From positions 75,211 to 139,210 of IMG/VR virus record IMGVR_UViG_3300027970_000001: a stretch of 64,000 bases of DNA; one strand, written 5' to 3'. This DNA comes from a virus. The notes under the pieces are model-generated. The model made no database searches. It had not been told where the DNA came from and saw only the letters and a list, made by a program, of their open reading frames with translations. Within the stretch, counting starts at the first letter, position 1. Every line of letters starts with the position of its first letter. Positions 1 through 64,000 of this stretch are shown one piece after another. The translations under genes and the position numbers were made by a program.

Positions 1-29
1 TCTGCACAGAGAGCAAGGCGGCCGAGCAG

Positions 30-365
30 ATGGGCTACTACGATGAAGCCCAAAGCATCCGCTGGGATATCGGAGACTGGGCGCACGATTGCGAGCACGC
101 CCTTCGTTTCGGGCACAGGGTTCGGACCATCCCTCGCGGCACCGGATGGGAGCAGCCGGACCCCAAAGACACCGTCTACTACGTCTGGAACCTGTCAGAG
201 CCGCGGGTTTACGACAGCGGCATGATCCGGGGACTGAAGCTTGAAGAGGAGGCCGACGACGCGCTCTCCAAATGCGAGCAGGCTTGGTACAAGAACGGCA
301 TCGAGCTGCAAGCCCCTCCGATCGCCCACCCTTGGTTCACGGAAGAAGCGCCGTACATGCGGTGA
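30..365 (+). CDS. hypothetical protein
   Basis: Coding-like composition; collinear with the downstream GNAT gene. Confidence 0.55.
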   Translation: MGYYDEAQSIRWDIGDWAHDCEHALRFGHRVRTIPRGTGWEQPDPKDTVYYVWNLSEPRVYDSGMIRGLKLEEEADDALSKCEQAWYKNGIELQAPPIAHPWFTEEAPYMR

Positions 366-377
366 GATGGAGATGAC

Positions 378-797
378 GTGTCGGATGAATCCGGTTTTTC
401 TGTCGTAGACGAAGGAGACGAGCTGTCAGTACACGCGGCTGACCTCGGCTTTGCATCGTTTCTGTACGGGTCGACAAGACACGTTGTCGAGACGCTGCTC
501 GCTGCGGAGCGCGCTGAGACGGCCGAGTGGGCAGCGGACGCTGGAGACGAATCAATTGCATGGCTGACCGGGATCGAGGTCGTGCCAGGCCAAAGGCGCT
601 TGGGCCTCGGAAGCGAGATGCTGGTGCGCGGCCTTGAAGAGCTGGAGCAGAGGGGCGTGGCTCTCGTGTTCTTGAACTCGATGCCCGACTTGGGCTACGA
701 GCGGAAGCTTCCGGCGTGGTATCGAAAGCACGGGTTCCGATCTGCCGGCAAGATGGACGGGACGACCGTTTACTTCCAGCATCTCTCGGGAGAATAG
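378..797 (+). CDS. GNAT-family acetyltransferase
   Basis: IEVVPGQRRLGLGSEML (motif A, Q/RxxGxG) and WYRKHGF (motif B). Confidence 0.8.
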   Translation: MSDESGFSVVDEGDELSVHAADLGFASFLYGSTRHVVETLLAAERAETAEWAADAGDESIAWLTGIEVVPGQRRLGLGSEMLVRGLEELEQRGVALVFLNSMPDLGYERKLPAWYRKHGFRSAGKMDGTTVYFQHLSGE

Positions 798-941
798 GGA
801 CCCCGGCCAAGTTTGTCTTGCCATCTTGATCGAGGGGTGATCTAACGTGGACGTGCGGCGCGACACGACGGCAGAGGCAACGATCGTTGCCAAGTACGCT
901 ACGATGGAAGGCCTTCTCGACGAGCGAGGGCGCCGAGTTCG

Positions 942-1313
942 ATGCGATTTCCGATCTGGTCTACCCTCGCGATGCTGCCGACCACGTGGCTGCTGACGAT
1001 CAACGCCAGCGCGCTGGCTTTGGTCTACTGCGCCAGCATGATGTTCACCTTCGCGTATCACGCGAGCGGAGAGCAGCAGTGGCGTCGAATCGACCATGTT
1101 TTCGCCTACGGGGTGATCGGCTCCAATGCTTGGATGGCCTTCGAGACGCACAGTTTCGCATGGACGGCCGCGGCGCTGGCCATGGTGGTGATCTCCTTGC
1201 GGTTCTACCACCTGGCCAAGACTCGACCTGACCTGTACGACTGGTGGCACGGCTGGTGGCACCTTGCTGCGGGGGCGGCAGGCTGGTGCTTCGCGTGCGG
1301 CTACTTGTCGTGA
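942..1313 (+). CDS. small polytopic membrane protein, CREST/hemolysin-III-like metal-binding pattern
   Basis: About 4 hydrophobic helices with S...YH, DH and terminal HGWWH. Confidence 0.5.
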   Translation: MRFPIWSTLAMLPTTWLLTINASALALVYCASMMFTFAYHASGEQQWRRIDHVFAYGVIGSNAWMAFETHSFAWTAAALAMVVISLRFYHLAKTRPDLYDWWHGWWHLAAGAAGWCFACGYLS

Positions 1314-1724
1314 TCAGCGCAGCAGCCTTTCGAGCGCGACCATAGGCTCCAGGATGCCTGGAACGAGGTCGAACTTGACGGCTTGCTTGATGGGCACCCA
1401 TCGCATGTCGCTGCTCTCCCACGTCATCTTCAGATCGCCGGTCCATCGGCGGCTGACGTAGAGGTGCAAGGTGCCCCAGTCGTGGTGAGTCACCGAGAGG
1501 ATGGAAAGCCCGCGCGGCGTGACCGACACCTCCTCTTGCGCTTCCCTTACGGCTGCTTCGATGGGCGTCTCGCCGGGGTCGACCGTGCCACCTGGCAGGT
1601 TCCACTTGCCTGGCATCCACGGCGCGGTCATCCCCCGCTTTAGCAGGAGGACCTCGTTTCTGTCGTTGACGAGGAACACGGCTGCGCCGCCGCCGACCGC
1701 GTTGCGAGTCACCAGCGGTTGCAA
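1314..1724 (-). CDS. NUDIX hydrolase
   Basis: Nudix box GGTVDPGETPIEAAVREAQEEV; N-terminal VTRN. Confidence 0.9.
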   Translation of the reverse strand: MQPLVTRNAVGGGAAVFLVNDRNEVLLLKRGMTAPWMPGKWNLPGGTVDPGETPIEAAVREAQEEVSVTPRGLSILSVTHHDWGTLHLYVSRRWTGDLKMTWESSDMRWVPIKQAVKFDLVPGILEPMVALERLLR

Positions 1725-1778
1725 TGGCTTACCTGTGTTTTCAGGGGCATTCCGCGGTCGCCATTGCGTGGCTTCAAA

Positions 1779-2021
1779 TCAGCGGATGACGCGCAGCTTC
1801 CGGCCGTCCGCCCCACGGACCATGCTGTCGGGGGCGAGCTTCCAGTAGTTGCAGCAGCCGTAGGTCTTCACGGGCACCTTGAGGCCCATGCAGAAGCCGT
1901 CCTTGTCGCCAAGGTACTGGAGCTTCGAGCAAGTGCCGCAGAAGTATCCGGGGCCCGCGCTCGCGAAGCCCTCGACCTGTACGTATCCGGCGCCGTCCTT
2001 GATCTGCTTTTCGGTCTGCAT
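1779..2021 (-). CDS. small Cys-rich protein, HiPIP-like Fe-S or metal-binding pattern
   Basis: CGTC...GFC...V...GCCNYW spacing. Confidence 0.5.
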   Translation of the reverse strand: MQTEKQIKDGAGYVQVEGFASAGPGYFCGTCSKLQYLGDKDGFCMGLKVPVKTYGCCNYWKLAPDSMVRGADGRKLRVIR

Positions 2022-2037
2022 GGGCCCCCGCGTTGGC

Positions 2038-2307
2038 TCAGCGACGCCGACGGCGTCCGTGTTTGTTGAGGCGCAGCGACAGGCCGGCGCCGCCGGGGCC
2101 GACGTTGAGGAACGAGCCGCCCATGCCTCCGCCGCCGCCGCCGAAGCTCAGGATGGGGAACTTGTACGCCAGGTACCCTAGGCCGCCACCGATGGCCAGA
2201 GCGCCAAGGCCAATTGCCATGGCCGTGCTGTCAGACATCGGCGTCGAAGTGGTGGTCGTGGTGGTCGAAGTGAACTGGCCCAGGCTGGGCGAGTTGAAGT
2301 AGCTCAC
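2038..2307 (-). CDS. single-pass membrane protein, virion-type (MSY leader, TM, LRLN plus Arg tail)
   Basis: MSYFNSPSLGQ; hydrophobic AMAIGLGALAIGGGLGYLAY; ends NKHGRRRRR. Confidence 0.7.
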   Translation of the reverse strand: MSYFNSPSLGQFTSTTTTTTSTPMSDSTAMAIGLGALAIGGGLGYLAYKFPILSFGGGGGGMGGSFLNVGPGGAGLSLRLNKHGRRRRR

Positions 2308-2564
2308 GAGTGCCTCCGATGGCGACGGCGGTTCTTCTTGAAGATGTGCTCGGTCAGGAGCCGATGCTGGCCCATGACGTTGCCGACAATCGCCATGACG
2401 ATGCCGCCGATGACGCCGCCGAACAGCACCGTCTTGGCTCCACCTGACATCTCAGGGGCGGGCGCAGCGGCGGGCGGGGCAGTGGCAGGCGCGACCTGGC
2501 CGAAACCGTTCATCACGATGAAGCGGGAGTCCAAGGACCTCCCACGGGTCGATAGGTGTTGCAT
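2304..2564 (-). CDS. single-pass membrane protein, virion-type
   Basis: MNGFGQ, Ala/Pro linker, TM, FKKNRRRHRRHS; TAnnnT box 7 nt upstream of the ATG. Confidence 0.7.
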   Translation of the reverse strand: MQHLSTRGRSLDSRFIVMNGFGQVAPATAPPAAAPAPEMSGGAKTVLFGGVIGGIVMAIVGNVMGQHRLLTEHIFKKNRRRHRRHS

Positions 2565-2571
2565 CGCCGTG

Positions 2572-2580
2572 ACAGTATCA
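2572..2580 (-). promoter_or_regulatory. extended -10 (TGa-TACTGT) 7 nt upstream of start, leaderless type
   Basis: Forward acagtatca; same geometry as 11 other genes. Confidence 0.5.
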
Positions 2581-2610
2581 CAGGTGAAAGTAGAGCGCCA
2601 GGCTCGGCGC

Positions 2611-3384
2611 CTAATCCACCGACAGCACCTTCACCGGAAGGTAGGCGTTGTCAAAAATCACGTACTCGTCCCCACCTGGCGAGTAGCCATCGATGTGGAA
2701 GGCGCTGTACCCATGGCGCTCTGCAATCGCGGAGATGTCCGATAGGTCAAGCTCGGTGCCGAGGATGCGCTCCACCTCGGCATCGCGAAACGCTTCGGCG
2801 TTCTCGACGATGCTATCCATGAGGGCTTTGATGCTGTCGGCAACTTGCTCGTCGAGACCTCCTTCGACAGCCTCTCCGAGGGGCTCTTCGCAGGCCTCGG
2901 TGGCCATCCAGTTGCCTTGGCGTAGCTCATCCATTGTGCCCTTGAAGCACTGCTCCACCAGCGGTCGCGTTTCCGTCGGCAACCGCCTCGCCTGCTCCAG
3001 CAGCTCGGGCGTCAGCTTCCATCTGTCCAGGGCCTGCACGCCGAGAGCGTCCTTGACCTCTCCCTCGCAGTCTTCGAGCACAGAGTAGCGGTGCAGCTCG
3101 CCTGTCTTCCTGTCCTTGATATTGAACGAGAAGGGAGATGACCCCGGCGTGTAGATCACCAGCGATTGGCCGCACTCGTACGTGTCCGGCCCGATCTGGG
3201 CGACCAGCTCATCGGGCACTGGCGAGACCACGGAGTGGATGTGCTTGCCGAAGACCGACGCGAAGTCAGGGTCGGACGTTAGGTAGAGGCCGTACCCCAG
3301 CGAACCCGTGTAGCCAGGATCGTTGCCGTCTAGCTCCTCAAGCTCCTCGCTTGAGCCGTGGTACATCACGCTGGGGTCGGCCAT
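2611..3384 (-). CDS. ADP-ribosyltransferase-like (ART-PolyVal-like) protein
   Basis: MYHGS...GSLGYGLYLTSD..FA..FG and C-terminal GDEYVIFD. Confidence 0.65.
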   Translation of the reverse strand: MADPSVMYHGSSEELEELDGNDPGYTGSLGYGLYLTSDPDFASVFGKHIHSVVSPVPDELVAQIGPDTYECGQSLVIYTPGSSPFSFNIKDRKTGELHRYSVLEDCEGEVKDALGVQALDRWKLTPELLEQARRLPTETRPLVEQCFKGTMDELRQGNWMATEACEEPLGEAVEGGLDEQVADSIKALMDSIVENAEAFRDAEVERILGTELDLSDISAIAERHGYSAFHIDGYSPGGDEYVIFDNAYLPVKVLSVD

Positions 3385-3391
3385 AGGTCTC

Positions 3392-3574
3392 CTAATATCC
3401 GCCTGACTTGAACCAGCCCTGGCCGTTCAGGACAAACGAGGTCTGCCCGATGAGGCGGTTGGGCTCACCGTCGCAGCCTTCGGTGGGGCACTCTCTGAGA
3501 GGCGGGTCTGAGATCTTCCGCTTCTTCTCGAACTCGACCTTGCACTTGGGACATTCGTAGGGGTACGTCGGCAT
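3392..3574 (-). CDS. FmdB-family zinc-ribbon protein
   Basis: MPTYPYECPKC...ECP..GC....RLIGQTSFVLNGQGWF. Confidence 0.85.
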   Translation of the reverse strand: MPTYPYECPKCKVEFEKKRKISDPPLRECPTEGCDGEPNRLIGQTSFVLNGQGWFKSGGY

Positions 3575-3592
3575 GATCGAGGTGTAGCTTGG

Positions 3593-3736
3593 TCAGTCGA
3601 CCTTCACTGCGCCAGCGGCGATGGGGTCGAAGCCTTGGGGCCAGACGGTTTTGTCGTTCCACTCCGCGCCCTTCAGGTTGGCCCCGGTCAGGTCGGCATT
3701 GCGAAGGTCGGCATCGATCTCCCCGCCTGGAACATC
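3593..3736 (-). pseudogene. start-less pentapeptide-repeat fragment
   Basis: Open frame DVPGGEIDADLRNADLTGANLKGAEWNDKTVWPQGFDPIAAGAVKVD* directly after an in-frame TGA; no start codon. Confidence 0.6.
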
Positions 3737-3939
3737 TCACGCATCGCCCCCCGCGACGCTGACGCTTCCTCGGACGCCTGAGCGTAGGACGCTTCTTCGA
3801 TTTCTCGCCACGGCTCATCGATGCCGATGGTGTTGAAGATGACGCTCAATGTATCGAGCACCACCCACGGCTGCTTCTCACCGTAGAGCTTCTGGATGTA
3901 CTTGAGACGGTCGATGGGCGGGTTCTGGGTCAGCATCAC
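3688..3939 (-). CDS. short, probably truncated paralog of the N-terminus of 17290-19011
   Basis: LTQNPPIDRLKYIQKLY vs LEQNPPADRLRYIAKQY. Confidence 0.6.
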   Translation of the reverse strand: MMLTQNPPIDRLKYIQKLYGEKQPWVVLDTLSVIFNTIGIDEPWREIEEASYAQASEEASASRGAMREMFQAGRSMPTFAMPT

Positions 3940-4808
3940 TCGCCCTCCGTCTCAAACTTGGCGCCCTTCGGCATCTTTACCGGGAACGGGCTTTCTTTTG
4001 GCAGAAGTCCAGGGAACGCCTGCTCTAGCGCAACGCTGGAGGTGCCGTGGTACTCGATCTGAGCGGCTGGGTCGGCGCCTGCCGAGTAGACGACGCGCTC
4101 AACCACGTTGCCATCGCTGGTCACATCGTCGAGCGTCCAGACCTGCCATCCAGCACCTTCCAAGCGCTCGATGTCGGCCTCCGCGTCATCGTCGTCGGGA
4201 GGGTACACAACCTCGTACCACCAGGGCTTGACGGCAGTGACCTGAACCACGCGGTCAAGATCGAAATCGTCCATGAACCTGGTCTGATCGACGAGAATCA
4301 TCAGGACGCGAGATGGAATCTTGCCCGATGACACCCAGTCCGAGATGACGCTGTCCGGCTCGATCCCGGCCTCGCCGGCGTACAACTCCACTGCTTTCAT
4401 CGGGAAGTTGCCCATCCGCTCGAACAGGAAGTCCGACGGGTGGTCCCCGACGCCAAGCTCGCTCATGAAGTCGTCGTTTTGCTCCATCGCGAGCAAGTCA
4501 GCGAACGTCTTGCCTTCCGACAGGCTCTTTGCCACGCCCCGGCGAAAGCCATCGTCCTTGAAGGTGTAGCCAGCCTGGATCATGGCATCGGCGTCCGGCA
4601 GAGGCACCAGCCCCCGCACATCGAGCGCGACGACCACAGGGTAGCCCTTGTTGGCGAGGTGATCCCACGTCGCAATCGCGTAGGCAGCCGCAATCTGCTT
4701 GTCGGTCGTCGTGTGAACCCCGGAGAAATACTCCTCGGGGAGTCCGAACTTCTTTTGCGGCTGGTGAAAGCTCTGCGGTGGCTTGGCCAGCAACGGGTTG
4801 CGACGCAT
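3936..4808 (-). CDS. acidic protein with MRRNP start and ART-like motifs
   Basis: Starts MRRNP; GVHTTTDKQIAAAYA; C-terminal IEYHGTS; TAAGCT 7 nt upstream of ATG 4808. Confidence 0.7.
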   Translation of the reverse strand: MRRNPLLAKPPQSFHQPQKKFGLPEEYFSGVHTTTDKQIAAAYAIATWDHLANKGYPVVVALDVRGLVPLPDADAMIQAGYTFKDDGFRRGVAKSLSEGKTFADLLAMEQNDDFMSELGVGDHPSDFLFERMGNFPMKAVELYAGEAGIEPDSVISDWVSSGKIPSRVLMILVDQTRFMDDFDLDRVVQVTAVKPWWYEVVYPPDDDDAEADIERLEGAGWQVWTLDDVTSDGNVVERVVYSAGADPAAQIEYHGTSSVALEQAFPGLLPKESPFPVKMPKGAKFETEGE

Positions 4809-4907
4809 GCCGCGGAGCTTACAACGGCAAGGGCCCGGAGCCAAGGCAAGAAGCCCAGCGGCGCGCACCGGAGGGGCGCCGTTGGGCTCCGTGACGGTCG
4901 GGCAGAC

Positions 4908-5231
4908 TCAGCGGCGCGAGGTCTTGCGCTTCGAGGTCTTCTTACGCTTCGACGACATCAGGCTCGATTCGAGCCGGCCACGACGCTCGGGAGCGGACTT
5001 CTTCGAGGTGCGCTTCTTCGAGGCAACCTTCTTGGAGGTGGCCTTCTTGGAGGTGCGCTTCTTGGAGGTGGCCTTCTTGGAGGTGCGCTTCTTCGAGGTC
5101 TTGCGCTTGGAAGCCCGCTCTGCCTTGCGCGAGGCGGCCTCCGCGAGCTGATCAACGCGAGCGAATAGACGCATCAGTTCCTGCATGCGAGAGATCAAGC
5201 TATCTTTCGAGGGCAACTTCTTCTTTGCCAC
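4908..5231 (-). CDS. histone-H1/protamine-like basic protein
   Basis: Tandem K[RA]TSK repeats; very Lys/Arg/Ser rich. Confidence 0.75.
   Translation of the reverse strand: MAKKKLPSKDSLISRMQELMRLFARVDQLAEAASRKAERASKRKTSKKRTSKKATSKKRTSKKATSKKVASKKRTSKKSAPERRGRLESSLMSSKRKKTSKRKTSRR
5001..5103 (-). repeat. 15-bp tandem coding repeats (K[RA]TSK)
   Basis: cttcttggaggtggc / cttcttcgaggtgcg units. Confidence 0.8.
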
Positions 5232-5315
5232 CGTCTTGCTCCATTCAAGGCGTCCGCAAGATGCGGCGCTCGGAGGCCCACCGTATCACAAAAGAGTCAC
5301 GCATCAAACTCGGGG

Positions 5316-5816
5316 TCACACGATGAGCGCGTGCTGCGACCAGAAGTCCCTGGCCTCGGCCACGCCTTCCCAGTTCGGGATGGTCGTGTCCCCGGGTTCC
5401 CTCGGAGAGGCGGCTCCACCGTAGGCCGTGTAGAGGACCAAGCCCTCGTGGCCTCCTGTCGGACCGGCAAACACCGTCACCATGCGGACGCGCGGCTTGT
5501 CCCTGGAGTCCTTGAACACTCGGCTGGCGCACTTCCGGTTTCCACGGATGATGTACTTGACCTCCGACTCGTCCACGGGCGGCTCTCCCACGGACGGGCC
5601 GACGAGCGCGCTCTCCACGGTGCCAAGCTCAGGCGGGAGCATCAGGGTCTCGATGAAGAACGAGTTGCGGTCTGCCACCTGCCCAAGCACCCATTCAAGC
5701 TGCTCGGCGGTGAGCCCGTGGTCCACGTGACTCTCGGGGATGACCTTCACAGGATTCATGGCAAGGTGACGTCGCCTGCTGGATTTCCTGTCAGGCCGCT
5801 TGCTGGTGCGCTTCAT
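5316..5816 (-). CDS. conserved phage-type hypothetical protein with basic N-terminal tag
   Basis: MKRTSKRPDRKSSRRRHLAMNP then LYTAYGG.ASPREPGD...FWSQHAL. Confidence 0.75.
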   Translation of the reverse strand: MKRTSKRPDRKSSRRRHLAMNPVKVIPESHVDHGLTAEQLEWVLGQVADRNSFFIETLMLPPELGTVESALVGPSVGEPPVDESEVKYIIRGNRKCASRVFKDSRDKPRVRMVTVFAGPTGGHEGLVLYTAYGGAASPREPGDTTIPNWEGVAEARDFWSQHALIV

Positions 5817-5827
5817 CCCGCAAGATT

Positions 5828-6536
5828 GCTCCGCCTCAAGAGGACGGTCAACGCTCTCGTTGACTTCCTCCGCGGCGGTGATTACATCCGACACACCAGC
5901 CAGGAGATCCCGTTGAGCGAGAACAAGAACCAGGCGCCCCGACGCAAAAAGAAGATCGGGGCCCGCCTGCCCGGACTGCGCCTGCCCAAGTGGGCATCCG
6001 AAGTCGAGACCGACACCTACAAGCGTTTGCGAGCGGCCGTCGCTGCTGCTGGAAACGAGAAGACTTGGTTGGACGCAGCATCGGAGCTTGCCCGCTATGC
6101 CAGGGACAACTTCGGCATGGATGCGGCGGACGCGCTGTGGACCGCGCTTTGGAACTACAACGCGACCCTTCCCGGTGCCAACGCCGCAGTCGTGACGTGC
6201 CCCAACTGCGGCAACCGAGACATGGATCTGATGCTCGTGGAGCGCGTCGAGATTCGCCACGCCAAGCTCACTCGCGCTGTCCGAGAGGAGAGCAAGCCAA
6301 CCCAGGGCGTGTTCCAAAACTTCTTCAAGGACATCGAGCCGAAATACCCCGACTCGGCCCCCGTGACCAAGGGCGTCATCTGGCCCGAGGGATGCCGGCA
6401 CCAGGAGCTTCGAGTCCGCTGCGCCGTCTGCGATGAGGCATGGGAAGGGCTCGACGAGGTCGACTTCGACCCCGGCTACAGCGGCAGCCCAGACCCGATG
6501 GAACCGAGGGCCACGCCCAAGACGATGCTGAACTAG
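5828..6536 (+). CDS. hypothetical protein with two CxxC pairs (start uncertain)
   Basis: Good codon bias from about 5840; CPNC and CAVC. Confidence 0.55.
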
Positions 6537-8078
6537 CTATTGACCGAAGTTGATGCCCTCCCAGGGGCGCTCTGCGTCCTCCCCGAACTCTGTCTTGTAC
6601 CTCGGGGCATCCATGATGACGAAGGTCTTCATGTCCTCCATCAGCACGCCAGGCACGATGAACACCCGTGCCTCGACGCTGCTGGTGCGGGACGCCTTTG
6701 GGATCTTCCAGCGCAGCCCCACCACGCACGGCTCCAGGTCGTACTCGCCCGTATCCAAGTTGTACGGCGCGTCGTACGGCCTGAAGTCGCTCTGGTCGCC
6801 GTCAATGACTTCAAGGCCGAGGAACTCCTTCGGCAGGCCCGTCCAGGTCTCCTTGCGGCGTCCAGCCATCGCCGCGCTCACGGGCCACGTCCTCTTGTCG
6901 TCGCTCTCCGGGTAAGGGGGCGTCTGAGGCACCCTGCTCTTAGTCCACTTGGAGTAGCCGACCATGGCAAACGTCACCGCCACGCGGCGATGATTGCTTA
7001 CCACCTCGTGGTTGAGGCGCTTCAGGTTCGCGGGCGTGCCGCGATAGCTGAAGGTGAGGTCGTAGTTGCTGGTGCCGTAGCTCTTTGTCTTTGGATTCCA
7101 GGGGTTGCGAGATGCGACCTTGGTGTAGTCGTAGAACCTCACCCCCGGGAAGGACTGGACGGTCCCAGGAGAGAGCAGGGCCCAAGGGATGTCCGAGTAG
7201 ACATTGAGCCGCACAAACGGGATGACACCGCTGTCGTTGCACTGCTTCTCGAAGGTCGCGATGTTCTCGACCAGCATCCGCAGGAACGCGTGGTTCTCAA
7301 AGAAGAACGACTGCGTCAGCGCGTACTTCTTGATGGTGTTGTAGCGGTCGTTGAAGTTCTGCCCGCTGAACACGAGGCACGCCTTTCTACACTCCGGCGT
7401 TGATGCGAAGCAGGTGGTGGTCCTCTTGTAGCCGGCAAACCTTGCGTCGATGTCGTTGGCGCGCTTGATCCCATAGTCCGGTGCTCGGCGGATAGTCTTC
7501 TTGACGTCTTGGTCTTCCTTGTCGAGTCGCCAGGACTGCGCCGGGAGCAGGCTCAGGCCGGTGGTCGCGCTCGGAGGCAGACCGGGCCTTGGGCCGCCGG
7601 CCAGCTTGTAGTTCTGGCCGAAGAAGCTCTCCGTCATGTCTTTTGGAGTTCTGTACGCTCCGATTTTAGTGACGCACTCGTCGAGCCCACGCGTGCTCTT
7701 GTGGAGCCTCTGCGTCGGGAACATGTCGACCAGCCTTCGGTGAGCCTCGGTGAGGCTCATTTTCATCACTTCCTTGTACGGGATGGGATCGAGGCGCAAG
7801 ACCTTGAGGGCCCACTCGGGGTCTTTGAAGACGTCGACAGGACCTTCGTCCTTTTCTTCCGCCTCCCTGCCGCCGACGACCGGCAAGGACCGCTTGGCGT
7901 TGGCGGCCATCGGCATCGGGGCTTCGGCGTCCTTGATCAAGTCGTCGGAGCCGTCGTACCAGATCTTGGCTCGCGGCATCAGCTCCGAGGCTCGCTCCAC
8001 AGCCCCGACGTATGAATCCGCAACTTCGACCACCACCCCGTCCTGGTCGATGATCGCGAACTTGTACCCGTAATCCAT
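6537..8078 (-). CDS. GP88-like phage protein
   Basis: C..STPECRKACL.FSG...PFVRLNVYSDIPW...FYDYTK...NYDLTFS; MAAN after the N-terminal domain. Confidence 0.7.
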   Translation of the reverse strand: MDYGYKFAIIDQDGVVVEVADSYVGAVERASELMPRAKIWYDGSDDLIKDAEAPMPMAANAKRSLPVVGGREAEEKDEGPVDVFKDPEWALKVLRLDPIPYKEVMKMSLTEAHRRLVDMFPTQRLHKSTRGLDECVTKIGAYRTPKDMTESFFGQNYKLAGGPRPGLPPSATTGLSLLPAQSWRLDKEDQDVKKTIRRAPDYGIKRANDIDARFAGYKRTTTCFASTPECRKACLVFSGQNFNDRYNTIKKYALTQSFFFENHAFLRMLVENIATFEKQCNDSGVIPFVRLNVYSDIPWALLSPGTVQSFPGVRFYDYTKVASRNPWNPKTKSYGTSNYDLTFSYRGTPANLKRLNHEVVSNHRRVAVTFAMVGYSKWTKSRVPQTPPYPESDDKRTWPVSAAMAGRRKETWTGLPKEFLGLEVIDGDQSDFRPYDAPYNLDTGEYDLEPCVVGLRWKIPKASRTSSVEARVFIVPGVLMEDMKTFVIMDAPRYKTEFGEDAERPWEGINFGQ

Positions 8079-8085
8079 GGGCGCC

Positions 8086-8094
8086 AGCCTAGCA
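8086..8094 (-). promoter_or_regulatory. extended -10 (TGc-TAGGCT) 7 nt upstream of ATG 8078
   Basis: Forward agcctagca. Confidence 0.55.
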
Positions 8095-8097
8095 CGA

Positions 8098-8179
8098 TGC
8101 CGAGGGAGGGAGTCGAACCCTCACGTCCGATGGACACGCCGTCCTAAGCGGCGCGTGTCTGCCATTCCACCACCCCGGC
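8098..8179 (-). tRNA. trnL: tRNA-Leu (anticodon TAG), no encoded CCA
   Basis: Acceptor GCCGGGG/CCTCGGC+A; anticodon arm CGCCG-CTTAGGA-CGGCG; long variable arm; T arm GAGGGTTCGACTCCCTC. Confidence 0.95.
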
Positions 8180-8183
8180 CGCT

Positions 8184-8552
8184 TCACATACCAACGGGAA
8201 CGAGCTTGGTTCCGCGCGCAACGCGGTGAGCCTCAGCCCAACCACGCGGGACTTCAAGCACAAATCGGTATGGACCGCCGGGCTCGATGCTGCGGTGGCT
8301 CATCGGCACCCCCTGCCTCACCGACACCACACGCCACATGGCGTCGATGAAGATGATGTCCAGAGGCAGGGGCGTGTCCTTCATCCAGAACGCGCCTGAG
8401 GCGGCACTCGGGAAGGCGAACAGCATCCCGGTACCGGCGGGCAGCGAGCGGACGCCCATGAGGCCCTGGGCAATCTCGTCGGGCGTCGAGGCGACGCAGA
8501 CGCGCACCGAGCCTGCCCCCGGCACCATCACAGACGGCGGCGTGTAGCTCAT
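8184..8552 (-). CDS. DUF192 family protein
   Basis: VASTPDEIAQGLMG...GMLFAF....FWMKDTPLPLDIIFID...VLEVPRG. Confidence 0.9.
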   Translation of the reverse strand: MSYTPPSVMVPGAGSVRVCVASTPDEIAQGLMGVRSLPAGTGMLFAFPSAASGAFWMKDTPLPLDIIFIDAMWRVVSVRQGVPMSHRSIEPGGPYRFVLEVPRGWAEAHRVARGTKLVPVGM

Positions 8553-10006
8553 CGTCGGCTCAGCGGCTTGTACGGCTCATCGAACGAGCGGTTCGGCGTG
8601 AAGCGGCGCCGGCTGTTCTTGGCAAGCTCTCTGGCCGCGTCGAAGTCGTTCACGCTTGTTGGGTTGACGCCGATGTCGGTGAAGACTTGCTTCCAGAAGG
8701 TCACCTCTTCGGGGAACTTGAAGTTCGTACCGGATTCGTGCTTGCTGGCGTAGCCTGGGGTGCGGTTGGTTGCGCCCTTGATCTGCTTGATGGCCTGGCC
8801 TCGGTCGAAACGTGCCAGCTCAGCCGGCGTTGTACCCAGGCGCTCCAGCTCCGCGCGACTTCGTGGCTCCTCGACCACGCTGTAGAACGACGAGTCTACC
8901 TCAAGCGTGAAGCGAGGCTTGTCGTTTCTGTCTCGCAAGCTCCAAATCTCAATCCTGCCGTCGACCACGGCCTTGATGTAGCCCATGCCTTTGTCGCCTA
9001 CGCAGTGCTTCATGCGCGTGCCCTCGGCCCGCAGGTCCGAGGAGCGCAGCTTGATGAGCCGCCAGGGCGCCTGCTCGATGAGGACGCCCTTGGTCACGCC
9101 CATCTGCCGAAGCTCGTCGGCGGAGAAGGTGGCGATCTCTTCTCGATCGATGCTTCCGCCGCCTTCGATGGCCTTGTAGTAGTCGCGGATTTTCTCGACG
9201 ACTTCCGAGCGGTCTTCGTCGTCGTCGGCCTCCGACCACGACGCGGCTAGCTCGATGAGATCATCCCTGGTCGGGGGCGTCAAGGTCAGCTTGCTCCTGA
9301 GCTGCTCCTTTTCGTCTTGAGCCACGATCTCGACGGCTGAGCTGATGAAGCTTCGGATTGCCTCGTCAGGGTCGCGCTTGATCAACTCACGCAGGTAGTC
9401 CTTGATGATGTCGTGGCAGAACTCCTCAAAATCATTTTCTTTCGCCACGATTGAGACGGATTGGTACCCGTCAGTATGTCCGCCCTGCTCCTGGATGACG
9501 CTGGTGCCTTCTGACCAGTCGATGCTGACGCCGATATTTTCGTAGAACTCCTCGGCATACGAGGCCGGCACCATTCCACAGTTCTCAAAGAGTTGGCTCT
9601 CGTCGAGCCATACGCTCTCGCGTGGAGTGAAGCTCCACTCAAACCCGTATCCTGCCCGTCGCAGTCCCCCGTCGGATTTGAACTCGAAGATTCCGGCCTC
9701 GCCCCGACGCCGCTGATTCATCCGAGCCTGGTATGCCAGCGCCTCCTTCACGCTGTCCTCGGGGACGTGGCTTAGGTCGGGACTGCTCTGCTCCATCACC
9801 TCATCGAAAAAGTTCGAGTCGTATCGGACGATGTCTTCGATCGAATACTCCTCGGTTTCGCAATGGAGTTGGTCCAGGTCCAGCCTTGGCGCGAACTCTT
9901 CGATCTTGCTCTCGATGTCCTCGCGTAGCTCTTCGTCGCCCGCGGCAAGAGCCGCCTCAACCTGATCTCTTGAAGTGGCATCGCTCAGCAGCATCACATC
10001 CTCCAT
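8549..10006 (-). CDS. acidic protein with C-terminal PcfJ-like domain
   Basis: LRAEGTRMKHCVG...IWSLRDRNDKPRFTLEV...QIKGATN; ends LAKNSRRRFTPN. Confidence 0.7.
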   Translation of the reverse strand: MEDVMLLSDATSRDQVEAALAAGDEELREDIESKIEEFAPRLDLDQLHCETEEYSIEDIVRYDSNFFDEVMEQSSPDLSHVPEDSVKEALAYQARMNQRRRGEAGIFEFKSDGGLRRAGYGFEWSFTPRESVWLDESQLFENCGMVPASYAEEFYENIGVSIDWSEGTSVIQEQGGHTDGYQSVSIVAKENDFEEFCHDIIKDYLRELIKRDPDEAIRSFISSAVEIVAQDEKEQLRSKLTLTPPTRDDLIELAASWSEADDDEDRSEVVEKIRDYYKAIEGGGSIDREEIATFSADELRQMGVTKGVLIEQAPWRLIKLRSSDLRAEGTRMKHCVGDKGMGYIKAVVDGRIEIWSLRDRNDKPRFTLEVDSSFYSVVEEPRSRAELERLGTTPAELARFDRGQAIKQIKGATNRTPGYASKHESGTNFKFPEEVTFWKQVFTDIGVNPTSVNDFDAARELAKNSRRRFTPNRSFDEPYKPLSRR

Positions 10007-10236
10007 TCCCAGCCGGGACCAAGCGGCAGGTTGTCATACCGGGGGTCGACAATTAACAGACCTCGGTCTAGCGGGATGAGCCTGGCCGAGTAGCGTCCGG
10101 TGAGCGTCACAAGCTCGCGTTGAACGCCAGCGGCACGGGGCTGGATGCGGAGGAAGGCGGATTCAGGGAAGCAGATCTTCCCATCCGCATCCACCGTCTT
10201 CACGGGAGGCGCAGCGCCGAGGTACCTGTAGGTCAC
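9994..10236 (-). CDS. small hypothetical protein (MTYRYLG start)
   Basis: TGa-TACCAT 6 nt upstream of the GTG. Confidence 0.5.
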   Translation of the reverse strand: MTYRYLGAAPPVKTVDADGKICFPESAFLRIQPRAAGVQRELVTLTGRYSARLIPLDRGLLIVDPRYDNLPLGPGWEWRM

Positions 10237-10397
10237 CCGGCGATGGTATCAGAATCGATCGCTTGCGCGAGCCTGTCAGTCGCCTTGACCTCGCAGGGGA
10301 TGGCTGCACAATCAATCGGAGACAACTCCCGCGGGTGATCTCGTCACCCTGCATCGGAGGCCCCGACTCCACCTGCCAGGGTGGGATCGGGGCCGTC

Positions 10398-10598
10398 TCA
10401 TTTTTGGCGGTCAGAGTCCTGCTCGACATGCCGGCAGCATGCGGGGCAAGTGGGCCTTCGTCGCTCAAATCCGAGCTTGAAGTCCGCCCAGACCGAGCAG
10501 CTCGTGAAACAGCCCCCGCGCAAAATCTGGGGCGGAGTGGCCTGCTCCTGGGTCAGGTGCCACTCCTCTCCAAGCTTGACGCATTGGTAGTCAATCAC
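10398..10598 (-). CDS. small Cys-rich hypothetical protein
   Basis: Coupled to the upstream ORF; TCPACC. Confidence 0.4.
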   Translation of the reverse strand: MIDYQCVKLGEEWHLTQEQATPPQILRGGCFTSCSVWADFKLGFERRRPTCPACCRHVEQDSDRQK

Positions 10599-10849
10599 GG
10601 GCCGCGCCCATCCGAGGTCGCCTGGACCGCTCTGATCATCGTGTTCGGAACGACTCGCCGCATCTTCCTGATGGGCGGCTCGCCCTCGTCACGGAACACG
10701 TTGATCAGGGTTCCTGGCGCGACTTCGTACTCGATGGTCGCGGTGCCGTGAACGAAGTCGACCTCAAGCACATCAGCTTCGATCGGCTCAAAGAGCGGAG
10801 CGCAGTAGAGGAACTTCAACGGCGCCTCCCGCTGCCCTGGGTGAGCCAT
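10595..10849 (-). CDS. hypothetical protein
   Basis: Beta-rich coding-like sequence in a minus-strand run. Confidence 0.5.
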   Translation of the reverse strand: MAHPGQREAPLKFLYCAPLFEPIEADVLEVDFVHGTATIEYEVAPGTLINVFRDEGEPPIRKMRRVVPNTMIRAVQATSDGRGP

Positions 10850-11094
10850 GCCGGAATCATCGGCTCCATCTTGGATTCGATGCCCAGCTCGACCAAGCGC
10901 TTTCGCTCGGCAAGCGCCTCAGCAAACGTCAGAGACGTCCGGTGGCGCTCCTGGCCATCCGGCGTTTTCCATACAATCTTCATGTCCCTCTTGTCGAACA
11001 AGCTCGCCATCGGTCGCTCCATGACTGGTCGTTGGCGTCGAGTGTGTCGCAAGTACATTGGTCGCGCAAGGGGGTCGATGGGTTGTCTTTGCAA
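10816..11094 (-). CDS. hypothetical protein (start uncertain)
   Basis: Fills the gap in the minus-strand run. Confidence 0.35.
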   Translation of the reverse strand: MQRQPIDPLARPMYLRHTRRQRPVMERPMASLFDKRDMKIVWKTPDGQERHRTSLTFAEALAERKRLVELGIESKMEPMIPAWLTQGSGRRR

Positions 11095-11108
11095 TCGCCG
11101 CTAGGCGC

Positions 11109-12026
11109 TCAGGTCCACCAGCCGTATCGGGTGGACCACTCGGCCATGACAGCGCGCTGGGCAGAGTCGGTGCTCTGCTCGGACCAAATGGCAGCGCCAT
11201 TGAAGGCTGCCGGGGGTCCGCCAAGGATTCGCTGGATGTCGCCGTTGAGCTGAGCCGCTCCGGTTCCGGGGGACGTGGTGTCGTAGGTCGCCATCGAGGG
11301 CACGAGCGTCGGGAGCAGCTTCGTCCACTCGCTGACAGACTGGTCGACGCCCTCCTGAGTGCCTGCTGTGTTGTAGAGCATCGGCGAGCCCCAGTCGGCC
11401 TTCTTGAACAGGTCCCACGCCAGCGTCGGGTGGTAGGAGGGGATGGGGTAGCTGACCATTCCCAGCGTCCGGTTGTTGCTGAGACCTGCCTTGGTGGTGG
11501 AGATGAGCGCATCGAGCGCCTCGGGGTGGCCCTTGTAGGACGCCTCGATGTCCAGCATCACGCCGCCCGCGCCAATGGCCATGCAGTAGTTCAGAGCCTG
11601 GTTGGCCGCCGCGGTGCTCTGCGCCACGCTCGCTGCCCGCGCGTCACCGGGGAAGGTCCAGACCCACAGGTCGATTTCGGGAGACAGGACGGCCGCGTAC
11701 GCCTGGATGGCCTCGATGGAGACCGTGTAGCCGTCCGACGCCTCGACCATGAACGAGACCCACTCGGCCTTGGCCTCACGGCACCGCTGAAGCAGTGCCT
11801 GCGCCGCCTCGGTGCCTCCGCTGATGCGGCGAAGGTAAAAGCCGAATCCCTGCGGGCCAATCTTCGCCTTGGGAGGTGAGGCAGTCTGAGCGTCGTACAG
11901 GGCAGAAGCCCCGATCAGCTCGCCTGGGAGTGCTGCGCACATGTCGATGGCCTCGGCCTGCGAGGCCGCCTCGACCGTGAAGGCTTCGAGCTTGGTGGAG
12001 GAGCGCAGGACGCGGTACAGGGACAT
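11109..12026 (-). CDS. TIM-barrel glycoside hydrolase (GH25/GH18-like), possible cell-wall hydrolase
   Basis: GVMLDIEASY (DxE), WVWTFP, PMLY, AIWSE; TGg-TAGACT 6 nt upstream. Confidence 0.55.
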   Translation of the reverse strand: MSLYRVLRSSTKLEAFTVEAASQAEAIDMCAALPGELIGASALYDAQTASPPKAKIGPQGFGFYLRRISGGTEAAQALLQRCREAKAEWVSFMVEASDGYTVSIEAIQAYAAVLSPEIDLWVWTFPGDARAASVAQSTAAANQALNYCMAIGAGGVMLDIEASYKGHPEALDALISTTKAGLSNNRTLGMVSYPIPSYHPTLAWDLFKKADWGSPMLYNTAGTQEGVDQSVSEWTKLLPTLVPSMATYDTTSPGTGAAQLNGDIQRILGGPPAAFNGAAIWSEQSTDSAQRAVMAEWSTRYGWWT

Positions 12027-12032
12027 TGGTCA

Positions 12033-12041
12033 AGTCTACCA
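12033..12041 (-). promoter_or_regulatory. extended -10 (TGg-TAGACT) 6 nt upstream of ATG 12026
   Basis: Forward agtctacca. Confidence 0.6.
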
Positions 12042-12133
12042 AAGCCGCGCGGCAATGGCAGCTTGACTGACGCGTGCGCCGCTTCGAGAAGACCGCGTCA
12101 CCGACGGCGGCGCGAGGTGCGCCAGTCAGGCGT

Positions 12134-13006
12134 TCATTCATCGAACCTTGGGGGAACCGGGATCGTGTTGCCTCTGATCTGGCAGTCGACGGCAACGAGC
12201 CGGATGTCATTCGATGAGAATCGCATCTCGCACTCTTGCGGGATGTCCTCGCTCCGCGCGCCCTGCTTGATAGCCGCCTGCACGATGCTGAACTGGCTCG
12301 GCGAGAGATTCAGGTACTTCTTTGCAGAAGCGGTGAAGCCGACCAGGGGCATGCAGACGCCGCCGTCCCACCAGTCGTCCACGGCGAACGTAGACCGCAG
12401 ACGGGTCTCGACAAACTGAGCCAGCTCGTACCTGCGCTCGGGAGTGTTCCAGCGCCGGTTCAGGTCATCCCGCTGCTCGTTGACCATCTGCTTCCAAGGG
12501 CCTCCGTGCGAGAGCGACTGGATGTCATCAGGGGGCTCTACGCCTAGCGTTGCGCACAGGTCGCCGAGGTCTTCCGACGCCCGATCCCATCCATCGGCTT
12601 CGGCATCCTCCCAGTTGTTTTCCCAGATGTCGCCGGGGAATCCTGTCCATTCGAGGGTCAAGAGCAGCACGTCCGACGCATCGCCGTCTTGGGCCGCAAC
12701 GAGGAGTCCGCGCATCGACGAGAACAGCCACATGGCTCGCGAGCGGCTGATCACGAAGCTGACCCATTTGCCGCTCGGATCGCTTGGCCCTCCTCCAAGC
12801 CCCACGATCCCCGTCTCAGATCGAGACTTGAGCCCCTGCTTGAATACTCGGTCGCGGTTGGTGGTGACGTGGAAGAAGCCCGCGTCGTCTTCGGGGCAGT
12901 AGTCCTCTAGCACAGTTCCCTCGACCCAGTTGTATGGGTCGAGCAGGAACGTGGCGTCGCGAGGCGGGATCGGATTGCGGCGGGGCCGGCGCGAGGTGCG
13001 CTTCAT
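12134..13006 (-). CDS. tagged protein with ART-like N-terminal domain
   Basis: MKRTSRRPRRNP tag; FFHVTT...VFKQGLKSR...VSF. Confidence 0.6.
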   Translation of the reverse strand: MKRTSRRPRRNPIPPRDATFLLDPYNWVEGTVLEDYCPEDDAGFFHVTTNRDRVFKQGLKSRSETGIVGLGGGPSDPSGKWVSFVISRSRAMWLFSSMRGLLVAAQDGDASDVLLLTLEWTGFPGDIWENNWEDAEADGWDRASEDLGDLCATLGVEPPDDIQSLSHGGPWKQMVNEQRDDLNRRWNTPERRYELAQFVETRLRSTFAVDDWWDGGVCMPLVGFTASAKKYLNLSPSQFSIVQAAIKQGARSEDIPQECEMRFSSNDIRLVAVDCQIRGNTIPVPPRFDE

Positions 13007-13024
13007 GCCGACGAGGCTACCGCA

Positions 13025-14986
13025 TCAACGACGGCGGCGCGAGGTGCGCTTGGAGGTGCGGCGGTTCTTGGTGATGACCGGATCTGCCGGATCGAACGTA
13101 CCCTCGTTCGGCCCCGACCCAGCGATGACTTCGCCAGCCATCGCTCCGAGCCCCGACTGTTTGATGGGGCCAGCGGCGGCGGACTTCGCCTGCGTGGGAC
13201 TGAACCACACGTAGAGCGTGGCCGACTTCTTACGGCCACGGCCGAAGTTGTCGTTGTAGTAGTCGACCACGTCGTGGACGATTAGTCCGTCAGCGCCCTG
13301 TTCGCGGGCCTTGGCGATCCACTTTTCGGTCCCTCTCCACTCCTTGCCGCCCCAGTCGATGGAGAGCGGGCTCTGGATCGACAGGTAGAGCGGGATTACT
13401 CCTGGCTCGGCGTTCTGGTAGTCCCAGGCCCGATTCGCATCGGCGTAACTTGCCGCCATCGCGTAGCTGTCCGTCGCGAAGAAGGCGTCGCCGCGCATTG
13501 GGCTGCGCCGGAAGCCCTCGGAGAAAATGCCCCGGCCGTCGGGCGTGCCGTGGTAGACGACCAGAGGCGCATTACCCTTGCGGCGGTCCCTGACCTTGCT
13601 GTCCTTGAACCAAGCCTTAAAGGATGGCGTCTCGGTCATGCCGGGGTTCCGCAGGATGCTCAAGTCGTCGGGATCGAAGGTGCCCACGTTGTCGGTGGCC
13701 GACTTGATCTGCCGAGGGTCGAAGACAACGTACTCGTCGTATCCGTGGACCGAAACGATCACGCCGTCGATGCCCGCAGCAGCCATGCCACGGATGACGT
13801 CCTCTTCCGTAAAATAGACCTTGAACGCTGCGGAATCTGCGAGGAACAGGAACGCCCTGCTGGGGTCAGCGAGGCACTCGCGCATCAGGCGTCGATGGTC
13901 TTCCTTTGCGTCGTATCCGCTTGGGAAGCGAGTCGTCTTGATGGCAGAGAAGAACCGGCGGATCTGATCGGCCGTCATCTCGCCTCTTGTCGGCCGCTCG
14001 ATTCGCAGGTAGGTGGCAATCTTGCGCCCGCTGTCGCCGTGGAAAGCCCTCAGCGTGGTGGGATCTGCGCTGAAGTAGAACCCAGGCCCGAACCTATCCA
14101 TGCCAGGCGTCGCCGGTCTTTTGAACACGTCAAAGTCGCCCCGGGTGCCGTGGTACAGAACCAGCGGCTCACCGTTCTCATCAACGACCTTGCTGTCCCC
14201 GAACCAGCGGCGGAACGCCGGGTTGTCGAGCGGGCTCGGTCCGTTGCGATCCATCTCGTTTGAGGTGCCGATGATGAGCGCGTCGATGAACCGCTGGCCG
14301 CGTTGGACAGCCAGCGTCACCCGATGATGCCCATCGTGGACGTACCACACGTCTTCGCCCACCACGGGGAAGTGCCCGTCGAGGAACGGGTACTTCTCCT
14401 CGGGGTAGTCGACTTCTTCGACCTCGCCGGGGCCGTCGAGGATAACTGGAGGCAGCTCGTAGCCCTCGTCCTCAAGCTCGGCCAGCTCGTCGATGCGCTC
14501 TTGGCGGATGGGGTTGATGAAGGGGGATGCGATCTGACTCACCGGCACGCGCTGGATAGCGAAACCCCGCGCGTACTGCGGGATCTGCCCGTACTCCTCG
14601 TCCCACGGAGGGTTTTTCGACATCGCAGACGAGCGGACCCACGCGGCGCCCGATCCACTCTGATCTTTGCTGGCCTCGATGGGTCCATAATCTGCGATTG
14701 CCGCGGAAAGCAGCTTGGAGGCCACCCCCGTCCGCCTGAAGGAAGGAACCACGTACACGTTCGCTGCGATGGGCGCTTGGCCTGTTCGCTCCACAATCTG
14801 CAACGCTCCGATCGGCTCTCCATCCGCGTACATCACGTACCTGACGCTACGACCGAAATAAGAGTGCTCGCCCAGGAACTTGGCGATGCCGCGGGCCACA
14901 GGGCGGCCCTTCTCTTTTCCGATCTGAGCCACACCGCTCGGGCGACCGACAAGGTACTCAAGTCCTTCGTTGTACTCTTCGCTCAT
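13025..14986 (-). CDS. polyvalent protein: GNAT + ParB-like + two ART-PolyVal-like domains
   Basis: VYVVPSFRRTGVASKLL; DGHHRV; LYHGT..F..F...GPGFYF...EYVVFDPRQIKS; VYHGT...AFFATDSYAMAASY; ATG overlaps the upstream TGA. Confidence 0.85.
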   Translation of the reverse strand: MSEEYNEGLEYLVGRPSGVAQIGKEKGRPVARGIAKFLGEHSYFGRSVRYVMYADGEPIGALQIVERTGQAPIAANVYVVPSFRRTGVASKLLSAAIADYGPIEASKDQSGSGAAWVRSSAMSKNPPWDEEYGQIPQYARGFAIQRVPVSQIASPFINPIRQERIDELAELEDEGYELPPVILDGPGEVEEVDYPEEKYPFLDGHFPVVGEDVWYVHDGHHRVTLAVQRGQRFIDALIIGTSNEMDRNGPSPLDNPAFRRWFGDSKVVDENGEPLVLYHGTRGDFDVFKRPATPGMDRFGPGFYFSADPTTLRAFHGDSGRKIATYLRIERPTRGEMTADQIRRFFSAIKTTRFPSGYDAKEDHRRLMRECLADPSRAFLFLADSAAFKVYFTEEDVIRGMAAAGIDGVIVSVHGYDEYVVFDPRQIKSATDNVGTFDPDDLSILRNPGMTETPSFKAWFKDSKVRDRRKGNAPLVVYHGTPDGRGIFSEGFRRSPMRGDAFFATDSYAMAASYADANRAWDYQNAEPGVIPLYLSIQSPLSIDWGGKEWRGTEKWIAKAREQGADGLIVHDVVDYYNDNFGRGRKKSATLYVWFSPTQAKSAAAGPIKQSGLGAMAGEVIAGSGPNEGTFDPADPVITKNRRTSKRTSRRRR

Positions 14987-15645
14987 CGGTCTGACCGCTT
15001 TAGGTTCTGCTCCCAGAACTCGTACCCCTTGAGGTACATGTCGACAGGCACGCCGTTGACGCCTACCAGGAACTCGGCGGGCACGGCCTTCCAGATGGCC
15101 ACCACGCCACCAGGGCGCGGCGGGTCGTACAGCCCACGCCCGTGCCGGAAAGAGGCCCCCACGGCGCCTCCCCAGCCTTCCCAATCGTGGGGCACATCAA
15201 ACACGACCCATGACGTGTACTTGTTGTAGCGCGCTCCAGGGTCGCTCGGATCGAACGCGACGAAGAACACCAGATCTGGCGCTTCGCTGTATTGGCCCAC
15301 GCCACGGGGTGAGGCGACGAGGCCCTTGGCGATGATCGAGGAGAGCACGTCGGACTCGGACTTCATGCCCTCGGGCAGCTTCAAGATGCTGTGAACCAGC
15401 CTCGTTGCGTTCGACGGCACCGGAGGCAGAAGAGCGTTCTCTTGCTGCGCATCCATGGCGCCTCGGAGCGCATCGATCATCTTGGTGTTGTCGAAAAGCT
15501 CGTCCTCGGTTAGCCCGAAGACGGGAGCGATGCGCTCGATAAGGTCAAGCGACTGCATCAGGTCGCCCTCGCCTGCCTGCCAGCCGGCGAAGATGGAAGC
15601 GAGGGTGTCGCGGGCGTCGATGTCGATGCTTGCCTGATCAGTCAC
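14983..15645 (-). CDS. hypothetical protein, possible ART-like C-terminal domain
   Basis: After VPSN: RLVHS...SIIAKGL...VFF; GTG start coupled to the upstream stop. Confidence 0.55.
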   Translation of the reverse strand: MTDQASIDIDARDTLASIFAGWQAGEGDLMQSLDLIERIAPVFGLTEDELFDNTKMIDALRGAMDAQQENALLPPVPSNATRLVHSILKLPEGMKSESDVLSSIIAKGLVASPRGVGQYSEAPDLVFFVAFDPSDPGARYNKYTSWVVFDVPHDWEGWGGAVGASFRHGRGLYDPPRPGGVVAIWKAVPAEFLVGVNGVPVDMYLKGYEFWEQNLKRSDR

Positions 15646-17287
15646 GGTGGCTCTTGTTCGGGACGATCCGGCGCACATTCAAGCCAGAATCCCACGTTCG
15701 GAAAGGAAAATCCTTCAAAGGCTCCAGAGGACTGACCGTGTACTTCTTCGGCAGGTCGTCGTAGAAGCTCTTGGGCGGAGTTCCGCCAATCCGCTTGCGG
15801 CTGACGAAGTCGGGCACGAGAACCTGGCGGTACCGGTTCGCGAACGCCCACTCGACCACGATGTTCAGCGCATCCGAGGCGAACGTGGGGAAGTACATCT
15901 CGCGGAGCAGCTTTTGGACTGACTCTGGCTCATCAATAAGCCTGAACTCCATCCACGGCCTGTCAGACTGGATTTCGACGATCACCAGGCCAGTCGGCGG
16001 AGAGACCGCCATTCGCACCCATCCGATGGCGTACTTGACCCTCTCGTCAGGATGGCCGTCTTGTTTGAAGAATGCGTTGTGCAGGTTGTTCGTGACGTAC
16101 TCGCGAGCGTCGTCAAGGTTTACGCGCCACGGCTTTTCAGTCGCCTGCCGCATGGCCTCTTCCGTCACCTCATCGATGACAGCGTTCGGCACGGCCAGCA
16201 CGAGCACGTCCTCTGTTTGAGGTCCGAGCATCTGCGTGCCGTGACCGGAGTGGTAGGTGATGCCGCCGAATACGTCGTACCGAGCGGGCGACAGCGACTC
16301 GAAGCTCATTTCGACCAGCGCCTCGTCGGTCGCCGGAGGGGAGATGCGGAGCACCTCTTTGGTGACGGGATGCTCAAGCAGGTCCGGCCTGTGCTCGGAG
16401 ACCAGCTTCTTCGTCAGCTTGCCGTCCTTTGACTTCAGGTTTGCGATGCGTGCCAGCTTGCTCAAGGCCCACGACCTGGCGGTCCCTGGCTGGAAGTCAC
16501 TCAGGATGAGTTCCGGCGTGCCGACGGTGAGATCGTTTGGGCGGGCGCCCCACCATCCCGCGATCGGAGACGGCGTGTATGTCTCGCGAAGGCCAGCGGG
16601 CACGGGGAACTGTTCTTGACGGAAGCCTTCCTGCTCGTCGTCATCTTCATCATCCGGCGGTGCATCGCCATCTTCGTCTTCGCTTAGATCGTCGACAATC
16701 GTGAATCCGACGCGCGGTTCATCGCCAATGCCCTCGCGCCGCTGGCGGCTCTCGGCAGTAAAAGAGACTCCAGCGCCTTGCCGGACAACGGAGCGCGGTG
16801 GAAGGCGGGCTCCGCTTGGAACGTGGGACACGGCTCCGATGGTCGACTGAGCGCCGATCACGCATCCCGAGCCGACCTCGGCGCCATCGCCGATGGTCGT
16901 CATGTCCCCGATCTGAGCATCCTCTCCGACGTATGCTTCAGCCCCCACATCGACGCCCATGCCAATGGACGCGTCTTGGCCGATATCGCCGCGGATGTCT
17001 GCGTGAGCCTCGATGCGGGCCCCGTCGTGAATCACGCCTTGCAGAATCGCGGCGATCGCCACCACGCCATCGCCGATGGTGCAGGGCTCCACGATGACAC
17101 ACTGTTCGAGACGGGAGTGGCCGATCGACACGTTGCCGTTCGGCGCGATGATGACGCACCGGTCAAGCTCGGCGCCCCATGAGACCTCTGCTGAGCCTTC
17201 GATGCGCTCCTCGAAGGGCATGGAGTATCGGCGGTTCCAAGCGGGGTCTCGCTTGCGGAAGTCTTCGATGGGGTTGCGGCGTGTCAT
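15638..17287 (-). CDS. left-handed beta-helix (hexapeptide repeat) domain + acidic linker + EIQSD domain
   Basis: MTRRNP start; [IV]GxxAx hexapeptides; GWVRM...VIVEIQSD; ends IVPNKSHRD. Confidence 0.7.
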   Translation of the reverse strand: MTRRNPIEDFRKRDPAWNRRYSMPFEERIEGSAEVSWGAELDRCVIIAPNGNVSIGHSRLEQCVIVEPCTIGDGVVAIAAILQGVIHDGARIEAHADIRGDIGQDASIGMGVDVGAEAYVGEDAQIGDMTTIGDGAEVGSGCVIGAQSTIGAVSHVPSGARLPPRSVVRQGAGVSFTAESRQRREGIGDEPRVGFTIVDDLSEDEDGDAPPDDEDDDEQEGFRQEQFPVPAGLRETYTPSPIAGWWGARPNDLTVGTPELILSDFQPGTARSWALSKLARIANLKSKDGKLTKKLVSEHRPDLLEHPVTKEVLRISPPATDEALVEMSFESLSPARYDVFGGITYHSGHGTQMLGPQTEDVLVLAVPNAVIDEVTEEAMRQATEKPWRVNLDDAREYVTNNLHNAFFKQDGHPDERVKYAIGWVRMAVSPPTGLVIVEIQSDRPWMEFRLIDEPESVQKLLREMYFPTFASDALNIVVEWAFANRYRQVLVPDFVSRKRIGGTPPKSFYDDLPKKYTVSPLEPLKDFPFRTWDSGLNVRRIVPNKSHRD

Positions 17288-17289
17288 GG

Positions 17290-19011
17290 TCAGCGTGCCT
17301 CTCTGCTCGTCCGGCGCTTCCGGTTCTTCTCGATGCCGCGAGAGCTGAGCCAGTCGAGGACATCCTGAAGGTCGGTCGACTCGTTGACATCCATGCCCTC
17401 GGTTTCTTCGGGCGAGATGCCGCGATCGATCAGCCTGCGCACCGTCTCCGGCGTGAACTCGGTGTCCGACCCGTCCGCAGCATCCTCGGTCATCCACTCG
17501 AACGCCACGTCGGGAGAGATGCCCTGCTCCGCCCACTTCTTGACGTCTTGGTAGTCGAAGGTCGGGTCGACTTCGATGAATCCGGTCGCAATCCAGTCCT
17601 CCGCAGGGAACACGAGGAGCCCCTTCGATCCCTCGCTGTCGGGGTAGAAGCCCTGGTGCCTCCACACATCGGAGATGGCTTTGCGCTTTTTGATCTGAGC
17701 TGCGCTCATCGAAGGCGGCGATACGTCTACGCCTGGGAGTGAAGCCTGACCGGCGGGCGAGAAATATGGCGCAGCGGCGGCAAGACTTGATGCGATGCGG
17801 CCGGTCTTGATCAGACCTTCCGTCCTTCGGCCACCGTCGTCCTCTTCGATGGCTCTCTGCACCGCCCACGGGAAGTCGCGGAACTCTGCTGGCGAAACGT
17901 CTTCGCCAAGCATGCTTTTGACTGACTGATACGCCGTGAAATAGACTCCTTCGTCCATCCACTCCATGAAGTCAGAGACGTTGCGAACGACCTCAAGCCA
18001 CTTCGTTGCGTAGCCCTCAAGGTGCTCTTCGTCGATCCAGTCGACGTTTTTCTGTGCCCAGTCGACGATCGCTTGAATGTCAGGCGGGAGCTTCTTCACG
18101 TTCAGCGTCGCCATGAAGCTATCGACGTACTTCTTGTACTTCTCGGCAGGCGTCTTGTTCTGCTTGCCGAAGGTCTGGATGGCTTTGTTGAGGTTCTCGT
18201 TCCACTCGATCGTGACGTGCGGAAACCCCTTCGGGTCGCGGATGGAATAGAGCACCGAGTCGCTCATGCGAGCGCGACCGCAGTGCTGCATTGCATCCTT
18301 CTCTTCTTCGCAGTAGGTGCCGGGAAGTAGCTGAACGGTCCAGCCGTCGTCGAAGGTGTGGGCAATCTCGTGCTGCGTGGGAGGCTTCTTGCCGGACGAG
18401 TCGAAGTCCTCGATCGCCTCCTTCACTTCGTCGAAGCTCATCGACGTGAGGTTCGGCTTTTCCTTCTCGGCCCACTGCCCGATCGCAGTGCCGCGCGTCT
18501 TGAAGAACCGAACGGCCTCAACATACTCGCGAGCCTCTTCGATGATGTGGGGCGCAATGCGATCGCCATCGTCTCGCCGCGTGGCCTGGAGGGCAGTCAC
18601 GACAGGCTTGGCCTTGTCTGCCAACTGCTTGGACATCCAAAGGAACGTGCCCTCGGACTGGTTGCGCTCCTTGAAGCCTCGTAGCTCGGAGACCATCTCG
18701 ACGAGGATTGGCGTGGCTTCGGCCACCTCGTTCTTGAGTGAGGTGAAAAGCGGTTCGGTTGTCGTGTAAATGACCCTCTCGATGAGGCGGCTGGCTCGGT
18801 ATGCCGAGTTGATCTCAGCAGCGTCGTCGGACATGGCGGCTTCGCCCATCGCCTTAATGGCGGCGTCGGTGACGGCCGTCTTCCAGCCGTCTTCGCCGAC
18901 GGTGTGGGCGATGACGTCGATCATGGAGAACGTCACAATCGGGTACTTCGCGTACTGCTTGGCGATGTACCGAAGCCGGTCGGCCGGCGGATTCTGTTCA
19001 AGCCTGGTCAT
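17290..19011 (-). CDS. PcfJ-like domain protein with basic C-terminal tag
   Basis: GWTV...EKDAMQHC...LYSIRDPKGFPHVTIE...QTFGKQN; ends IEKNRKRRTSREAR. Confidence 0.75.
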   Translation of the reverse strand: MTRLEQNPPADRLRYIAKQYAKYPIVTFSMIDVIAHTVGEDGWKTAVTDAAIKAMGEAAMSDDAAEINSAYRASRLIERVIYTTTEPLFTSLKNEVAEATPILVEMVSELRGFKERNQSEGTFLWMSKQLADKAKPVVTALQATRRDDGDRIAPHIIEEAREYVEAVRFFKTRGTAIGQWAEKEKPNLTSMSFDEVKEAIEDFDSSGKKPPTQHEIAHTFDDGWTVQLLPGTYCEEEKDAMQHCGRARMSDSVLYSIRDPKGFPHVTIEWNENLNKAIQTFGKQNKTPAEKYKKYVDSFMATLNVKKLPPDIQAIVDWAQKNVDWIDEEHLEGYATKWLEVVRNVSDFMEWMDEGVYFTAYQSVKSMLGEDVSPAEFRDFPWAVQRAIEEDDGGRRTEGLIKTGRIASSLAAAAPYFSPAGQASLPGVDVSPPSMSAAQIKKRKAISDVWRHQGFYPDSEGSKGLLVFPAEDWIATGFIEVDPTFDYQDVKKWAEQGISPDVAFEWMTEDAADGSDTEFTPETVRRLIDRGISPEETEGMDVNESTDLQDVLDWLSSRGIEKNRKRRTSREAR

Positions 19012-19439
19012 GTCCGCACCTCCTCAACCTTGCGCAGCCCCTTGATGATGTCCGACACGCGCCACGCCCACTTGTACCGCTCGTAGGGGGAGTCGAGGTC
19101 GAAATCGTCTTTGATCAGGAGGACTTCGCCGTCGTAGCCAAGGCCGTTGACCAACCGTTCGACCGGCCCACGCAGCTTCATCGGAGCGATGATGTAGGGC
19201 AGGTCGTTCACGGCCACGACCTCGGTGGCCTTGGCCTCGCAGTAGGCGTACTTGCTCGCGAAGTCGGTCATCCCCTCCGGCTTTGAGAGAACGCCGAACT
19301 TCGCCTCGGTGATGTCTCGCTTCCACAGGCGCGAGATCTTCTTGGCTGCCGCTCCGAGCTGCGCCGTGGTCTCCAAGACCCGCATCAAGATGGAGGACGT
19401 GTACCCATCCACCCACTTCTGCTGCTCTTCTGTGAACAA
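19008..19439 (-). CDS. hypothetical protein
   Basis: Coupled to the downstream gene; coding-like. Confidence 0.6.
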   Translation of the reverse strand: MFTEEQQKWVDGYTSSILMRVLETTAQLGAAAKKISRLWKRDITEAKFGVLSKPEGMTDFASKYAYCEAKATEVVAVNDLPYIIAPMKLRGPVERLVNGLGYDGEVLLIKDDFDLDSPYERYKWAWRVSDIIKGLRKVEEVRT

Positions 19440-19490
19440 GGTCGGCTCTCCGGGTAGTCGTCACGATGGGTAGCGCCGGGATGATAGCTC

Positions 19491-22400
19491 ATGTCATCAT
19501 CATTGCCCATGGCTACCAAGCGTACGTCCCGTCGCCCCGTGTCCAGAAACGCCGACGGCGGCAGCCTCGCCGTGCCCCCCGATCCGGCTTTCATCGAACG
19601 CATCGAGAGCGTGGACGATCACCTTTCGACGCCGGGCCAGTATTACACGACGACCGGGCAGCAGGCGTACCTCGTCGCGCGCTCGATGACCTGGCACCCG
19701 ATGGTTGAGGCCGGCGAGGAGACCTACTTCGCAGAGGGGTCCGTCTTTCACTGGACGGTGCTGGCCGATGAGAAGTCGGCCACGTCCGACGTGCTACCGG
19801 TCGAGCTTCTGAACGAGAAGGTCCAGATCGAGCAACTGTCTGATGCTGTGTCCAGGCTTGGAAAGAACGCCATGCGCCGAAACGGCGATGAAGGCGGCGA
19901 GGACTGGGGCGTCACGGAGAGCTACTTCCTCGACAAGCTGGATGCCTATGACCGATGGGAGTCGGCTTTCTGGCGCGAACTGCTGCAAAACAGCAGGGAC
20001 GCCGGAGCGACGAAGATCGAGCTTTCCTCCGAGGAGACGACCTATTCAGATCCGGCGACGGGTGAAGGTCTGCCGGCGGTGCTTTGCGTCTGCCGCGACA
20101 ACGGCGTCGGCATGGACAAGGAGACGCTCAAGCGCGCCTTCTTCACGCTCGGCGGCTCGATGAAGCCGGCCGGCGCGGTGGGCGGGTTTGGGGACGCCAA
20201 AGAGCTGATCCTCACGCCGTGGTACCGATACGAGGTCCGCACGCGAGGCCTGCTGGCCATCGGGCAGCACCAGCGCCTCTTCGCCCCGGGGATTCGGAGC
20301 GGTGAGCCGTTCGTTCAGGGCGTCGAGATCCGCGTATGGATGCCGGTCCACAAGAGCACGAACGACAGCTACGCCGTCGGAGTGCTTGAAAAGAGCCACC
20401 TGATCGGCATTCGGGTTACGGTCAACGGGCAGCGAGTCAGCGCCGACCTGATTGGCGGCGACAAGGTCCGCGAGCATCCGATCACGATCACCACGTTCAC
20501 CGTGTCGTGGTCGGAGCGCGGGGAGGGGCGAACCCAGAGCTTCGCGTACAGCGACGAGTTCTACGAGTTCACCAATGGGCTGAGCCGCAAGGGCATCGCC
20601 TACGACACGTCCAGAGAGCAGAAGGAAGTCGGCAGGATGGAGATCTGGCGTCAGCCGCGCTCCAAGCGCAACGGCTGTTTCGTCCGAGGCTCCGGCGTGT
20701 TCATGTTCGAGAAGAGGGTCGACGCCAACATCAAGGGCGCCATCTTCGTCGACATCACCGCCCCGCCGCGCGGCGTTTTCACCCGCAAGCGTGACGCTCT
20801 CGCAGCTTCGTCCTCGGCATCAGGGTTTCTCAACGCCTACCTCGAAGAGCTTGCCGTCGATCCGATGAGCGCCCTGAAGAAGCAGCGGGCGGAGCGGGAC
20901 AAGGAGCGGACGATCTACACGGGCAGTGGGCCCCTGGACGTCCGCAGTGGCGAAGGCGCAGCCGTTGCCGAAGAAGAGCGAGCCCGCCGCATGGCCAAGG
21001 CTTCCAAAGTGGGAGCCGACCTCGCATCCCGTGTCGACCTGAGCAAGTCCAAGTCGAAGAAGGGCGGCGGCGTCGAGCTAACCGACCAGCAGTTCGATGC
21101 CATCTCCAAGGGCGTCAAGGAACAGCTTGAGCGGGACCAGGAGGAAGCTGACAGGCAGCAGGAGTCGCAGGGCGGGGAGCGCGGCCCTGACCTTGTGCCG
21201 CTGCCTGAGACGTTCGATGCCGTCGCCAAGAACGTCACTTTCGTCAGCCATGAGCAGCTTGCTGGCGCGCTCCGGTTCGCGGCGTGGAAGCCCGACCTGT
21301 TCGTCTACCAGAACCTCGACAACTGGAAGATGCCCAAGGACTTCAATCCGCTGACGATGAAGCCGAAGTACCTGAAGCTCATCCGTCTGTGGTCGGAGCT
21401 GTGCAAGTACGCTCTCGTTCGGCTTGGCATGTTCAAGCCATTCGGCGTGGGCTGGATTTTCGATACGGAGCGAGACGAGTCCGGCAACGAGATGGTGCTC
21501 GGAGCGGGGTACCTGCGCGAGGCTGACACGGACTGGCTCCTGCTCAACCCGGTCAAAATCAGGCGCACGAACGCATCCTACGAGGAATACCCCGACTACT
21601 CGGTGGAGTCCGACTACTACAACCTGAGCGACGATGCGTCGATCCGAAGGCTTTGCGCTAGCGTGATCCACGAAGTCACGCACATGCAGGGCTTCGGCAA
21701 GCACGACCAGAAGTACGCGTACGCCTTGACCGACAACATCGAAATCGCGTTCGGGATGGAGAAGGCCGCCAAGAAGATCTTGACCGGCGTCAACCGCGTC
21801 GTCCGCGAAGAGGTCAAGGAGCGCAAGGCGGCCAAGGAGGTCGAGTCTCAGATCCCGTGGGACGCGCTAATCGGCAAGGCCATCATGGCGGTACGAATCG
21901 GCCACAACGCCGGGTTTTCCTATTCGTCTCCCGAGGAGATCTCCAAGGGCAAGCCCAGCGTTGCCGAGCTTGTTCGTCTGCTGAGTCAAGGGCCGTCGAA
22001 GCTCGCCGACCCGTACCGAGCCGAGCGCGTGATCAACGAAGGGGAGAGGATCTACAGCTCGTCGGACGTCAACCCGCGCGTGTTCCTGCGGCTCTACGAA
22101 GCCCTCCGTGACAAGGGCCTGCTGCCAGCCGTCTCCAACGAGCAGGCGTCCCAGTACACCAAGAAGGCGTTCATTTACGGGTTCGATCTTCCCGACCCGC
22201 GCGATCGTGGCGAGGTCGAGGTTCCCTCCAGCGTGGGCGTCTACAACGTCACCAAGCGCACCAAGGGCGGCGAAACCCAGTGGGTGCTACGCGAGGGCTA
22301 CTCCGGCCTGCGAGGCAAAGAGATTGTGTCTGGCAAGCTCTGGGGTGGCGACCAGCTTGTCGATCGGTACCGCTACAACGACCACCTCTTGGCCGCGCGC

Positions 22401-22940
22401 CCCGACGGGCTGTGGGTTGTCTGGGCTCCCATCGAGGGCTCATCTACCGAGTACAAGGGCTTGCCTTCCGAAAAGCTGGAAAGGGTGCTCAGTATCAGTG
22501 CCTACGCTGACATCAACCTTTCAACCCAGGATAAGGCGAACTGGAACTTCTACACCTACGGCTGGAATGGCAAGATCGCGTCGCAATACTCCGGCGCTCC
22601 CGGCACGCCCTCGATGCTCTCGGCGGCCGAAGCTCAGGGCAACGCGATGACGCAGATCTCTGCGGCGATCGGCAAGACTCCACAGGCCGCTCGCATGCCC
22701 AGGGGAGCCTGGCGGTCGTCCGGGGGAGAGCACTTCTTTGGGCACGACGTCGAAGGAGAGAAGAGGGTCTCGCTCGGCGAAGTGGTCCGCGGCAATGACC
22801 GCCGCTGGCTCGCTTACATCTGGGCCGGCGGCTACTCCGATGACAATCAGGAAACCACGTGGAGCGAAGAGTACGACAGCCTGGAAGAGGCCAAGCAAGC
22901 CGTCGAACAGCAGTCGATGAAGCATCCGCTCAGGACCTGA
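19491..22940 (+). CDS. GHKL (MORC/Hsp90-like) ATPase fused to an HExxH metallopeptidase-like domain
   Basis: RELLQNSRDA (N box), DNGVGM (G1), GGFGDAK (G2); IHEVTH; N-terminal KRTSRRPVSRN and MRRN. Confidence 0.85.
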   Translation: MSSSLPMATKRTSRRPVSRNADGGSLAVPPDPAFIERIESVDDHLSTPGQYYTTTGQQAYLVARSMTWHPMVEAGEETYFAEGSVFHWTVLADEKSATSDVLPVELLNEKVQIEQLSDAVSRLGKNAMRRNGDEGGEDWGVTESYFLDKLDAYDRWESAFWRELLQNSRDAGATKIELSSEETTYSDPATGEGLPAVLCVCRDNGVGMDKETLKRAFFTLGGSMKPAGAVGGFGDAKELILTPWYRYEVRTRGLLAIGQHQRLFAPGIRSGEPFVQGVEIRVWMPVHKSTNDSYAVGVLEKSHLIGIRVTVNGQRVSADLIGGDKVREHPITITTFTVSWSERGEGRTQSFAYSDEFYEFTNGLSRKGIAYDTSREQKEVGRMEIWRQPRSKRNGCFVRGSGVFMFEKRVDANIKGAIFVDITAPPRGVFTRKRDALAASSSASGFLNAYLEELAVDPMSALKKQRAERDKERTIYTGSGPLDVRSGEGAAVAEEERARRMAKASKVGADLASRVDLSKSKSKKGGGVELTDQQFDAISKGVKEQLERDQEEADRQQESQGGERGPDLVPLPETFDAVAKNVTFVSHEQLAGALRFAAWKPDLFVYQNLDNWKMPKDFNPLTMKPKYLKLIRLWSELCKYALVRLGMFKPFGVGWIFDTERDESGNEMVLGAGYLREADTDWLLLNPVKIRRTNASYEEYPDYSVESDYYNLSDDASIRRLCASVIHEVTHMQGFGKHDQKYAYALTDNIEIAFGMEKAAKKILTGVNRVVREEVKERKAAKEVESQIPWDALIGKAIMAVRIGHNAGFSYSSPEEISKGKPSVAELVRLLSQGPSKLADPYRAERVINEGERIYSSSDVNPRVFLRLYEALRDKGLLPAVSNEQASQYTKKAFIYGFDLPDPRDRGEVEVPSSVGVYNVTKRTKGGETQWVLREGYSGLRGKEIVSGKLWGGDQLVDRYRYNDHLLAARPDGLWVVWAPIEGSSTEYKGLPSEKLERVLSISAYADINLSTQDKANWNFYTYGWNGKIASQYSGAPGTPSMLSAAEAQGNAMTQISAAIGKTPQAARMPRGAWRSSGGEHFFGHDVEGEKRVSLGEVVRGNDRRWLAYIWAGGYSDDNQETTWSEEYDSLEEAKQAVEQQSMKHPLRT

Positions 22941-22953
22941 CGGCGACGGGCGC

Positions 22954-23460
22954 TCACCCCGCCTTCCGAGCCCACTGCTCTCTCACTTCTTGCATCTCGA
23001 CCGCGTCCCTGGCGGCCCGCTCGAAGTGATTGTCGAGGTACGGCGCCCCTCCAAAGATCCACGCCACAAGCGACGCCCCCGAGTAGTTCAGCAGGGGCTG
23101 CAACAGCACAAGCAGCAGCCCGATCGACCAGTGAGCAGAAAAGCAGAGCGCCACAGCAGCCGGGATGGCCGCGATTGAGCCGGCCCTCGCCTGGGTGGTG
23201 TGCTCAAGCTCGTGCATCAGCGTCATCTCTCCCGCCGTGGGAGAGAGCATCACGCCGTAGCCCATCGAGAAGCCGGACCAGTGCTTCCACCAGGTCCTGA
23301 CAGGCCAGCTATTCTCGTCGAGGCGCACAATCGCGACGCCGTCGCTGATGGTCAGGGACTTGCCCCAGGCAGCCCTGACAAAGAGCGCGAACAAGTAGCC
23401 TGCCACCACGCTGGGCAGGCAAAGAAGCATGACAAGCGCGATCCTGGCGATTCTGGGCAT
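22954..23460 (-). CDS. membrane protein with HExxH motif
   Basis: TM segments; MHELEHTTQ...YLDNHFERAAR; TAAGGT 6 nt upstream. Confidence 0.65.
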   Translation of the reverse strand: MPRIARIALVMLLCLPSVVAGYLFALFVRAAWGKSLTISDGVAIVRLDENSWPVRTWWKHWSGFSMGYGVMLSPTAGEMTLMHELEHTTQARAGSIAAIPAAVALCFSAHWSIGLLLVLLQPLLNYSGASLVAWIFGGAPYLDNHFERAARDAVEMQEVREQWARKAG

Positions 23461-23508
23461 TCTCGAACCTTACGGAATCCAAGGGCCCAAGTCCACGCCG
23501 CGGGCTAT

Positions 23509-23673
23509 CTACCGCGCAGCCATCGTCTCTTTGAGCCGCTGGAACAGAGAATCGAGCCTGTCGGCGGACCAGTCCTCGGGGTGCGTTCGGCAGTGCTCTG
23601 CGTACCACCTCTCCCACTCGACTGTCATCTCTCCAAGCAGGACGGTCAGGCGCCTGCGATTGTCATGGTCCAC
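23509..23673 (-). CDS. 54-aa hypothetical protein
   Basis: GTG-started ORF MDHDNRRRLTV...KETMAAR filling the gap; below the ORF-track cutoff. Confidence 0.45.
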   Translation of the reverse strand: MDHDNRRRLTVLLGEMTVEWERWYAEHCRTHPEDWSADRLDSLFQRLKETMAAR

Positions 23674-23685
23674 GGGATTCCTCGG

Positions 23686-24957
23686 TCAGCGGTCGTGTTC
23701 GTAATCATGGCCCGGCACGACGCCGCTGTCGCTGGCATTGCGAAGGTGCGGCTCGATCCAGATGACCCGGCGCAGCAGTCTTGCCTTACCGTGCGCCTGC
23801 CTGCGCCAATGCCCCCGCACGATGATGTCATGAGGCAGAGCCGCGCAAGAAAGCCGCTTGGACTTCCGTCCAACGTCCCAGGACGCGTACTGACCAGCCC
23901 GGTGGTCGAGCCTGATCTTGACCAACGTGCGCTTGGACTCGGCCGCCTCGACCGCTCCTCCCCATGTCCCCTGGCCTCCCGATGATGGCTCGATGTCGGG
24001 GCTCGGGCTCGACAAGAACAAGCAGAAGTTCGCCATGAACTGACGCAGCATGCGACAGCCCTCTTCGTACCCATAGCTGCGCCCAAGGAACCTAACGGCA
24101 TCGTTCGAGGCCATGTCTCTGTGGATGGGGATGAGACGCTCGTCCACCGACTCGGCCAGCGACTCCAGCCCTTCGTACAGGCTCATGGACATGTGAGTGA
24201 CGTTGTCGTCGCCCGTAGTGGCGCTGTCCTTCTTGGGTTCGCCCCAGAACACGCCGAAGAGAGACCTGCCCGACATATGCTCCCGCGAGGCCAGGTACCC
24301 GGGCACGTTGCCCTCAGACACGCCCACGAGAGTCACATCGTGATGACCCGTCGACTCGTTCTTGATGCTCAAGATCCCAGGGCTGAAGCTGATGTAGAAG
24401 CCCGGAAAAGGTAGCTGCACGTCCGACGGCTTCAGGCCCGCCACGTCGGTCAGCAGCAGGTTTTCCACCAGCGCGTCGGAGACGTTGAAGACGTTCGGCC
24501 TGGAAAGCCGGTTGGCCCTTGAGAAAACGAACGACGCGTAGAGAAGCGGCTGAACCCCAGCGACCAGCAGGCTCATGGACTCCCAGGACTCGGGCATGTG
24601 CTGCTGAGCCTGAGGAATCATGGTCGTCATGCCGGCCGCTGCGATGTCGATGGCGGCGTCCTGGTGCTTCCATTGCCGGCTGACGATGTCGGGGGGACAC
24701 TCGAAGTGTTTGTCGAACCCGACGATGCTCATGCCAGAAGCCTCCCAGACACTATTCATGTACTGGAGCTGCTGCTTTCTCTGGATAGACTTTCCAGCCT
24801 TCCAGTCTCGCTCGATTTCATCGTGGGCGCGCATGATCTTACGGCGCACGCTTCGATCGTCGGTGTCGGCGAAGCACGAGAGCGGCTCCATGCCCCTGGC
24901 CTTGCGGAGAGCCTTTTCCGTGATGGTGACGAGGACTTGAGTGTCGATCTTTTCCAT
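23686..24957 (-). CDS. conserved phage-type hypothetical protein
   Basis: C-terminal H..VRGHWRRQAHG...IWIEPH. Confidence 0.75.
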   Translation of the reverse strand: MEKIDTQVLVTITEKALRKARGMEPLSCFADTDDRSVRRKIMRAHDEIERDWKAGKSIQRKQQLQYMNSVWEASGMSIVGFDKHFECPPDIVSRQWKHQDAAIDIAAAGMTTMIPQAQQHMPESWESMSLLVAGVQPLLYASFVFSRANRLSRPNVFNVSDALVENLLLTDVAGLKPSDVQLPFPGFYISFSPGILSIKNESTGHHDVTLVGVSEGNVPGYLASREHMSGRSLFGVFWGEPKKDSATTGDDNVTHMSMSLYEGLESLAESVDERLIPIHRDMASNDAVRFLGRSYGYEEGCRMLRQFMANFCLFLSSPSPDIEPSSGGQGTWGGAVEAAESKRTLVKIRLDHRAGQYASWDVGRKSKRLSCAALPHDIIVRGHWRRQAHGKARLLRRVIWIEPHLRNASDSGVVPGHDYEHDR

Positions 24958-25019
24958 GTCGAGTACGTCTGATGTAACGCACCCGCTGGAGAGCGCAAGG
25001 GCCTTGCGCTCTCATCGTC

Positions 25020-25682
25020 TCACGGAGCTTCTTTTCGTTCGCTGAGCCACGACTGATACGCGTCGGACTCGATGGAGCCATCGTCTTTGGTCCGGCTCCA
25101 CAGGCGGCGCTCGCCGTGCCGGTGGTTCTGCTCGACGCTCATCCCGGCTGCGGTGGCCAGGACGTGCAGAGCCTCGTGGACGCAGAGAGAGCCGTGGGCG
25201 ACGCGGATGAAGGACTCGCGGATGTAGAAGATGGGGCATCCGCTGCCGATGCGCTGAGGCGTGCGGGTCTGAAGCGCGTTGGCGTGGTCGGCGATGGCAG
25301 CCGTGCCGTCGAGCTGATCGAACAGCCGCGGCGACAGGAACACGACGCGGACTTCACGAAGCTCGTGGTGGGCGTTGGCCCTGGTCGAAAACGGCGCGTC
25401 TGCTGGGTCCAACTGAGCCCTGGCCCAGGCTTCTGCCGCCTTCAGCACGGCGGCGTGGCAGTCCGAGGCCAGGTCCGCATCAACCTCCCTGTCCGGGTCG
25501 CCTGGAGAGCCGGAGAAGGGGTCTTTAGCCCAGAGCACGTGAAGGGTGATCCCGTCGCTGGTGACGGTTTGGGAGCTTCCACGAGGCAGGCGGGGAGTGA
25601 ACCCGGTTGCTAGAAGCCAGACGATTCCGGCCACCGCGAGAGCGGCGGCGGCGACCAGGATGACAAGAGCGGGTAGGGGCAT
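25020..25682 (-). CDS. N-anchored membrane protein with HExxH motif
   Basis: N-terminal TM; CVHEALH. Confidence 0.6.
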   Translation of the reverse strand: MPLPALVILVAAAALAVAGIVWLLATGFTPRLPRGSSQTVTSDGITLHVLWAKDPFSGSPGDPDREVDADLASDCHAAVLKAAEAWARAQLDPADAPFSTRANAHHELREVRVVFLSPRLFDQLDGTAAIADHANALQTRTPQRIGSGCPIFYIRESFIRVAHGSLCVHEALHVLATAAGMSVEQNHRHGERRLWSRTKDDGSIESDAYQSWLSERKEAP

Positions 25683-25689
25683 GGTTTCC

Positions 25690-28041
25690 TCAGACTGGTT
25701 TGTCCCAGCTACTGAACTCGGACCTCAGAACCCCCTCGTACTCGATGATGCCTTCGGGCTGCTCGGCGCGGTTGCGCTGCACGGCCCCCTTTGGCGGCTT
25801 GAACATCTCCCCGTAGACGGCGGCCTTGGCCTCGCTCTCGTCCATCTGCTTGCCTTCGATGGCACCGGCAAACAGCAGAGCCTTGAGCTGAAGCACCTTC
25901 GCCATCTGCTCGTCGATGGTCCCCGCGCCGTCCATGTACGTGACAACGCAGGTGTTTTTGGCTCCCATCCGGTGGATGCGGTCCTCGGCCTGCTCCATCT
26001 TGGCAGGGGTCCAGAGCCTCTCGATGATCAGCATGTCGCTCGCGCGGGTGAGCGTCACTCCGACGGCCATGCCCACCGAGAAGAGCAGCACGTCGAGCCT
26101 GCCCGCCTGGAACATGGCGATGTTGTCGTTGCGCTGCTTCTCGGGCGTCTCACCGGTCACCGACGCCTGCCGGATGATGCGGCGGCGGTCCTTTGCTCGC
26201 TGCTGGTTGACGGCGGTGATGGCCTTCTGAAGCGCCGCGAACGTCTCCTTGTGGTACGCCATCACGACAAGCGGCTTGCCGGGCGAGCTGTCGATGAAGT
26301 TCTCAATCCACTCGGTGCCAGCCTTCACCTTGCCAAGGGCCGACAGGGCCCTCAGCAGGTTGAGCCTGGCCAGTGCGGCGTTCTGCTGCGAGCGCATGGC
26401 CGCACGCGGGCCGCCGTTGGCCAGGACCCATTCGAGGAAGTCCTGGCAGGCGTGCTCGTAGGTCTCGGCGACGTCGTCCGACAGGCTCACGATGACCGTG
26501 CCTCGGACCTTCTCTGGGAAGTCGGGGAGGATGTCCTTGGTGCGCCGGAGCATGTAGGTGCCGTTCAGCTCTTCGTAGAGGGCTGAAAGGCTCTTGGACT
26601 TGGCGACGCGCTTCTCGAACAGTACCGGGTCGTTCCACGCGGTCGGGTTGATCATGTGCAGGAGCGAAAACAGCTCGTTCGGCGTGTTGGTGAACGGCGT
26701 GCCGCTCAGGAGGAACAGGCGTGGAATCCTCATCGCCATGTCGTGGAAGACTTGCGCCCGCTCGCTGCCCCGGGCTTCGAGCTTCTGGGTGCGCATCACC
26801 CGGACGATCTTGAGCGTGGCGAGGATGTGAGCCTCGTCCGCCACGAGCGTCTGGTTCTTGCGCTTCATCAGCCAGTCGGCATGGGAGGCGAGCGACTCGT
26901 AGTTCACGATGACGACGTCGGCGGACTGCGCCTCCTTGCCGGGGACGGCGCTCCCGTCCAGCACCAGCACCGACAGGTCCGGGCGCCACTTGTTCAGCTC
27001 CGCGCGCCAGTTCTGCTTGACCGACTTGGGGCACGCGACGATCGCGGGGGCGTCGATGACCGATGCGGTTGTGATGGTCTTGCCAAGGCCCGGCTGATCG
27101 GCCAACAGGCCCCTGCCTGCCGCATCCATCCAGCGCGCCCCGTGCTCCTGGTGGAGCATCAGGCCCTTGGGCAGCGCCCTGTCAGACAGAAGCTCGCGGG
27201 GCAGCTCGGCGGGGCTGATGGGGCCCCATTGGTCTGGCGTGTACTTCGAGAGTCGCGCCGCGATGGCGGCGGTCGTCTTTGCCGGAGGGGCGACCTCGGC
27301 AGCGGGCAAAAATCCGCCGTCTTCTTCGGCTGCGCGGGTGATCCTATCGACGATCCGGCGAGCGCCCTCGGCTCCAACCTTGAGAGGCTCCTCTCTTGTG
27401 GACACGTACACGCCGCCGTCGAGCCTCACCGAGTCTCCGCTCGGGGCTACCCAGTCGACGGTCCGCTGCTTGGCACCGTCCGAGATCTTCCTTCCCACCG
27501 CCACGCGCGTGACCACGGGGCCAGTTCCAGGGTCTACCTGGCGCGTCTGCTTGGCCGGTGCCGCTGGAGCGGGCATCTCGGGCGGCGGCACGTAGGACAT
27601 GATGCCGTGCTCGATGGTGTCATCGAGGTACGCCAGCACCGACCGGCCGGTTGGCTCCCAGCGCTGAAACTCAGGCACCGACACCACGGCCTGATTGCCG
27701 AACAAGCCGCCGACGACGATGGGGCCGACCTTCTCGACCCAGTCATCGACGCGGAACAGGCGCACCATCTCCTGGCCGCGCCGCCGCGCCTCGGGGAACA
27801 GCTCTCGGTTGGCCTTGGCCGCATCCACGACCCGGTCGGTGATGTTCGCGGAACGGGGAATCATCAAGCCCATGAGCTTGTGATCCCAGGGGGAGTCCGG
27901 GCGGCCCTTCTCGTTCTCAAGGGTGATGAACGCGACGGGGCTGCTGGGCTTTGGCCTGCCGACCGCAACCTCGGCAATGGCCTCCACGCCTTCCAGGTCG
28001 CCTTCAGGCCCGCCGGCGTTCCGTGAAATGATGCCTCTCAT
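25690..28041 (-). CDS. SNF2/SWI2-family (SMARCAL1-like) helicase/ATPase
   Basis: LLADQPGLGKT, CPKSVKQNW, DEAH, LSGTP, MLRRTK, GVTLT, QAEDRIHRMG. Confidence 0.9.
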   Translation of the reverse strand: MRGIISRNAGGPEGDLEGVEAIAEVAVGRPKPSSPVAFITLENEKGRPDSPWDHKLMGLMIPRSANITDRVVDAAKANRELFPEARRRGQEMVRLFRVDDWVEKVGPIVVGGLFGNQAVVSVPEFQRWEPTGRSVLAYLDDTIEHGIMSYVPPPEMPAPAAPAKQTRQVDPGTGPVVTRVAVGRKISDGAKQRTVDWVAPSGDSVRLDGGVYVSTREEPLKVGAEGARRIVDRITRAAEEDGGFLPAAEVAPPAKTTAAIAARLSKYTPDQWGPISPAELPRELLSDRALPKGLMLHQEHGARWMDAAGRGLLADQPGLGKTITTASVIDAPAIVACPKSVKQNWRAELNKWRPDLSVLVLDGSAVPGKEAQSADVVIVNYESLASHADWLMKRKNQTLVADEAHILATLKIVRVMRTQKLEARGSERAQVFHDMAMRIPRLFLLSGTPFTNTPNELFSLLHMINPTAWNDPVLFEKRVAKSKSLSALYEELNGTYMLRRTKDILPDFPEKVRGTVIVSLSDDVAETYEHACQDFLEWVLANGGPRAAMRSQQNAALARLNLLRALSALGKVKAGTEWIENFIDSSPGKPLVVMAYHKETFAALQKAITAVNQQRAKDRRRIIRQASVTGETPEKQRNDNIAMFQAGRLDVLLFSVGMAVGVTLTRASDMLIIERLWTPAKMEQAEDRIHRMGAKNTCVVTYMDGAGTIDEQMAKVLQLKALLFAGAIEGKQMDESEAKAAVYGEMFKPPKGAVQRNRAEQPEGIIEYEGVLRSEFSSWDKPV

Positions 28042-28051
28042 CGAACTCACC

Positions 28052-28900
28052 TTACCCGAGGCCGATGCTTTCGGCGATGTCGGCGTCAGCCGTGTGGCGA
28101 GTCTTGCCGCCAACGATGAAGCTGTAGACGCGGGCGAAGCCCCACTGCCCCTGCGTCGCCCCGGGCCTGTGTCCGGTGCTCCAGGCTGCAAGTCCGCGGT
28201 TGTAGACCTTCTTCAGGGCACGCTGGTACCCGGCAAGCGTTGCGTCCGGCGCCACGTCCTCGTAACTCGCGCTGGCAATCGCAGGCAGGCCCCCTTTGAC
28301 GTCGCCGTAGCGACGCTTGAACTCGGCCGTGTAGGAGCTGGTCCGGGTCTTGGAGCCAGCGTCCGTCTTGAATGGACGGAACGCGCTCTTGGGGCGACGA
28401 GGGCCGAGCTTGCGGCTCTCCTTGGCGCGGCTGGTGATTTCACGGCGGCGCGAGGTGCGCTTGGCTCCCTTGAGTGAGCCGAGGTACTTCGACGGCACGC
28501 GGCCGTTGCGCCTGGGGCGATCTCTCTCTTCGTCGCGCCTCTTGGCTTCCAGGTAGGCGTGGTGAGCCTTGATCTGGGCAGGGGTGACCTTGTCGTACAC
28601 AGGCTTGAACTGAAGCTCGACCGCCCGCCTCTCCTCCTCGATTACGAACGGCAGATGGCCAAGCCCGCGAAGCTCTCGCTCGGCATCGGCAAGCTGAGCC
28701 TCTGCTTTCTCAGGGTCCAGCTTGAACGCCTTGGTGTTCATCACCGCGCCCACCGCTGCCGAGAACGCCCCCCAGGGGTCCCGCTTGAGCTTCTTGTACG
28801 GGCGATGACCCTGGTTTCTGGCGAGGCCGCCTCCGGCTAGTCGCTCTAGCGCGAAGGCGGAAAATAGGAGGCCAAGCCCCAGTCCGATTCCTCTGAGCAT
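28052..28900 (-). CDS. N-anchored basic protein with DUF5824-like C-terminal domain
   Basis: VYNRGLAAWSTGHRPGATQGQWGFARVYSF...TADAD; LARN and PRRN boundaries. Confidence 0.6.
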   Translation of the reverse strand: MLRGIGLGLGLLFSAFALERLAGGGLARNQGHRPYKKLKRDPWGAFSAAVGAVMNTKAFKLDPEKAEAQLADAERELRGLGHLPFVIEEERRAVELQFKPVYDKVTPAQIKAHHAYLEAKRRDEERDRPRRNGRVPSKYLGSLKGAKRTSRRREITSRAKESRKLGPRRPKSAFRPFKTDAGSKTRTSSYTAEFKRRYGDVKGGLPAIASASYEDVAPDATLAGYQRALKKVYNRGLAAWSTGHRPGATQGQWGFARVYSFIVGGKTRHTADADIAESIGLG

Positions 28901-29286
28901 CAGACAAACGCCTCGTCCAGCAGGCCCAGGTTCTCAAGCAGGAAGATGAGGCAGCCGGACAGCTCCTCGTGTTCGTTGGCCCGTGTCCAAAGATGGCCGA
29001 TGAACAGGTGAAGCGCTTGCAAGTCTTGAAACATCACCACGTGCGAGCCGTGATGCTCGATGGAGCAGACCCGGTCGGTGAAGTTCATGTGGGCGCGCAG
29101 TCGGTGAACCATCGAGTTGATGAGTCGCAGCTCGCTACCCTCGTCGTCCTCGATTCGATAGCAGTAGACCCACGGGGTGCTGTTGAGCGGGCTTGCACCG
29201 CTGCCGTCTCGATACTCCCAGAGGTGTCGAACGAAGCTCCGGTAGTCCGGCATCCCGTCGTGAACGGAGGGGGCCACGGTTTCCAT
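28900..29286 (-). CDS. hypothetical protein
   Basis: ATG follows the J-domain stop codon; coding-like. Confidence 0.55.
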   Translation of the reverse strand: METVAPSVHDGMPDYRSFVRHLWEYRDGSGASPLNSTPWVYCYRIEDDEGSELRLINSMVHRLRAHMNFTDRVCSIEHHGSHVVMFQDLQALHLFIGHLWTRANEHEELSGCLIFLLENLGLLDEAFV

Positions 29287-29287
29287 G

Positions 29288-29914
29288 TCAGGTAGCCACC
29301 TGGCGAACCTTGAGCATGGCGTCCTTGGCTCGGGTGCATTCCTCGAACTTGGCCCTGGCGGCTTCGCGCTCTTCGGCTGGCGCACCCGGAGGGACCGTGT
29401 CGGGGTGATACTCGGAAGCCTTGATGCGGTACGCCTTCTTGACCTCTTCAATGGAGGCGTCTGCGTCGATGCCGAGAATCTCCCAGGGCTTGCGGCGTGC
29501 GGGAGCGGCGGGGCCTGGAGCGCGAGCGCCCTGGGTGTACTGGTGGTAGTGCTGCTGCTGCGCCTGCTGAGCGGCTCGCGCCTTGACGGCCTCTGCGGCG
29601 GCCTCGGCGCGTGCGCGGGCCATGACCTGGAGCTTTTCCTCAGCGGCGCCCCACATGAACCCGAAGCATTGGCGGCAGCAGCCGAACTGGGTCCCAGGGT
29701 TGACCATCTCCATGCCGTCGAAGGGAAGCTCGCGGCGGCAGGCGGCGCAGACGAAGCTGCCGCCGAGTTGCTCGGCGGGAAGCGTGCTGGCCTGCCTGTC
29801 GCGCATCCCTTCAAGGAAGGACGTCGCTCGGTCGAACAGGGTTCCTACGGCAACCTCGGCGGCTGAGCCGACCAGATCGTCGATTTTGGGGGTGGAGCGG
29901 GAGCGGCGAGGCAT
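29288..29914 (-). CDS. J-domain (DnaJ-like) protein with N-terminal zinc finger
   Basis: PWEILGI...EVKKAYR..ASEYHPD; CAAC and CCRQC. Confidence 0.85.
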   Translation of the reverse strand: MPRRSRSTPKIDDLVGSAAEVAVGTLFDRATSFLEGMRDRQASTLPAEQLGGSFVCAACRRELPFDGMEMVNPGTQFGCCRQCFGFMWGAAEEKLQVMARARAEAAAEAVKARAAQQAQQQHYHQYTQGARAPGPAAPARRKPWEILGIDADASIEEVKKAYRIKASEYHPDTVPPGAPAEEREAARAKFEECTRAKDAMLKVRQVAT

Positions 29915-29920
29915 CGGACG

Positions 29921-29929
29921 AGTATAGCA
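29921..29929 (-). promoter_or_regulatory. extended -10 (TGc-TATACT) 6 nt upstream of ATG 29914
   Basis: Forward agtatagca; near consensus. Confidence 0.65.
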
Positions 29930-29940
29930 GCGTCAGGCGG

Positions 29941-30294
29941 CTACCTGCGCCGTGAACTCTTCTTGATTCTGGCCGCAGCGACCTCGGCGGCGATCCGCTT
30001 TCGGATGGCCAACTCGATGTCCACTTCGGGCTTTTCGGGCGGCTGCTCGACGAGCTGAGCCTCCACGACAGGCGGCTTGGGCCGGCTCGTCCTGCGCTTG
30101 AGGTAGGACTTCTTGTAGCTGGTCTTGCGCTGGGTGAGCGCCTTCTTGCTCTGCCGATGCGGCGGCTGAAGCTCGTAGACCAGGCTGCCGGATGAAGCCT
30201 CCTGAATCAGGAACCCCTCGTCAGACACGTAGATGTCGACGTCCGATAGGTTCGAGTCGGGAGGCGGCTCCACGTTCGCCGCCGCAGAGTTCAA
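29941..30294 (-). CDS. basic hypothetical protein, 5-prime end possibly truncated
   Basis: RKTSYKK, KRRTSRP, KKSSRRR; overlaps the MTase remnant. Confidence 0.45.
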   Translation of the reverse strand: MNSAAANVEPPPDSNLSDVDIYVSDEGFLIQEASSGSLVYELQPPHRQSKKALTQRKTSYKKSYLKRRTSRPKPPVVEAQLVEQPPEKPEVDIELAIRKRIAAEVAAARIKKSSRRR

Positions 30295-30463
30295 TGGCTA
30301 CCAGAGCATCGGCCTTGAACTCGACCCGACCTACTTCGACCTTGCGACGAAAGCAGTACCACGCCTCGCGAAGTACACGCCTGGCCGAGGCGGCGACGTA
30401 GAGGATGAAGTCGACGAGTCCGAGACTGCCAAGCCACAGGCGCAGCGACGCCTATTCGACTGA
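30259..30463 (+). pseudogene. C-terminal remnant of an N4/N6 DNA methyltransferase
   Basis: GGGSTFAAAEFNGYQSIGLELDPTYFDLA (SAM-binding motif I region); no catalytic DPPY/SPPY half upstream. Confidence 0.6.
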
Positions 30464-30488
30464 AGTCCGTTTCCGTCGAGGAATCGAG

Positions 30489-30695
30489 TCAGCGGCGCCG
30501 GCGTGTGCTGCCGCCGCCACCGAGGATCGCTTCTCGAACGTCCGGAGTCAGAGCGCCCCAGGCTAGCAGCGCCTGTCCGATGCTGTACTTGTCGGGGTTG
30601 GCAGGCAGTTCCACGAACAAGTTCGTTTGAATCCTGGCGACGTAGTCGAATCCCGGGACGTAAACGACAAGTTCGTAGAAGCGCCTGTCAGCCAT
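30489..30695 (-). CDS. small hypothetical protein
   Basis: MADRRFYELVV...; ends STRRRR. Confidence 0.5.
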   Translation of the reverse strand: MADRRFYELVVYVPGFDYVARIQTNLFVELPANPDKYSIGQALLAWGALTPDVREAILGGGGSTRRRR

Positions 30696-30702
30696 GGCAC
30701 GC

Positions 30703-31059
30703 TCAGACGGCCGCGAAGATAGCGCCGAGCCCGTCACCGCTGTCGCCGAGGTCGTACCGGACGGTGCCCTCGGTGGTGAATGGGATCTGCTTGAACGGGT
30801 AGTCGTAGTTGCCGATCCCAGGCAGCGTGTCGCGCATCATGCCGATGTTGCGACGCGCGCCGGGAATCGGCGTCCTGACGTAGCCGATGTGGTGGGTGTA
30901 GTTCGCCGGCATCCCGATGTTCATGTCGGGGCCCCAGCCGTAGGGCGAGTAGATCGCCCCCGGCGGGCTCATTCGCCACGAGTACGGATCAACCGCCTGA
31001 GCGAACGCCGTCGTCGATGTGAAAGCGGGCGGTGCGCCCATGCCGCGATGGTAGCTCAT
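30703..31059 (-). CDS. Gly/Pro/Tyr-rich virion-type protein (MSYHRGMG leader)
   Basis: Shares the leader motif of the structural cluster. Confidence 0.6.
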   Translation of the reverse strand: MSYHRGMGAPPAFTSTTAFAQAVDPYSWRMSPPGAIYSPYGWGPDMNIGMPANYTHHIGYVRTPIPGARRNIGMMRDTLPGIGNYDYPFKQIPFTTEGTVRYDLGDSGDGLGAIFAAV

Positions 31060-31089
31060 GTGGTTGCCTTAGCCGGCGCCGCCAGCGTT

Positions 31090-31494
31090 TCAGTCGTGAG
31101 AAACGAAGTACAGGCCCTCGTTGAGCTGGTCGAAGTAGTAGCCCTTGTCGCCAGTCATCTGACGAAGCTTCGACTCGGCCTTGTGGTGCAGCCGGTCCCA
31201 CGCCGCGCTCTCGTTGCCTTCGATCAGGCGTCCCTCGACCGAGAAGGTAGCCTCGCCGCCGCGCGTCTTCACGGAGTCGATGACCTCCGCGACAATCTTG
31301 TCGCGGCCCAGCTTCCGGTAGGACGGGGCTTCCAGCAGCGTGTTGGCCCAGGCAAGGCGCAGCGCCTTCGTCAGGTCCTTCGTCGTGCTGATGCGTAGGC
31401 GGATGGGCCTGGCAGGGCGACTGCTCTTGCGGCTGGTCCGCTTGGCAGGGGCGCGCTTGCTGGTCTTACGGCTGGTCTTCTTACGGGCGGCCAT
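31090..31494 (-). CDS. protein with KKTSRK basic N-terminal tag
   Basis: AAGGAG RBS; MAARKKTSRKTSKRAPAKRTSRKSSR. Confidence 0.7.
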   Translation of the reverse strand: MAARKKTSRKTSKRAPAKRTSRKSSRPARPIRLRISTTKDLTKALRLAWANTLLEAPSYRKLGRDKIVAEVIDSVKTRGGEATFSVEGRLIEGNESAAWDRLHHKAESKLRQMTGDKGYYFDQLNEGLYFVSHD

Positions 31495-31504
31495 CGTCGT
31501 CTCC

Positions 31505-32518
31505 TTATGCTGCTTCTTCACCAAGCGCCCTCTTGAGCGCCTGCTCGACCTTGTACACGACCCGCCCGCCGCTGCCGAATCTACGAGCGACCACCGGCCA
31601 CTCGCCGTTCCAGTCAATGACGACGGCCTCGCTCTTGCGGCCCTCTTCCTGGCCGTCAATCATCGCGGCGGTCATGTCCCCCTTCGGGATGAGGTTGTCT
31701 CCAACGGCGAGGTAAACGCCGACCGGAAGCTTCTCAAGGCGGCGGCGAGCGCCACCCGGAAGCCGCTGCGGAAGCTCAGCCTCGCGAGCCTCAACCACGG
31801 CTTTGAGGACGCGCTCGACCGACTGGGAGTCGGGGATGCAGGGGACGCCGTCTGGGCCTACCTCGGCGACGATCCGCTCGACGACGGGAGCAGGCTCGAC
31901 GGGCGCCTGGGCGCTCAGGCGGCGCGGCTCGATGACCTCGGGCACCTCGGGCCACACCTGAACTCCGCGGGCGAGCGGCTGCGTGTGGGCCATCACGGGC
32001 GGCGTGCGCGGGATGGGCGAGGGCCATGTCATCCCAGCGGGCGCCATCGACGGCCGGAAGAACGGCGCGTGCTCGGTCCTCATCGTGAGAGCCACGCGGC
32101 GGCGCAGGTCGTTCTCGATGGTGTTGACCGTGACGTTGACCGCGTGGAGTGCTTCACGGTGCCGGCGCTGAAGCTCGTGCAGGTCACGGGCGGCCCACAT
32201 CACCATGGGCTCCGCAAGCTCAGAGAGAAGCTCCGGCGCGATGACCATGGCCTCTGTCAATAGCGCGTGGGTCACCGCACGCCTGAACGCAGGCATGTCC
32301 GGGTGATCGTCAGCAACGATGCCGCACGACTGGGCAAGCTGCTGCGTCGCCTCGGGCGCTTCGATCTCGCTCGGCACCACAGCGAAGAACACGCCAGCGT
32401 CAAACCCGTAGATGACGTCGAGGAACGAGAGGCCGCGCCCGGTGTACTCAAGCACGTGGGCACCGCCGCGGTCACGGCGGGTGCGGATGTCGAGGCGCGA
32501 AAGGATCTTGGGCTTCAT
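31505..32518 (-). CDS. hypothetical protein; C-terminal domain shared with 45323-46096
   Basis: LEKLPVGVY...VIDWNGEWPVVARRFGSGGRVVYKVE. Confidence 0.7.
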   Translation of the reverse strand: MKPKILSRLDIRTRRDRGGAHVLEYTGRGLSFLDVIYGFDAGVFFAVVPSEIEAPEATQQLAQSCGIVADDHPDMPAFRRAVTHALLTEAMVIAPELLSELAEPMVMWAARDLHELQRRHREALHAVNVTVNTIENDLRRRVALTMRTEHAPFFRPSMAPAGMTWPSPIPRTPPVMAHTQPLARGVQVWPEVPEVIEPRRLSAQAPVEPAPVVERIVAEVGPDGVPCIPDSQSVERVLKAVVEAREAELPQRLPGGARRRLEKLPVGVYLAVGDNLIPKGDMTAAMIDGQEEGRKSEAVVIDWNGEWPVVARRFGSGGRVVYKVEQALKRALGEEAA

Positions 32519-32532
32519 AGGAGCGCTCCGTT

Positions 32533-32653
32533 TCGACGGCCGGAAGCGAGGCTGCCGCTCGCTGCGAACAGGTGGGGCACACCTGAATGAAGGCACAGCT
32601 CTTTGTTGAGCAGGCGTCCATTCAAGAGCTGCATCCCCGCTTCCGGCCGTCGA
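32533..32653 (-). ncRNA. candidate structured intergenic RNA
   Basis: Perfect 16-bp closing helix plus internal hairpins; strand inferred from flanking genes. Confidence 0.4.
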
Positions 32654-32685
32654 CTCAGAGTGTACACCGCACGGCCTATGTCAGT

Positions 32686-33372
32686 TCAGCCGTCCGAAGA
32701 CAGGCGCGACAGAACCTTGTCGAGCACGTGCTCTCCGACGACGTACCCCGCGATCTCGGCGGAGAAAGAGGTCGTCTCGTAGGGCTGCGGCTTCAAGATC
32801 TGAACCGTCATGGTGATGTTCTGCCCCGGCCTCGCGTAATACGCGAAGTTCTCAAGGCCGATCTGCGACGACCCGGGGAACGGGTAGAAGCTGCCCTGGC
32901 CAGGCGTCGGAGCCGAAGTGTTTTGAAGGGTGCCGTCGGGGTCTCCGAAGCCGGTCAGCGCGAGACGCTGCCCCTGGGCGGTGATATTGGTGTTGAAGTC
33001 GGTCATCCCTCGGTTCCCGACGTTCGTCTGGAATCCGAAGTAGCCGGCTGCACGGGCACGGGACACCGCGATCTTGTCGCCAGGGGCGATGTTGGTCGCG
33101 GCGTACACGCTGAACGCCGTGTTCCTGATGATGATCGCCTGCCGAGCCGGCGTCTGAATGTTGGCAACCACCACAGGGTACGGATACGGAGGGAACCCGG
33201 CCTTCTGAATCGGCTTCGGGTAGTCCGCAAAGTACGCCCGCTGAAAAAAGATCAGCGACCGCGACGGCAGAAACTGAAGGAACCCGTCTCGGATGGATAC
33301 GGGCTGCGACCCGCCACCCATCCCGGACATGGGAAGGGTGGAGGGCACCTGCGAAGTCGTGATGGGCCGCAT
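32686..33372 (-). CDS. beta-rich putative minor capsid/jelly-roll protein
   Basis: Alternating beta-strand pattern, terminal SAEIAGYVV, MSGMG near the N-terminus; next to the capsid-like genes. Confidence 0.5.
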   Translation of the reverse strand: MRPITTSQVPSTLPMSGMGGGSQPVSIRDGFLQFLPSRSLIFFQRAYFADYPKPIQKAGFPPYPYPVVVANIQTPARQAIIIRNTAFSVYAATNIAPGDKIAVSRARAAGYFGFQTNVGNRGMTDFNTNITAQGQRLALTGFGDPDGTLQNTSAPTPGQGSFYPFPGSSQIGLENFAYYARPGQNITMTVQILKPQPYETTSFSAEIAGYVVGEHVLDKVLSRLSSDG

Positions 33373-33387
33373 AGACCCTCCAGTCTA

Positions 33388-34383
33388 TCAGACCGCCGGG
33401 CTCTGCGCCTGGAGGATCTTGTAGCCGAGCATGGTGAAGTAGAGGGTTCCACCAAGCGCCACAACCTGGCGCCCGATGTCGTCAGGAGGGGTGACCGGAG
33501 TGATGAACGGATCCGGCGGCGGAACCGCGTTGCCCTCCGCAAACCCGTTCGGAAGTGCCGCGTAGTTCAGCTCGGCAAACCCAACATCACGCGTCAGAGT
33601 TGCGCTGAACCGAATGGAGCTTCCGCGCTCGAAGAAGTCCGACACGGGCAGGTAGAGCGGACGGTCGTTCTCGGTGAAGAGATACCGGCTCGGGATCGGA
33701 ATCTGGTTCTGGCGCAGGCGGTCGACGCCCTCGTCGGCAATCTCGAAGGTGAAGTCGACGGTACCGGGGCGGAAGGTGTTGACCAGCGCGGCGTCGTCGA
33801 GCGCAGCGGCGCCGTTCGCCGTGTCACCGACGCGAGCGCCGATGTAAGCGCCCTGAAACGCATCCGCGGTGGAAGCCACCGGGCGCCAGCGCCCAGAGAG
33901 AGGCGTCTGCACCTCAGTGCCCGCCGCCGGATCGTCAGGACGACCACTCTCCTCGTCGCCGTAGGGGCCGATCGAGAAGGTCTTCAGCAGGAACGCCGAC
34001 AGGTACGTCGTGCAGACGAACGGACCGTCCTGGCTGATGGTCTTCACGTCGCTCAACCGCGAGCCAGCAATCGTCACGCTCGGCGACGTGGGGCCCGGGA
34101 TGTTGATCGCGAACTGCATGAAGTATGGCACCCGCTTGCCAGGGATGTCCTCGATGTACCGGATGCGAGCGGCGGCCTTCTTGAGGGCGTCGCGCATCTT
34201 GCGCAACTCCATCTTGTCGTCTTCGCGCTCGGACGCCATCGCCCGGTACCGCTTGACCAGCGACTGAAGCTGAGCCTCGATGCGCTCGTGCTGGTTGGCC
34301 ATCTGCGACAGATAGCGACGCGTGTTCTCGTCCAACTCCATAACCTGCTCCTCCTGCGCTCCTCGCGCCATTGGTGCCGACAA
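33388..34383 (-). CDS. coiled coil + beta-rich putative capsid (jelly-roll) protein
   Basis: TISQDGPFV...PLYLPVSDFFERGSSIRF...LYFTMLGYKI. Confidence 0.5.
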   Translation of the reverse strand: MSAPMARGAQEEQVMELDENTRRYLSQMANQHERIEAQLQSLVKRYRAMASEREDDKMELRKMRDALKKAAARIRYIEDIPGKRVPYFMQFAINIPGPTSPSVTIAGSRLSDVKTISQDGPFVCTTYLSAFLLKTFSIGPYGDEESGRPDDPAAGTEVQTPLSGRWRPVASTADAFQGAYIGARVGDTANGAAALDDAALVNTFRPGTVDFTFEIADEGVDRLRQNQIPIPSRYLFTENDRPLYLPVSDFFERGSSIRFSATLTRDVGFAELNYAALPNGFAEGNAVPPPDPFITPVTPPDDIGRQVVALGGTLYFTMLGYKILQAQSPAV

Positions 34384-34463
34384 GCTCCACTGCTGTCAGC
34401 GGAGGCGACAGTAGCATGGCTGAGACAGGCGTACAACAGTCGAGCTTGACATGCCCTGCGCAG

Positions 34464-35117
34464 CTATGCGTCTGACGGGGCAGGGATATCGGACGGGGCC
34501 CACGCCATCGAGAACTCCCGATCTCGGAACATCTCCGCGATGCCGGTGATTTGCCTCAGACGAAGCACCTCGTCCGGGTCCATCCCCAGCTCTTTCGAGA
34601 TCTTCGCCTCGTCCCACCCCCGCTTCACCAACTCCGCCACGATGCTCGACATCTGCTCGACGCCATGCTTGCCTCGCGCGCGGTTGTGCCTGATGGTCGA
34701 TGCCATCCGGTCATGCACGCCAACCCTGTCTGACCGAATCTGAACAATCGGCAGGTAGCCGCCCAGTTTGTCTTTGATCGGCCCCTTCTCTTTGCCAACG
34801 CACGACCGGTGGAAGCCGTCGACCACCTCGAAGCCGGTCGCCTCCTTGTTCACGACCACAGGCTGCGTGTATCCGTCTGATTCCACGGACAGGCGAAGCA
34901 GGTCCATCTCCGGTGCGGCGACGCTGTTCGGATTATACGCGTTCGCCACAACCTCGGTCCCACGCACCCAAAGCACACAATCGACCGGCTCGGCAGCGAA
35001 AGGAGAGTGCTCCGAGAGGGCCTGCCTGATCTGATTGATGGCGTCGATGCGATCTGCCGTCGGCAGCTCACCGAGCTTCGCAAACAGCTCCCGGGCCTGA
35101 GCTACAAGATGTTCCAT
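34464..35117 (-). CDS. ibrB: IbrB/YbdM-like ParB-family protein
   Basis: ANAYNPNSVA..EM.LL..S...DGYTQPVV...VVDGFHR...RMASTIRHNRARGKH. Confidence 0.85.
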   Translation of the reverse strand: MEHLVAQARELFAKLGELPTADRIDAINQIRQALSEHSPFAAEPVDCVLWVRGTEVVANAYNPNSVAAPEMDLLRLSVESDGYTQPVVVNKEATGFEVVDGFHRSCVGKEKGPIKDKLGGYLPIVQIRSDRVGVHDRMASTIRHNRARGKHGVEQMSSIVAELVKRGWDEAKISKELGMDPDEVLRLRQITGIAEMFRDREFSMAWAPSDIPAPSDA

Positions 35118-36316
35118 TCCACCCTCTTCCGCTTCATGCGGTCCATGTACGTGTCGTAGGCGCCCGACTTGTGCTGAGCGAATCCAAGGCCCTTGCACCA
35201 CCAGTCGTTGCGCAAGATCGTCTTGCATACCCGTCGCCACGAGGGCGCCTTGCGGCTCGCTTCTTCCGCAGGAGGCGCCGTGTCAGGGATGCCTTCGGGG
35301 TACCCACGCGCCTCGTACCACCTGATGAAAACAGAGATTTTGCTGCGGTAGTGCTCGGATGCGTGAGGAGGCAGGGACTCCAGCAGTGACATGGCGAAGT
35401 CTTTGTAGGACACGCACGACTCGGGCAGGCTGACAGCCCCGACGCCGTTGACGTTTCCCTTCTCCTTCACGTACAGCGCGCCTCCGTTGACGCCAGCGAC
35501 ACGAGCCACGACGCGCGCCCAAGTTGCAGGCTCCATGATGTGGTAGAGCCACAGGCCCTTGCGCTGGTCGTCGCCGTAGGGCTGGCAGATGCGCATCTGG
35601 TGCGGCGTCAGGCCAGCGGCGAACATCAGGTCGTAGACCTTGTTGTACGGGGCTCCGGTGACCGCGTGGTAGTGCCAGATGTCGTCAACGTGCCAGTCAT
35701 AGATCGGATACGCGTTGTAGGCGTTCTCAGACAGCCTCGTCGTCCAGCACAGGCCCTCGTGCGTCTCCTTTTCATCAGAGGCGATGGTTCTGAAACGGTT
35801 GATTGACTCGTCCGTTCGGATGCCGACGAAACACGCCGTGTGCTTTCCATGCGCGTACCACTCGCCAAAATCAGCGATCAGGTCTTCAAACTCCATCCCC
35901 CGCTTGAACCAGGGGAAGGTGCCCTCGTCCGTGATTGCGACACTCGGCGGCTGCCTGACCCACTTGTCCTTGGCAGACGGATCCCAGCACGTCCACTTCG
36001 GCTCGAACACGCTCACCCCGTTGCGCAGGCCAATGGGCAGCGCAAGCCAGTACGGATCGACGATGTCGGCGTTCTTCTCGTAGCAGGACAAGACGAAGTC
36101 GACGGTGGCGGTGTACTGAGCTTCCAGGTCGATGAACAGCAAGCCGACCTTGCGCGACCTGGCCCGCGCCTCTTCCAGCACGAGGGCGAGCATGACCGTC
36201 GAGTCCTTGCCGCCAGAAAACGAGACGTAGATGCGCTCGAAGTCGTCGAATACCCTTGAAATCCTGCTCTTGGCGGCCGTCAGCACGTCAACATCAAGCT
36301 GAGCCTTCTTCTTCAA
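35102..36316 (-). CDS. ibrA: IbrA/YbdN-like PAPS-reductase-family protein (DUF3440)
   Basis: YVSFSGGKDS, IDLEAQY, VGIRTDES..R, YPIYDW, MRICQPYGDDQRKGL, SWRRVCK.IL.ND.WCKGL. Confidence 0.9.
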   Translation of the reverse strand: MKKKAQLDVDVLTAAKSRISRVFDDFERIYVSFSGGKDSTVMLALVLEEARARSRKVGLLFIDLEAQYTATVDFVLSCYEKNADIVDPYWLALPIGLRNGVSVFEPKWTCWDPSAKDKWVRQPPSVAITDEGTFPWFKRGMEFEDLIADFGEWYAHGKHTACFVGIRTDESINRFRTIASDEKETHEGLCWTTRLSENAYNAYPIYDWHVDDIWHYHAVTGAPYNKVYDLMFAAGLTPHQMRICQPYGDDQRKGLWLYHIMEPATWARVVARVAGVNGGALYVKEKGNVNGVGAVSLPESCVSYKDFAMSLLESLPPHASEHYRSKISVFIRWYEARGYPEGIPDTAPPAEEASRKAPSWRRVCKTILRNDWWCKGLGFAQHKSGAYDTYMDRMKRKRVEWNIL

Positions 36317-37947
36317 GAGGGCGCCCCCTGAGACATCTCAAGGAAGAGCAGCGACGCGTCGGTCGCCGTGAGATAGTCCGCGGTCTTGATGCGGTGCAGG
36401 AGCCCGTGGATGGCCCGCTTGTCGGCGCCTGGTGCGTAGCTTGCGCAAGCGAGGTCTGCTTCGACGCCCTTGACGATCAGGTATGGCCGCACGGAGCGCA
36501 GGAAATCTGGCACATGAGCCTGGAGGATGCCGAAGGAGTGGAACGGCCGCGCCTCTCCGACGGGTGGCCGCGTGGTCACAGTCGTGCAGATGGAGGGCCC
36601 GATGACCAGCCGCATGTCTTCGAGGGCATCGCGGTCTGCGGCGCCGAACACGACGGCCGTCTGGAAATACTCCGACTTGCCCCTGGCCTCCCTGAGCATG
36701 ACGATGCTTCCATCTCCGTCGAGCATTCCAGCGAGCCACGCGCGGTGAGCCGACGACGGCTCGTGGGGCACCGCGGGGCGTCCGGCGATCTCTGCCGCCC
36801 TGGATCTTGCTTCGGAGTCGCCCTTCTTGATCTGGCTGGAGAGGCGTTGGATCTCGAAGTCAGCTTCCGTGGCTCGGTAGTGCGCAGCGTGAGCAGACCT
36901 GTTTGCGATCTCCAGGGCCAAGTACGCCTCCAGCCGCTTGCCGCGAAGCAAGGGGGCCAGGGCTCCAAGAAGCAGGCGTACCTTGTCCTTCCCAGACACG
37001 GTAATGGAGTAGAACTCCCTCTGCGACATCCGTTCGCTCGCTTTTGGAGCGCGGACGTTCATCGTCGGCGTGGATCCGATGATGCCGGTGACGATCTGCG
37101 AGACGCGATCCATCGCAGGGCGGTTCACCAGGCCCACGGTCACGGTCACGATGACGTTGTTCGGACGGCTGGTATGCCGACGGATGTGGAAGCACCCCTC
37201 GGCATCCATCAATCCAGCGAACCATGCCATGTCGGCGTCGGTGTCCCCCATGGGGGAAGGACGTAACACCGAAGGTTGCAAACCGCAAGGGGCGTCTGTT
37301 TGCCGGGGGACCTTTCGCGGCTCACGAAGTGGCGGCCGGAACCCGGTTGCGAGCAACTGACGCCACTTGAAGGAATCGAGCCACTCGCCAAGGCGGACGA
37401 CATCCGACTGATGGTTTACCGACACGTTCCATGTGCCGGACTTTTTCCCAAACCGCATTGTGGCAGTAATGCCTTGCGATTCGATCTGCTGCTTGACCCA
37501 TGTCGACAGCACGGTGTCTTTTTGCGAGAAGACAAACAATCCCCAGCGTTTTCCTGGGTATCTGGCGTCTTTTCTCACCGTGAAGCAGCCATCCGTCTCG
37601 ACAAGTCCGCGAAGGAACTGACGACGGAACTCTGGCGAGTCGTTCACCCAGGCCGGCGGAACCATCGAACCGTCAGGAGACCTTTTGGAGGAGACCCCAA
37701 ACACATCATGGACGTTTCTGACGTTGATGTAAATCTCGAAGAACGGTGTTTTTGTGGTCCTTTTCTGGCACTCGTTGAACCTGCCGAAGACGACCGTGAA
37801 CAGGCGTTTTATCTCAGCCCTCCACGCCGGATACTTGTCGCCGGAGCACATGGCGACGCGGTACGTGGACGCGCGCGGCACCGGGGTGATGTAGCCATCG
37901 CCGTAGATTGCCCCGAGCAGAAGGGCCAAGTCGGCCGATGCAATCAT
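36313..37947 (-). mobile_element. free-standing LAGLIDADG homing endonuclease with four motifs
   Basis: LLGAIYGDG, LRGLVETDG, FAGLMDAEG, LAGMLDGDG; locally more AT-rich codons. Confidence 0.85.
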
Positions 37948-37988
37948 GCCGCGCACGCTACAAGCGATGCGGCGAGAGGTCAACGCGG

Positions 37989-38027
37989 CAAAAGCAAAGC
38001 GCCCCCTCGGTTGCCCGAGGAGGCGCT
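37989..38027 (-). terminator. intrinsic terminator after the putative major capsid gene
   Basis: AGCGCCTCCTCGG-GCAA-CCGAGGGGGCGCT followed by TTGCTTTT. Confidence 0.8.
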
Positions 38028-38063
38028 CTCTGACAGCGCTGTTAGGCGGCTGCCGCCGACGAC

Positions 38064-38858
38064 TCAGAGGACGTCGCGCGAGTGGATGCCGTCGATGAGG
38101 TACTTGATGTCCTTCTCGATGTCATCCGAGCCCTGGACCGACACGCCGGTGCCGGCGCCGTAGCCCACGTCGGTCGTCGGCGCGTTCTGGCCGATCGAGC
38201 CGGCGGGGCCGTTGTCCGGCACGAGGCCGTTGAGCTGCTCGATGATCGACGCGCCGACCGTCTGCCCGATGGGCGACAGGATCGCGACGACCTGGAAGCC
38301 CTGGCGGGGCGGGATCAGGACCGGACGGGCCAGCCGCATGAGCGCCGACGACGTCGGAACGCCGTTGTTCGCGCGGGGCAGGCGGGTGTCCGCGAAGAAG
38401 CCGTCCAGGCCACCAGCGAACGGCGTGTACGCCGTGAAGGTGGTGAGCTGGGGCTTGTCACCGGCCGTGAGCTGCCAGAAGATCTGGTTCTCGGCCTGGT
38501 GGTACAGCTTGTGGACGCGCAGGACGCGGTCGGGGACCGTGCCGTTGACCGCCGAAGCGAGCGGCGCCGACGCGTTCGCGGCGCCGATGTTGTACTGCGC
38601 TTCCAGGTTGACCCGGAAGTACGTCCAGACGCGGACCGCGAGGGTCACGAAGGTCTGGTCGGAGGGGAAGAACCCGCCGGTGGTCAGGTTCGAGATGGAG
38701 ACATCCGCACCCTGACGGGTGAAGAGCTGCATCCGGCCCTGCATCGCGCCGAAGAGACCGGCGTTGCGGCTGCGGAGGTTCTGATTGCCATCCACGCGGA
38801 TGAGCGAATCGTAGAAGGGCTGATGAACGCGCTCTCGGGTACCAACGATCTTCGGCAT
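38064..38858 (-). CDS. putative major capsid protein (jelly-roll type)
   Basis: QPFYDSL...LF...SNLTTGGFFPSDQTFVTLAVRV...LARPVLIPPRQGFQV...YLIDG; strongly biased codons, own terminator, structured leader. Confidence 0.55.
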   Translation of the reverse strand: MPKIVGTRERVHQPFYDSLIRVDGNQNLRSRNAGLFGAMQGRMQLFTRQGADVSISNLTTGGFFPSDQTFVTLAVRVWTYFRVNLEAQYNIGAANASAPLASAVNGTVPDRVLRVHKLYHQAENQIFWQLTAGDKPQLTTFTAYTPFAGGLDGFFADTRLPRANNGVPTSSALMRLARPVLIPPRQGFQVVAILSPIGQTVGASIIEQLNGLVPDNGPAGSIGQNAPTTDVGYGAGTGVSVQGSDDIEKDIKYLIDGIHSRDVL

Positions 38859-39051
38859 TGTCGTGTCTCTCTCAATGTCCTCGGTGAAGACGCCTAAACA
38901 GGTTTATTCCGTCACCGAGTTAGCTCGTCCGCTGGGCGAGCACCCCGCTAGTTATCGTCACCCAGCCTCACCATGAGGAGAGTGACTGCGACCCGATTCC
39001 CCGTAGCGGTACAGGGTTTTCGCCGGCCAAGCTATCGGGTCGCAGAGCTTT

Positions 39052-39750
39052 TCAAAGTCCCGGGGTCGTAAACAGGTTCCGGGAGAAACTGCCGCCAGTC
39101 CAAAGCGGCTCTTGCGTGAACGGGATCGAGACCTTCTTGAACTCGGGCCAGTTCGTGGCAGGGACCGCGACGTCCGTCGGGATCACCGTGCTGAAAGCTT
39201 CGGGCTGGCTCTCCAGACCGAACGCCGAGACCTCATCGTTGCTACCAAGTCCCAGCATGCCCTTGTACGGAGCACCATAGTGACTGATATCATACCCGAT
39301 GCCAAGTCCCAAACTGCTCGGGCCGTAATATTGTCCAACGCCGCTCGTCGCGGGGGGCGAAACGGGGGCCGGCGTCGTGAGCGACGCGTTGACCTCGGCC
39401 TGCGCCACCTTGGTGAACTGCTGGAGGAGCGGAAGCGCCGCCGCCATCGTCGAGCCCACCAGGATTGCTTGAAGCGACTCCGCCACAAGGGACTCCTTGG
39501 ACGTGTCGGCGAACCAGAGGGCCGTCAGCGAGGCCGCAACGGCCGCCGTGGTCACACCCGCCTGCTCGCTCTCACCCACAACCGGAAACTTGCTCTCGGC
39601 AACAAGGCCACCGGCCCACTTGGTGGCCAGGTAGGCAACGCTGCCCATGCTCACAGGCAGGAGAACCTCGCTGATGAGATCCTTGCCGAACACCGGGTTC
39701 CGACGCATCTCGCGACGCGCGCGGCGAATGTTACGACGATTGGACTTCAT
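39052..39750 (-). CDS. membrane protein with basic N-terminus; paralog of the 39782-42454 C-terminal part
   Basis: MKSNRR...MRRNP, hydrophobic helices, GVGQYY, STVIPTDVA.P...G.FS..LF...GL. Confidence 0.75.
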   Translation of the reverse strand: MKSNRRNIRRARREMRRNPVFGKDLISEVLLPVSMGSVAYLATKWAGGLVAESKFPVVGESEQAGVTTAAVAASLTALWFADTSKESLVAESLQAILVGSTMAAALPLLQQFTKVAQAEVNASLTTPAPVSPPATSGVGQYYGPSSLGLGIGYDISHYGAPYKGMLGLGSNDEVSAFGLESQPEAFSTVIPTDVAVPATNWPEFKKVSIPFTQEPLWTGGSFSRNLFTTPGL

Positions 39751-39781
39751 GGTCTGGTTCTCCTGCCTATTCGCTTTCAGA

Positions 39782-42454
39782 TCAGAGGCCGCTCATGCCC
39801 GAGAAGATGGTCCCCGAGAAGAGACCCGACTCGTAGCCGCGCGACTCGGGCGTGACGATCGAGGTCTTGACCTTGCGGTCGTAGGGGATCGTCTTGGACA
39901 CGGGCTCAGCGATGTCCGTCGGGATGACGGTCGACTCGAAGCCCACGGGGTTCCGGTTGTACATGGCCTCAAGCGACGCGTCCGCCTCGCCCTCGCCATA
40001 CGCCACCGGAAGGACCTCGCCCATGCCGGCGGCGGCCTCGTTGAAGCCAGCGGCGGCTTCCATCGCGTCCATCAGGCCATCGGCGCCGGCCGCGGCGTAG
40101 AACGTCCCCATGCCGCTCATCGGCTGATTCACGTACTCGCCGATGCCCGCCGTCGCGTACTCGGTCCCCAGGCCGCTCATCGGCTGGTTGACGTACTCGC
40201 CCACGCCCGCCGCAGCGTACATCGTGCCGAGGCCGCTCATCGGCTGGTTGACGTACTCGCCCACGCCCGCCGCAGCGTACATCGTGCCGAGGCCGTTCAT
40301 CGGCTGATTCACGTACTCGCCGAAGCCGCTCATCGGCTGGTTGACGTACTCGCCCAATCCGGCGAGCGACTGCGCCCACGGCTGCGTCGGAGCAAGGCGC
40401 GCGAGGGCCATGCCCGCGAGCGACGCGCCCATGCCGGCCAGCGAGTAGCCGACGACCTGGCGGAACATCGCCGCGTTCTCGTCGGTGCCCTTGATCATCG
40501 GAAGCGCCGCCGCAGTGGCCGCGATGCCGACCGCGTTGGTCGCCATGCGGGTCTTCCACGCCGCATCCGCCGCCACGCCGCGATCAAGCAGGTTGCGGAC
40601 GCCCTCGGACGAGGCCGCCGCGCCAGCGAGCACGCGAGCGATGATGACGCCCGAAAGCACGCCCACGCCCGGGACGAGGATCCCGCTCACCACCGGCGTG
40701 CCGGCGATGGCAAGAGCGTTCCGGCGAAGCCGACGGTGGCCCTTGCGGCTGCTGCGACGATTCATGACGACGTACTTCGGGTTCTTCTTCACGGCCTTCT
40801 TGCTCGTACGCTTGGAGGTCTTCTTGCGCTTCGGCGCCATCAGGCGCGAGGCGAGCCAGCCGCGGCGCTCGCCAGCGGGCATGCTGTGCAGGGCCTGGGC
40901 CGCGCCGCCGAACTTGAACCGCCGGATCGCCGCGTGCGGCAGGACCTGCGGAGACATCAGGACCGGGTAGCCGCCCTTGCCGTGCTTGTACTCGATGACC
41001 TGGTGAAGCTTGCCGGACGCTCGCAGCTTGCCGCTCTTGGGAGCGCGGCTCACGCGCTGCGCCAGCACGTTCCGGCGGAGGCGACGGCTGCTCTTGCGGC
41101 TGTGCCGACGGCTGCTCTTGCGGCTGTGCCGACGGCTGCTCTTGCGGCTGTGCTTCCGCGACGTGCGGCGGCGGTTCATCACCACGTACTTCGGGTTCTT
41201 CTTCACGGCCTTCTTGCTCGTCTTCTTCGCCGAGGTCTTCTTGGCGGCGGGGGCCTGCTTGAACCTTCCGCTCATCACCAGGGGGAAGCGGGGGCCGTGC
41301 CCGAACAGGCGCGTCACGCGCGACATCGCCGGGATCTTGCCGCTGCGGAGCAGCTTCACGATCGAGGCTTCCTGACCGCGGCGGCGGCGGCCGAAAAAGC
41401 CGACCTTGCGGCTGGACTTCTTGCTGGACTTCTTGCTGGACTTCTTTGCCATGGACTTACTCTTGCTGGAGGTCTTCTTCGCCTTGGCCTTCGCCTTCGG
41501 CTTCGCCTTGCTCGTCTTGGCCTTGGCCTTCACCGTCGGCTTCGGCTTGCTCGTCTTCGCCTTGGCCTTCGCCTTCGGCTTGCTCGTCTTCGCCTTGGCC
41601 TTGGCCTTGGCCTTCGGCTTGCTGGTCTTGGGCTTGGCGGTGCGAGGGGCGCGAACGCGCTCCTTGATCTCCACTTCCACTTCCTCGACCTCAAGAGGTG
41701 CCGCCGACCGACGGCTCGACTTGACGGCCGCCCGAGCCGCAGCCATGCGCTGCTTGCTGGTCTTGGCGCGGGGGCCGGAGGGCGAGCGATCGGCGGCCTC
41801 TAGCGCGGCCTGGCGAGCCCTTTCAGCCGGGCCCTCGTTTCCGTAGGCCATCGCACCAAAGCGAGTCGTCGCCTTGGACGGGTGAACGTAAGTGCCGCGA
41901 CTCTCGGACGCCTTGCGTCGACCGGGGGAAGCGGCGGAAGCGCCCGCCGATCGCGCGTTCTGTTGCATGGCGCGACGCAGCGCCTCGATGTTGTACGCCA
42001 TACCGTCATCTCCTCCGTTGCCCACAAGACGCTCAGGGTGAATCGGCTTGCCGAGCACCGTGCCCCGCTCGTCGACCGAATAGAGCCGAGCCCCCTTGAA
42101 CTTGTCTGCGTTCTTCTGCCGCCACTTCGCGGCCGAGCCGACGCCTTGGTACGCGGGCGACACGTGCCGGTGCCCCATGCCGCGCCCCTCGATCCATTGG
42201 AACGGGTTCTGGCGCGGCTTGCCGGGGTTGATGACGGTCATGTGCGTCACGCCGCCGACATTGGGCTCCATGTTGTTGGACCGCTCGTACTTGCGAGCGG
42301 ACGACTTGGAGCTTTTGTTGTAGACTAGGGCCATTTTGGACGCACTTCGCCTGCTCGACCCTGTTCGCAGGCGAGGCGTGTGCCCCGGGTCTTCGAGCAC
42401 AGGTTTTACCCTGCTCGCCTGCTTGGTGTCAAGCTTGATTCTGAACTTTTTCAT
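39782..42454 (-). CDS. giant basic core/membrane polyprotein (H1-like repeats + TM domain + GEY repeats)
   Basis: AKAKAKTSKPK, KKSS and SRKSSRRH repeats; duplicated KKAVKKNPKYVVMNRR; ATG overlaps the upstream TGA. Confidence 0.8.
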   Translation of the reverse strand: MKKFRIKLDTKQASRVKPVLEDPGHTPRLRTGSSRRSASKMALVYNKSSKSSARKYERSNNMEPNVGGVTHMTVINPGKPRQNPFQWIEGRGMGHRHVSPAYQGVGSAAKWRQKNADKFKGARLYSVDERGTVLGKPIHPERLVGNGGDDGMAYNIEALRRAMQQNARSAGASAASPGRRKASESRGTYVHPSKATTRFGAMAYGNEGPAERARQAALEAADRSPSGPRAKTSKQRMAAARAAVKSSRRSAAPLEVEEVEVEIKERVRAPRTAKPKTSKPKAKAKAKAKTSKPKAKAKAKTSKPKPTVKAKAKTSKAKPKAKAKAKKTSSKSKSMAKKSSKKSSKKSSRKVGFFGRRRRGQEASIVKLLRSGKIPAMSRVTRLFGHGPRFPLVMSGRFKQAPAAKKTSAKKTSKKAVKKNPKYVVMNRRRTSRKHSRKSSRRHSRKSSRRHSRKSSRRLRRNVLAQRVSRAPKSGKLRASGKLHQVIEYKHGKGGYPVLMSPQVLPHAAIRRFKFGGAAQALHSMPAGERRGWLASRLMAPKRKKTSKRTSKKAVKKNPKYVVMNRRSSRKGHRRLRRNALAIAGTPVVSGILVPGVGVLSGVIIARVLAGAAASSEGVRNLLDRGVAADAAWKTRMATNAVGIAATAAALPMIKGTDENAAMFRQVVGYSLAGMGASLAGMALARLAPTQPWAQSLAGLGEYVNQPMSGFGEYVNQPMNGLGTMYAAAGVGEYVNQPMSGLGTMYAAAGVGEYVNQPMSGLGTEYATAGIGEYVNQPMSGMGTFYAAAGADGLMDAMEAAAGFNEAAAGMGEVLPVAYGEGEADASLEAMYNRNPVGFESTVIPTDIAEPVSKTIPYDRKVKTSIVTPESRGYESGLFSGTIFSGMSGL
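40086..40358 (-). repeat. 60-bp tandem coding repeat (GEYVNQPMSGLGTMYAAAGV) x4 plus a partial unit
   Basis: 60-nt periodicity visible on consecutive sequence lines. Confidence 0.9.
41077..41640 (-). repeat. basic low-complexity repeats (24-bp SRKSSRRH x3; KKSS; AKAKAKTSKPK)
   Basis: Direct inspection. Confidence 0.8.
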
Positions 42455-42684
42455 CCAGCGCGCTTCGTCTTGCCGGCGGAGATGGCGGCGGCCTGGTTTT
42501 CGATGGTGGCGCACGCTTGGTTCAGCTCGCTGAACCGCTCCATCATGGCGACGCGTGCGGCTTCGAGGGCCGCCTCAAGAAGAGCTGTGGTTTCATCCAC
42601 GTGCATCGGAACCGGGGCACCGGGGCGGTACGAAGACCGGATCTGATTCAACAAAGCATCTCGTCTTGAAAGATTGGAGCGCAT
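42451..42684 (-). CDS. small helical hypothetical protein
   Basis: Its stop codon overlaps the ATG of the core protein. Confidence 0.5.
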   Translation of the reverse strand: MRSNLSRRDALLNQIRSSYRPGAPVPMHVDETTALLEAALEAARVAMMERFSELNQACATIENQAAAISAGKTKRAG

Positions 42685-42705
42685 GGTGTTTACCCCCTTG
42701 GACTG

Positions 42706-43023
42706 TCACTTGTCTTCGAGTCGGGCTACGGCCGTGGCCAAGTCTGCAACGGCGCGGCTGAGCCTGTTCTGAGCGGACAGGGACTCCTCTTGCATCTGCA
42801 TCAGAGTCACGATCGTCTTCTGGGTATCCTCGACGCGAGCATCGTTGGCCCTGACGAGGTCTCTGCGAAGGCTGGCGATCTCAAAGTTCATTTCGGCGCG
42901 GAGCTTGTCCTCGCGCTTGTATTGGTTGTTGATTGTCCACCAGTAGAGCAAGGCCAGGGCAACAAGGGATGCCCCGACTGGCCCGTCACTCATGAGGATG
43001 CCCAACGCCTGATCGATGATCAT
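42706..43023 (-). CDS. TM + coiled-coil protein (holin-like architecture)
   Basis: N-terminal hydrophobic helix followed by heptads. Confidence 0.55.
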   Translation of the reverse strand: MIIDQALGILMSDGPVGASLVALALLYWWTINNQYKREDKLRAEMNFEIASLRRDLVRANDARVEDTQKTIVTLMQMQEESLSAQNRLSRAVADLATAVARLEDK

Positions 43024-43766
43024 CCGTCGATTCCATCCTTGATGACGCGCAGCTTGCCGCCGGCCATCACGCAGAGGAACCCAACGGACCCATCAGGCTG
43101 AGCCTCGGGGGAGTAGACGGCGATCATGTCGCCCTTGGGGGAGCAGAACAGGTAGGTGTTACGCGGGTTGCACTCGTAGACCTCGCCGTCGTCGTACCGG
43201 CGCACGAAGAAGCCCAGGCACTTGCCGAGCATCGTCATCGCCTTGGGGTAGGACACGGGCGGGCCGCTCCGGTGAACCACAAGGTCGGGAGCCAAAACCC
43301 CGCCGACCTCGTTCTTGGCTAGCTGACGCACCTCGGCAGTTGCGGAGCGCGCAGGCTCGTACATCCGAACGCCGTGGCCAGGCTTGTACTCCTGGTTTTC
43401 GATCGGGTCGTGGACGTGCTTGTAGTCGACGTCCTCGCCGTCCTTGTACCACTTGTCCGTGCGGTACATGACCGACACGCAGTCGCCCACGCAGATCAGC
43501 TCCTTAGGAAGGTCGTGCCGGATCTTGATGAGGCGAAGGGGGTCTTTGGAGTGGAAAGTGTGGTACTTGTCCATCGCCTTCATCAGGTCTGCCGCCGCGT
43601 CCGCCGGCATCTGATCAGGATCGACAGAGGCGCCAAAATCCGTGTTCATGGCGCCGTCGAAGTCCTCGACCTCGTCTCCCTCGGAGACGCGGCCGTTCGG
43701 GCGCATGGATAGGGTTCCGTCGTCGAGCGGATCGAAAAAGTCAGCGCGTCGCATTTCGGTCTCCAA
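43020..43766 (-). CDS. hypothetical protein (MRPN boundary)
   Basis: Coding bias; coupled to neighbours. Confidence 0.7.
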   Translation of the reverse strand: METEMRRADFFDPLDDGTLSMRPNGRVSEGDEVEDFDGAMNTDFGASVDPDQMPADAAADLMKAMDKYHTFHSKDPLRLIKIRHDLPKELICVGDCVSVMYRTDKWYKDGEDVDYKHVHDPIENQEYKPGHGVRMYEPARSATAEVRQLAKNEVGGVLAPDLVVHRSGPPVSYPKAMTMLGKCLGFFVRRYDDGEVYECNPRNTYLFCSPKGDMIAVYSPEAQPDGSVGFLCVMAGGKLRVIKDGIDG

Positions 43767-44088
43767 ACAGCTTGCTGATCAGCCAGCCCGCCGCGAAACC
43801 AACTGCCGCGGGTACTGCCCAGCCACGACCAGTCCCCGACGAATCGTCCACGCCTCCCATGCCAGGAACCCCCGGCATGCGGCGGACTTCGCCCTGACAA
43901 AGATGCTGATGCCCGACGAACTTCGCATCCCGAGGCATCTCTCGGGTGGCCACGTCAGGGTCTAGTCCGATTGGGCTTGTCTGCTTGGGCTTGGGAGCAA
44001 CCGGGTCGTCGCCCACGCTCACCGTGCCTGGCGTCGCAAAGACAGCCCAGGCGTTCTTGTCCCAATCCCATGCGCTGTACAAGGCCAT
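43741..44088 (-). CDS. C-anchored membrane protein
   Basis: PGMGG then TM; TGc-TAAGGT 9 nt upstream. Confidence 0.65.
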   Translation of the reverse strand: MALYSAWDWDKNAWAVFATPGTVSVGDDPVAPKPKQTSPIGLDPDVATREMPRDAKFVGHQHLCQGEVRRMPGVPGMGGVDDSSGTGRGWAVPAAVGFAAGWLISKLFGDRNATR

Positions 44089-44114
44089 GACCGACTCACC
44101 TTAGCACGGGCGTA

Positions 44115-45326
44115 TCAAACTTGGCCACCGCGCTCGATGTGGCGCGCGATCTTGGCCCCAGCCTTGTTGAGCAGCGCCCGAACCCCGAAATGCAGCGGCT
44201 CAGGCAGTTCGCCCAAGCTGAACCAGCCGTAGTCGTCGTTCTCCGCGTCGAGCTTGCACCTGAACTCGCTGTCCGAAAACGCCAGGTAGTTGTCGAAGGC
44301 GAAGTCAGGCTCGCGGAACGTGTAGACGGGCTCATCCATCACCGAGAGCGGCCCCATGAAGCTCGTCTCTTCGCGCGCCTCTCGAATCGCACAATCAAGC
44401 GTGCTGCCGTCTTGCTCCTCGCACCGTCCGCCGGGCAGGTCCCACGTATGCGGCTCGTTGACGTGCTTGCTCCGCAAAGTCAGCAAGACGCGCCCCGTGT
44501 CCCTCGCCACGATGAGCGCACCAGCGGCAACTCGGCCCCACCGAGTGTTCGCCCGAAGCTGCTTGCCGCCGACAGCCTTGTCGATGTTGACGCCAGGGGT
44601 GCGGCGTCCCCAGTTGAGCAAAGCGACAACCCGCTTGTGCGTCGCGTGGTACTTGCCCGTGCCGTATTCGGCGCCCTGCTTCTTCATCTGCGCCTCGTGG
44701 CGCTTGACGAAGTTCACCGCCCGCATCGCCTTGTCCCACATCTTGGGCGTCCAGCGAGACGGCGGCGTGTCCTTCATCTGCGCGAGCAGGGGCAGCTCGG
44801 CGCGGATGTGAGGGAAGGAGGCGTCCTTGCTGCGCGGGTCTTTGGCCCAGGCACGGATCTGAGCGCCGCTCATGTTGATGAGGTGGCTGAACTCGCGAGC
44901 AAGGGCCGGATCGTGTACCGCGGCGCGGCTGGTCTTGCGGTTCTGCTTGAGCTGCGGAGTGGCAGCCTTCTCAACAATCCTCTGAAGCTCGACCATCGCC
45001 TTCGGGTCGCGCCTGGCCTTCTTGATCAGGTTGTAAATGCCGATGGCAGGAAGGCCGACGCCGACGCTTTGGGCCAAGATTTGCGCGGCGCGCATGTACT
45101 TGTCGTCCGACAAGCTGGCCTTGCCGACTCGGGACGCGCCTGAGATGCCAGGCACGTTTTCGACCGACGCGAAGACCGTGTCGCCAAGCTCGACGACATT
45201 GTCAACCAGCTTGTCGATGGCTCCCTTGAGCTTCGAGGAGACGGTTGGTTTGCTCGTCTTGGCCGGCTGAACGATCGCGCCGACGTTCCGCTTGAGGGGG
45301 CGGCTGGTGCGGCGATGGACCATCAT
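44115..45326 (-). CDS. multidomain protein: N-terminal domain + DUF3140-like + NUDIX
   Basis: FSHLINMS...RHEAQ...LLNWG; GGRCEEQDGSTLDCAIREAREET; LKRN, LKQN and LRAN at boundaries. Confidence 0.75.
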   Translation of the reverse strand: MMVHRRTSRPLKRNVGAIVQPAKTSKPTVSSKLKGAIDKLVDNVVELGDTVFASVENVPGISGASRVGKASLSDDKYMRAAQILAQSVGVGLPAIGIYNLIKKARRDPKAMVELQRIVEKAATPQLKQNRKTSRAAVHDPALAREFSHLINMSGAQIRAWAKDPRSKDASFPHIRAELPLLAQMKDTPPSRWTPKMWDKAMRAVNFVKRHEAQMKKQGAEYGTGKYHATHKRVVALLNWGRRTPGVNIDKAVGGKQLRANTRWGRVAAGALIVARDTGRVLLTLRSKHVNEPHTWDLPGGRCEEQDGSTLDCAIREAREETSFMGPLSVMDEPVYTFREPDFAFDNYLAFSDSEFRCKLDAENDDYGWFSLGELPEPLHFGVRALLNKAGAKIARHIERGGQV

Positions 45327-46096
45327 CGGAGCCTCGACGTGCGCCTTGGGTGGGCGCTGCGCTTCATGCGGCTAGTCTTGGCCTTGGCGCGCTCTACGGC
45401 GACCATGGCGTGCGGCTTGAGCTTGGCCGCGTACTCTTCGACGCGGTACTCGGTCTTGCCGCTGCCGTTGACGATTCGGATGACCACCGGGTACTTGTCG
45501 TGGTTGTCCACGAGCCAATGGTACTCACCGGATGCCTTGCTGCCGATGCGCATGCTCGTCAGGGCGCCGCCAACGGTGGTGCTCTTCTTGAAGGGGACGA
45601 TCTGCTCGCCCTTCTTGGCGCCCCACCCGTACTTGTAAAGCCCAGCGGGCAGCTTCTTTAGCTTCGACACCACGCCCGGGGGCAAGAAGGTGAGCTGCTC
45701 GGCCTTGTGGGCGTCGCGCACTGCCGCCACGGCGTTATAGATGCCAAGCTCGGTCTTGGCCTTGAGCGGGGCGGCCTTGCGGCTGGTCTTCTTGGCGGCG
45801 TTCGGAAACATGGGGTTCGTCTCCAGCCCGTGGCGCTTCAGCGTGGACTTGAAGTTCTTGTTAGAACGCCAATCGCTCGGCGTGCTGCCCGTGTAGATGC
45901 TGGGCTTAGACCGGTCGGGCGATCGGAAGATCAGATGGTTCCCGCGCGAGTAGGTGACGGTCCACCCGCTCTCGATGGCCTTGTCGACGATCTGCTGGAG
46001 ATCTTTGTCGCTGACCTTCACACGTGGCGGCGCGTTAGGCGTCACGGGGCGACCATGACGCCGAAGCCACGCGGAGTAGTCAACGTATCCAGGCAC
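45323..46096 (-). CDS. HicA-like RNase domain + conserved C-terminal domain
   Basis: GWTVTYSRGNHLIFRSP...STPSDWRSNKN....LKRHG. Confidence 0.65.
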   Translation of the reverse strand: MPGYVDYSAWLRRHGRPVTPNAPPRVKVSDKDLQQIVDKAIESGWTVTYSRGNHLIFRSPDRSKPSIYTGSTPSDWRSNKNFKSTLKRHGLETNPMFPNAAKKTSRKAAPLKAKTELGIYNAVAAVRDAHKAEQLTFLPPGVVSKLKKLPAGLYKYGWGAKKGEQIVPFKKSTTVGGALTSMRIGSKASGEYHWLVDNHDKYPVVIRIVNGSGKTEYRVEEYAAKLKPHAMVAVERAKAKTSRMKRSAHPRRTSRLR

Positions 46097-46099
46097 GGC

Positions 46100-46789
46100 T
46101 CAGTTCGCGGCCTTGCGGCTGGTGCGGCGCTTGGCAGCCACGGTCTTGGCGCGGCTCGCCTTGGCTTTGGACCGAGCGGACTTGCTCTTCTCGTAGGAGA
46201 GGCCCTTGCCGTAGATGGCATAGACCTCGGGGTAGCGCGCCCGGATCGCGTTGCGGACCTTGTTGAAGTCCGCAGCCGAGCCGATGCGGCCGATGCGCAG
46301 CATCTGAATGGCGGCGTACGCGCGACGCGGGTTGTCGAGCGGCCAGGCGCGGCGATCGGGGAAGACGAACGCCTTGAGCGGAATGCGCTTGCGCTCCGCT
46401 TCGCTCAGGTAGTTGGGCGTGAGGCCGCCGTCGCTACGACGGCTGCGGGATAAACGGCTCGACTTGCGACGACGGCGGCGGTTGGCCGCAACCGACTTGG
46501 GCTTGCGGGCAACCATGGCAAGCACGCCGATGATCACAAGCCCCCCGCCGATCACAGCGGTAGGGACCACCCAGTCGGGCATGCCGGACTGCTCGGCGGC
46601 GGGCTGCATCGGAACCAGCGGCGTGGTGGCAGGGGCAGCGGGCTGCTGCCCGGTGAATAGCCCCACGATCCCGGGAAGAGCAGTCCCGATGGTGCTGGCG
46701 ACCTGAGCGACGTCGCGGCCGGTGTTGTCGACGCCGGGCTTGGACTGACCAAGACCCCGAAGCCCGAGGTGATGAGGATGGTATGCCAT
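46100..46789 (-). CDS. virion-type membrane protein with an extra basic C-terminal domain
   Basis: MAYHPHHLGLRGLGQ, TM, VAANRRRRR, LTPN then LSEAERKRIP..AFVFPDRRAWPL. Confidence 0.75.
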   Translation of the reverse strand: MAYHPHHLGLRGLGQSKPGVDNTGRDVAQVASTIGTALPGIVGLFTGQQPAAPATTPLVPMQPAAEQSGMPDWVVPTAVIGGGLVIIGVLAMVARKPKSVAANRRRRRKSSRLSRSRRSDGGLTPNYLSEAERKRIPLKAFVFPDRRAWPLDNPRRAYAAIQMLRIGRIGSAADFNKVRNAIRARYPEVYAIYGKGLSYEKSKSARSKAKASRAKTVAAKRRTSRKAAN

Positions 46790-46815
46790 GGTGGTCTCTC
46801 TTTCAAACGACAGGG

Positions 46816-47445
46816 TCAGCGGCGGCGGCGATTCTTGGCCACCTTGGAGCGACGGGACCAGAGCCAGGCTCCGCCGCCGATCAGCAGAACTGCTCCTCCG
46901 CCGATTCCGGCGTACATGGCGATCTTGGTCGCCTTCCCTCCAGAAGACTCGGGAGAGCCGCCGCCCTCAGGGTCCCGAGGCGCATTGACTGCGGCTTGAA
47001 GCGCCGCCGACGGAGATGCGCCACCGGCCTCCGGGTACACGTACAGGTCGGAGAAGGTCCCGTTGATGCGGTACCGAGGCATGATGATCCGGGGCCGACC
47101 CGGGAACTCGTCGCCTGCGGTCGCGAACACGCGAACCATGTCGTTGGCGTAGTCGACGGCGTTGCGCCCTGCGTTCGGCTCCCATTCAACGTAGAGCCTG
47201 CCGCGGATGGAGTCCGATCCCCACCGAGCAGCGCGCACGCGGGCGCCGTCACGAGTAAGCGTCGCACGCACGGCGTCCGGCAGTCGCGGGGCATCGGTCG
47301 GGCCGACGCCCTGCACTGTGAGCGCCGCCGAAAGCCACGGCTGGAGCGCGCCTGGCTGAACGACGGTGCGACGGACCTCGGGGGTGTTGCGATCTGCAAC
47401 CTGTCCAAGTCCAGACGCCGAGTAGATGTTGGGAACGTAGTGCAT
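46816..47445 (-). CDS. virion-type C-anchored membrane protein
   Basis: MHY...SGLGQ; TM; VAKNRRRR. Confidence 0.75.
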   Translation of the reverse strand: MHYVPNIYSASGLGQVADRNTPEVRRTVVQPGALQPWLSAALTVQGVGPTDAPRLPDAVRATLTRDGARVRAARWGSDSIRGRLYVEWEPNAGRNAVDYANDMVRVFATAGDEFPGRPRIIMPRYRINGTFSDLYVYPEAGGASPSAALQAAVNAPRDPEGGGSPESSGGKATKIAMYAGIGGGAVLLIGGGAWLWSRRSKVAKNRRRR

Positions 47446-47453
47446 GGCTGACC

Positions 47454-48239
47454 TCAAATTCCAAGGGCACGACGAATCTGCCTGCCTTGCCTGCCCTGTC
47501 GGTACTTAAAATACGCGAATCCGCCCCCAAGCAGGATGGCAGCGCCTACGCCAAGCCCGATGTAAGGAGCCAGCTCCTTGGCGATCGCGCCGGCAGCCTC
47601 AGCGACTGCGCCACCACCTGTCATGCGACGGACAAAATCGGCGCGTTCACTTGGGCTGCATCCAGAGCATGCGCGGTCGGCATAGCCTTGTGCTCTCTCA
47701 AGACGTTCCAAGTCGCCCCAAATGCTAACCCCATACGCGGCGACGACGGCGATAGCAGCCGCCCCCACGATGATAGCGATGGTGATTGGTTCAATGCCCA
47801 GGCCAGAGGCCGCGCCAATCGAACGGCCACTCCTAATCATGTCAAAGGCACTGGTCCAAAGAGTGCGGGCCTCCCGGAGTAGCGCTGCCTGCGCTTCCAA
47901 GTTCCGCTGCCTTTCCGCAGCGTCTGCGACGTTTTTCGCGCCAAGCTGCTTGATGGTTGCAGCCGCCTTGGCGCACTTGCCGACGATGCCAGCCAAGAAC
48001 TGCTTGCGCTCGTCACGGGTGATTTGCGTAAGCTGACCATCGCGCCCCCGCTGCAAGATTCGGTCAAACGCACGCTGGTCAAAGCGGAAGTTTCCGAACG
48101 CGCTCCTCATCTCTGCCGAGACGAGGCGGATGTCCTCCTCAAGAGAGGCAAGCCCGCTCACGGAGCCAGCCACAGCACCGAGGCCGCCGAGACCGTTCAT
48201 GCCGCAGCCGCAGCCTAGCGATCGCGTCGAATAGGTCAC
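47454..48239 (-). CDS. virion-type membrane protein with coiled coil and two TMs
   Basis: MTYSTRSLGCGCGMNGLGGLG; CSGC. Confidence 0.75.
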   Translation of the reverse strand: MTYSTRSLGCGCGMNGLGGLGAVAGSVSGLASLEEDIRLVSAEMRSAFGNFRFDQRAFDRILQRGRDGQLTQITRDERKQFLAGIVGKCAKAAATIKQLGAKNVADAAERQRNLEAQAALLREARTLWTSAFDMIRSGRSIGAASGLGIEPITIAIIVGAAAIAVVAAYGVSIWGDLERLERAQGYADRACSGCSPSERADFVRRMTGGGAVAEAAGAIAKELAPYIGLGVGAAILLGGGFAYFKYRQGRQGRQIRRALGI

Positions 48240-49096
48240 CGGCGTCCCCGCCCACTTCCGAGACGGCGGCGATTCGGCTGAACCGAACGGCGCCGCCTCA
48301 AAATGACCGCGCCAAGACCGAGCGCAACGAAAGCCACACTTCCGCCGATGATGTACGGCAGGTACTCCTGAAGCTTGTCGGGCTCCTCGCCCTCGACCAC
48401 GCGCTCGGTACCGTCAGGAGTGGTAGCCGTGCCGGCCGTGGTGCCAGAGCTTCGCGTTCGCCGGGGCGCCGTCACCGCAGGGAAGGCAGAAAGCGCCGTC
48501 TCAAGCTGCTGCCCAATTACAACAGCATCGGTGATGGTGCGGGTGGAGGGGTCGTTCCTGGGCGCAGGAGACGCCGCACCAAGTTCAGACGCGATGGCGG
48601 TCAGCGCTCGGATGGTGACCGGGCCGGCTCTTCCATCAACGGTGATGAGCGAGCCGGTGCGCGCGGTGCGGTAAGCGTTGATCGCGTTCTGTGCCCAGGT
48701 CGCCGAAACCCTGACGACAGTTCCGTTTACGCGGCGCCCAGCATCCTGGCCGATAGCCCCTCCGGTGGGAGCGATGGCCGTGGGGCGCTCGGCAGAGGCA
48801 CCCGATAAGAGAAGGCGGCCGGAGCCGCCAACCTCGCGTTCAGCAGCCGTTGCCGCAGCCTGGAGCTGGCGCGTGGCGGATGCAATCGATGCCGAGGTCA
48901 CGGCCTGAGAGAACGGGAAGGTCACTCGGACCTTACCGCCCGAGGTCCAAGCGACGGTGACCGGGTTGCCGAAGTAGCTCTGAAGCGCGCGGGTCAGCGC
49001 CGGCCGCACCAGCGACTCTGCCTGAGTCCGGGTGATCCCTCTGGGGGTCAGCTCGGCGGTGCCAGTTCCACTGCTGTAGCTCCATGCGTCAGCCAT
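48236..49096 (-). CDS. virion-type C-anchored membrane protein
   Basis: TM then VQPNRRRLG. Confidence 0.75.
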   Translation of the reverse strand: MADAWSYSSGTGTAELTPRGITRTQAESLVRPALTRALQSYFGNPVTVAWTSGGKVRVTFPFSQAVTSASIASATRQLQAAATAAEREVGGSGRLLLSGASAERPTAIAPTGGAIGQDAGRRVNGTVVRVSATWAQNAINAYRTARTGSLITVDGRAGPVTIRALTAIASELGAASPAPRNDPSTRTITDAVVIGQQLETALSAFPAVTAPRRTRSSGTTAGTATTPDGTERVVEGEEPDKLQEYLPYIIGGSVAFVALGLGAVILRRRRSVQPNRRRLGSGRGRR

Positions 49097-49111
49097 GACA
49101 TCTCCACGCGT

Positions 49112-49810
49112 TCAGACGGTTTGCCCTTCGTCACGAAGAGCGTCGATGTACTGTTCCCACTGCTTGCCGCGCTTGGACGTGGTCGGGTAGAGCCCAACAA
49201 CGCCCTCCTCATGCTCAACGCACATGAGGCCCTCACGGCGGCACATCTTGTCCAGGTCGGTGATCGGCATCCGCACCGCGCACTTGAGCGTGATGAGGGG
49301 CGACACCGTCTTGAGCTTCGCCTTCGCCTCGTCAGCGTCGGTGTAGACGGTCACCTTGTCTCCCATGCCCTTCTTGGACAGGAAAGACTGCACCTGCTGG
49401 CCAAACTTCGACCGGCTGGGGCTCCACGATGCCGACTCGGAATCGGAGGAAAGTGCCGACTCGGAACCCTCGGCGCTGTCGCCTTCGTTCCTCTCTACCT
49501 TCTGGCTCTTCTTCCAGTACAGGTAGCCGCCCACGCCAGCGCCGCTTCCGACCAGCAGCCATGCCCACGTGGGCACACCCATCATCTTGCGAGACAGGAA
49601 CGGCTCAGGGGCAGGGGGCGGAGGCGCAGCCTGACCGATGCCAGCCGGCAGCGGGTAGATTGGAAGGACCGGGGCTTGTTGAACGGGCGCTCCAGCAACC
49701 GCCATAGGGTAGCGCCCTTCGGACGCCCCAACGCGGAGAGCAGGGGAGCGTGCCCCCTGCTCAAGACCATCAAGCGCTTCGTCTTCGATGTCCCAGTCGG
49801 TTCCAAACAT
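49112..49810 (-). CDS. membrane protein with globular C-terminal domain
   Basis: AGIGQ, TM, VERN; TAGAGT 6 nt upstream. Confidence 0.7.
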   Translation of the reverse strand: MFGTDWDIEDEALDGLEQGARSPALRVGASEGRYPMAVAGAPVQQAPVLPIYPLPAGIGQAAPPPPAPEPFLSRKMMGVPTWAWLLVGSGAGVGGYLYWKKSQKVERNEGDSAEGSESALSSDSESASWSPSRSKFGQQVQSFLSKKGMGDKVTVYTDADEAKAKLKTVSPLITLKCAVRMPITDLDKMCRREGLMCVEHEEGVVGLYPTTSKRGKQWEQYIDALRDEGQTV

Positions 49811-49858
49811 GCGAGCACTCTACCCTAAGTGGGTGTCACGTGCGACGCGCCTGACTAT

Positions 49859-50284
49859 TCAGCGGCGCGTGCGACGGGCCCGGCGAGCGCGGCGGCGGCG
49901 ATTGGCCGCGACAGCGCGGGGCGCCGGCTTGCTGCCGAACGCGAGGTAGCCGATGAGGCCGAGCGCCACGAGCGACGCCGCTCCGATGCCGACGTACAGC
50001 ATCGTGTTGTCCTCGGGCTCGGGAGCCGGGGCGAGGGCCGGCGCGCCAGGCGCGACCGTGGGCGCAACTTGCATACCGGTGTAGCTCGCGGACTTGTTGT
50101 CGAGCATTGGGTCGGCGCCCGACTTGTCAGCCGTGGTCGACTTCGCCTGCCCGAGAGCCTGCATGCCCGAGAAGATGTGCGCGTGGAACAGGCCCGAATC
50201 GGCCGTCCGCTTGAACGCGTGATCGGGCTGACCCTCGTCGCCCATGCCCTGGAATAGTCCGCCCTGGAAAATGCCGTTGTCCAT
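49859..50284 (-). CDS. virion-type C-anchored membrane protein
   Basis: GIFQGGLFQGMG; TM; VAANRRRRARRARRTRR. Confidence 0.75.
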   Translation of the reverse strand: MDNGIFQGGLFQGMGDEGQPDHAFKRTADSGLFHAHIFSGMQALGQAKSTTADKSGADPMLDNKSASYTGMQVAPTVAPGAPALAPAPEPEDNTMLYVGIGAASLVALGLIGYLAFGSKPAPRAVAANRRRRARRARRTRR

Positions 50285-50356
50285 TTTGAGTCCTCCGAAG
50301 ATACAGCGCTGAGCGACTGTATCATGAATGAGATGATTGTGAAGTAAACTTGCGCC

Positions 50357-51448
50357 TCAGCGGCTGCTGCGGCGCTTTGCTCGGCGGCGACGGTTGGCTG
50401 CGATCTTCTTGGCCTGCTGCTTCTTCCAAAAGAAGTAGCCAGCAGTACCAGCAGCGAGCACGCCCACGCCGATTGCGATGTGGGTCGTGGTGATGCCGCC
50501 GGATGCGGCCGGAGCAGGCGCTGGCGCGACAACAGCAGCCGGGGGCGCCTCGGCGGTTCCGGGGGGAGCAGCGGGAGGGGCCTCCGAGGTCGCAACGACC
50601 TCTGCGGCGACATCGACAACCTGATCGACGGACTCGCCGCCGGAGTTGAAGGCGTCAAGGTCCGCCCGCGGATCTGCCACCTTCTTCGATTCGACGTCGA
50701 CCGCGTTGGCCTTCTGCTCGGCCTGCTTGACGTCGGCGGAAGCGTCGGAGGCGACCTTCTCGGCCTGCTGGGTCTTGGCGTCGACCTGCTGAACCTCAGC
50801 GGCCTTCTTGGCGGCCTCCTCGGCAAGCCGCTTGGCTTCCGCCAACTTGGCGGCAGCTTCGGCTGCGGTCTTGGCAGAAGCAGCCTCGGCGGCCTTCTTT
50901 TCGGCGGCAGCGGCAGCGGCAGCGGCCTCCTTCTTCTTTCGGCTCAACTCGGCGTCCAAGGCCGCGAACCTCGCGAGCGCGGCGGCCCCGTCTGCACGCT
51001 GCTTTTCCACGGCCTTGAGCGCGGCCTTAGCAGCCTCGGCCTTGGCAACGTCGGTGGCGCTGAGCCACGCGAAGTAGAACGCGGGCTTGTCGAGCGCAAC
51101 CACGTTCAGGCGGCGAAGCGTATCGGACAGCGACGGGTTGCGGATGAACCCAATGGCCTCTCCGGCGTAGAAGCCACGGAGACGCGCGTCAAGCTTGTTC
51201 CGCTTGTTCAGGTCGTCTCGCACGTCCTGGCTGAACGGGCCAATCCAAGCGCCGCTACGGCCTCGGGCGTATGCCGCAGCAAACGCCTGGCTGATGAACT
51301 TCCCGGGAGCATCCGGGCTGAACTTCATCGCCGTTTCAACAAGCCACTTGACATAGGGGTCCGTGCCAGCCGGAATCGCGGCGGAGGTCGGCGACAGCTT
51401 GACGCCAAGGGTCAGGGGAGCGAGCCCGAGGTTGTGATGGTAGGTCAT
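50357..51448 (-). CDS. virion-type membrane protein with Ala/Lys coiled coil
   Basis: MTYHHNLGL; TM; IAANRRRRAKRRSSR. Confidence 0.75.
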   Translation of the reverse strand: MTYHHNLGLAPLTLGVKLSPTSAAIPAGTDPYVKWLVETAMKFSPDAPGKFISQAFAAAYARGRSGAWIGPFSQDVRDDLNKRNKLDARLRGFYAGEAIGFIRNPSLSDTLRRLNVVALDKPAFYFAWLSATDVAKAEAAKAALKAVEKQRADGAAALARFAALDAELSRKKKEAAAAAAAAEKKAAEAASAKTAAEAAAKLAEAKRLAEEAAKKAAEVQQVDAKTQQAEKVASDASADVKQAEQKANAVDVESKKVADPRADLDAFNSGGESVDQVVDVAAEVVATSEAPPAAPPGTAEAPPAAVVAPAPAPAASGGITTTHIAIGVGVLAAGTAGYFFWKKQQAKKIAANRRRRAKRRSSR

Positions 51449-51455
51449 CGTCGAT

Positions 51456-52343
51456 TCACTTCTTGATGGTGGTCGTCTGATGAGCGCTGCGCAGCGTGGA
51501 TGCGAGCGTGGCAGAGGGCGCCCGGAACTTCAGCGCGGAAGCCGAGAGCGAGACCTTCGCGGTGGGGCCGGGAGAAGAGATGAGGCTGCCAAATACGGGG
51601 GCTCGCACGGTCACGCCGGCAAGAGCGCCTGCCACCTGCTGCCGGGCCGCAATCTGACGCGGGCTAGGCTGCGTCAGGATGTTGGTGAGCAGCTCGTCTG
51701 AGATGCGGATCTCATCGCCGTTGGCGTTCGGTCCGAAGTTGATGCCGCTTGGCCAGTAGCCGACGTTGGCACCCTGAGCCTTGGCCTCGGTGTACCAGTT
51801 GCCAAGGGCCGTCACCATCGCCGACTCGTCCTTGGTCGAGACGGGCTGGCTGTTGTCCAGATACTTGGACTGAACCAGCTTGTTGTAGATGGCGTCGGAG
51901 TAGAGGTGGTCGCCCTGAGAGAGGCGCACATACCCGTCCTCGGTGTTCTTACGCCACATCGAGCGCGGCTCGCGCAGCAGGGCGTAAAACGCCTTGTTGA
52001 TGCGAAGGTCCTTCGACTCGTTGGTGTTCGGTCCGAAGTTGAACTCGCCCCTGGCTCCGGGCCAAAGCTCCTTGGCTCGTCCCATCCTGACCCAGACCGA
52101 GCGCAGGGCGCGCATGAAGGGCCCGTCTTCCTTGAGCTGGCCGTCCACGCGGGGCGCCGTAACGAGCGGAGAAACAGCTTGCAGGCGCTTCAGGATTGCG
52201 AGCATGCCACCGAGCACCGCGTCGTCTCCAACGCGGCCCCAGTCCTGCTCATGCTCGAACTGCTGCATGTAGCTGCCGTTCTCGAACGGGGGCAGTTCGC
52301 CGGAGTTCGTGACGGCGATTTCGCCAAGCCTGCTGTAGCTCAT
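51456..52343 (-). CDS. virion-type protein with an internal duplicated domain
   Basis: MSYSRLGE; FNFGPNTNESKDLRI vs INFGPNANGDEIRI. Confidence 0.7.
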   Translation of the reverse strand: MSYSRLGEIAVTNSGELPPFENGSYMQQFEHEQDWGRVGDDAVLGGMLAILKRLQAVSPLVTAPRVDGQLKEDGPFMRALRSVWVRMGRAKELWPGARGEFNFGPNTNESKDLRINKAFYALLREPRSMWRKNTEDGYVRLSQGDHLYSDAIYNKLVQSKYLDNSQPVSTKDESAMVTALGNWYTEAKAQGANVGYWPSGINFGPNANGDEIRISDELLTNILTQPSPRQIAARQQVAGALAGVTVRAPVFGSLISSPGPTAKVSLSASALKFRAPSATLASTLRSAHQTTTIKK

Positions 52344-53782
52344 CGCATCCTCTTGTTCCGACGGCGGTTGGCCACCATCTCAGGGGAAGGCGCCGCAGCC
52401 AGCTTGCGCTTCTGCCGGCGCTTCTTGACCAGGCGCACGGCGACAGCGCCGCCCACGAAGATGAACGTGCCGCCAGCCATCCAGGCCCAGCGCGGCATGC
52501 CGTGGAAGTCGCGCATGAACCAGGAGAGCGGGACTTGCTGCTCGGCCTTCTGGAGCTTCGCCACCGCGGCGTCGATGCCAGCGAGCGCCTGGTTGATGGC
52601 GTCCGAGTTGTTGCTCAGGGCCGACGCCGCGGCCTCGCCGCGCTCGAAGGCGGCGGCGACCGAGCGAAGAAACCCGTCAAGCGACCTCTGGGCCACCGAG
52701 AAGTACATGCAGCGGCGGTACTCGCGCGCGACGCCGATGTTGATCTTGGAGATCTCAGACTGAACGTCGGCCAGAACCTCATCACGAATCTTCTTGGCGA
52801 AACTGCCGTTCGGGTCGTCTTTGGCGGCGACCTCGGTCTGCAACGCAGGGATGTTCCCGACCCCGGTCACAATCTCGGCCCGCGCAGTCGTAAGCTGCGA
52901 TTGAAGCTGGGCAAGCTGCTGAACGGTCTGCTGGGCCTGATCGGACGGGGCTCGCAGAGCAGCAGCGACGATGCTGTCTACTTGTGCAAGGGCGCCGGGA
53001 ACGGCGGCCACGTTCTGGGCGGCCTTGACGACCGAGTTGGCGAGAGCCTCGAAACCCGACGTCATCGCCCGCGCGTCCCGTGTGATGGCCGCTCGGCCAC
53101 CAAGCAGACTGGCGAGCGCCTCGACCGTCACGACCAGGCTCACAGCGGAGGCGGTTGCGGCGGCCTGGAATGCCTGGTCGCTGTCTCCGCTGACGGTAAC
53201 GGGAAACCCAGGAACGAAGATCGTGGGAGCGCCGACCTTGCCATAGGCAGACTTGACGATGTTGGTAACGAGCCTCGTCACCGTGTTGAGGGGCACGGCC
53301 CCAGAGAACTGCAACCCAACCCAAAGCGTGCCGGACGAGGGGCCGCCGCTGGGGTCTTTCATCCAGCCCGAGGTCACAAGCGTGGGAGGAGCAGAAATCG
53401 CCCCGGACAGCTTGAACTTGGCAACCTCTTCGATCAGCGGCTGACCGCCCTTGCCGCCGCCATAGATAAGCTCAAGAGCTTGAGCTGCCTGGGCATCCGA
53501 GATGGCGACGAGGGGAACCGCCACCGCAACGGCCGTGTTGGCAGGGATGGGGTTCGGAGCCGCGACCGGCTGCTTCATCAGCGCGCACTCGGGCGGCACA
53601 ATGATGAACGGGTTGCCCGAGGTCGGCGCGCTGGCCGCTGCGCCAATCTGGCCAAGACGCTCCCTGGCGCTCGGCGAGATCTTCGACAGCCCGCTCGGCA
53701 TCTTGTCCGCCGACACATCGGCGCCGACCGTCTCGGGCACCTTCGGCAGATCTTGGCCCATGCCAGTATAGCGGTAGGTCAC
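52340..53782 (-). CDS. virion-type membrane protein with long helical ectodomain
   Basis: MTYRYTGMGQ; TM; MVANRRRNKRMR. Confidence 0.75.
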   Translation of the reverse strand: MTYRYTGMGQDLPKVPETVGADVSADKMPSGLSKISPSARERLGQIGAAASAPTSGNPFIIVPPECALMKQPVAAPNPIPANTAVAVAVPLVAISDAQAAQALELIYGGGKGGQPLIEEVAKFKLSGAISAPPTLVTSGWMKDPSGGPSSGTLWVGLQFSGAVPLNTVTRLVTNIVKSAYGKVGAPTIFVPGFPVTVSGDSDQAFQAAATASAVSLVVTVEALASLLGGRAAITRDARAMTSGFEALANSVVKAAQNVAAVPGALAQVDSIVAAALRAPSDQAQQTVQQLAQLQSQLTTARAEIVTGVGNIPALQTEVAAKDDPNGSFAKKIRDEVLADVQSEISKINIGVAREYRRCMYFSVAQRSLDGFLRSVAAAFERGEAAASALSNNSDAINQALAGIDAAVAKLQKAEQQVPLSWFMRDFHGMPRWAWMAGGTFIFVGGAVAVRLVKKRRQKRKLAAAPSPEMVANRRRNKRMR

Positions 53783-53796
53783 AGCTCTCTCCGATT

Positions 53797-54153
53797 TCAG
53801 CGGCGCGTGCGGCGACGCTTATTTGGCGAGACAGGCTTCTTCTTGCTGACGGCCATGATCGCGATGCCGGCAATCAGCACGAGGCCGACTCCTCCAGCAA
53901 TCAGCGCGTACATGACAGCGTTGTCTTCGCTCGTTGCGCCCCGCTGACTTGCGTTGAGCAAGCTGGTTGCGAACGCGTCGGTATCCCTCTCTTGGCGAGG
54001 ACGATTCGCAACCGTCTTGAACACCTCGTCCACCGAAGTGGAAGTTGACTCGCGACGCGCGGACGCAGCGGACTTTTGAGATCCGGCGCCCGAGGCGTCC
54101 TTGCCTGCCGAGGACGACTCTTGAAACCCCATGCCTCTTGAATGGTACATCAC
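53797..54153 (-). CDS. virion-type C-anchored membrane protein
   Basis: MYHSRGMGF; TM; VSPNKRRRTRR. Confidence 0.75.
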   Translation of the reverse strand: MMYHSRGMGFQESSSAGKDASGAGSQKSAASARRESTSTSVDEVFKTVANRPRQERDTDAFATSLLNASQRGATSEDNAVMYALIAGGVGLVLIAGIAIMAVSKKKPVSPNKRRRTRR

Positions 54154-54500
54154 CGACCTCGCCGCCTGCGCCTGTTCGGCTTCATCGACCCGCTCGACCG
54201 CATCAGGCTGATGAGCGCAATGATCACGCCCGTGAACCCAAGAAGCTCCATCCGCATCGCTCGCGCGTCGCGGTCCTGCTCGCGCAGCTCGGCAGCGGTC
54301 ACAGCCGGAGCCGGGGCCGGGGCCGACTCAGAGCCAGCCTCGCCAAGGTGCCAGTTGGTCAGGTAAGGAGGGACCGTCTGCGCCACCATGGGCGAGACCT
54401 GCCCGCGGAGCCGCTGCGGCTGGCCATAGTTCGCCCAGACCCACGGATTCATCACGTAGGCGGGCTGGTAGCCGAGCGACCTGTTCACCCTGTAAGACAT
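54150..54500 (-). CDS. virion-type C-anchored membrane protein
   Basis: MSYRVNRSLG; TM; MKPNRRRRRGR. Confidence 0.75.
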   Translation of the reverse strand: MSYRVNRSLGYQPAYVMNPWVWANYGQPQRLRGQVSPMVAQTVPPYLTNWHLGEAGSESAPAPAPAVTAAELREQDRDARAMRMELLGFTGVIIALISLMRSSGSMKPNRRRRRGR

Positions 54501-54973
54501 CAGTAGGCTCCGTGATGATAGTCGCCGAAGCCAGAGGTGCCCTTCGGCAGAGACGCCTGCGATCCAACAGGGGACGTGACATTGGGGACAGGGGCCGCCG
54601 CCGAAACAGGCGCGGCGCTGGCCGCCGGAGAGGTGGCCGACATCGCCATCAGCTTTGGCAAAAGACCGGCGGTGGGGGATCCGGGGGGCGCGGACGCAAT
54701 CTTGCGACCCATCTCCGAAGCGGTGAGCGACGCAAACCCATCGACCAGCGCCTGCTTTTCACCGTCGCTGAGGGTGCCCCAGAAGGTGTCAAATCGCTCC
54801 TTCGACACAGGCCGCTGATCTGACGCGGCCCACGGCCGCTTTTGGTAGGAGTCCCACCCGGCAGAAGCGCTGAGCTTCCCGCCGCCGGAAGCCATCCGGT
54901 AAACGAGATAGCCGCCTCCGACGACGAGCGCGCCAACTAGGAGAGTGTTGGCGGTATCAGGGTTCTTCCGCAT
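54500..54973 (-). CDS. N-anchored membrane protein (inverted arrangement)
   Basis: MRKNP, TM, C-terminal SGFGDY. Confidence 0.7.
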   Translation of the reverse strand: MRKNPDTANTLLVGALVVGGGYLVYRMASGGGKLSASAGWDSYQKRPWAASDQRPVSKERFDTFWGTLSDGEKQALVDGFASLTASEMGRKIASAPPGSPTAGLLPKLMAMSATSPAASAAPVSAAAPVPNVTSPVGSQASLPKGTSGFGDYHHGAY

Positions 54974-54974
54974 C

Positions 54975-55277
54975 TCACTTCTCCTGGGTCTCAAGCTCGG
55001 CGATCCGGGCCTTCATGCTCGAAAGCTCGTTGGCCTTCATCTTCTTGCTGCGCGGACGCCAGTAGCCAAAGTAGAACCACGCGCCGCCGACCGAGAGCGC
55101 GCCAGCGGCGAACATCGTCGCCGGGTGCAGGGCGAAGCTCTTGACGTTGTCGATGAACCCGGGCTGAGCCGGAGGCTCCGTCCCCATGGGGATGCCATAG
55201 AGAGGGTACGGTGCCATGCCGGCGACGGCAGGCGCCCCGCCGGAAGCCTGAGCTGCGTACTGAGCGGGGTTCATCAC
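54975..55277 (-). CDS. small membrane protein
   Basis: TM then KKMKAN. Confidence 0.7.
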   Translation of the reverse strand: MMNPAQYAAQASGGAPAVAGMAPYPLYGIPMGTEPPAQPGFIDNVKSFALHPATMFAAGALSVGGAWFYFGYWRPRSKKMKANELSSMKARIAELETQEK

Positions 55278-56737
55278 TTGCTCCTGCGGCTACGACGCCG
55301 CTTCTTGTTCGCCTTGAGACCGAGCGCGCTGCGCGTGTTGGCAACAACAGCGGCCGTGACCTCCTGGCCCTTCTTGGTGTGCGTCGCGATTGCCCAGATG
55401 GCAACGCCGGCCGCAACGCCTAGGGCCACGTTGCGCATGGTGTTGTCCTGCGCAATCGGAGCGGGGGCAGCGGGAGCGACGGGAGCAGGAGCGGGGGCAG
55501 CGGGCTCGCTGGCAACTTCACCCATGCCGGCGGCTGCGGGCGACTGATACAGCTTGGCGATGTCAGCCTTGGCCGCCGCCTTGTTCTTCGTCAGAGGGGC
55601 GAGGTTCTCGACCGCGCTCTTGCGGAGCTTGGCCTTGTTCTTCACCACGTGCGCGCCCATCGCATCGAGGCTGGGCAGACGAGTGCCCTGGCGGCCCGAG
55701 GACAGGTCCGAAATAGCCGCGTGCATCGCGCAGTGGGCAATCGTGTCCTCAAGCGCCTTCTGAGCGGGCATGCCCATTCGGATCATGCGCTCGGCCACCT
55801 TGTGGCACTTCTCGGCCATTCCGGGCCCAAGCGAGCCGATGGCCCGGACAAGGAACGCCTGGCGGTCCGCAGGGCTTGCCTTCGAGGCCGCCTCAAGCAG
55901 CACGACCGACGCAGCGTCGCGGCCGAACTTCTCGATGCGGCTCGATTGATTCATCATCACTGGACGGAGATGATTGGTGAACGGGCTGTAGGTCCGGTCG
56001 ATCATCGGGCGCCCGCGAAGGCGAGGCACCGTCGTCGAGAAGGTCACACCGCCGCCCGAGGGCTGAACGACGCGCCAGTTGTCGGCCACGACGTCGAACA
56101 TCTCGCTCTGCTGGGTGCCCAGCTCGTCCTCTTCGGCAATGTAGGCCGGGAACGCGTACTGGTGGGAGAACGAACCGTCCTCCGCGCGCCAGGTCACGCC
56201 TTCTTCCATCTCGAAGATGCCGTTGCCGATGACAGCGTCCGAGCCCGAGGCGAACTCGTAGCTCGTGCGGTCATACATCGTCTCCGGGTCGACGTCGGCA
56301 TTCGACGGCATCCTGTTCATCTGAGAAGGCTGGTACTGGCTGACCTTCATCACCGAGTCGACGGTGATCTCAGCCGCATCCTCATTACCAGACAGATCGG
56401 TCCTGGCCATCGACATCGGACGATACCCTCCGCCCGCTCCGGGCCCCCACGGTGAAGCTCCGAACGTCGTCTGCTGAGCGTCCGGGCCATCATATTCCGG
56501 CTCCATCTCGTACTGAGAGGTGCCTTCAACATCAGGAGCGGGAGCCGCGCCAGATCCTGGAGTGGACCGAACATCCTCCTGTAGGTCGTCATCCAGAAAG
56601 GTCCCCTCGGACGAGATGTCCGCGTAGTCCTGAATGTCGAGGTTTGCGTTGCCGCGCATGGTCGGAATCGCCATGTCGTCGCTACCAAACAGATCCAGAT
56701 CATCCAGCTCGTCGCTCATTGTGTCTCCGGCGCGCAC
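55274..56737 (-). CDS. acidic virion-type protein with C-terminal anchor
   Basis: AGMGE, TM, LKANKKRRRSRRSK. Confidence 0.75.
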   Translation of the reverse strand: MRAGDTMSDELDDLDLFGSDDMAIPTMRGNANLDIQDYADISSEGTFLDDDLQEDVRSTPGSGAAPAPDVEGTSQYEMEPEYDGPDAQQTTFGASPWGPGAGGGYRPMSMARTDLSGNEDAAEITVDSVMKVSQYQPSQMNRMPSNADVDPETMYDRTSYEFASGSDAVIGNGIFEMEEGVTWRAEDGSFSHQYAFPAYIAEEDELGTQQSEMFDVVADNWRVVQPSGGGVTFSTTVPRLRGRPMIDRTYSPFTNHLRPVMMNQSSRIEKFGRDAASVVLLEAASKASPADRQAFLVRAIGSLGPGMAEKCHKVAERMIRMGMPAQKALEDTIAHCAMHAAISDLSSGRQGTRLPSLDAMGAHVVKNKAKLRKSAVENLAPLTKNKAAAKADIAKLYQSPAAAGMGEVASEPAAPAPAPVAPAAPAPIAQDNTMRNVALGVAAGVAIWAIATHTKKGQEVTAAVVANTRSALGLKANKKRRRSRRSK

Positions 56738-56768
56738 TGTGACTCAAAAGTGATGCGTTGTGAAGCCG

Positions 56769-57461
56769 TCACTTTAGAGCGATGACGAGGCCGACGATTG
56801 CAATCGCGGCAACCCCGCCGCCGATGGCCAAGGTTCGGATCATGTCGGACCGAGCAGCAAGGCGCGCGGCCTCCTGGCGACCCTGAACTTCAGCAAGGCG
56901 GATGGCTTCGTTTGCCCTCGCGGCAGCCACCTGCGACTCCAGGGCGATCTGCTCCTGATTGCAGCCAGCCGTCTGAGCGGCTGCTGCGCTGCCCTGCATA
57001 AGGGCGCCGCCCTTTAGCAAGCCACCCGAGAAGGTCTCCGTGTACCCTGCAACGAGCTGGCTGCCGCCTGCGCCCACGATGCAGAAGCCTTTCTGGAGGT
57101 CCTTCATGAAGTCGGCGCCAAGGCCACCTCCAGAGAGAGCCTCTGCGCTGCGCTGAGCGGCGCTTGCCTGCAACAAGAAGGCGGTCTGATCTGCTAGGTG
57201 GTTTGCGATAGCCAGCCGGATCGCATCGAACATCGCCTGGCTGTCGCTGACGCCCGCTGCGAGCAGCCTGTCGTACTCGGCGCTGGCGGTCTTAGCCAGG
57301 CCGTTCGACACCTTGTTGACCTCTGACACGAGGGCAGCGCGGCGGCGAGATGGAGGCTTCTTGGCCACCGACAGCATGATGTTTGCCGCGATGAGAGAAG
57401 AGCGAGCCAGGATGGGATCGCTCTTTGCCGCAGTGCCAACTTTGATCTGTGCAGCCATCAC
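56769..57461 (-). CDS. helical C-anchored membrane protein; shares a domain with 55274-56737
   Basis: K.P..R.A.LV...G.A...R....G....A..D.I pattern; GGLG. Confidence 0.7.
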   Translation of the reverse strand: MMAAQIKVGTAAKSDPILARSSLIAANIMLSVAKKPPSRRRAALVSEVNKVSNGLAKTASAEYDRLLAAGVSDSQAMFDAIRLAIANHLADQTAFLLQASAAQRSAEALSGGGLGADFMKDLQKGFCIVGAGGSQLVAGYTETFSGGLLKGGALMQGSAAAAQTAGCNQEQIALESQVAAARANEAIRLAEVQGRQEAARLAARSDMIRTLAIGGGVAAIAIVGLVIALK

Positions 57462-57823
57462 TTGCTCCTCGAACGACGACGATTCTTCTTGACGGCGGGC
57501 TTTGCAAACCCCTGGCCCAGCGCGTAGGCGAGGGCGAGGGGGCCAAGCAGGCCGCCCGCGAGCGCCCAGAGCGCCGTCGATGTGACGTCGCTGGACCTCC
57601 GGTAGCCGTGGTAGGCAAGCGCCCCGGCAAACAGCGCGTTGACCATCGCAAGCGTGGCCAGACCGCCGCCCGCGAACACGCCAGACAGCCCGCCACTCTT
57701 GTCGGTGGACTCCTTGACGCGGAACACGGTCAGCGTCGGATCGACGGTGCTGACGGGGATGGCCCTCAGCCCCGGAAGGCCGCCGTCTTGAGCGTAGTAT
57801 CCACGTTGCGATTGCTGGCGCAT
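57458..57823 (-). CDS. two-TM membrane protein with Arg tail
   Basis: Ends VKKNRRRSRSK. Confidence 0.75.
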   Translation of the reverse strand: MRQQSQRGYYAQDGGLPGLRAIPVSTVDPTLTVFRVKESTDKSGGLSGVFAGGGLATLAMVNALFAGALAYHGYRRSSDVTSTALWALAGGLLGPLALAYALGQGFAKPAVKKNRRRSRSK

Positions 57824-57824
57824 C

Positions 57825-58385
57825 TCACACCTCGAAAATGGTGTACTGCTTCACCCGGTCGAGCATCTTCTGCGTGCGCCGCCCAGCAACCGGGTCGAGC
57901 ACGTACCAGAGCTTGGTCCGAGGGTCTTGGGCGCGGCAGAAGACGTGCGTGTGGGACTTCAGCTCGCCCATCCGGCGGGGCTGAAACCCGACGGTCACGA
58001 AGTTCACCTCAGCGCCGACGCATAGGCATCCGGCCGCGATTGCCGTGGCCATGTCATCGCAGTCGAGCGCTGAGACGCCGACGTTGATGTCGTCGATCAT
58101 CCGCTCCGGGTCTCGAATCATCTCGACATGCAGCGGGTCACGGGTGTATCGGCCCGCGTTGCCCCACCACCGGCAGATGGCGATGATCTCGGACTCGTAA
58201 GCCTTCGGCCGAACCCGGTTGACGATTTGTTCGGTGTGGCGCCGAACCTTGATTGAGCGCTCGCCGCGGTCGCCGCGAACTAGCTCGATCATCTTGGCAA
58301 CGGTGTGATCGGTGCCTTGATAGGGCTCCACCGTGCCAACCGCCTGGTTGAACGACGGAGCGTAGTTTTCGGCTCGTAGTCGCAT
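57825..58385 (-). CDS. transglutaminase-like (papain-fold) cysteine protease
   Basis: YTRDP...E...DP...LDCDD (Cys), THVF (His), VLDP (Asp). Confidence 0.8.
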   Translation of the reverse strand: MRLRAENYAPSFNQAVGTVEPYQGTDHTVAKMIELVRGDRGERSIKVRRHTEQIVNRVRPKAYESEIIAICRWWGNAGRYTRDPLHVEMIRDPERMIDDINVGVSALDCDDMATAIAAGCLCVGAEVNFVTVGFQPRRMGELKSHTHVFCRAQDPRTKLWYVLDPVAGRRTQKMLDRVKQYTIFEV

Positions 58386-58427
58386 GAGTCAGCCGGAGTG
58401 TCGCACGAAAGATACCGTCAGCGCAAG

Positions 58428-58769
58428 TCATCGACGGGTTGAAAACTTGTCCCCGTCGCGCACGTACACCTTCGGCTGCGAGCGCCCCTGGGCAACCGGC
58501 CTTGCCTCAGAATGCGGCTCGACCCGGATGTCGACCACCTTGGCTCCGTCGCGGGTGATGACCATCGCGAAGTGGCTGCCAGGTAGGATGGACATGGCCT
58601 TGAACAGGCGCGCGGGCATCGCGTAGGCGAGGGCGCCCGGGAACCGGACGATGGCCCGGTCTCCTTGAAACAGAGCGAGCGTGCCGACTCTGCGCTCCTG
58701 CTGGAGCTGAGCAGGGGCGCCAGCGGCTTCGGGTCGCCTCGGGCCAGAGTAGTTTCCGATGCCTTTCAC
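58428..58769 (-). CDS. small beta-barrel-like hypothetical protein
   Basis: TGg-TAGAAT 7 nt upstream of the GTG. Confidence 0.6.
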   Translation of the reverse strand: MKGIGNYSGPRRPEAAGAPAQLQQERRVGTLALFQGDRAIVRFPGALAYAMPARLFKAMSILPGSHFAMVITRDGAKVVDIRVEPHSEARPVAQGRSQPKVYVRDGDKFSTRR

Positions 58770-58776
58770 GGCGCGG

Positions 58777-58785
58777 ATTCTACCA
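58777..58785 (-). promoter_or_regulatory. extended -10 (TGg-TAGAAT) 7 nt upstream of start
   Basis: Forward attctacca. Confidence 0.65.
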
Positions 58786-58812
58786 CACGGCGGCCCGAGG
58801 CAACCCCTGTCG

Positions 58813-61293
58813 TCATCCGACGCGCTGCTTGAGCAAGGTCAGGGCCTCGATCGTGAACTGCTCGCCAGCGGGGGTGGCCCCAAGCGAGTTGGGCTCGCGC
58901 TCCTTGATGACGGCGACCAGAACCTTCGGCGGCTTGGCAGTCACCTGCTTCAAGATAGCCGGGGGCCACTGGGAGACCATCTTCTCGACGAAGTCTTCGG
59001 GATCGTCGCCGCCGGCCACGCTCTCGTGAACCAGCTTGGCGATGACGCCGATGGCCTGCTTTTCGATCTCGCTCAATGCGCCAGTATCCACTGCCTCAAC
59101 CTCCGTGGGCTCGCTGCTGCGCGAGGTCCTCTTGTTTGGCTGTGCGGGGACGGGCTGCGGACGCGGAGGCGGCGCGGCCTGTTCCTGCTCGGGTGCATCG
59201 TCGTCCACACCTTCCCACGGCGGACGCTGCTTGGGCAATCCGGCTCCGAGGTTCTGCGTGACGGCAACCCGCTTCTTGACGGGCTTGTTGGGCGCGGGAA
59301 GCAGGCCAGGCCGCTGACGCTGCTGCTGGATCTGACGCTGCTGCGCCATGAGCTGCTGATGGGCAGCCTGGGGCATCATGCCAAGTCCACCGGTCCGCGG
59401 ATCGGTCACGACGACCATCGGCCCCTGCGGGGTCTGAAGGACGTCGCCCACCTTGGGCTGCGGGGGCGGCTCGGGTGCCGCCGGAGCGGCGGCAGAGCCT
59501 CGGTTGGTGAGGGCCGCGATGATGGCGGGAAGGTTCTCGCCGATGCCCTCCATCACGGGCGACAGGGTGTCCTTGACCATCTCGGCCACGCCTCCGCTCA
59601 GGCCGCCAGAGGAGCTTGAGCCTCCGAGGGAGAATCCGCCGGAAGGGGCGGTGGCGGCGGTGGTCGCGGGAGCGGTGTCGAAGCCGAGGGCTTCCTTGGC
59701 GTACTCGCGCAGCTCCTTCATGCGCTGAATCTGCGAGAGCGGGTCGGAGTTGTCGGTGATCTTGGTCCGAAGCTCCTGAAGCTCGCCAAGCTTCCGATCG
59801 ACCTCGCCCTGGAGCCACTGGATGCGGCTCTCGTAGGTCGTCTCCATGGAGCTGATGCGTGAGCGGTACTGGGTTTCCAGGTTCACCGCCTGGGACTCCA
59901 TGCGTTCCTTCCAGGCGCGCTCACGCTCGTCCAGCATCTCACGGAACCGCTCCTGGTCCCGGCGGCGCTCCTCACGCTCGCTGATCAGAAGGGCCTCGAT
60001 GCGGCCCTCGCGACTGCGAGAGGACTCGCGCTCCGACTCGATGCCACGGGTGTGGGACTCACGCATCGAGGACTTCTCCTCTTCGTGCCCGCGCCGCATG
60101 GAGTCGATCATCTGCTGGTTCTGCGACCGGATGGCCTCCGTCTCGGAGCGGTGCTTTTCAAGCACGGACTCCATGATCCGCTCGGTGGCACGAGCCGCCA
60201 TCTCGTCGTTCTTGCCCATCAAGGGCATCAGCTCGCGCATCTCAGACGCCAGACTGGGGCGGTTCATCTCAATCGACTCCAGCTTCTTCTTGATTTCCAG
60301 CATTTCGCCGCGCTCGGAGGCTCTTGCCTCTTCGACGCGACGGATCTCGCGGTCGGCGCGCTCCCGCTCGTCCTTGAGCCGGTGCTCGTAGTGCTTGCGC
60401 TCCATCTCGCCGCGTTCCCGCTCGGAGCGCTGAATGTCATCGGCCCGCTTGGAGTACGCTTCGATGACCGGGCTCAGGACCTTTTCGGCCTGCGAGTAGC
60501 TGTCCTTGGCGTTGGACTCGGCCCTGCGGCGCTCTTCACGCTCGGACTCGGCGACTTCCGAGACAACCTTGAGGGCGGCCTCGACGATCTTGGGGTTTTC
60601 GGGCTGCTGCTGCTGATGGTAGTACATCTGCTGCTGCTGTTGCTGCTGCTGGGAGTGACCCTGGGCCTGAGCTTCGGCCTGGGGGTTGCCCTGCATCGAG
60701 CGCGGAAGGCGCTCGGCCTTGGGCTCGCCGGCAATCTGGACCTCAAGCGACTCGTACTGCTTGAGTTGATGCGGATCCTGCGGGTGAGGGCCCATCACCT
60801 TGATGCGGAAGGTGCCGCCGCCGTACTCGGAGGCGATCTGCTCCTCGACGAGGGGCACGTCCCACGAATCGTAGAAGCCATCGCTCTTGACGCCGCGAAT
60901 CAGCTTGGGCCAGGAGCGCCAGACCTGAATCTTGAACTCAGGGCGGCTTCCAACGCCGAACTTGGCGTACAGGTCGCCAAGCGTCTTGACGTTCTCGCTC
61001 GGCTTGGGGGCCGGTTCCATCGGCAACAGATCGGACACGTCCACGGCGGACTCCTTTTCCTTGCGCCGCTTGGACGTCTTGGGTTCCTGTGGCTCGGGTT
61101 CCGGCTCTGGCTCCGGCTCTGGCTCTGGTTCGGGCTCGGGTTCGGGCTCGGGTTCGGGGATGAACTCGGGCTCGGGGATCTCATCCGGCTCGGTGCGCTT
61201 CTGAGCCAGGCGACGCTTGGGCTTGCTCTGCCCGTTGCTGGTGCTGGCGCTCAGCACCTCGTCGATGTCGTCGAAGTCTTCCGACATCTTCAA
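58813..61293 (-). CDS. large coiled-coil protein with (PE)n and poly-Gln tracts
   Basis: Glu/Arg heptads; PE repeat near 61085-61170; no NTPase motif seen. Confidence 0.8.
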   Translation of the reverse strand: MKMSEDFDDIDEVLSASTSNGQSKPKRRLAQKRTEPDEIPEPEFIPEPEPEPEPEPEPEPEPEPEPEPQEPKTSKRRKEKESAVDVSDLLPMEPAPKPSENVKTLGDLYAKFGVGSRPEFKIQVWRSWPKLIRGVKSDGFYDSWDVPLVEEQIASEYGGGTFRIKVMGPHPQDPHQLKQYESLEVQIAGEPKAERLPRSMQGNPQAEAQAQGHSQQQQQQQQMYYHQQQQPENPKIVEAALKVVSEVAESEREERRRAESNAKDSYSQAEKVLSPVIEAYSKRADDIQRSERERGEMERKHYEHRLKDERERADREIRRVEEARASERGEMLEIKKKLESIEMNRPSLASEMRELMPLMGKNDEMAARATERIMESVLEKHRSETEAIRSQNQQMIDSMRRGHEEEKSSMRESHTRGIESERESSRSREGRIEALLISEREERRRDQERFREMLDERERAWKERMESQAVNLETQYRSRISSMETTYESRIQWLQGEVDRKLGELQELRTKITDNSDPLSQIQRMKELREYAKEALGFDTAPATTAATAPSGGFSLGGSSSSGGLSGGVAEMVKDTLSPVMEGIGENLPAIIAALTNRGSAAAPAAPEPPPQPKVGDVLQTPQGPMVVVTDPRTGGLGMMPQAAHQQLMAQQRQIQQQRQRPGLLPAPNKPVKKRVAVTQNLGAGLPKQRPPWEGVDDDAPEQEQAAPPPRPQPVPAQPNKRTSRSSEPTEVEAVDTGALSEIEKQAIGVIAKLVHESVAGGDDPEDFVEKMVSQWPPAILKQVTAKPPKVLVAVIKEREPNSLGATPAGEQFTIEALTLLKQRVG

Positions 61294-61838
61294 CCCTCGT
61301 CGTTGCCCCCGCCGTCCTTGTCGCTGCTCGACTCGGAGGCGCTGTCCTCGTCCTCTTCCTCGTCTTCGTCCTCATCCTCGTCGTCCTCGCCGACGCCCAT
61401 GAGCTGGGCGGTGAGGCGGCCGAGAAGCTCGGCGCACGAGTTGAACGCCGACTGGACCTCCTGGTCCTCGGGCAGCTTGGCGACGAGGATGGTCTGAAGA
61501 GCGTAGAACGCCTGACCAAGCTCGCTCAGAAGCTCCGTGTCCACGCCCGGAAGCTCATCGCCAGCGTCGATGCCCGCGCCAGCGAAGGCACGCTGCGCCC
61601 ACTCCATCAGGCGCTGGGCCTGGTTGGCGTTGTTCACGGACAGATTGTAGTTGTCCACGAGACCCTCGGCGAAGAGGTCCACGATCTGGGCAAGGCGGGG
61701 GTACAGGAACTGCGCGACGAACTGCCGAAGCTGAGCCGGGTCTTCAAACGCCTTGGTCTTGAGGAGGCGCTTGCGGTCCTCGGCGATCTCGCTCTTGAGC
61801 TGCTGGAAAGCGGGGGGCATCTCGATCTGATCGGTCAT
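61290..61838 (-). CDS. helical protein with acidic tail
   Basis: GGGAGAAGAGAG RBS-like tract; DEDEDEDEEEDED. Confidence 0.7.
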   Translation of the reverse strand: MTDQIEMPPAFQQLKSEIAEDRKRLLKTKAFEDPAQLRQFVAQFLYPRLAQIVDLFAEGLVDNYNLSVNNANQAQRLMEWAQRAFAGAGIDAGDELPGVDTELLSELGQAFYALQTILVAKLPEDQEVQSAFNSCAELLGRLTAQLMGVGEDDEDEDEDEEEDEDSASESSSDKDGGGNDEG

Positions 61839-61851
61839 CTCTCTTCTCCCT

Positions 61852-62367
61852 TCAGAGGTCCACGTCTGCGCTGGTCCTGGCCGCCTCTTCGGCGGCACTC
61901 CTCTGCCTGCGCTCGAAATCAGCCAAAATGGCCGCGCTCTTGGCGTCCACCGGCTTTCGGGCCGTACACGCATGCACGGGCACCGAGCCAAGCTCCATCA
62001 ACTCAGCAGCCGTCGACAGCTTCGTGCAGAAGCGCCGCACCTGCATCAGCTTGCGCTTGAGACCCTTGGCCACTCCATCGGCATCGGTCAAGAAGGCGAC
62101 GTAGAAGTCGCACGGCGGCCGTCCCGACGCGGCGTCCGCCGCGCAAACGAGATTGTCGGCCGTCAGGCCCTCGTCGGCCTCCGGGGGCGCCCCCGGTGCC
62201 ACCATCACCCCGCCGTCCTTGGCCGGAACCATCGGCAAGTAGCCGGTTTCGATGTACTCGGACGGATCCGTCGCCATGGGCTTCTGGACAGGCTTTTCCA
62301 GCTCTCCAGCGGCATCGGGGTCCGAAACCTCGGCGAAAACGCCCTTGTTCAGCTTGCTTTCGGTCAT
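61852..62367 (-). CDS. hypothetical protein with four spaced Cys
   Basis: First gene of the minus-strand block; TAGGTT 9 nt upstream. Confidence 0.7.
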   Translation of the reverse strand: MTESKLNKGVFAEVSDPDAAGELEKPVQKPMATDPSEYIETGYLPMVPAKDGGVMVAPGAPPEADEGLTADNLVCAADAASGRPPCDFYVAFLTDADGVAKGLKRKLMQVRRFCTKLSTAAELMELGSVPVHACTARKPVDAKSAAILADFERRQRSAAEEAARTSADVDL

Positions 62368-63100
62368 GCGGGGCCAAACCTAGCCCACCCAATGAGCCCC
62401 TGTGCTTATCGGCAACGCAGCCGAAAATCCGGCCTTTGCTGATAGTGCTCCACAAGTGCCCGATTTCCCTGGACTTTTTGTGGACCTCGACAAAAGATAG
62501 GGGTCCATCTATGCCGCCGACTGACATCGAGGTCGACCCTGGTCATGGGCCGCGCGCCCGCGCGCCACGCGCGCTCCGCGCGCCCCGCGCCGCGCGGCGC
62601 ACCGCGCAACGCGGCGGACAACGCGGGCGAGCCGCGCGGCGGCCAGGGAGCGCGCAAGCTGGCCAGGGAGCGCGGCGCGGCGGCCAGGGAGGCGCCGGGG
62701 ACACCCGGAGCGTGCCGGGGCGTGCGCGCGAGGCGCGGCACCGGCCGGGAGAGGCACCGGCCAGGACCGACCAGGACGGTGTGAGCGCGGGTAGGAGTTG
62801 TCCTACATCAGCGCACCGCGTGAAACGCTGATATGTTTCACGGACGTGAGCGGACTCACGCTGTTTGCAGCCCCGTGGAGGGGCCGCCATGGGGCGCGGG
62901 GAGCCGGACGTAGCGCGCGCCGTCCGGCAATTGGACGGCCGCCACGGGCCGCCTAGCGCCCCGGGCGGGCAATATCGCGCATGATACGCGCAGCCAACCT
63001 TGACCCTGGACCGGGCGGCTGGCACGGTAGCTGCTACGTGCGGGCGGCGCGCGGGGTGAGAGCAGACGCGACGGGCGGGGAGCAAAGCTGGCGACCCTGC

Positions 63101-63129
63101 TTGACAGCCTCCCGGGGACGCCCTATAGT
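63101..63129 (+). promoter_or_regulatory. consensus sigma70-type promoter
   Basis: TTGACA-17 nt-TATAGT. Confidence 0.75.
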
Positions 63130-63475
63130 CCGGTCTCTCCCCGCTCGTACGCGGGGGGGGACAGCCTCTCACGGGAGGCCGGATCGGCAGTCGCCTCGCC
63201 GCGCGAGCGGTCGCACCAGGGAGCCCTCTCGCGGGGGGGAGCTAGCCCCTCAGGCGCGGGTAGAGCCAGGACGGTCGCCAGCGGGGGGGGAGAGACTACG
63301 GCCGACGCGCCCGGGCGCGGCGGCCAGCTACCAGCGGACGCCGGGGGGATGCTCCCGGCCCCGCGCTAGCGCGCAGCGGTCGGGGCACGTCCCCGGGCAT
63401 CGCTGCGCGGTAGCGCGGGGCGGCAGAGTGCCGTCGCGCAAGATGCCCCCACGGGGGGCAGAGGAGGGTGACATC

Positions 63476-63847
63476 ATGGGCGGAGTCTACGCGGGAGTCT
63501 ACGCGGGGGAGAGCGGCGAGGAGCACGCGCGCGCGTGCGGCGGCGGCCGGGAGTGGATCGTGCGGTCGGCGGCGGCGGCGATGCCGAGTAGCTGCTGGGG
63601 CCGCTACCGGCGCGTAGCCGTCGTCGAGGTCGCGCCCGGGGCGCGACCGGCGATCGTGTCGTCCAGGTCGCGCGGCGTGATCGCGATCCGGGCGACCTGG
63701 GAGCGGCGCCACGTCGGCCGCCGCGCGAGCGGCCGGTGCGCCTACCTGCGCGCGGTGGCCGAGGCGTGCGATCTCGCTGAGCGGCTGGCGGCCGAGGCGT
63801 GCGATCTCGCTGAGCGGCTGGCGGCCGAGGCGGGGGGTGTCTCGTGA
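63476..63847 (+). CDS. phage-type hypothetical protein
   Basis: GAGGAGG RBS; MPSSCWGRYRRVAVVEV...TWE; terminal 33-bp duplication (AEACDLAERLA x2). Confidence 0.65.
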   Translation: MGGVYAGVYAGESGEEHARACGGGREWIVRSAAAAMPSSCWGRYRRVAVVEVAPGARPAIVSSRSRGVIAIRATWERRHVGRRASGRCAYLRAVAEACDLAERLAAEACDLAERLAAEAGGVS

Positions 63848-64000
63848 GCGGCGGCGGCGATACGCCGGTCCGCGCCACGTGGGCCCGCCTCCGCGACGGC
63901 GCGTGGGGACTGCGGTGCGAGGACGCCGTCGCCACGGGCGACGTCGTCCGCGCCGAGCGGCGTAGCGGCGCGTCGGCCCTCGTGAGGGTCGGGCGCGTCG
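63844..64000 (+). CDS. small phage-type protein, runs off the window
   Basis: GTGA coupling; ATWARLRDGAWGLR...GDVVRAERRSG. Confidence 0.55.
   Translation, partial: MSGGGDTPVRATWARLRDGAWGLRCEDAVATGDVVRAERRSGASALVRVGRV

Follow-up and report, generated by a model that had tools for sequence, protein, structure and literature searches.

A hydrophobic-x-x-Asn motif beside polybasic tags, a candidate maturation site in a lineage of high-GC bacterial viruses

Overview

In the window, a stretch of viral DNA of 64,000 nucleotides, hydrophobic-x-x-Asn (Phi-x-x-N) occurs next to polybasic tags far above chance. Sequence comparison supports a genuine, position-specific and portable peptide signal in which Phi and Asn are coupled to an adjoining polybasic or RTS-type tag, and [KR][KR]-[VMLI]-x-[KPAR]-N most likely marks, in this lineage, the place where the body of a protein joins an Arg/Ser/Thr-rich segment that can be detached. 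The preferred reading, to which a probability of about 0.5 is given, is endoproteolytic maturation: the chain would be cut behind the Asn of the motif, with the protein encoded at 57825-58385 as candidate enzyme. If this is true, cutting the sites would let DNA-binding peptides go during particle maturation.

The window is a piece of an uncultured, high-GC bacterial-virus lineage with genomes of 150-300 kb, and the bins in which relatives occur point tentatively to Planctomycetota/PVC hosts. A codon-bias caller written for the analysis gave 77 ORFs in the window, to which 5316-5816 (minus strand) was added; gene starts rest on this purpose-made caller, and N-terminal sites depend on the start codons chosen. 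Comparison drew on related IMG/VR genomes of 150-300 kb; for the count of residues before basic runs, the window was pooled with four fetched relative genomes. Below, a slash stands for the bond after Asn, and genes lie on the minus strand unless otherwise stated.

Enrichment and position of the motif

Within the last 25 residues, Phi-x-x-N-[KR]2 is found in 12 of 74 window proteins, against shuffle means of 0.14 (whole protein) and 0.37 (last 30 residues only) and a maximum of 3 in any shuffle. Likewise N[KR]3 occurs 11 times in the window (0.08 and 0.51 in shuffles), while at N-termini [KR][KR]NP is present in five proteins (0.06 shuffled) and [KR]N[PA] in nine (0.94 shuffled). The bare 4-mer at termini is only mildly enriched (C-terminal, 23 versus about 9-10; N-terminal, 19 versus 11-13), and M-x-x-N at the very start, with Asn as residue 4 and no basic leader, is near background and mostly noise. 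The observation of the first-pass annotation, which held that the 4-mer is common by chance and that its position is the signal, and which proposed shuffled proteomes as the control, is borne out by these counts. All the motifs that it quoted, from LRLN to VKKN and including the sites on soluble enzymes and SNF2, were found in called proteins, and its "about 30 proteins" becomes 28 of 75 with a qualified site under explicit criteria.

In a genome of 63-65% GC whose proteome is rich in Arg, the pattern might have been suspected to arise by chance, from composition or from a DNA repeat that is translated, but shuffles that keep terminal composition yield 0.37 where 12 are observed, and the motif is found again in genomes whose most conserved protein is only 64-74% identical. 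The codons for Asn and Arg are moreover mixed across the sites, so that selection acts on the peptide and not on a DNA repeat. Such an origin is barely credible.

Across the related genomes the consensus is [KR][KR]-[VMLI]-x-[KPAR]-N-Rn. In orthologs, where conservation had been suggested as a check, N and Phi are kept although the tails have drifted apart, and a tag present in one ortholog may be missing from another, through gain and loss.

Membrane carriers

The majority of the C-terminal carriers are membrane proteins with a single helix, and their genes form a cluster at 46-58 kb. A transmembrane helix is followed by VAKN/RRRR (46816-47445), VQPN/RRRLGSGRGRR (48236-49096; the G005 ortholog ends VRAN/RRRRRRS), VAAN/RRRRARRARRTRR (49859-50284; the tail is also present in a near-identical contig), IAAN/RRRRAKRRSSR (50357-51448), MVAN/RRRNKRMR (52340-53782; orthologs end VAKN/RSRRSRRR in G004 and VSKN/RRRSR in G005), VSPN/KRRRTRR (53797-54033), MKPN/RRRRRGR (54150-54500; orthologs end MASN/RRKRRKAAR, MAAN/RKRSRRSR and VRRN/RRRR) and VKKN/RRRSRSK (57458-57823; orthologs end VRSN/ARRRR, VARN/RRRRRW and VTKN/RSGRK). 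A protein with a MAY leader (46100-46789) has an internal VAAN/RRRRRKSSR and an RTS tag, and a 481-aa core protein (55274-56719) ends LKAN/KKRRRSRRSK, [ILM]-x-x-N with a basic tail being kept in four orthologs. At the other end of the window, a small hydrophobic-tailed protein (2038-2307) ends LRLN/KHGRRRRR and a small membrane protein (2304-2534) FKKN/RRRHRRHS. The membrane protein at 54500-54973 starts MRKN/P. Twelve membrane proteins had been described as carrying transmembrane helix, motif and Arg tail in that order; by hydropathy about 11 of the 12 have a C-terminal hydrophobic helix.

This clustering of single-helix proteins, together with similar proteins in distant lineages whose tails are plain KK/RR, would suit a reading in which the tails are positive-inside topology signals, or the inherited module of one expanded membrane-protein family, and the Asn has no function. 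That reading is very improbable. The first juxtamembrane KK/RR cluster already trails the helix before the motif begins, which makes the Arg run after N an extra module; BLAST detected no paralogy among the carriers after their termini were trimmed; N and Phi are conserved, unlike the remainder of the tail; and motif and tags of this kind are also borne by unrelated soluble enzymes, by N-termini and by the interior of a polyprotein-like protein.

Soluble carriers

Among the soluble enzymes, which the first-pass annotation had also listed, a GNAT and ART-PolyVal polyvalent protein (13025-14986; Pfam) has the tail ITKN/RRTSKRTSRRRR and Phi-x-x-N in its inter-domain linkers (MSKN/P, MDRN/G, ILRN/P). 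A 573-aa soluble protein (17290-19011) bears the motif type at both ends, N-terminal MTRLEQN/PP and C-terminal IEKN/RKRRTSREAR, and its N-terminal x-x-x-N/[PA]P is kept in a paralog (3688-3939) and in orthologs. An SNF2 helicase (25690-28041; Pfam) has MRGIISRN/A at its N-terminus and VQRN/R 26 residues from its C-terminus. The 1143-aa protein at 19509-22940 (plus strand), with a weak HATPase_c_3 match (GHKL-type ATPase; PF13589, 24.0 bits, below the cut-off of 25), has the leader MATKRTSRRPVSRN/A, given earlier as KRTSRRPVSRN/A; its orthologs start MTRRSSRRPTRN/P in G005 and MTRN/F in G002, and the G001 ortholog is without the motif.

Further leaders are found on 290-aa proteins at 3936-4808 (MRRN/PLLAKPP; the G004 ortholog has a longer leader with IRSN/VLLAKPP at the aligned place) and 12134-13006 (MKRTSRRPRRN/P), on a 166-aa protein at 5316-5816 (MKRTSKRPDRKSSRRRHLAMN/P, quoted earlier as MKRTSKR..LAMN/P; GC3 0.80 on the minus strand) and on a NUDIX-domain protein at 44115-45326 (MMVHRRTSRPLKRN/V). 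A hexapeptide-repeat transferase (15638-17287) starts MTRRN/P and ends IVPN/KSHRD. A PcfJ-like protein (8549-9994) has an LAKN/SRRR tail, its orthologs carrying IKSN/RGARR, VAPN/RRSSRR and LASN/, and a 143-aa protein (31090-31521) has the N-terminal tag RKKTSRKTSKRAPAKRTSRK.

Coupling, orientation and tandem arrays

In the five pooled genomes, where Asn has a background frequency of 2.6%, N directly precedes 49 of 192 C-terminal runs of three or more basic residues and 19 of 362 internal runs. When the residue before a C-terminal [KR]3 run is N, Phi stands three positions ahead of it in 41 of 47 cases; with S this falls to 4 of 33, and with A to 1 of 18. Asn is strict and accompanied by Phi three before; the residue after it shows no preference.

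The order of motif and tag mirrors between the two ends of proteins. At N-termini basic-basic-N-x outnumbers x-N-basic-basic by 23 to 10, and at C-termini the ratio is 16 to 37 (Fisher p = 7e-4), as expected if a cut after Asn takes the tag off. Internal basic segments are flanked on both sides in the predicted orientation, as in VVMN/RRRTSRK...LRRN/V.

An 850-aa core protein (39782-42334) looks like a polyprotein: a leader ending MEPN is followed by Arg/Ser/Lys-rich segments bracketed by VKKN/PKYVVMN/...LRRN/, and these by hydrophobic helices and GEYVxQPMSG[LMF]G repeats. Its orthologs are conserved at 850-920 aa and hold arrays of Arg/Ser units, each ending Phi-x-R-N (e.g. SRRRRSRRTSVRRN/SRRRRSRRTSMRRN/). 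In the G001 ortholog Phi-x-x-N accounts for 27 of 29 Asn; shuffles gave 5.1 on average and never more than 12. The arrays fit a processing site. A neighbouring 232-aa protein (39052-39750), whose C-terminus is similar to that of the polyprotein-like protein, has the basic leader MKSNRRNIRRARREMRRN/P; in every ortholog the protein opens with a basic run, variable in sequence, and x-x-R/K-N/[PA..] comes next.

The facts of enrichment, coupling and conservation are equally compatible with an uncleaved docking or assembly signal, in which Phi-x-x-N and its basic run are bound by capsid, scaffold, membrane, packaging factor or DNA, the tags never being lost and serving the mature proteins as lasting arms that bind DNA. 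Capsids are well known to contain permanent Arg-rich arms that hold nucleic acid, for example in the hepatitis B core C-terminal domain and baculovirus P6.9, and these count in its favour, as do the [KR]TS[KR][KR] tags that exist without any Asn motif, such as the six on a 107-aa protein at 4908-5231. A binding epitope is not expected, however, to reverse its order between N- and C-termini, nor to stand at every unit end of tandem Arg units, and a strict Asn with Phi three before and freedom after resembles non-prime-side recognition by a protease. Docking without cleavage is accordingly regarded as unlikely, though it is the strongest of the alternatives.

Cleavage could also proceed without a protease, Asn forming a succinimide and the following bond breaking, as in asparagine peptide lyases. 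N/P is frequent: among 79 candidate sites at N-termini it makes up 16, and in the polyprotein-like protein of the distant lineage L059 it involves 7 of 13 Asn. Asn-Pro bonds self-cleave in FlhB/YscU and reovirus mu1. Known lyases, however, require a folded active-site context, whereas the sites here lie in tails of low complexity and at C-termini are mostly N/R; the need for Phi at -3 suggests recognition by a partner. This route is decidedly improbable, and the FlhB/YscU-type autocleavage invoked earlier cannot account for N/R sites in disordered tails.

A transglutaminase-like candidate enzyme

The 186-aa protein encoded at 57825-58385 (63-73% identity across genomes) has a transglutaminase-like (papain) fold with a Cys-His-Asp triad. 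PF01841 is matched by 46 of 64 diverse homologs (best E 1.3e-16) and PF06035 by only 2 of 64; the Atlas score against Transglut_core clusters is 0.97. D108-C109-D110, H147 and D164 are conserved in the family, and in homologs inteins are inserted exactly at C109. The AF2 model (pLDDT 95.4) matches, by Foldseek, transglutaminase-like folds that include LapG, a site-specific endoprotease, and PeiP/PeiW. In all the genomes that were looked at, the gene belongs to the core structural module. It encodes the only protease candidate found there and is the best candidate for the motif protease. Legumain (C13) and caspase (C14) families were not found in the five genomes; adenain (Peptidase_C5), HK97-type (S78) and ClpP families were not detected, nor were the four terminase families tested or the A32 ATPase. 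The T4-type S77 family gave no match, but its control was uninformative.

In the distant lineages L051, L057 and L059 the transglutaminase-like gene and arrays of C-terminally anchored proteins are kept, and the tails are short KK/RR stubs without Phi-x-x-N-Rn; because of this the link between enzyme and motif is a weak association only. What the enzyme is conserved with may be another partner, such as the leader class M-S-Y...G-x-G. Viral enzymes of the transglutaminase fold can also serve as isopeptidases of the cell wall, and PeiP/PeiW are among the fold matches. In papain-fold proteases the hydrophobic residue recognised is usually P2 and not P4, so that the scissile bond could sit elsewhere in the motif.

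The fold, of transglutaminase/PNGase type, typically attacks side-chain amides, and flexible termini are typical transglutaminase substrates. The enzyme might act on the Asn side-chain amide, either deamidating it or joining it to lysines as isopeptide chainmail; Lys-Asn isopeptides do stabilise the HK97 capsid. No transglutaminase, however, is known to take Asn in place of Gln as acyl donor, up to about 27 tandem sites in one Arg-rich protein are a poor fit for cross-link donors, and in distant relatives the enzyme is present but the tails are missing. Side-chain chemistry is improbable.

If cleavage after Asn is the function, N-terminal basic leaders (basic...Phi-x-x-N/P or A) and C-terminal Arg tails (Phi-x-x-N/RRRR) would be taken off, and the core polyprotein of 850-920 aa would yield many protamine-like peptides of 8-36 residues. 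Before cleavage, the tags would provide a tether, either to DNA or to assembly proteins of poly-acidic character, for membrane proteins and for enzyme cargo (the ART/GNAT polyvalent protein, the SNF2 helicase, the protein with the weak GHKL match, the NUDIX protein and the PcfJ-like protein); the poly-Asp/Glu C-terminal tail of a 182-aa core protein (61290-61838) is a possible electrostatic partner. After cleavage, the freed peptides would neutralise packaged DNA. The carriers are assumed, from gene position only, to be in the virion.

Comparison with known systems

Of the earlier interpretation, the portable, conserved, position-specific signal stands, with the mirrored orientation added. The analogy with legumain falls away, no C13 family having been found, and that with FlhB/YscU does not suit N/R sites in disordered tails. 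Legumain and other asparaginyl endopeptidases share with the asparagine peptide lyases (nodavirus, tetravirus and reovirus coat proteins; FlhB/YscU) a bond broken specifically after Asn. Several lyases contribute to the maturation of viruses, and the bond is N/P in reovirus mu1 and FlhB. A lyase, however, makes one cut inside a folded protein, whereas here a linear motif that is portable is spread over dozens of proteins.

In T4 (the capsid-targeting sequence and gp21) and phiKZ-like phages (gp175; inner-body and ejection proteins), short terminal leaders direct cargo into the head. Many head proteins have in common the simple consensus, 3-4 residues long, at which the leaders are cut off. Cleavage there follows Glu, at (L/I)-x-E or (S/A/G)-x-E, by S77/S80-type serine proteases, and the internal peptides are acidic or neutral, whereas here Asn is the key residue, the tags are polybasic and they occupy both termini and internal positions; neither S77, subject to its uninformative control, nor S78 was detected.

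LapG and the bacterial transglutaminase-like cysteine proteinases (Peptidase_C93) offer a small transglutaminase-fold Cys-His-Asp enzyme, matched by the 186-aa model, that as a site-specific endoprotease takes a terminal module off a membrane-associated substrate. LapG differs in being periplasmic and calcium-dependent and in cutting a di-alanine site in LapA, and nothing ties it to Asn. As for the tags, the Arg/Ser(Thr)-rich [KR]TS[KR][KR] repeats resemble the RRxS-type repeats with which baculovirus P6.9 and the hepatitis B core C-terminal domain neutralise packaged nucleic acid; those belong to eukaryotic viruses and are not known to be released from polyproteins or punctuated by a cleavage-type motif.

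Adenovirus AVP cuts pVII, pX/mu, pVI, pTP and others at (M/I/L)-x-G-G/x or (M/I/L)-x-G-x/G. A separate motif class in the present genome, (M/L)-x-G-(L/M/F)-G, is closer to this adenain consensus. The Phi-x-x-N system differs in having Asn and not Gly before the presumed cut, a bacterial host, a candidate enzyme of transglutaminase-like fold in place of Peptidase_C5 (not detected) and a large tandem polyprotein of Arg peptides. The likeness lies in a short consensus with a hydrophobic residue four positions ahead of the cut, its presence on many unrelated virion proteins, a cysteine protease (here a candidate) and the freeing of very basic DNA-condensing peptides such as mu from precursors, which in the present lineage would follow from the proposed cleavage.

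A position-specific asparagine motif

The Phi-x-x-N motif (Phi, hydrophobic), found where a protein body meets an Arg-rich or RTS-type tag, is very probably a functional signal. All of the motif termini quoted in the first-pass annotation were found again in an independently called gene set, and under explicit criteria 28 of the 75 window proteins contain a motif site. The enrichment over shuffled proteins that such a signal predicts was also obtained: Phi-x-x-N-[KR]2 occurs within the last 25 residues of 12/74 proteins, against 0.14 when whole proteins are shuffled and 0.37 when only the last 30 residues are permuted, a procedure that keeps tail composition. Within the first 25 residues, [KR][KR]NP was observed 5 times (0.06 by either shuffle) and [KR]N[PA] 9 times (0.94 by either shuffle). 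The bare four-residue pattern is only mildly enriched at C-termini (23 observed; 9.95 in whole-protein and 8.71 in terminal-30 shuffles), and the RTS tag, [KR]TS[KR][KR], occurs 22 times in 11 window proteins, with 0.26 expected.

The carriers of the motif include plainly unrelated enzymes, and their paralogy is ruled out by the lack of BLAST pairs at E < 1e-3 among window proteins with trimmed termini. A DNA-repeat origin is likewise ruled out: Asn is encoded by AAC and AAT and the Arg run by six codons, a variety that implies selection on the peptide. In the polyvalent protein (GNAT plus ART-PolyVal; 13025-14986, minus strand), four of the six Phi-x-x-N lie between Pfam domains or ahead of the tail.

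Conservation in related genomes

The 264-aa protein (38064-38858) is the most conserved of the 30-62 kb block, with > 250 homologs in metagenomes; these include IMG/VR contigs of 153-298 kb, two of which have direct terminal repeats and are rated complete. Four of these genomes were fetched whole and compared with the window, and each of the four, complete or near-complete, has 8-14 C-terminal carriers. When window and relatives are pooled, Asn precedes a C-terminal run of three or more basic residues in 49 of 192 cases and an internal run in 19 of 362, against an Asn background of 2.6%. The logo is [KR][KR]-[VMLI]-x-[KPAR]-N-[RK]n, and 42 of the 49 sites have V, M, L or I at -3. This hydrophobic coupling is specific to Asn: Phi stands at -3 in 41/47 cases when Asn is the residue ahead of the C-terminal basic run, in 4/33 when it is Ser and in 1/18 when it is Ala, and no coupling is seen for D, E or Q before basic tails.

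The expectation that relatives would keep the motif also held, as orthologs retain Asn and Phi while their tails diverge; in one family the tails read SMKPN↓RRRRRGR, KKMASN↓RRKRRKAAR, KKMAAN↓RKRSRRSR and KRVRRN↓RRRR (arrow, presumed cut after Asn). Tags are present in some orthologs and missing from others, which makes the module portable as well as conserved. The original observation is confirmed and extended, and the interpretation given in the first-pass annotation is supported in part.

Order of parts and a putative polyprotein

At N-termini the basic run lies before Asn in 23 cases vs 10, and at C-termini it lies after Asn in 37 vs 16 (Fisher p = 7e-4). Given this mirrored order, a cut after Asn would strip the tag at either terminus. 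In membrane carriers the helix is followed by a first KK/RR cluster, then by the motif, and then by the Arg run; since the first cluster already adjoins the helix, the Arg run is an extra module beyond the needs of topology. We put the chance that the motif is a cleavage site at about even.

The 850-920 aa core protein (39782-42334, minus strand, in the window) is arranged, as judged from its sequence, like a polyprotein from which small basic peptides would be released. It shares with its orthologs a conserved 25-residue leader that ends in G-M-E-P-N. The window protein has Arg/Ser-rich segments with the motif at either flank (VKKN↓PKYVVMN↓RRRTSRK...LRRN↓V), and its counterparts in relatives have tandem arrays of 12-17 residue units, each with a Phi-x-R-N end. 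In the complete relative G001, 27 of the 29 Asn residues fall in Phi-x-x-N, where shuffles average 5.1 and never exceed 12; the counts in the other genomes are 21/35, 14/25, 18/27 and 12/29.

The C-terminal third of the window protein (39782-40400) carries tandem GEYVxQP[ML]SG[LMF]G repeats, whose (M/L)-x-G-x-G core resembles the adenain consensus; the adenain family was not detected. Long poly-Asp/Glu tails end several other proteins (61290-61838 in the window; 133107-134978 and 146598-147091 in G001), and these could be scaffold-like electrostatic partners of the polybasic tags.

A transglutaminase-like candidate enzyme

Within the module, the gene ranking second in conservation (57825-58385, minus strand; 186 aa, 63-73% identity across genomes) encodes a predicted enzyme of the transglutaminase-like superfamily, to which profile, catalytic triad and modeled fold all assign it. 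The protein matches atlas clusters annotated Transglut_core with a score of 0.97, and a profile search with its family recovered 2036 clusters of relatives. PF01841 (Transglut_core) matches 6 of 19 close homologs and, in a more diverse set, 46 of 64 (best E 1.3e-16), and is found in the orthologs of G001 (2e-4) and of G003, another of the related genomes (1e-3); the window protein itself scores below threshold, and a few diverse homologs match DUF553, Peptidase_C93 or Pei. D108-C109-D110, H147 and D164 are conserved in the family, giving a triad in the order C...H...D, in which H147 and D164 never vary and C109 is kept in at least 90% of 64 sequences. The AF2 model (pLDDT 95.4) has a papain-like alpha+beta fold, and its top Foldseek matches are all transglutaminase-like, comprising the putative cysteine protease 3isr, Rad4, PNGase, the endoprotease LapG, TglA, PeiP and TG2 (probability up to 1.0, best E 3e-4, TM about 0.5). 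A PDB profile search with the family returned only spurious matches, to designed Kelch repeats.

Several homologs have an intein inserted exactly at C109, the kind of position typical for an essential active-site residue. The inteins of homologs P0241-P0243 and P0266 stand directly ahead of the catalytic cysteine and contain a Hint module, some with a LAGLIDADG domain, and their junctions read ...VD/CFPEG...TVSN/CDD...

Of other proteases, none of the C13, C14, C5, S78, S77 and ClpP families was detected in the five near-complete genomes searched, the S77 control being uninformative. The literature searched describes no Asn-specific phage protease and no transglutaminase-like maturation protease.

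The enzyme in distant lineages

Co-occurrence of enzyme and motif was tested at three usable loci from more distant lineages (L051, L057 and L059). All three carry the enzyme, followed by an array of M-S-Y-leader proteins with a C-terminal helix, and the tails in these arrays are short KK/RR stubs without Phi-x-x-N-Rn. Retention of the enzyme without Asn-Arg tails in three loci weakens the link between enzyme and motif, and the stubs imply that the Asn-Arg tail is an elaboration of the window's own clade. One distant locus has a polyprotein-like ortholog, with Pro after 7 of its 13 Asn.

The transglutaminase-like enzyme may just as well act on the M-S-Y...G-x-G leader class; the M-S-Y leader, which heads the enzyme-adjacent arrays of the distant lineages, may be its more ancient partner. 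The protein may equally be a cell-wall isopeptidase like PeiP, which is among its structural matches. Action of the transglutaminase-like protein at Phi-x-x-N is thus put forward tentatively, and we consider it rather doubtful.

In the window an M-[STAH]-Y start is found in 10 of 75 proteins, mostly with a C-terminal helix and usually with G-[LMF]-G or LGQ within about 10 residues (2038-2307, 8184-8552, 9994-10236, 30703-31059 and 46100-54500); in L051 such starts lie at 7156-13023. Near the enzyme gene of L057 there is a weak dual-specificity-phosphatase (DSPc) match (656-1144), and the start of a G001 ORF (156257-156697) looks phosphatase-like by eye. Control of DNA binding by phosphorylation of RRxS/T-type tags is conceivable, by analogy with baculovirus P6.9.

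The virus lineage and its particle

The window has a GC content of 62-69%, is densely coding, mostly on the minus strand, and has a single tRNA-Leu. Megablast against 50,697 phage records gave no match, and the SNF2 protein is only about 30% identical to those of known phages. The recognisable genes encode enzymes of kinds typical for large phages and conjugative elements. Pfam identifies the GNAT plus ART-PolyVal polyvalent protein, an SNF2 helicase and a weak GHKL-type ATPase (HATPase_c_3) match; there are also PcfJ-like, GP88 and hexapeptide transferase proteins, two NUDIX proteins, a PAPS-reductase/DUF3440 (IbrA-like) protein (34464-36316) and a free-standing LAGLIDADG endonuclease (36313-37956). 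The 30-62 kb block has no Pfam/PHROG matches save the IbrA-like, LAGLIDADG endonuclease and NUDIX genes and negligible hits. PHROGs gave nothing useful for 20 structural-module proteins and their homologs, and in Pfam scans of the window proteome and of G001 the families listed (25 of 49 in one scan) were enzymes, with nothing structural and no portal or capsid family among them; they include Peptidase_M23 and a DUF2201 metallopeptidase-like/VWA pair.

The conserved core proteins of 264, 327, 228 and 824 aa (38064-38858, 33388-34371, 32686-33372 and 58813-61287) have no Pfam/PHROG match. PDB profile searches found nothing for the 264-aa family and were negative for the 824-, 327- and 481-aa core proteins. 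The 264-aa protein has a weak atlas match (score 0.75) to PM2 P2 and PRD1 P3, capsid proteins of double jelly-roll, membrane-containing viruses; an hhalign comparison with PM2 P2 gave a negative result, and its AF2 model reaches a pLDDT of only 46 because the 28-row alignment behind it is at least 64% identical. The large terminase families Terminase_6N, TerL_ATPase, Terminase_6C and Terminase_3 (PF03237, PF03354, PF17289 and PF04466) are absent from the five 90-100% complete genomes, which on these four families are not placed in Caudoviricetes by a large terminase subunit; the A32 packaging ATPase (Pox_A32, PF04665) is absent from the same five. These genomes may have a divergent large terminase, and the lineage may be one with an unrecognised particle architecture.

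The IbrA-like gene, which is kept in G001, lies midway through the structural block, where it overlaps a 217-aa gene; with no terminase detected, it is a possible candidate for a part in DNA handling or packaging. The LAGLIDADG homing endonuclease gene sits between it and the 264-aa gene, is present in some relatives (L002, L006, G001) and is missing from that spot in others. At 5316-6536 two real genes lie face to face (minus 5316-5816, plus 5826-6536), with long antisense ORFs across both. In 60001-64000 GC rises to 0.69. Coding scores are weak for the ORFs beyond 62400, whose translations are repetitive and rich in Ala/Arg; the structural module may end here, or the stretch may be non-coding or made of repeats.

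Five homologs of the 264-aa protein are in metagenome bins named Phycisphaeraceae, Planctomycetota, Lentisphaeraceae, Deltaproteobacteria and Acidobacteriota, names that are only a hint of the host. No description of this lineage was found in the literature searched. With > 250 homologs of its top conserved protein and > 2000 enzyme-family clusters, the group is widespread and unrecognised.

A possible maturation pathway

The observations can be read jointly, with a probability of roughly 0.3, as those of an undescribed 150-300 kb bacterial-virus lineage in which a cysteine protease of transglutaminase fold matures the particles by reading an Asn-directed code. Its substrates would be dozens of proteins, each cut at Phi-x-x-N: about a dozen membrane proteins and the enzyme cargo would lose their Arg tails, and the 850-920 aa polyprotein would be broken into protamine-like, genome-condensing peptides. 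Adenovirus-like core chemistry would then have evolved independently in a prokaryotic virus, possibly of Planctomycetota/PVC hosts, that has no recognisable terminase, portal, HK97 or double jelly-roll capsid gene. Within this scheme we infer that cleavage occurs, which bond is cut, that the carriers are in the virion and that the tags bind DNA. The candidate enzyme and the clade-wide statistics are reported here for the first time.

If the code is indeed a cleavage site, prokaryotic viruses would gain their first Asn-specific maturation system, which would also be the first to use a transglutaminase-fold protease; a polyprotein that yields Arg-rich DNA-condensing peptides would likewise be without precedent among bacterial viruses. 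The motif would serve as a sequence rule predicting virion cargo in an uncultured virus lineage. Predicted cargo, possibly injected with the DNA, includes ADP-ribosyltransferase/acetyltransferase polyvalent proteins, helicases and NUDIX enzymes, and a short portable module of tag plus site is a possible tool for packaging or release.

Comparison with known systems

In sortase, exosortase and archaeosortase signals the motif is followed by a TM helix and then a basic cluster, whereas here the order is TM helix, basic cluster, motif, Arg run, and soluble proteins and N-termini bear the motif as well. A sortase-type tripartite sorting signal fits neither this order of parts nor the soluble and N-terminal occurrences. 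The first-pass annotation had drawn an analogy to legumain. Its position-specific signal stands and is conserved; a legumain-type protease is not supported, as C13 (PF01650) and the related C14 (PF00656) are absent from the five genomes at E 0.1 and from the window proteome. With legumain and the asparagine peptide lyases this system has only Asn chemistry in common.

Of the T4/HK97-type prohead proteases and the ClpP-like proteases, S78 (PF04586) and ClpP (PF00574) are absent with good controls, and S77 (PF03420) is absent with an uninformative one; the prohead-type cut after Glu in (L/I)-x-E is not matched, the conserved residue here being Asn. The adenain-type (C5) family PF00770 is also absent, and the motif has Asn rather than the Gly-Gly of (M/I/L)xGG↓x. 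Thus, with the defining protease families absent, the system is a member of none of the adenovirus, T4 and phiKZ systems. Functionally, the closest analogue is adenovirus maturation, in which a cysteine protease recognises a short consensus on many virion proteins, marked by a hydrophobic residue at the fourth position ahead of the cut, and releases strongly basic peptides that condense DNA. Next closest are T4 and phiKZ head-protein processing, with their removable targeting leaders. The present system differs in that its key residue is Asn, and in that its polybasic tags are found at both ends of proteins as well as internally.

Follow-up and report, generated by a model that had tools for sequence, protein, structure and literature searches.

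What kind of genetic element encodes the beta-rich proteins at this locus, and how would its DNA come to be packaged? The window (the whole 64,000-nucleotide stretch of DNA analyzed here) is part of an uncultured lake-water virus-like genome of about 139 kb. A sequence-only reading of the window had proposed a large tailless membrane virus. In the analysis below that proposal kept the support of two predicted jelly-rolls, a large genome, and a lack of detected head, tail, and terminase genes, but lost its argument from a shared motif. The two predicted jelly-rolls occur in a lineage whose complete relatives (150 to 300 kb) show no tailed-phage genes for head, tail, or DNA packaging, which makes a tailless bacterial virus probable, one several times the size of any yet described and known here from genes alone.

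Gene order around the candidate capsid genes

The features of the locus are as follows.

31505-32596, (-): conserved protein of 363 aa, single TM segment, lying 3' of the 228-aa gene (TM scan and locus comparison)
32686-33372, (-): 228-aa beta-rich protein (conserved position)
33388-34341, (-): 317-aa protein, another capsid candidate that could be a second MCP, a penton base, or a sub-capsomer protein
34464-37983, (-): variable insert between the capsid-like genes (Pfam and PHROG matches)
34464-35240, (-): ParB-like gene in the insert (Pfam/PHROG)
35102-36316, (-): PAPS-reductase/DUF3440 gene in the insert (Pfam/PHROG)
36313-37983, (-): LAGLIDADG homing endonuclease in the insert (Pfam/PHROG)
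37989-38029, (-): intrinsic terminator directly 3' of the 264-aa gene (GC-rich 15-bp hairpin, then a U-rich run)
38064-38858, (-): 264-aa single jelly-roll protein (predicted fold), candidate major (hexon-type) capsid protein
38859-39051, (-): 193-nt spacer preceding the 264-aa gene, leader or promoter (read from sequence)
39052-39750, (-): 232-aa hydrophobic protein with an Arg-rich N terminus (translation; conserved position)
39782-42514, (-): 910-aa protamine/H1-like protein, 184 K+R (translation, composition/TM scan)
43020-43766, (-): acidic protein of 248 aa, conserved, bounding the conserved block on its upstream side (46 to 98% identity, 8/8 loci)

Named by protein length, the gene order was fixed in eight loci as 248-910-232-264-[insert]-317-228-363, and the 264- and 317-aa proteins were each 63 to 97% identical over more than 200 clusters. 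The reading frame of the 317-aa gene is open to 34383 (331 aa), with homologues showing the true start at 34341. The 228-aa gene always lay directly downstream of it (31 to 94% identity, eight loci). No match was found for the 228-aa protein in Pfam, PHROG, or PDB profiles or for the 363-aa protein in Pfam or PHROG, and the 248-aa acidic protein had no family match. The C-terminal segment of the 232-aa protein resembles that of its 910-aa neighbor.

Among relatives, the insert was missing or swapped for other genes at the same site, and in several of them, one distant, homing endonucleases were inserted beside the 264-aa gene. The 30-kb virion block of the sequence-only reading is not purely structural, given the ParB-like, PAPS-reductase-like, and LAGLIDADG genes between the 264- and 331-aa genes. 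Its count of about 15 membrane proteins shrank to 9 ORFs with TM segments, out of the 33 called from 28 to 62 kb, by a strict hydropathy scan, with several more just below threshold.

Predicted folds of the capsid-like proteins

Folds were predicted for two of the proteins. The 264-aa protein was modeled as a single jelly-roll and the 317-aa protein as a long N-terminal helix joined to a jelly-roll sandwich; each has one sandwich, not two, and both end in a long C-terminal strand. PRD1 P3 and other DJR proteins were weak partial structural matches only, and Sulfolobus polyhedral virus 1 (SPV1) matched the 264-aa model with a higher score than every sphaerolipovirus chain. The match lists also included jelly-roll cement and tail-fibre proteins of the tailed phages KHP40, Pam1, and 7-7-1. 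Of the three beta-rich, capsid-like proteins originally proposed, two were supported as jelly-rolls by structure prediction. A heterodimer prediction pairing the 264-aa protein with residues 60 to 317 of the 317-aa protein scored 0.00 and counts for neither side.

A PDB profile search with alignments of the 264-, 317-, and 228-aa proteins returned no capsid chain at E values up to 10. The beta-strand pattern said to be shared by the 264-, 331-, and 228-aa proteins gave hhalign probabilities of 0.1 to 0.3%, no more than chance. With all pairwise profile values at or below 0.3%, paralogy of the three was rejected and the shared-motif argument was therefore dropped.

Expression signals of the 264-aa gene

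The third-position GC content (GC3) of the 264-aa gene, 0.92, was the highest among all window ORFs of at least 100 aa. Its terminator hairpin lies about 26 nt past the stop codon and has an MFE of −42.4 kcal/mol (z of −3.46 versus shuffles); a search for a sigma-70 consensus in the 193-nt spacer upstream (38859-39051) found none. RNA-library contigs from three studies covered the gene, and one 1,170-nt contig (run X18) spanned 38064-39057, the 264-aa gene plus the whole spacer. Contigs from runs X18 and X19 touched the 317-aa gene only at trace level, and parts of the 910-aa gene were covered by RNA-library contigs. Top GC3, the 193-nt leader, the strong terminator, and the RNA-library contigs agree with the earlier claim that this gene has high-expression hallmarks, and the gene looks highly expressed, as a transcription unit of its own. 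Being monocistronic, strongly terminated, and highest in GC3 would match expectation for a mass-produced structural protein. The 228-aa gene and the ParB/PAPS/LAGLIDADG insert lay outside the X18 and X19 contigs, although missing contig cover proves nothing.

Genome size, relatives, and host

The genome had been said to exceed 64 kb, which was borne out by a 139-kb contig on record that carries the window's own 317-aa protein and by five near-complete relatives of 153 to 298 kb (IMG/VR contigs with completeness ratings of 90 to 100%), one of which showed circular closure. Hundreds of protein clusters from metagenomes of lakes, sediments, and soils belong to the lineage, and no published description of it was found. 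In tblastn searches, the 264-aa protein had no match among 72,556 plasmids at E values up to 1e-3, and neither it nor the 317-aa protein matched anything in a set of 50,697 phage records when E values up to 5 were allowed.

Relatives encode replication and metabolism proteins (thymidylate synthase, NDK, UvrD, SNF2, AEP primase, Gp157, GP88, and DUF669) as well as integrase, M23 peptidase, amidase, and muramidase, and they fall in bins of Planctomycetota and other bacterial MAGs. These peptidoglycan hydrolases and bins point to a bacterial host for the lineage, possibly Planctomycetota.

Searches for tailed-phage and packaging genes

The window ORFs tested with Pfam or PHROG matched none of the terminase, portal, HK97 capsid, or tail families. 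In six-frame translations of the five relatives, the models Terminase_6N, Terminase_6C, TerL_ATPase, Phage_portal, Phage_capsid, and Pox_A32 had no match while positive controls worked; an extremely diverged gene could have escaped the terminase models (PF03237, PF03354, and PF17289). Members of the portal and HK97 capsid families (PF04860 and PF05065) have often diverged beyond the reach of HMMs; Pfam searches over 132 ORFs of one complete relative found neither protein. PHROG scans of large ORFs yielded no head, tail, or packaging family, and no sheath or other tail family was seen in the window or complete relatives. At the level of family searches, the claim that portal, terminase, and tail genes are missing holds for the window ORFs tested and for complete relatives.

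The failure to find a packaging ATPase was extended from the window to the five relatives, where the A32 model PF04665 had no match. The single weak match to the FtsK model PF01580, seen in one relative, was rejected as a packaging ATPase, being an SNF2 helicase homologous to 25690-28191 of the window. A P-loop scan saw only MoxR, UvrD, SNF2, and an SF2-like orphan, with no terminase-like Walker A protein. The orphan, a 1,121-aa protein conserved in all relatives, was considered as the missing ATPase and set aside when a weak Pfam match, together with the ESM Atlas, pointed to a ResIII/DEAD SF2 helicase.

A candidate core protein and a possible assembly route

In all eight loci the 910-aa gene immediately precedes the capsid-like genes on their upstream side, and its product has basic repeats, a TM segment, and then repeats of a short M-S-G-L-G-containing unit. 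It is a candidate membrane-anchored, DNA-condensing core protein. The M-S-G-L-G repeats had also suggested an adenain-like maturation protease, an idea discarded when Peptidase_C5 and C48 models found no match in the five relatives.

We favor, at somewhat better than an even chance, the reading that the lineage consists of tailless, single-jelly-roll bacterial viruses with an internal membrane, working like SPV1 at 7 to 15 times its size. The 264-aa protein, abundantly made, would be the shell protein and would probably build hexagonal capsomers, and the 317-aa protein, helical at its N terminus, and the 228-aa protein may be further shell parts, such as a second capsomer protein, a vertex, or a shell-membrane linker. 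DNA would not be pumped into a preformed head; it may instead be condensed by the membrane-anchored, protamine-like 910-aa protein, with shell and membrane then assembling around the condensed DNA in the manner of archaeal SPV1. We infer the capsid role, the internal membrane, the motor-less packaging, and the host. For the membrane, the evidence is indirect, namely at least 9 ORFs with TM segments in the 28- to 62-kb block. More tentatively, and at somewhat below even chances, the lineage may represent widespread freshwater and soil bacterial viruses with circular genomes of 140 to 300 kb, a membrane enclosed in a single jelly-roll shell, protamine-condensed DNA, and no motor.

Alternative explanations

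A highly divergent tailed phage (Caudoviricetes), with genes for an HK97 capsid, portal, terminase, and tail beyond the reach of Pfam and PHROG and with jelly-rolls serving as decoration, cement, or fibre proteins, is unlikely. Sipho_Gp157, GP88, and DUF669 are replication genes typical of tailed phages, 150 to 300 kb is a normal size for large ones, and the cement and tail-fibre matches noted above fit such roles. Many large orphan ORFs exist beyond the two folded proteins, among them an 826-aa coiled-coil protein that might serve as scaffold or tape measure; the idea that it gauges capsid size was rejected, since homologue frames of 775 to 965 aa were unrelated to genome sizes of 153 to 298 kb. 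Against a tailed phage, four Pfam models gave no sign of the usually detectable terminase large subunit in six frames of five relatives with controls positive, the large ORFs and P-loop scan gave no head, tail, packaging, or terminase-like candidate, and the most conserved and best-expressed gene is the 264-aa jelly-roll, atypical for a decoration protein.

Somewhat less probable is a variant of the favored reading with another assembly route, a Helvetiavirae-type two-MCP capsid (P23-77, SH1, HHIV-2) in which mixed pseudo-hexameric capsomers would combine the 264- and 317-aa proteins, with the 228-aa protein as penton and a packaging ATPase that went undetected. The A32/FtsK-type ATPase was not found in five relatives, and sphaerolipovirus chains were all outscored by SPV1 for the 264-aa model. 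Improbable, and the least likely of the three, is a nonviral, large plasmid-like mobile element whose jelly-rolls are envelope proteins or nucleoplasmin-like chaperones for the many Arg/Lys-rich proteins: the P-loop scan showed no conjugation ATPases or other P-loop transfer proteins, lysis-type enzymes (M23, amidase, muramidase) are present, and homing endonucleases sit beside a conserved gene that has the architecture of a mass-expressed unit.

Implications and comparison with known viruses

To our knowledge, no tailless membrane-containing virus described from bacteria or archaea has a genome above about 44 kb, and prokaryotic virus genomes of at least 100 kb are considered exclusive to tailed phages, whose DNA is pumped by terminase. 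If the SPV1-like reading is true, this size limit would be removed, and an abundant, wholly unannotated group, invisible to today's marker searches for capsid, portal, and terminase genes, would become the largest tailless prokaryotic viruses by a factor of 3 to 7, probably a new order or higher.

Tailed jumbo phages resemble the lineage in genome size, homing endonucleases, lysis enzymes, and phage-type genes for replication and nucleotide metabolism, but differ in the terminase, portal, HK97 capsid, sheath, and tail families that went undetected here. Among the closest known systems are Helvetiavirae/Sphaerolipoviridae and relatives (P23-77 VP16/VP17, SH1, HHIV-2, HCIV-1; SSIP-1), with genomes of 17 to 44 kb. 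They have two adjacent single jelly-roll MCP genes; here, neighboring conserved genes gave two jelly-roll models, which may or may not correspond to them. For their FtsK/HerA-type (A32-like) packaging ATPase, no counterpart was found in the relatives.

Portogloboviridae (SPV1; VP4/VP10, PDB 6OJ0) share the single jelly-roll predicted for the 264-aa protein, with no sequence similarity to VP4/VP10 in the PDB profile search (E up to 10). In SPV1 a second single jelly-roll shell protein forms the penton, one of the roles for which the 317-aa protein is a candidate here. The matched SPV1 chain has 178 aa, whereas the proteins here have 264 and 317. SPV1 has a 20-kb circular double-stranded DNA genome without extensive replication and nucleotide-metabolism genes and infects a hyperthermophilic archaeon (Sulfolobales); this lineage has such genes, genomes of about 139 kb (the one holding the window) and 153 to 298 kb (relatives), and, judged from its hydrolases and bins, bacterial hosts. 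SPV1 has a nucleoprotein core and no packaging ATPase; here, a protamine-like 910-aa protein is encoded beside the capsid-like genes, and HMM searches of five relatives gave no A32, FtsK, or terminase match. If the likeness is real, the assembly route of one archaeal virus family would extend to bacteria, and motor-less SPV1-type assembly would be neither archaeal nor confined to small genomes.

Capsid-candidate genes and predicted folds

All three minus-strand ORFs that the sequence-only reading had put forward as beta-rich capsid-like proteins are present in the window.

38064 to 38858, minus strand: ORF of the 264-aa protein
33388 to 34383, minus strand: ORF of 331 aa, real product 317 aa from a start at 34341 (ORF and homologue lengths)
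32686 to 33372, minus strand: ORF of the 228-aa protein

Homologues of the 331-aa ORF are 306 to 333 aa long, and the database records the window's own product at 317 aa, placing the true start at the ATG at 34341. None of the three proteins matched a Pfam or PHROG family. The end motif said to unite them did not hold up: profile-profile probabilities across the three alignments were only 0.1 to 0.3%, and on sequence comparison the motif is a four-residue resemblance that provides no evidence of paralogy.

An AlphaFold2 model of the 264-aa protein, based on 47 sequences (pLDDT, 77.7; pTM, 0.80), predicts a beta sandwich with one long helix. Foldseek returned no significant match for this model; the top of its list, where no entry was significant, held PRD1 P3, Sulfolobus polyhedral virus 1 (SPV1), P23-77 VP17, and polyomavirus VP1, and the same list also included a tail-fibre domain, phage cement proteins, PHM, and nucleoplasmins. 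The 317-aa model was weaker (pLDDT, 64), with a 60-residue N-terminal helix and a predicted sandwich spanning approximately residues 67 to 317, read as a second jelly-roll beside that of the 264-aa protein, and had five unnamed BFVD matches at E values of 1e-3 or better.

GC content is 61 to 69% over most of the window, and the minus strand carries nearly all long, high-GC3 ORFs. The product of the sole large plus-strand gene (19491 to 22940), 1,149 aa long, weakly matches HATPase_c_3 (GHKL/MORC-like) and has a homologue at 34% identity in G001, a near-complete relative. Three further genes encode a polyvalent protein with GNAT and two ART-PolyVal domains (13025 to 15184), a PcfJ-like protein (8549 to 10006), and a GP88-like protein (6537 to 8078), all from families characteristic of proteins that phages and conjugative elements deliver along with DNA. 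GC content climbs to 73.5% at the end of the window (last 2 kb, 62400 to 64000), where the first and second codon positions of ORFs are unusually GC rich; the genes there may be of another kind, or the region may be of low complexity.

Expression signals of the 264-aa gene

With a GC3 of 0.92, the 264-aa gene ranks first among window ORFs of 100 aa or more. It is preceded by a 193-nt spacer, and a terminator, a 15-bp GC hairpin with a U-run, lies 3' of its stop codon (−42.4 kcal/mol; z, −3.5). Many lake-water metagenomes contain this stretch nearly word for word. Contigs from three RNA libraries in three studies cover the gene at ~88 to 99% identity and therefore derive from relatives as well; one contig of 1170 nt covers exactly 38064 to 39057, the gene plus its leader, and others match parts of the neighboring 232- and 910-aa genes. 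Because contigs give no ranking of genes and DNA can be present in RNA libraries, the coverage hints only weakly at high transcription.

Conserved gene order and neighboring proteins

The 264-aa protein is represented in >250 database clusters (66 to 97% identity) and the 317-aa protein in >200 (63 to 88% identity), all metagenomic and unnamed, while the 228-aa protein is more variable (31 to 94% identity). The family of the 264-aa protein extends beyond this lineage, as an exhaustive HMMER search recovered 77 representatives, the complete ones mostly 180 to 265 aa. Across eight related loci, genes follow a fixed order of 248, 910, 232, and 264 aa, then 317, 228, and usually 363 aa.

The three capsid-candidate genes are not contiguous, as ParB-like, PAPS-reductase/DUF3440, and 556-aa LAGLIDADG endonuclease genes separate the 264-aa gene from the 331-aa ORF. 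This gap (34464 to 37983 in the window; also in loci L002, L003, L006, and L029) is an insertion hot spot, which among loci is empty or holds LAGLIDADG alone, LAGLIDADG with PAPS-reductase and ParB, or other small genes. At L029, which encodes a distant 252-aa homologue (32% identity), a GIY-YIG endonuclease lies on the same side as the insertion site. That homing endonucleases have settled next to the 264-aa gene is in keeping with its high conservation.

Directly upstream of the capsid candidates, the 910-aa protein (39782 to 42514) has 184 Lys plus Arg residues in H1/protamine-like repeats, a transmembrane (TM) segment, and about five copies of a short M-S-G-L-G-containing unit. This unit resembles adenain-type cleavage sites; searches of five relatives for C5 and C48 family proteases found none. 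The 232-aa protein (39052 to 39750) combines an Arg-rich N terminus with hydrophobic stretches, and its C terminus resembles the last ~40 residues of the 910-aa protein. A strict hydropathy scan of 28 to 62 kb found TM segments in 9 of 33 ORFs. As predicted proteins, these fit a core-and-membrane design.

An 826-aa coiled-coil protein rich in Glu and Arg (58813 to 61293), which contains a Pro-Glu repeat and a poly-Gln run, is kept in all five complete relatives, in open frames of 775 to 965 aa. It could be a scaffold; a role as capsid tape measure is unsupported, its length not tracking genome size.

Genomes of relatives and host

The 264-aa family occurs on seven IMG/VR contigs, of which five are 153 to 298 kb long and rated 90 to 100% complete. 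G001 (159,872 bp) is syntenic with the window at 43.7 to 71.3 kb. The "direct terminal repeat" on record for it is a 127-bp overlap of the ends, which closes the assembly into a circle; an artefact of circular assembly is a likelier explanation than a genuine terminal repeat. A Pfam scan of 132 G001 ORFs matched genes of nucleotide metabolism (thymidylate synthase and NDK), helicases (UvrD and SNF2), an AEP primase, three families of phage replication modules (Sipho_Gp157, GP88, and DUF669), cell-wall enzymes (an M23 peptidase and an amidase), a tyrosine integrase, MoxR-type AAA and VWA proteins, and methyltransferases. The peptidoglycan hydrolases argue for a bacterial host. Contigs with the 264-aa gene, small or large, were binned into Phycisphaeraceae, Planctomycetota, Deltaproteobacteria, and Acidobacteriota metagenome-assembled genomes, binning of viral contigs being unreliable.

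A candidate virion design

The simplest model for all of the data, to which we lean by a modest degree, is a tailless virus with the SPV1 design in bacteria: a shell of single jelly-roll protein would lie over an internal membrane, around a protein-condensed genome.

A tailed phage whose morphogenetic genes lie beyond the reach of HMMs is an unlikely alternative given our estimates. The 132 G001 ORFs scanned, which include phage replication families, contained no terminase, portal, capsid, sheath, tube, baseplate, or tape-measure family in Pfam, and large ORFs of the window and G001 matched no head, tail, or packaging family in PHROG. Six-frame searches of the five relatives, using models that each also matched some of 14 named control genomes, detected no Terminase_6N, TerL_ATPase, Terminase_6C, Phage_portal, Phage_capsid, or Pox_A32; the single weak FtsK_SpoIIIE match was an SNF2 helicase. 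A sphaerolipovirus-like virus with two major capsid proteins and an undetected ATPase, which has the tailless reading in common with our model, seems rather improbable. A Walker-A scan of G001 found MoxR, UvrD, SNF2, and a 1,121-aa orphan P-loop protein (G001 5668 to 9033, outside the window) and nothing else. This orphan, present in all relatives at 31 to 36% identity, is their sole conserved NTPase without a clear role; it has only a weak ResIII match and ResIII/DEAD helicases as ESM Atlas neighbors, and looks like a helicase of that kind. Least probable, we judge, is a nonviral element in which the jelly-rolls serve some other role. Deposited phages gave no match to these proteins, nor did deposited plasmids to the 264-aa protein, the only query used there, and we found no description of such viruses in the published literature.

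In SPV1 itself, the shell is of single jelly-roll protein, the membrane is internal, and protein condenses the genome (PMC8459092). Because they have no sequence homology to Portogloboviridae and differ in host domain and genome size, the viruses proposed here are not members of that family. Their proposed design is like that of SPV1, with genomes 7- to 15-fold larger and a probable bacterial setting.

Follow-up and report, generated by a model that had tools for sequence, protein, structure and literature searches.

A short N-terminal leader on otherwise unrelated proteins of a large uncultured virus and its possible role as an assembly tag

Nine of the 75 proteins of the window, which is the whole 64,000-nucleotide stretch of viral DNA that was analysed, start with M[STA]Y where 0.45 would be expected (P = 8e-10), and in eight of these nine [LMF]G is found within the first 16 residues (P = 2e-14). 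From its retention in orthologues and in two families of homologues we conclude that this leader, M-[ST]-Y...[LM]-G, is under selection. We propose that it may be an address tag for the assembly of virion-membrane proteins, possibly trimmed, and we give this reading a probability of about 45%. The source virus, whose host is a bacterium, is uncultured and very large, and is probably tailless and membrane-lined.

The leader and the proteins that carry it

Between 46100 and 57823 there are 16 open reading frames, all on the minus strand and spaced by 4-base overlaps or by gaps of at most 72 bases, directly downstream of a gene for a transglutaminase-like cysteine enzyme (57825-58385). The first-pass annotation described this array as about 15 membrane proteins sharing the leader. 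The membrane part of that description stands because a hydrophobic helix is predicted in 15 of the 16, mostly close to the C-terminus, but the leader is present in only eight, together with one decayed copy (48236-49096). The eight leaders quoted there were all located, on the minus strand with starts from 46789 to 54500, and the ectodomains are unrelated as was stated, since the middle domains have no pairwise similarity and BLAST matches are confined to the helix-plus-tail region. A second shared trait, absent from that annotation and stronger than the leader, is a C-terminal helix and, after it, hydrophobic-x-x-Asn-poly(Arg/Lys). A sortase or exosortase C-terminal sorting signal was rejected for these proteins because they lack a Sec signal and have no motif conserved ahead of the helix; the conserved hydrophobic-x-x-Asn sits after the helix, unlike in sortase-type signals.

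Starting next to the enzyme gene, 57458..57823 codes for a 121-residue protein with two hydrophobic segments and the tail VKKN-RRRSRSK, without the MSY leader. The 230-residue product of 56769..57461, with a helix at its extreme C-terminus and neither leader nor basic tail, is conserved and is present in two copies in relatives, while the best-conserved member of the array (43-44% identity to relatives) is the acidic 487-residue product of 55274..56737, which has a C-terminal helix and the tail LKAN-KKRRRSRRSK. These are followed by a single-helix protein of 100 residues (54975..55277) and by a protein of 164 residues (54500..54994) in which a basic N-terminus (..RKN-P..) precedes an N-terminal helix. 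Leaders then appear in succession, each with a C-terminal helix and a basic tail: MSYRVNRSLGY (start 54500) and MKPN-RRRRRGR on the 116-residue product of 54150..54500; (M)MYHSRGMGF (MYHSRGMGF start 54150) and VSPN-KRRRTRR on the 118-residue product of 53797..54153; and MTYRYTGMGQ (GTG start, 53782) and MVAN-RRRNKRMR on the 480-residue product of 52340..53782, whose orthologue in the relative G003 has the N-terminus MSYRAQHGFGLGQ. The 295-residue product of 51456..52343 has the leader MSYSRLGE (start 52343; MTYRMPRVRRNGLGQ in the G003 orthologue) and is without a clear membrane helix. It is followed by a 363-residue protein (50357..51448) with the leader MTYHHNLGL (start 51448), a middle rich in Ala, Lys and Glu, a C-terminal helix and the tail IAAN-RRRRAKRRSSR, and by a 141-residue protein (49859..50284) that has an N-proximal FQGMGD without MSY, a C-terminal helix and the tail VAAN-RRRR...

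In the remaining part of the array, the 232-residue product of 49112..49810 has a central helix, a conserved soluble C-terminal domain and no leader. The decayed leader, MADAW-SYSSGTG, is on the 286-residue product of 48236..49096, which has a C-terminal helix and the tail VQPN-RRR and whose orthologues have the intact starts MSYAGLGQ and MSYLGQ. The 261-residue product of 47454..48239 starts with MTYSTRSLG...MNGLGGLG (GTG start, 48239; MSYFTSTAKRS...GMNGLG in the relative G002) and has two helices near its C-terminus. The last two genes code for a 209-residue protein (46816..47445) with the leader MHYVPNIYSASGLGQ (start 47445; MSYLAAAH.. and MSYALSGE.. in orthologues), a C-terminal helix and the tail VAKN-RRRR, and for a 229-residue protein (46100..46789) with the leader MAYHPHHLGLRGLGQ (start 46789; MSYRMVDRRWRGVGGLGQ in the orthologue of the relative G004) and a helix at residues 78-94, followed by VAAN-RRRRR and a basic C-terminal domain.

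The leaders reported outside the array are real, and they too are on the minus strand: MSYFNSPSLGQ on an 89-residue protein with a helix and a C-terminal RRRRR (2038..2307), MTYRYLGAAPP on an 80-residue protein with a GTG start (9994..10236), and MSYHRGMGA on a 118-residue protein that adjoins the capsid genes and belongs to a large conserved family (30703..31059). In this last family 85 of 100 homologue clusters start with MSYH..[LM]G, in which the spacer varies from 0 to about 40 residues. The rest are without the N-terminus owing to start calls, and among those with a complete N-terminus the leader is present in 85 of 86. For the 54150..54500 family the figure is 24 of 25, as M[ST]Y[RK]V, with the Asn-poly-Arg tail in 22 of 25, and the residue preceding the Gly can be L, I, V, R, E or N. 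The leader is also kept in orthologues from relatives of 150-300 kb, again with spacers of 0 to about 40 residues. Of the three relatives that were fully read, two have about 8-15 carriers and one about 8, most of them encoded in the interval that the enzyme and capsid genes enclose, and in more distant relatives an N-proximal GLG(Q) is retained on C-terminally anchored proteins. Since the second codon differs between the leader genes (AGC, TCT, ACC, GCA), the leader is a signal at the level of the peptide. Proteins with the leader tend to have a C-terminal helix (odds ratio 10, P = 1e-6); at least three carriers (30703, 51456 and 9994) have no membrane helix. Gln follows the leader Gly in only 30-40% of leaders, against a background of 3.7%, and some leaders contain two units in tandem, such as the repeated SY..GMG of G002. 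The first-pass exclusion of a Sec, Tat or pilin signal is borne out, because hydropathy over the first 30 residues does not exceed 1.6 (maximum Kyte-Doolittle over 11 residues), so that there is no hydrophobic core, and no RR-x-F-L-K, lipobox Cys or hydrophobic stretch after the Gly was found in the leaders.

The adjoining enzyme and the jelly-roll protein

Heading the array is a gene (57825..58385, minus strand) for a 186-residue transglutaminase-like cysteine enzyme that is a candidate for processing or recognizing the leader. Cys109, His147 and Asp164 are invariant across six orthologues, two of them distant (down to 41% identity), and their order and spacing are typical of the transglutaminase-like superfamily. 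In the Atlas clusters nearest to the enzyme (score 0.97), Transglut_core accounts for 65-66% of the members, and some are Peptidase_C93. The window enzyme itself is not matched by Transglut_core (PF01841), two of four orthologues are matched at E = 0.003, which is below the Pfam cut-off, and PF01841 is precomputed on a few homologue clusters of the enzyme. The gene was found upstream of the array in all eight related genomes checked, and the family profile matches gp34 of phage SSIP-1 at E = 8.8e-14 with the triad residues aligned. Upstream of it, in the window and in relatives, is a conserved gene for a coiled-coil protein rich in Glu and Arg (826 residues; 58813..61293, minus strand), possibly a scaffold or tape measure.

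A 264-residue protein (38064..38858, minus strand; GC3 0.92), the one modelled of three candidate shell proteins, was predicted to be a single jelly-roll, capsid-like protein by an AlphaFold2 model from a 39-sequence alignment (pLDDT 75.5, pTM 0.78). In the PDB it is matched best by the capsid protein of SPV1 (Foldseek probability 0.94-0.98, VIA Z 7.5) and then by those of HCIV-1, HHIV-2 and P23-77 (Z 5.6-6.0); jelly-roll cement proteins of tailed phages are also among the structural matches. Two BFVD matches (probability 0.97-0.98) have 211 and 256 residues, lengths equal to those of SSIP-1 gp46 and gp47. No Pfam match to HK97 capsid, portal or Terminase_6N was obtained in five complete relatives, and no packaging ATPase was recognized. 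From the many membrane proteins and the homology to SSIP-1 we infer that the virion of this lineage probably has a lipid membrane inside the capsid.

Possible role of the leader

The position of the array behind a cysteine-protease-like gene makes the tag resemble an address, or a label for trimming, used in building the particle. In the reading that we prefer, the virus would be large, SSIP-1-like and built of jelly-roll proteins, probably with an internal membrane, and M-[ST]-Y...[LM]-G would be a lineage-specific tag for proteins of the virion's inner layer, which would be associated with the membrane. The C-terminal helix would anchor most carriers in the membrane; if the Asn-poly-Arg tail after it faces the DNA, the free N-terminal tag would therefore be on the capsid-facing side, where the catalytic domain of the enzyme would also lie. 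One common partner would read the tag during assembly, and the best candidate is the transglutaminase-like enzyme heading the operon, which may clip after [LM]-G. Alternatively, the partner could be the shell or a scaffold. Location in the virion, topology, partner and any cleavage are all inferred here, and the tag may be cut, may be an arm that binds the capsid or may be a sorting signal. Some observations count against this reading. Since the residues around the Gly are variable, the supposed cleavage site would be loose; the invariant part is the extreme N-terminus, M-S-Y, and a simple site of cleavage would seldom look like this. Units in tandem are more to be expected of a binding motif than of a site that is cut. 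The carriers without a helix are a further difficulty, the positive-inside rule would make the poly-Arg tails cytoplasmic, in conflict with a simple PRD1-style topology, and the enzyme might serve at entry, by acting on the cell wall like other hydrolases carried in virions.

Could the leader serve membrane biogenesis in the infected cell and not the virion? A viral or host chaperone or insertase would then read it, and it would keep signal-less, C-terminally anchored proteins competent for insertion or set their topology. The strong link to a C-terminal helix and the lack of a Sec or Tat signal on the carriers favor this, and some device is needed to overcome the real difficulty of topology that the poly-Arg tails create. 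However, a helix is missing from at least three carriers, seven helix-bearing proteins of the array have no leader, and known tail-anchor systems recognize the C-terminal helix and not the N-terminus, as does the Get3/TRC40 pathway for tail-anchored proteins; thus we regard this function as rather unlikely. It is unlikely, too, that the leader has no signalling role and is a remnant of a single ancestor, or of a shuffled N-terminal cassette, whose termini evolve slowest. The genes are adjacent, both ends are common, pairwise similarity is detectable only at the ends and one array member is duplicated in relatives, all of which would agree with such a history. Yet the leader persists where conserved proteins of the relatives are 38-75% identical and spacers vary from 0 to about 40 residues, its carriers are scattered over 50 kb (2038, 9994, 30703), it is confined to the exact N-terminus even at GTG starts, and near-100% retention of three to four residues is not expected under drift.

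The neighboring enzyme, being in the transglutaminase-like superfamily, raises the question whether it is a true transglutaminase that uses the Gln after [LM]-G as acyl donor and joins the N-termini covalently to lysines of the shell or of one another. The excess of Gln after the Gly agrees with this. Most leaders nevertheless have no Gln, even the well-conserved GMGF, SLGY and GMGA, and most prokaryotic and viral members of PF01841 and Peptidase_C93 are hydrolases or proteases, which makes cross-linking very unlikely. Least probable of all is maturation by a clan CE protease cutting (M/I/L)-x-G-x↓G or (M/I/L)-x-G-G↓x as in adenovirus, although jelly-roll viruses of eukaryotes use such proteases. 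The first-pass annotation had several sites fitting this adenain consensus; in the window only LRGL↓G and MNGL↓G do, of 17 G-x-G leaders only about 3 have M, I or L at P4, and x-[LM]-G is all that many others show. The search that it suggested for an adenain/Ulp1-like protease gave no match to Peptidase_C5 or Peptidase_C48 at E <= 0.1 in the five complete relatives and no such protease in Pfam scans of about 45 window proteins; a very divergent member could escape searches of this kind. The transglutaminase-like enzyme is a better candidate for the partner of the leader.

Comparison with known systems

Adenain cuts sites on pVI, pVII, pVIII, pX and related adenovirus precursors. Adenovirus is likewise a jelly-roll virus with Gly-rich sites near the termini of several virion precursors, but the window leaders mostly miss the consensus and no clan CE protease was matched. 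In SSIP-1, a cultured, membrane-containing phage, the homologue of the window enzyme, gp34, is annotated as a structural protein of the virion. The order of genes is the same there as here: the enzyme comes first, next a series of small proteins with C-terminal helices, and after these the capsid proteins. Three open reading frames of the SSIP-1 array have an N-proximal G[LM]G, ORF36 starting with MSHRH..QGMGD. SSIP-1 differs in its genome of 44 kb as against 150-300 kb here, in gp34 being anchored in the membrane by a C-terminal helix, which the window enzyme is not, and in having neither a strict M-S-Y start nor Asn-poly-Arg tails. The SSIP-1 and window capsid proteins do not match in sequence, and no leader or processing is described for SSIP-1 in the literature examined. 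The vertical single beta-barrel, internal-membrane viruses P23-77, HCIV-1, HHIV-2 and SH1, together with SPV1, have the capsid proteins to which the 264-residue jelly-roll is structurally closest, at middling Z-scores (<=7.5), and their virion modules also encode many small membrane proteins; the genome here is 5-10 times larger, and we know of no shared N-terminal tag in these viruses.

In function the leader may be compared with the capsid targeting sequence of phage T4, which is likewise a short N-terminal leader common to unrelated particle proteins, with a protease gene in the same morphogenetic module. In T4, a tailed phage with an HK97-fold head and soluble cargo, this sequence is removed from the internal proteins by the prohead protease gp21 after Leu/Ile-x-Glu. 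The window carriers differ in that they are membrane-anchored, have another motif and adjoin a candidate enzyme that is transglutaminase-like, and their cleavage is putative. Since HK97 capsid, portal and Terminase_6N were not matched in the relatives, the leader is therefore best described as one that would work like the T4 system and not as a member of it.

The N-terminal leader and its conservation

The window has a GC content of 61-69% over most of its length and is coded mainly on the minus strand. The array at 46100-57823 on this strand comprises 16 ORFs that are joined by 4-base overlaps or separated by gaps of at most 72 bases, and sigma-70 promoter-like and terminator-like sites within it are not above chance. 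Since the ORFs are so tightly packed and such sites are not in excess, the array is read as one operon-like block. Of the 16 ORFs, 15 have a hydrophobic helix, which in 11 is no more than about 50 residues from the C-terminus. The first-pass annotation had described about 15 membrane proteins sharing a leader; the membrane proteins are there but only eight carry the leader. These start, all on the minus strand, at 46789 (MAYHPHHLGLRGLGQ), 47445 (MHYVPNIYSASGLGQ), 48239 (MTYSTRSLG..MNGLGGLG), 51448 (MTYHHNLGL), 52343 (MSYSRLGE), 53782 (MTYRYTGMGQ), 54150 (MYHSRGMGF), and 54500 (MSYRVNRSLGY). The similar leaders reported outside the array, at 2038-2307, 9994-10236, and 30703-31059 on the minus strand, are all real. 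The array proteins have no pairwise similarity outside the helix-plus-tail region, as expected if their ectodomains are unrelated, and the leader lacks a hydrophobic core and does not qualify as a Sec, Tat, or pilin signal, both as had been claimed; neither is it a lipoprotein signal.

A start of the form M-[STA]-Y was found in 9 of the 75 called proteins where 0.45 would be expected, because 0.6% of internal positions have the [STA]-Y dipeptide (binomial P = 8e-10). In eight of these nine, [LMF]-G follows within 16 residues, as it does for 17% of the [STA]-Y pairs inside proteins (P = 2e-14). The second codon of the leader varies among AGC, TCT, ACC, and GCA, and GTG is the start codon in three cases; thus, the constraint is on the peptide and not on the DNA or RNA; an origin at the DNA or RNA level was also rejected because many of the starts overlap the preceding stop. 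The GTG starts together with the overlapping stop and start codons point to a prokaryotic host. That the leader is an ATCUN metal site (X-X-His after removal of Met) was rejected because His is at position 4 in only about one fifth of the leaders. Two variants were seen on other proteins. The small conserved protein at 58428-58769 (minus), which lies between the gene of an 826-aa coiled-coil protein and the enzyme gene and has no helix, begins, as do its orthologues (L008, L009), with MKGIGNY, MKVGIGNY, or ..LRGIGGY, a variant with an N-proximal G-I-G motif, and a 228-aa protein near the capsid-like gene may have a Gly-tag variant, M-S-G-M-G-G, if it starts at an internal Met.

The 264-aa capsid-like protein (38064-38858, minus), which is well conserved, when used as query retrieved seven IMG/VR contigs, of which five were judged at least 90% complete with lengths of 150-300 kb, two of these five having terminal repeats; the array-head gene as query retrieved the same related genomes. 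The leaders of the orthologues, MSYKVNRALGF, MSYKVDRSLGF, MSYRAQHGFGLGQ, MTYRMPRVRRNGLGQ, MSYRMVDRRWRGVGGLGQ, MSYAGLGQ, and MSYLGQ, have a variable spacer. The three relatives analysed in full have about 8-15 leader proteins each, mainly between the enzyme and the capsid-like genes, and over the window and these three genomes a C-terminal helix was found in 12 of 22 proteins with the leader versus 69 of 643 others (odds ratio 10, P = 1e-6). In the 30703-31059 family, 85 of 100 homologue clusters start with MSYH...[LM]G, the spacer ranging from 0 to about 40 residues and the remaining clusters missing the N-terminus owing to start calls, and in the 54150-54500 family M[ST]Y[RK]V is kept in 24 of 25 clusters while the residue preceding the Gly is variable. 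Among 40 non-identical leaders this residue is L in 29, M in 8, and F in 3; the Gly is at residue 5-17, another Gly is found two positions earlier in 43%, and Gln comes next in 30%. In two genomes that are more distantly related (GC 59% and 71%), C-terminally anchored arrays are present with N-proximal GLG(Q/D) or HLGQ, but there the M-S-Y start is looser and the basic tails are weaker. Thus, (G)-[LM]-G-(Q) would be the older core and M-S/T-Y a clade-specific cap. One leader in the related genome G002 (L029), at about 150386 in the record, has two tandem units, MSYFETLPGMG and then PSYSDGMG, as if SY...G-M-G were a repeatable binding motif.

The C-terminal helix and basic tail

The stronger shared feature of the array, which was absent from the first-pass annotation, is at the other end of the proteins, namely, the C-terminal helix with a hydrophobic-x-x-Asn-basic tail. 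Asn-[RK]3 or longer terminates 11 of the 75 window proteins, of which nine belong to the array, and the position three residues ahead of the Asn is invariably taken by V, I, M, F, or L (expected 0.29, P = 1e-14). In the array the tail comes after the helix, with a short basic linker between the two. These tails, all on the minus strand, are found at 46100-57823 and also at 2038-2564, 13025-15184, and 17290-19011, the last of which shows that at least one soluble protein has the Asn-poly-basic tail. Among the 25 homologue clusters of 54150-54500, 22 retain hydrophobic-x-[A/P]-N-[RK]-R. The 719-aa polyvalent protein at 13025-15184, with GNAT and ADP-ribosyltransferase domains, has a similar Asn-plus-basic end, ..ITKN-RRTSKRTSRRRR, and looks like a packaged, injected effector with the array-type tail.

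The Arg and Ser codons of the basic tails (e.g., ..AGGAGC.. and ..GAGGAG..) lie 6-12 bases ahead of the next start codon. Since these stretches, at 52343-52370, 55277-55300, and 57461-57485 on the minus strand upstream of start codons, resemble Shine-Dalgarno sites, the tail codons may have a dual role in coding and in translational coupling.

The capsid-like protein, the array-head enzyme, and SSIP-1

The genes recognised by Pfam and PHROGs are all accessory ones, namely, GP88, PcfJ, polyvalent ART, SNF2, NUDIX, PAPS-reductase-like, DnaJ, and LAGLIDADG. Five complete relatives gave no Pfam match to Terminase_6N, HK97-type capsid, portal, or Pox_A32 ATPase, and the matches of the ten G001 proteins that were scanned (those longer than about 450 residues and some that have a Walker A motif) were limited to helicases, a MoxR/VWA pair, and the like. 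Nothing above noise was found for the array proteins in Pfam and PHROGs, and no match was found for the array DNA or for the capsid-like, 487-aa, and 480-aa proteins in GenBank phages, or for the capsid profile and the 910-aa protein in PDB sequence searches. The 264-aa capsid-like protein (GC3 0.92) was modelled from a 39-sequence alignment as a confident single jelly-roll (pTM 0.78). Its best PDB match is the SPV1 capsid protein (Foldseek probability 0.94-0.98, VIA Z 7.5), followed by HCIV-1, HHIV-2, and P23-77; since jelly-roll cement proteins of tailed phages also come near Z 5, the fold by itself cannot decide the matter. The model also matched two BFVD entries of 211 and 256 residues (probability 0.97-0.98) with consecutive accessions. 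These are the exact lengths of gp46 and gp47 of SSIP-1 and, from the lengths and the consecutive accessions, we infer that the entries are these two proteins; hhalign and hmmsearch gave no link between the capsid-like family and SSIP-1 proteins.

Two further shell candidates, of 331 and 228 aa, are neighbours of the capsid-like gene at 33388-34383 and 32686-33372 (minus). Between it and the PAPS-reductase-like gene is the ORF at 36313-37983 (minus), which was considered as an intein in a packaging enzyme and rejected because it is a free-standing double LAGLIDADG homing endonuclease. A shorter, 428-aa version is in the same place in the relative G001, whose SNF2 helicase has an intein with a LAGLIDADG domain. 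The window also has one tRNA-Leu gene (8098-8179, minus, anticodon TAG). Its end at 62000-64000 is unlike the rest, with GC rising to 73.5%, overlapping ORFs in all frames, and short GC-rich tandem repeats (three 33-base units at 63757-63858), and could represent non-coding DNA or one end of the genome. Metagenome bins assigned to Phycisphaeraceae, Planctomycetota (a 106 kb contig), Deltaproteobacteria, and Acidobacteriota contain relatives of the capsid-like gene (L048-L051), and these are possible hints to the host, binning being weak evidence.

The array is headed by a gene (57825-58385, minus) for a 186-aa transglutaminase-like protein in which Cys109 (in D-C-D), His147, and Asp164 are invariant in six orthologues, down to 41% identity. 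Pfam Transglut_core was matched by two orthologues (E = 0.003), and Transglut_core members make up 65-66% of the nearest Atlas clusters (0.97), which also include some Peptidase_C93. All the genomes tested, three close relatives and five others, have the gene, and in each it is upstream of the array. With the profile, only spurious Kelch-design matches were obtained in PDB sequences, and tblastn found no match in GenBank phages, SSIP-1 being found by the profile only. There it matched gp34, annotated as a structural protein, with E = 8.8e-14 and with the three catalytic residues aligned. SSIP-1 is a cultured, tailless, membrane-containing phage that has been grouped with two-capsid-protein, vertical single beta-barrel viruses (PMC6356626, PMC4958249). 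Its gp34 has a C-terminal helix of its own, and so do all of ORFs 35, 36, 39, gp41, and 42 downstream and, later, 50, 52, gp53, and 54. An N-proximal G[LM]G is found in three of these anchored proteins, and the start of ORF36 reads MSHRH..QGMGD. The homology of the enzyme to gp34 supports reading the window array as a virion-membrane module, for which SSIP-1 is the sole experimental anchor; GenBank phage searches found no homologue in other cultured phages.

A candidate assembly tag and known systems

The sequences show an N-terminal tag that is position-specific and under selection, on unrelated proteins most of which are anchored at the C-terminus, and a conserved cysteine-enzyme gene at the head of the operon with an intact triad and homology to a virion protein. 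We propose that the tagged carriers are inserted in the inner membrane of the virion with their poly-Arg tails toward the DNA and their N-termini toward the shell and the enzyme, and that a single partner would recognise the tag during assembly. The candidate partner is the enzyme, which could possibly clip after [LM]-G. We put the probability of this reading as a whole at about 0.45. Simple cleavage fits poorly because the presumed site is loose while M-S-Y is invariant, because some leaders have two tandem units, and because three tag carriers have no helix. A further difficulty is the positive-inside rule, which would put the poly-Arg on the cytoplasmic face, unlike in a PRD1-style vesicle. 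That the tag is itself an insertion or topology signal is unlikely, and that it is a historical remnant is rather more so. A Gln-donor tag for cross-linking is more doubtful still, and adenain-type sites, which had been suggested from the (M/I/L)xGx|G consensus, are hardly credible. The remaining probability belongs to something else. Thus, the observation of a shared leader is confirmed, while its interpretation as a sorting or cleavage signal or a capsid-binding peptide is partly supported: the signal is real, and it is not adenain-like.

A broader proposal, which we make only tentatively, is that a widespread lineage of tailless, membrane-lined bacterial viruses with genomes of 150-300 kb has a two-ended protein zip code of its own. 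The N-terminal M-S-Y...L-G tag would be recognised, and perhaps clipped or cross-linked, by the virion transglutaminase-like enzyme, the C-terminal helix and hydrophobic-x-x-Asn-poly-Arg tail would link the membrane to the genome, and dozens of unrelated proteins would be loaded into the inner membrane layer. To our knowledge, how proteins are chosen for the internal membrane of membrane-containing phages is largely unexplained, and we know of no maturation protease or addressing tag described in them. If true, the zip code would give membrane-containing phages their first described maturation or addressing system. The finding supplies a candidate enzyme and a tag that is short, portable, and testable; since cultured SSIP-1 has a homologue in gp34, a bench test is feasible now, and foreign proteins could possibly be loaded into such particles by means of a defined tag. 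With 915 clusters at E <= 1e-5 in the enzyme family alone, the lineage is abundant in metagenomes. As far as we know, its genomes exceed in size those of all cultured phages of the same build by a factor of 5-10 and, therefore, its assembly rules bear on the scaling-up of jelly-roll viruses.

No description of the lineage or the tag was found in the literature. Leader tags on virion proteins are of a known kind, and the present one would be such a tag in an undescribed viral lineage and with a candidate enzyme. The T4 capsid targeting sequence and the adenovirus precursor sites are likewise short shared leaders on unrelated particle proteins with an adjacent protease-like gene. However, the tag belongs to neither: unlike in T4, Pfam searches of five complete relatives found no HK97 head genes and, unlike in adenovirus, most leaders do not fit the adenain consensus and a clan CE protease was not found in these relatives. 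The C-terminal end of the array proteins is not of the sortase type. The closest real relative is the gp34 module of SSIP-1.
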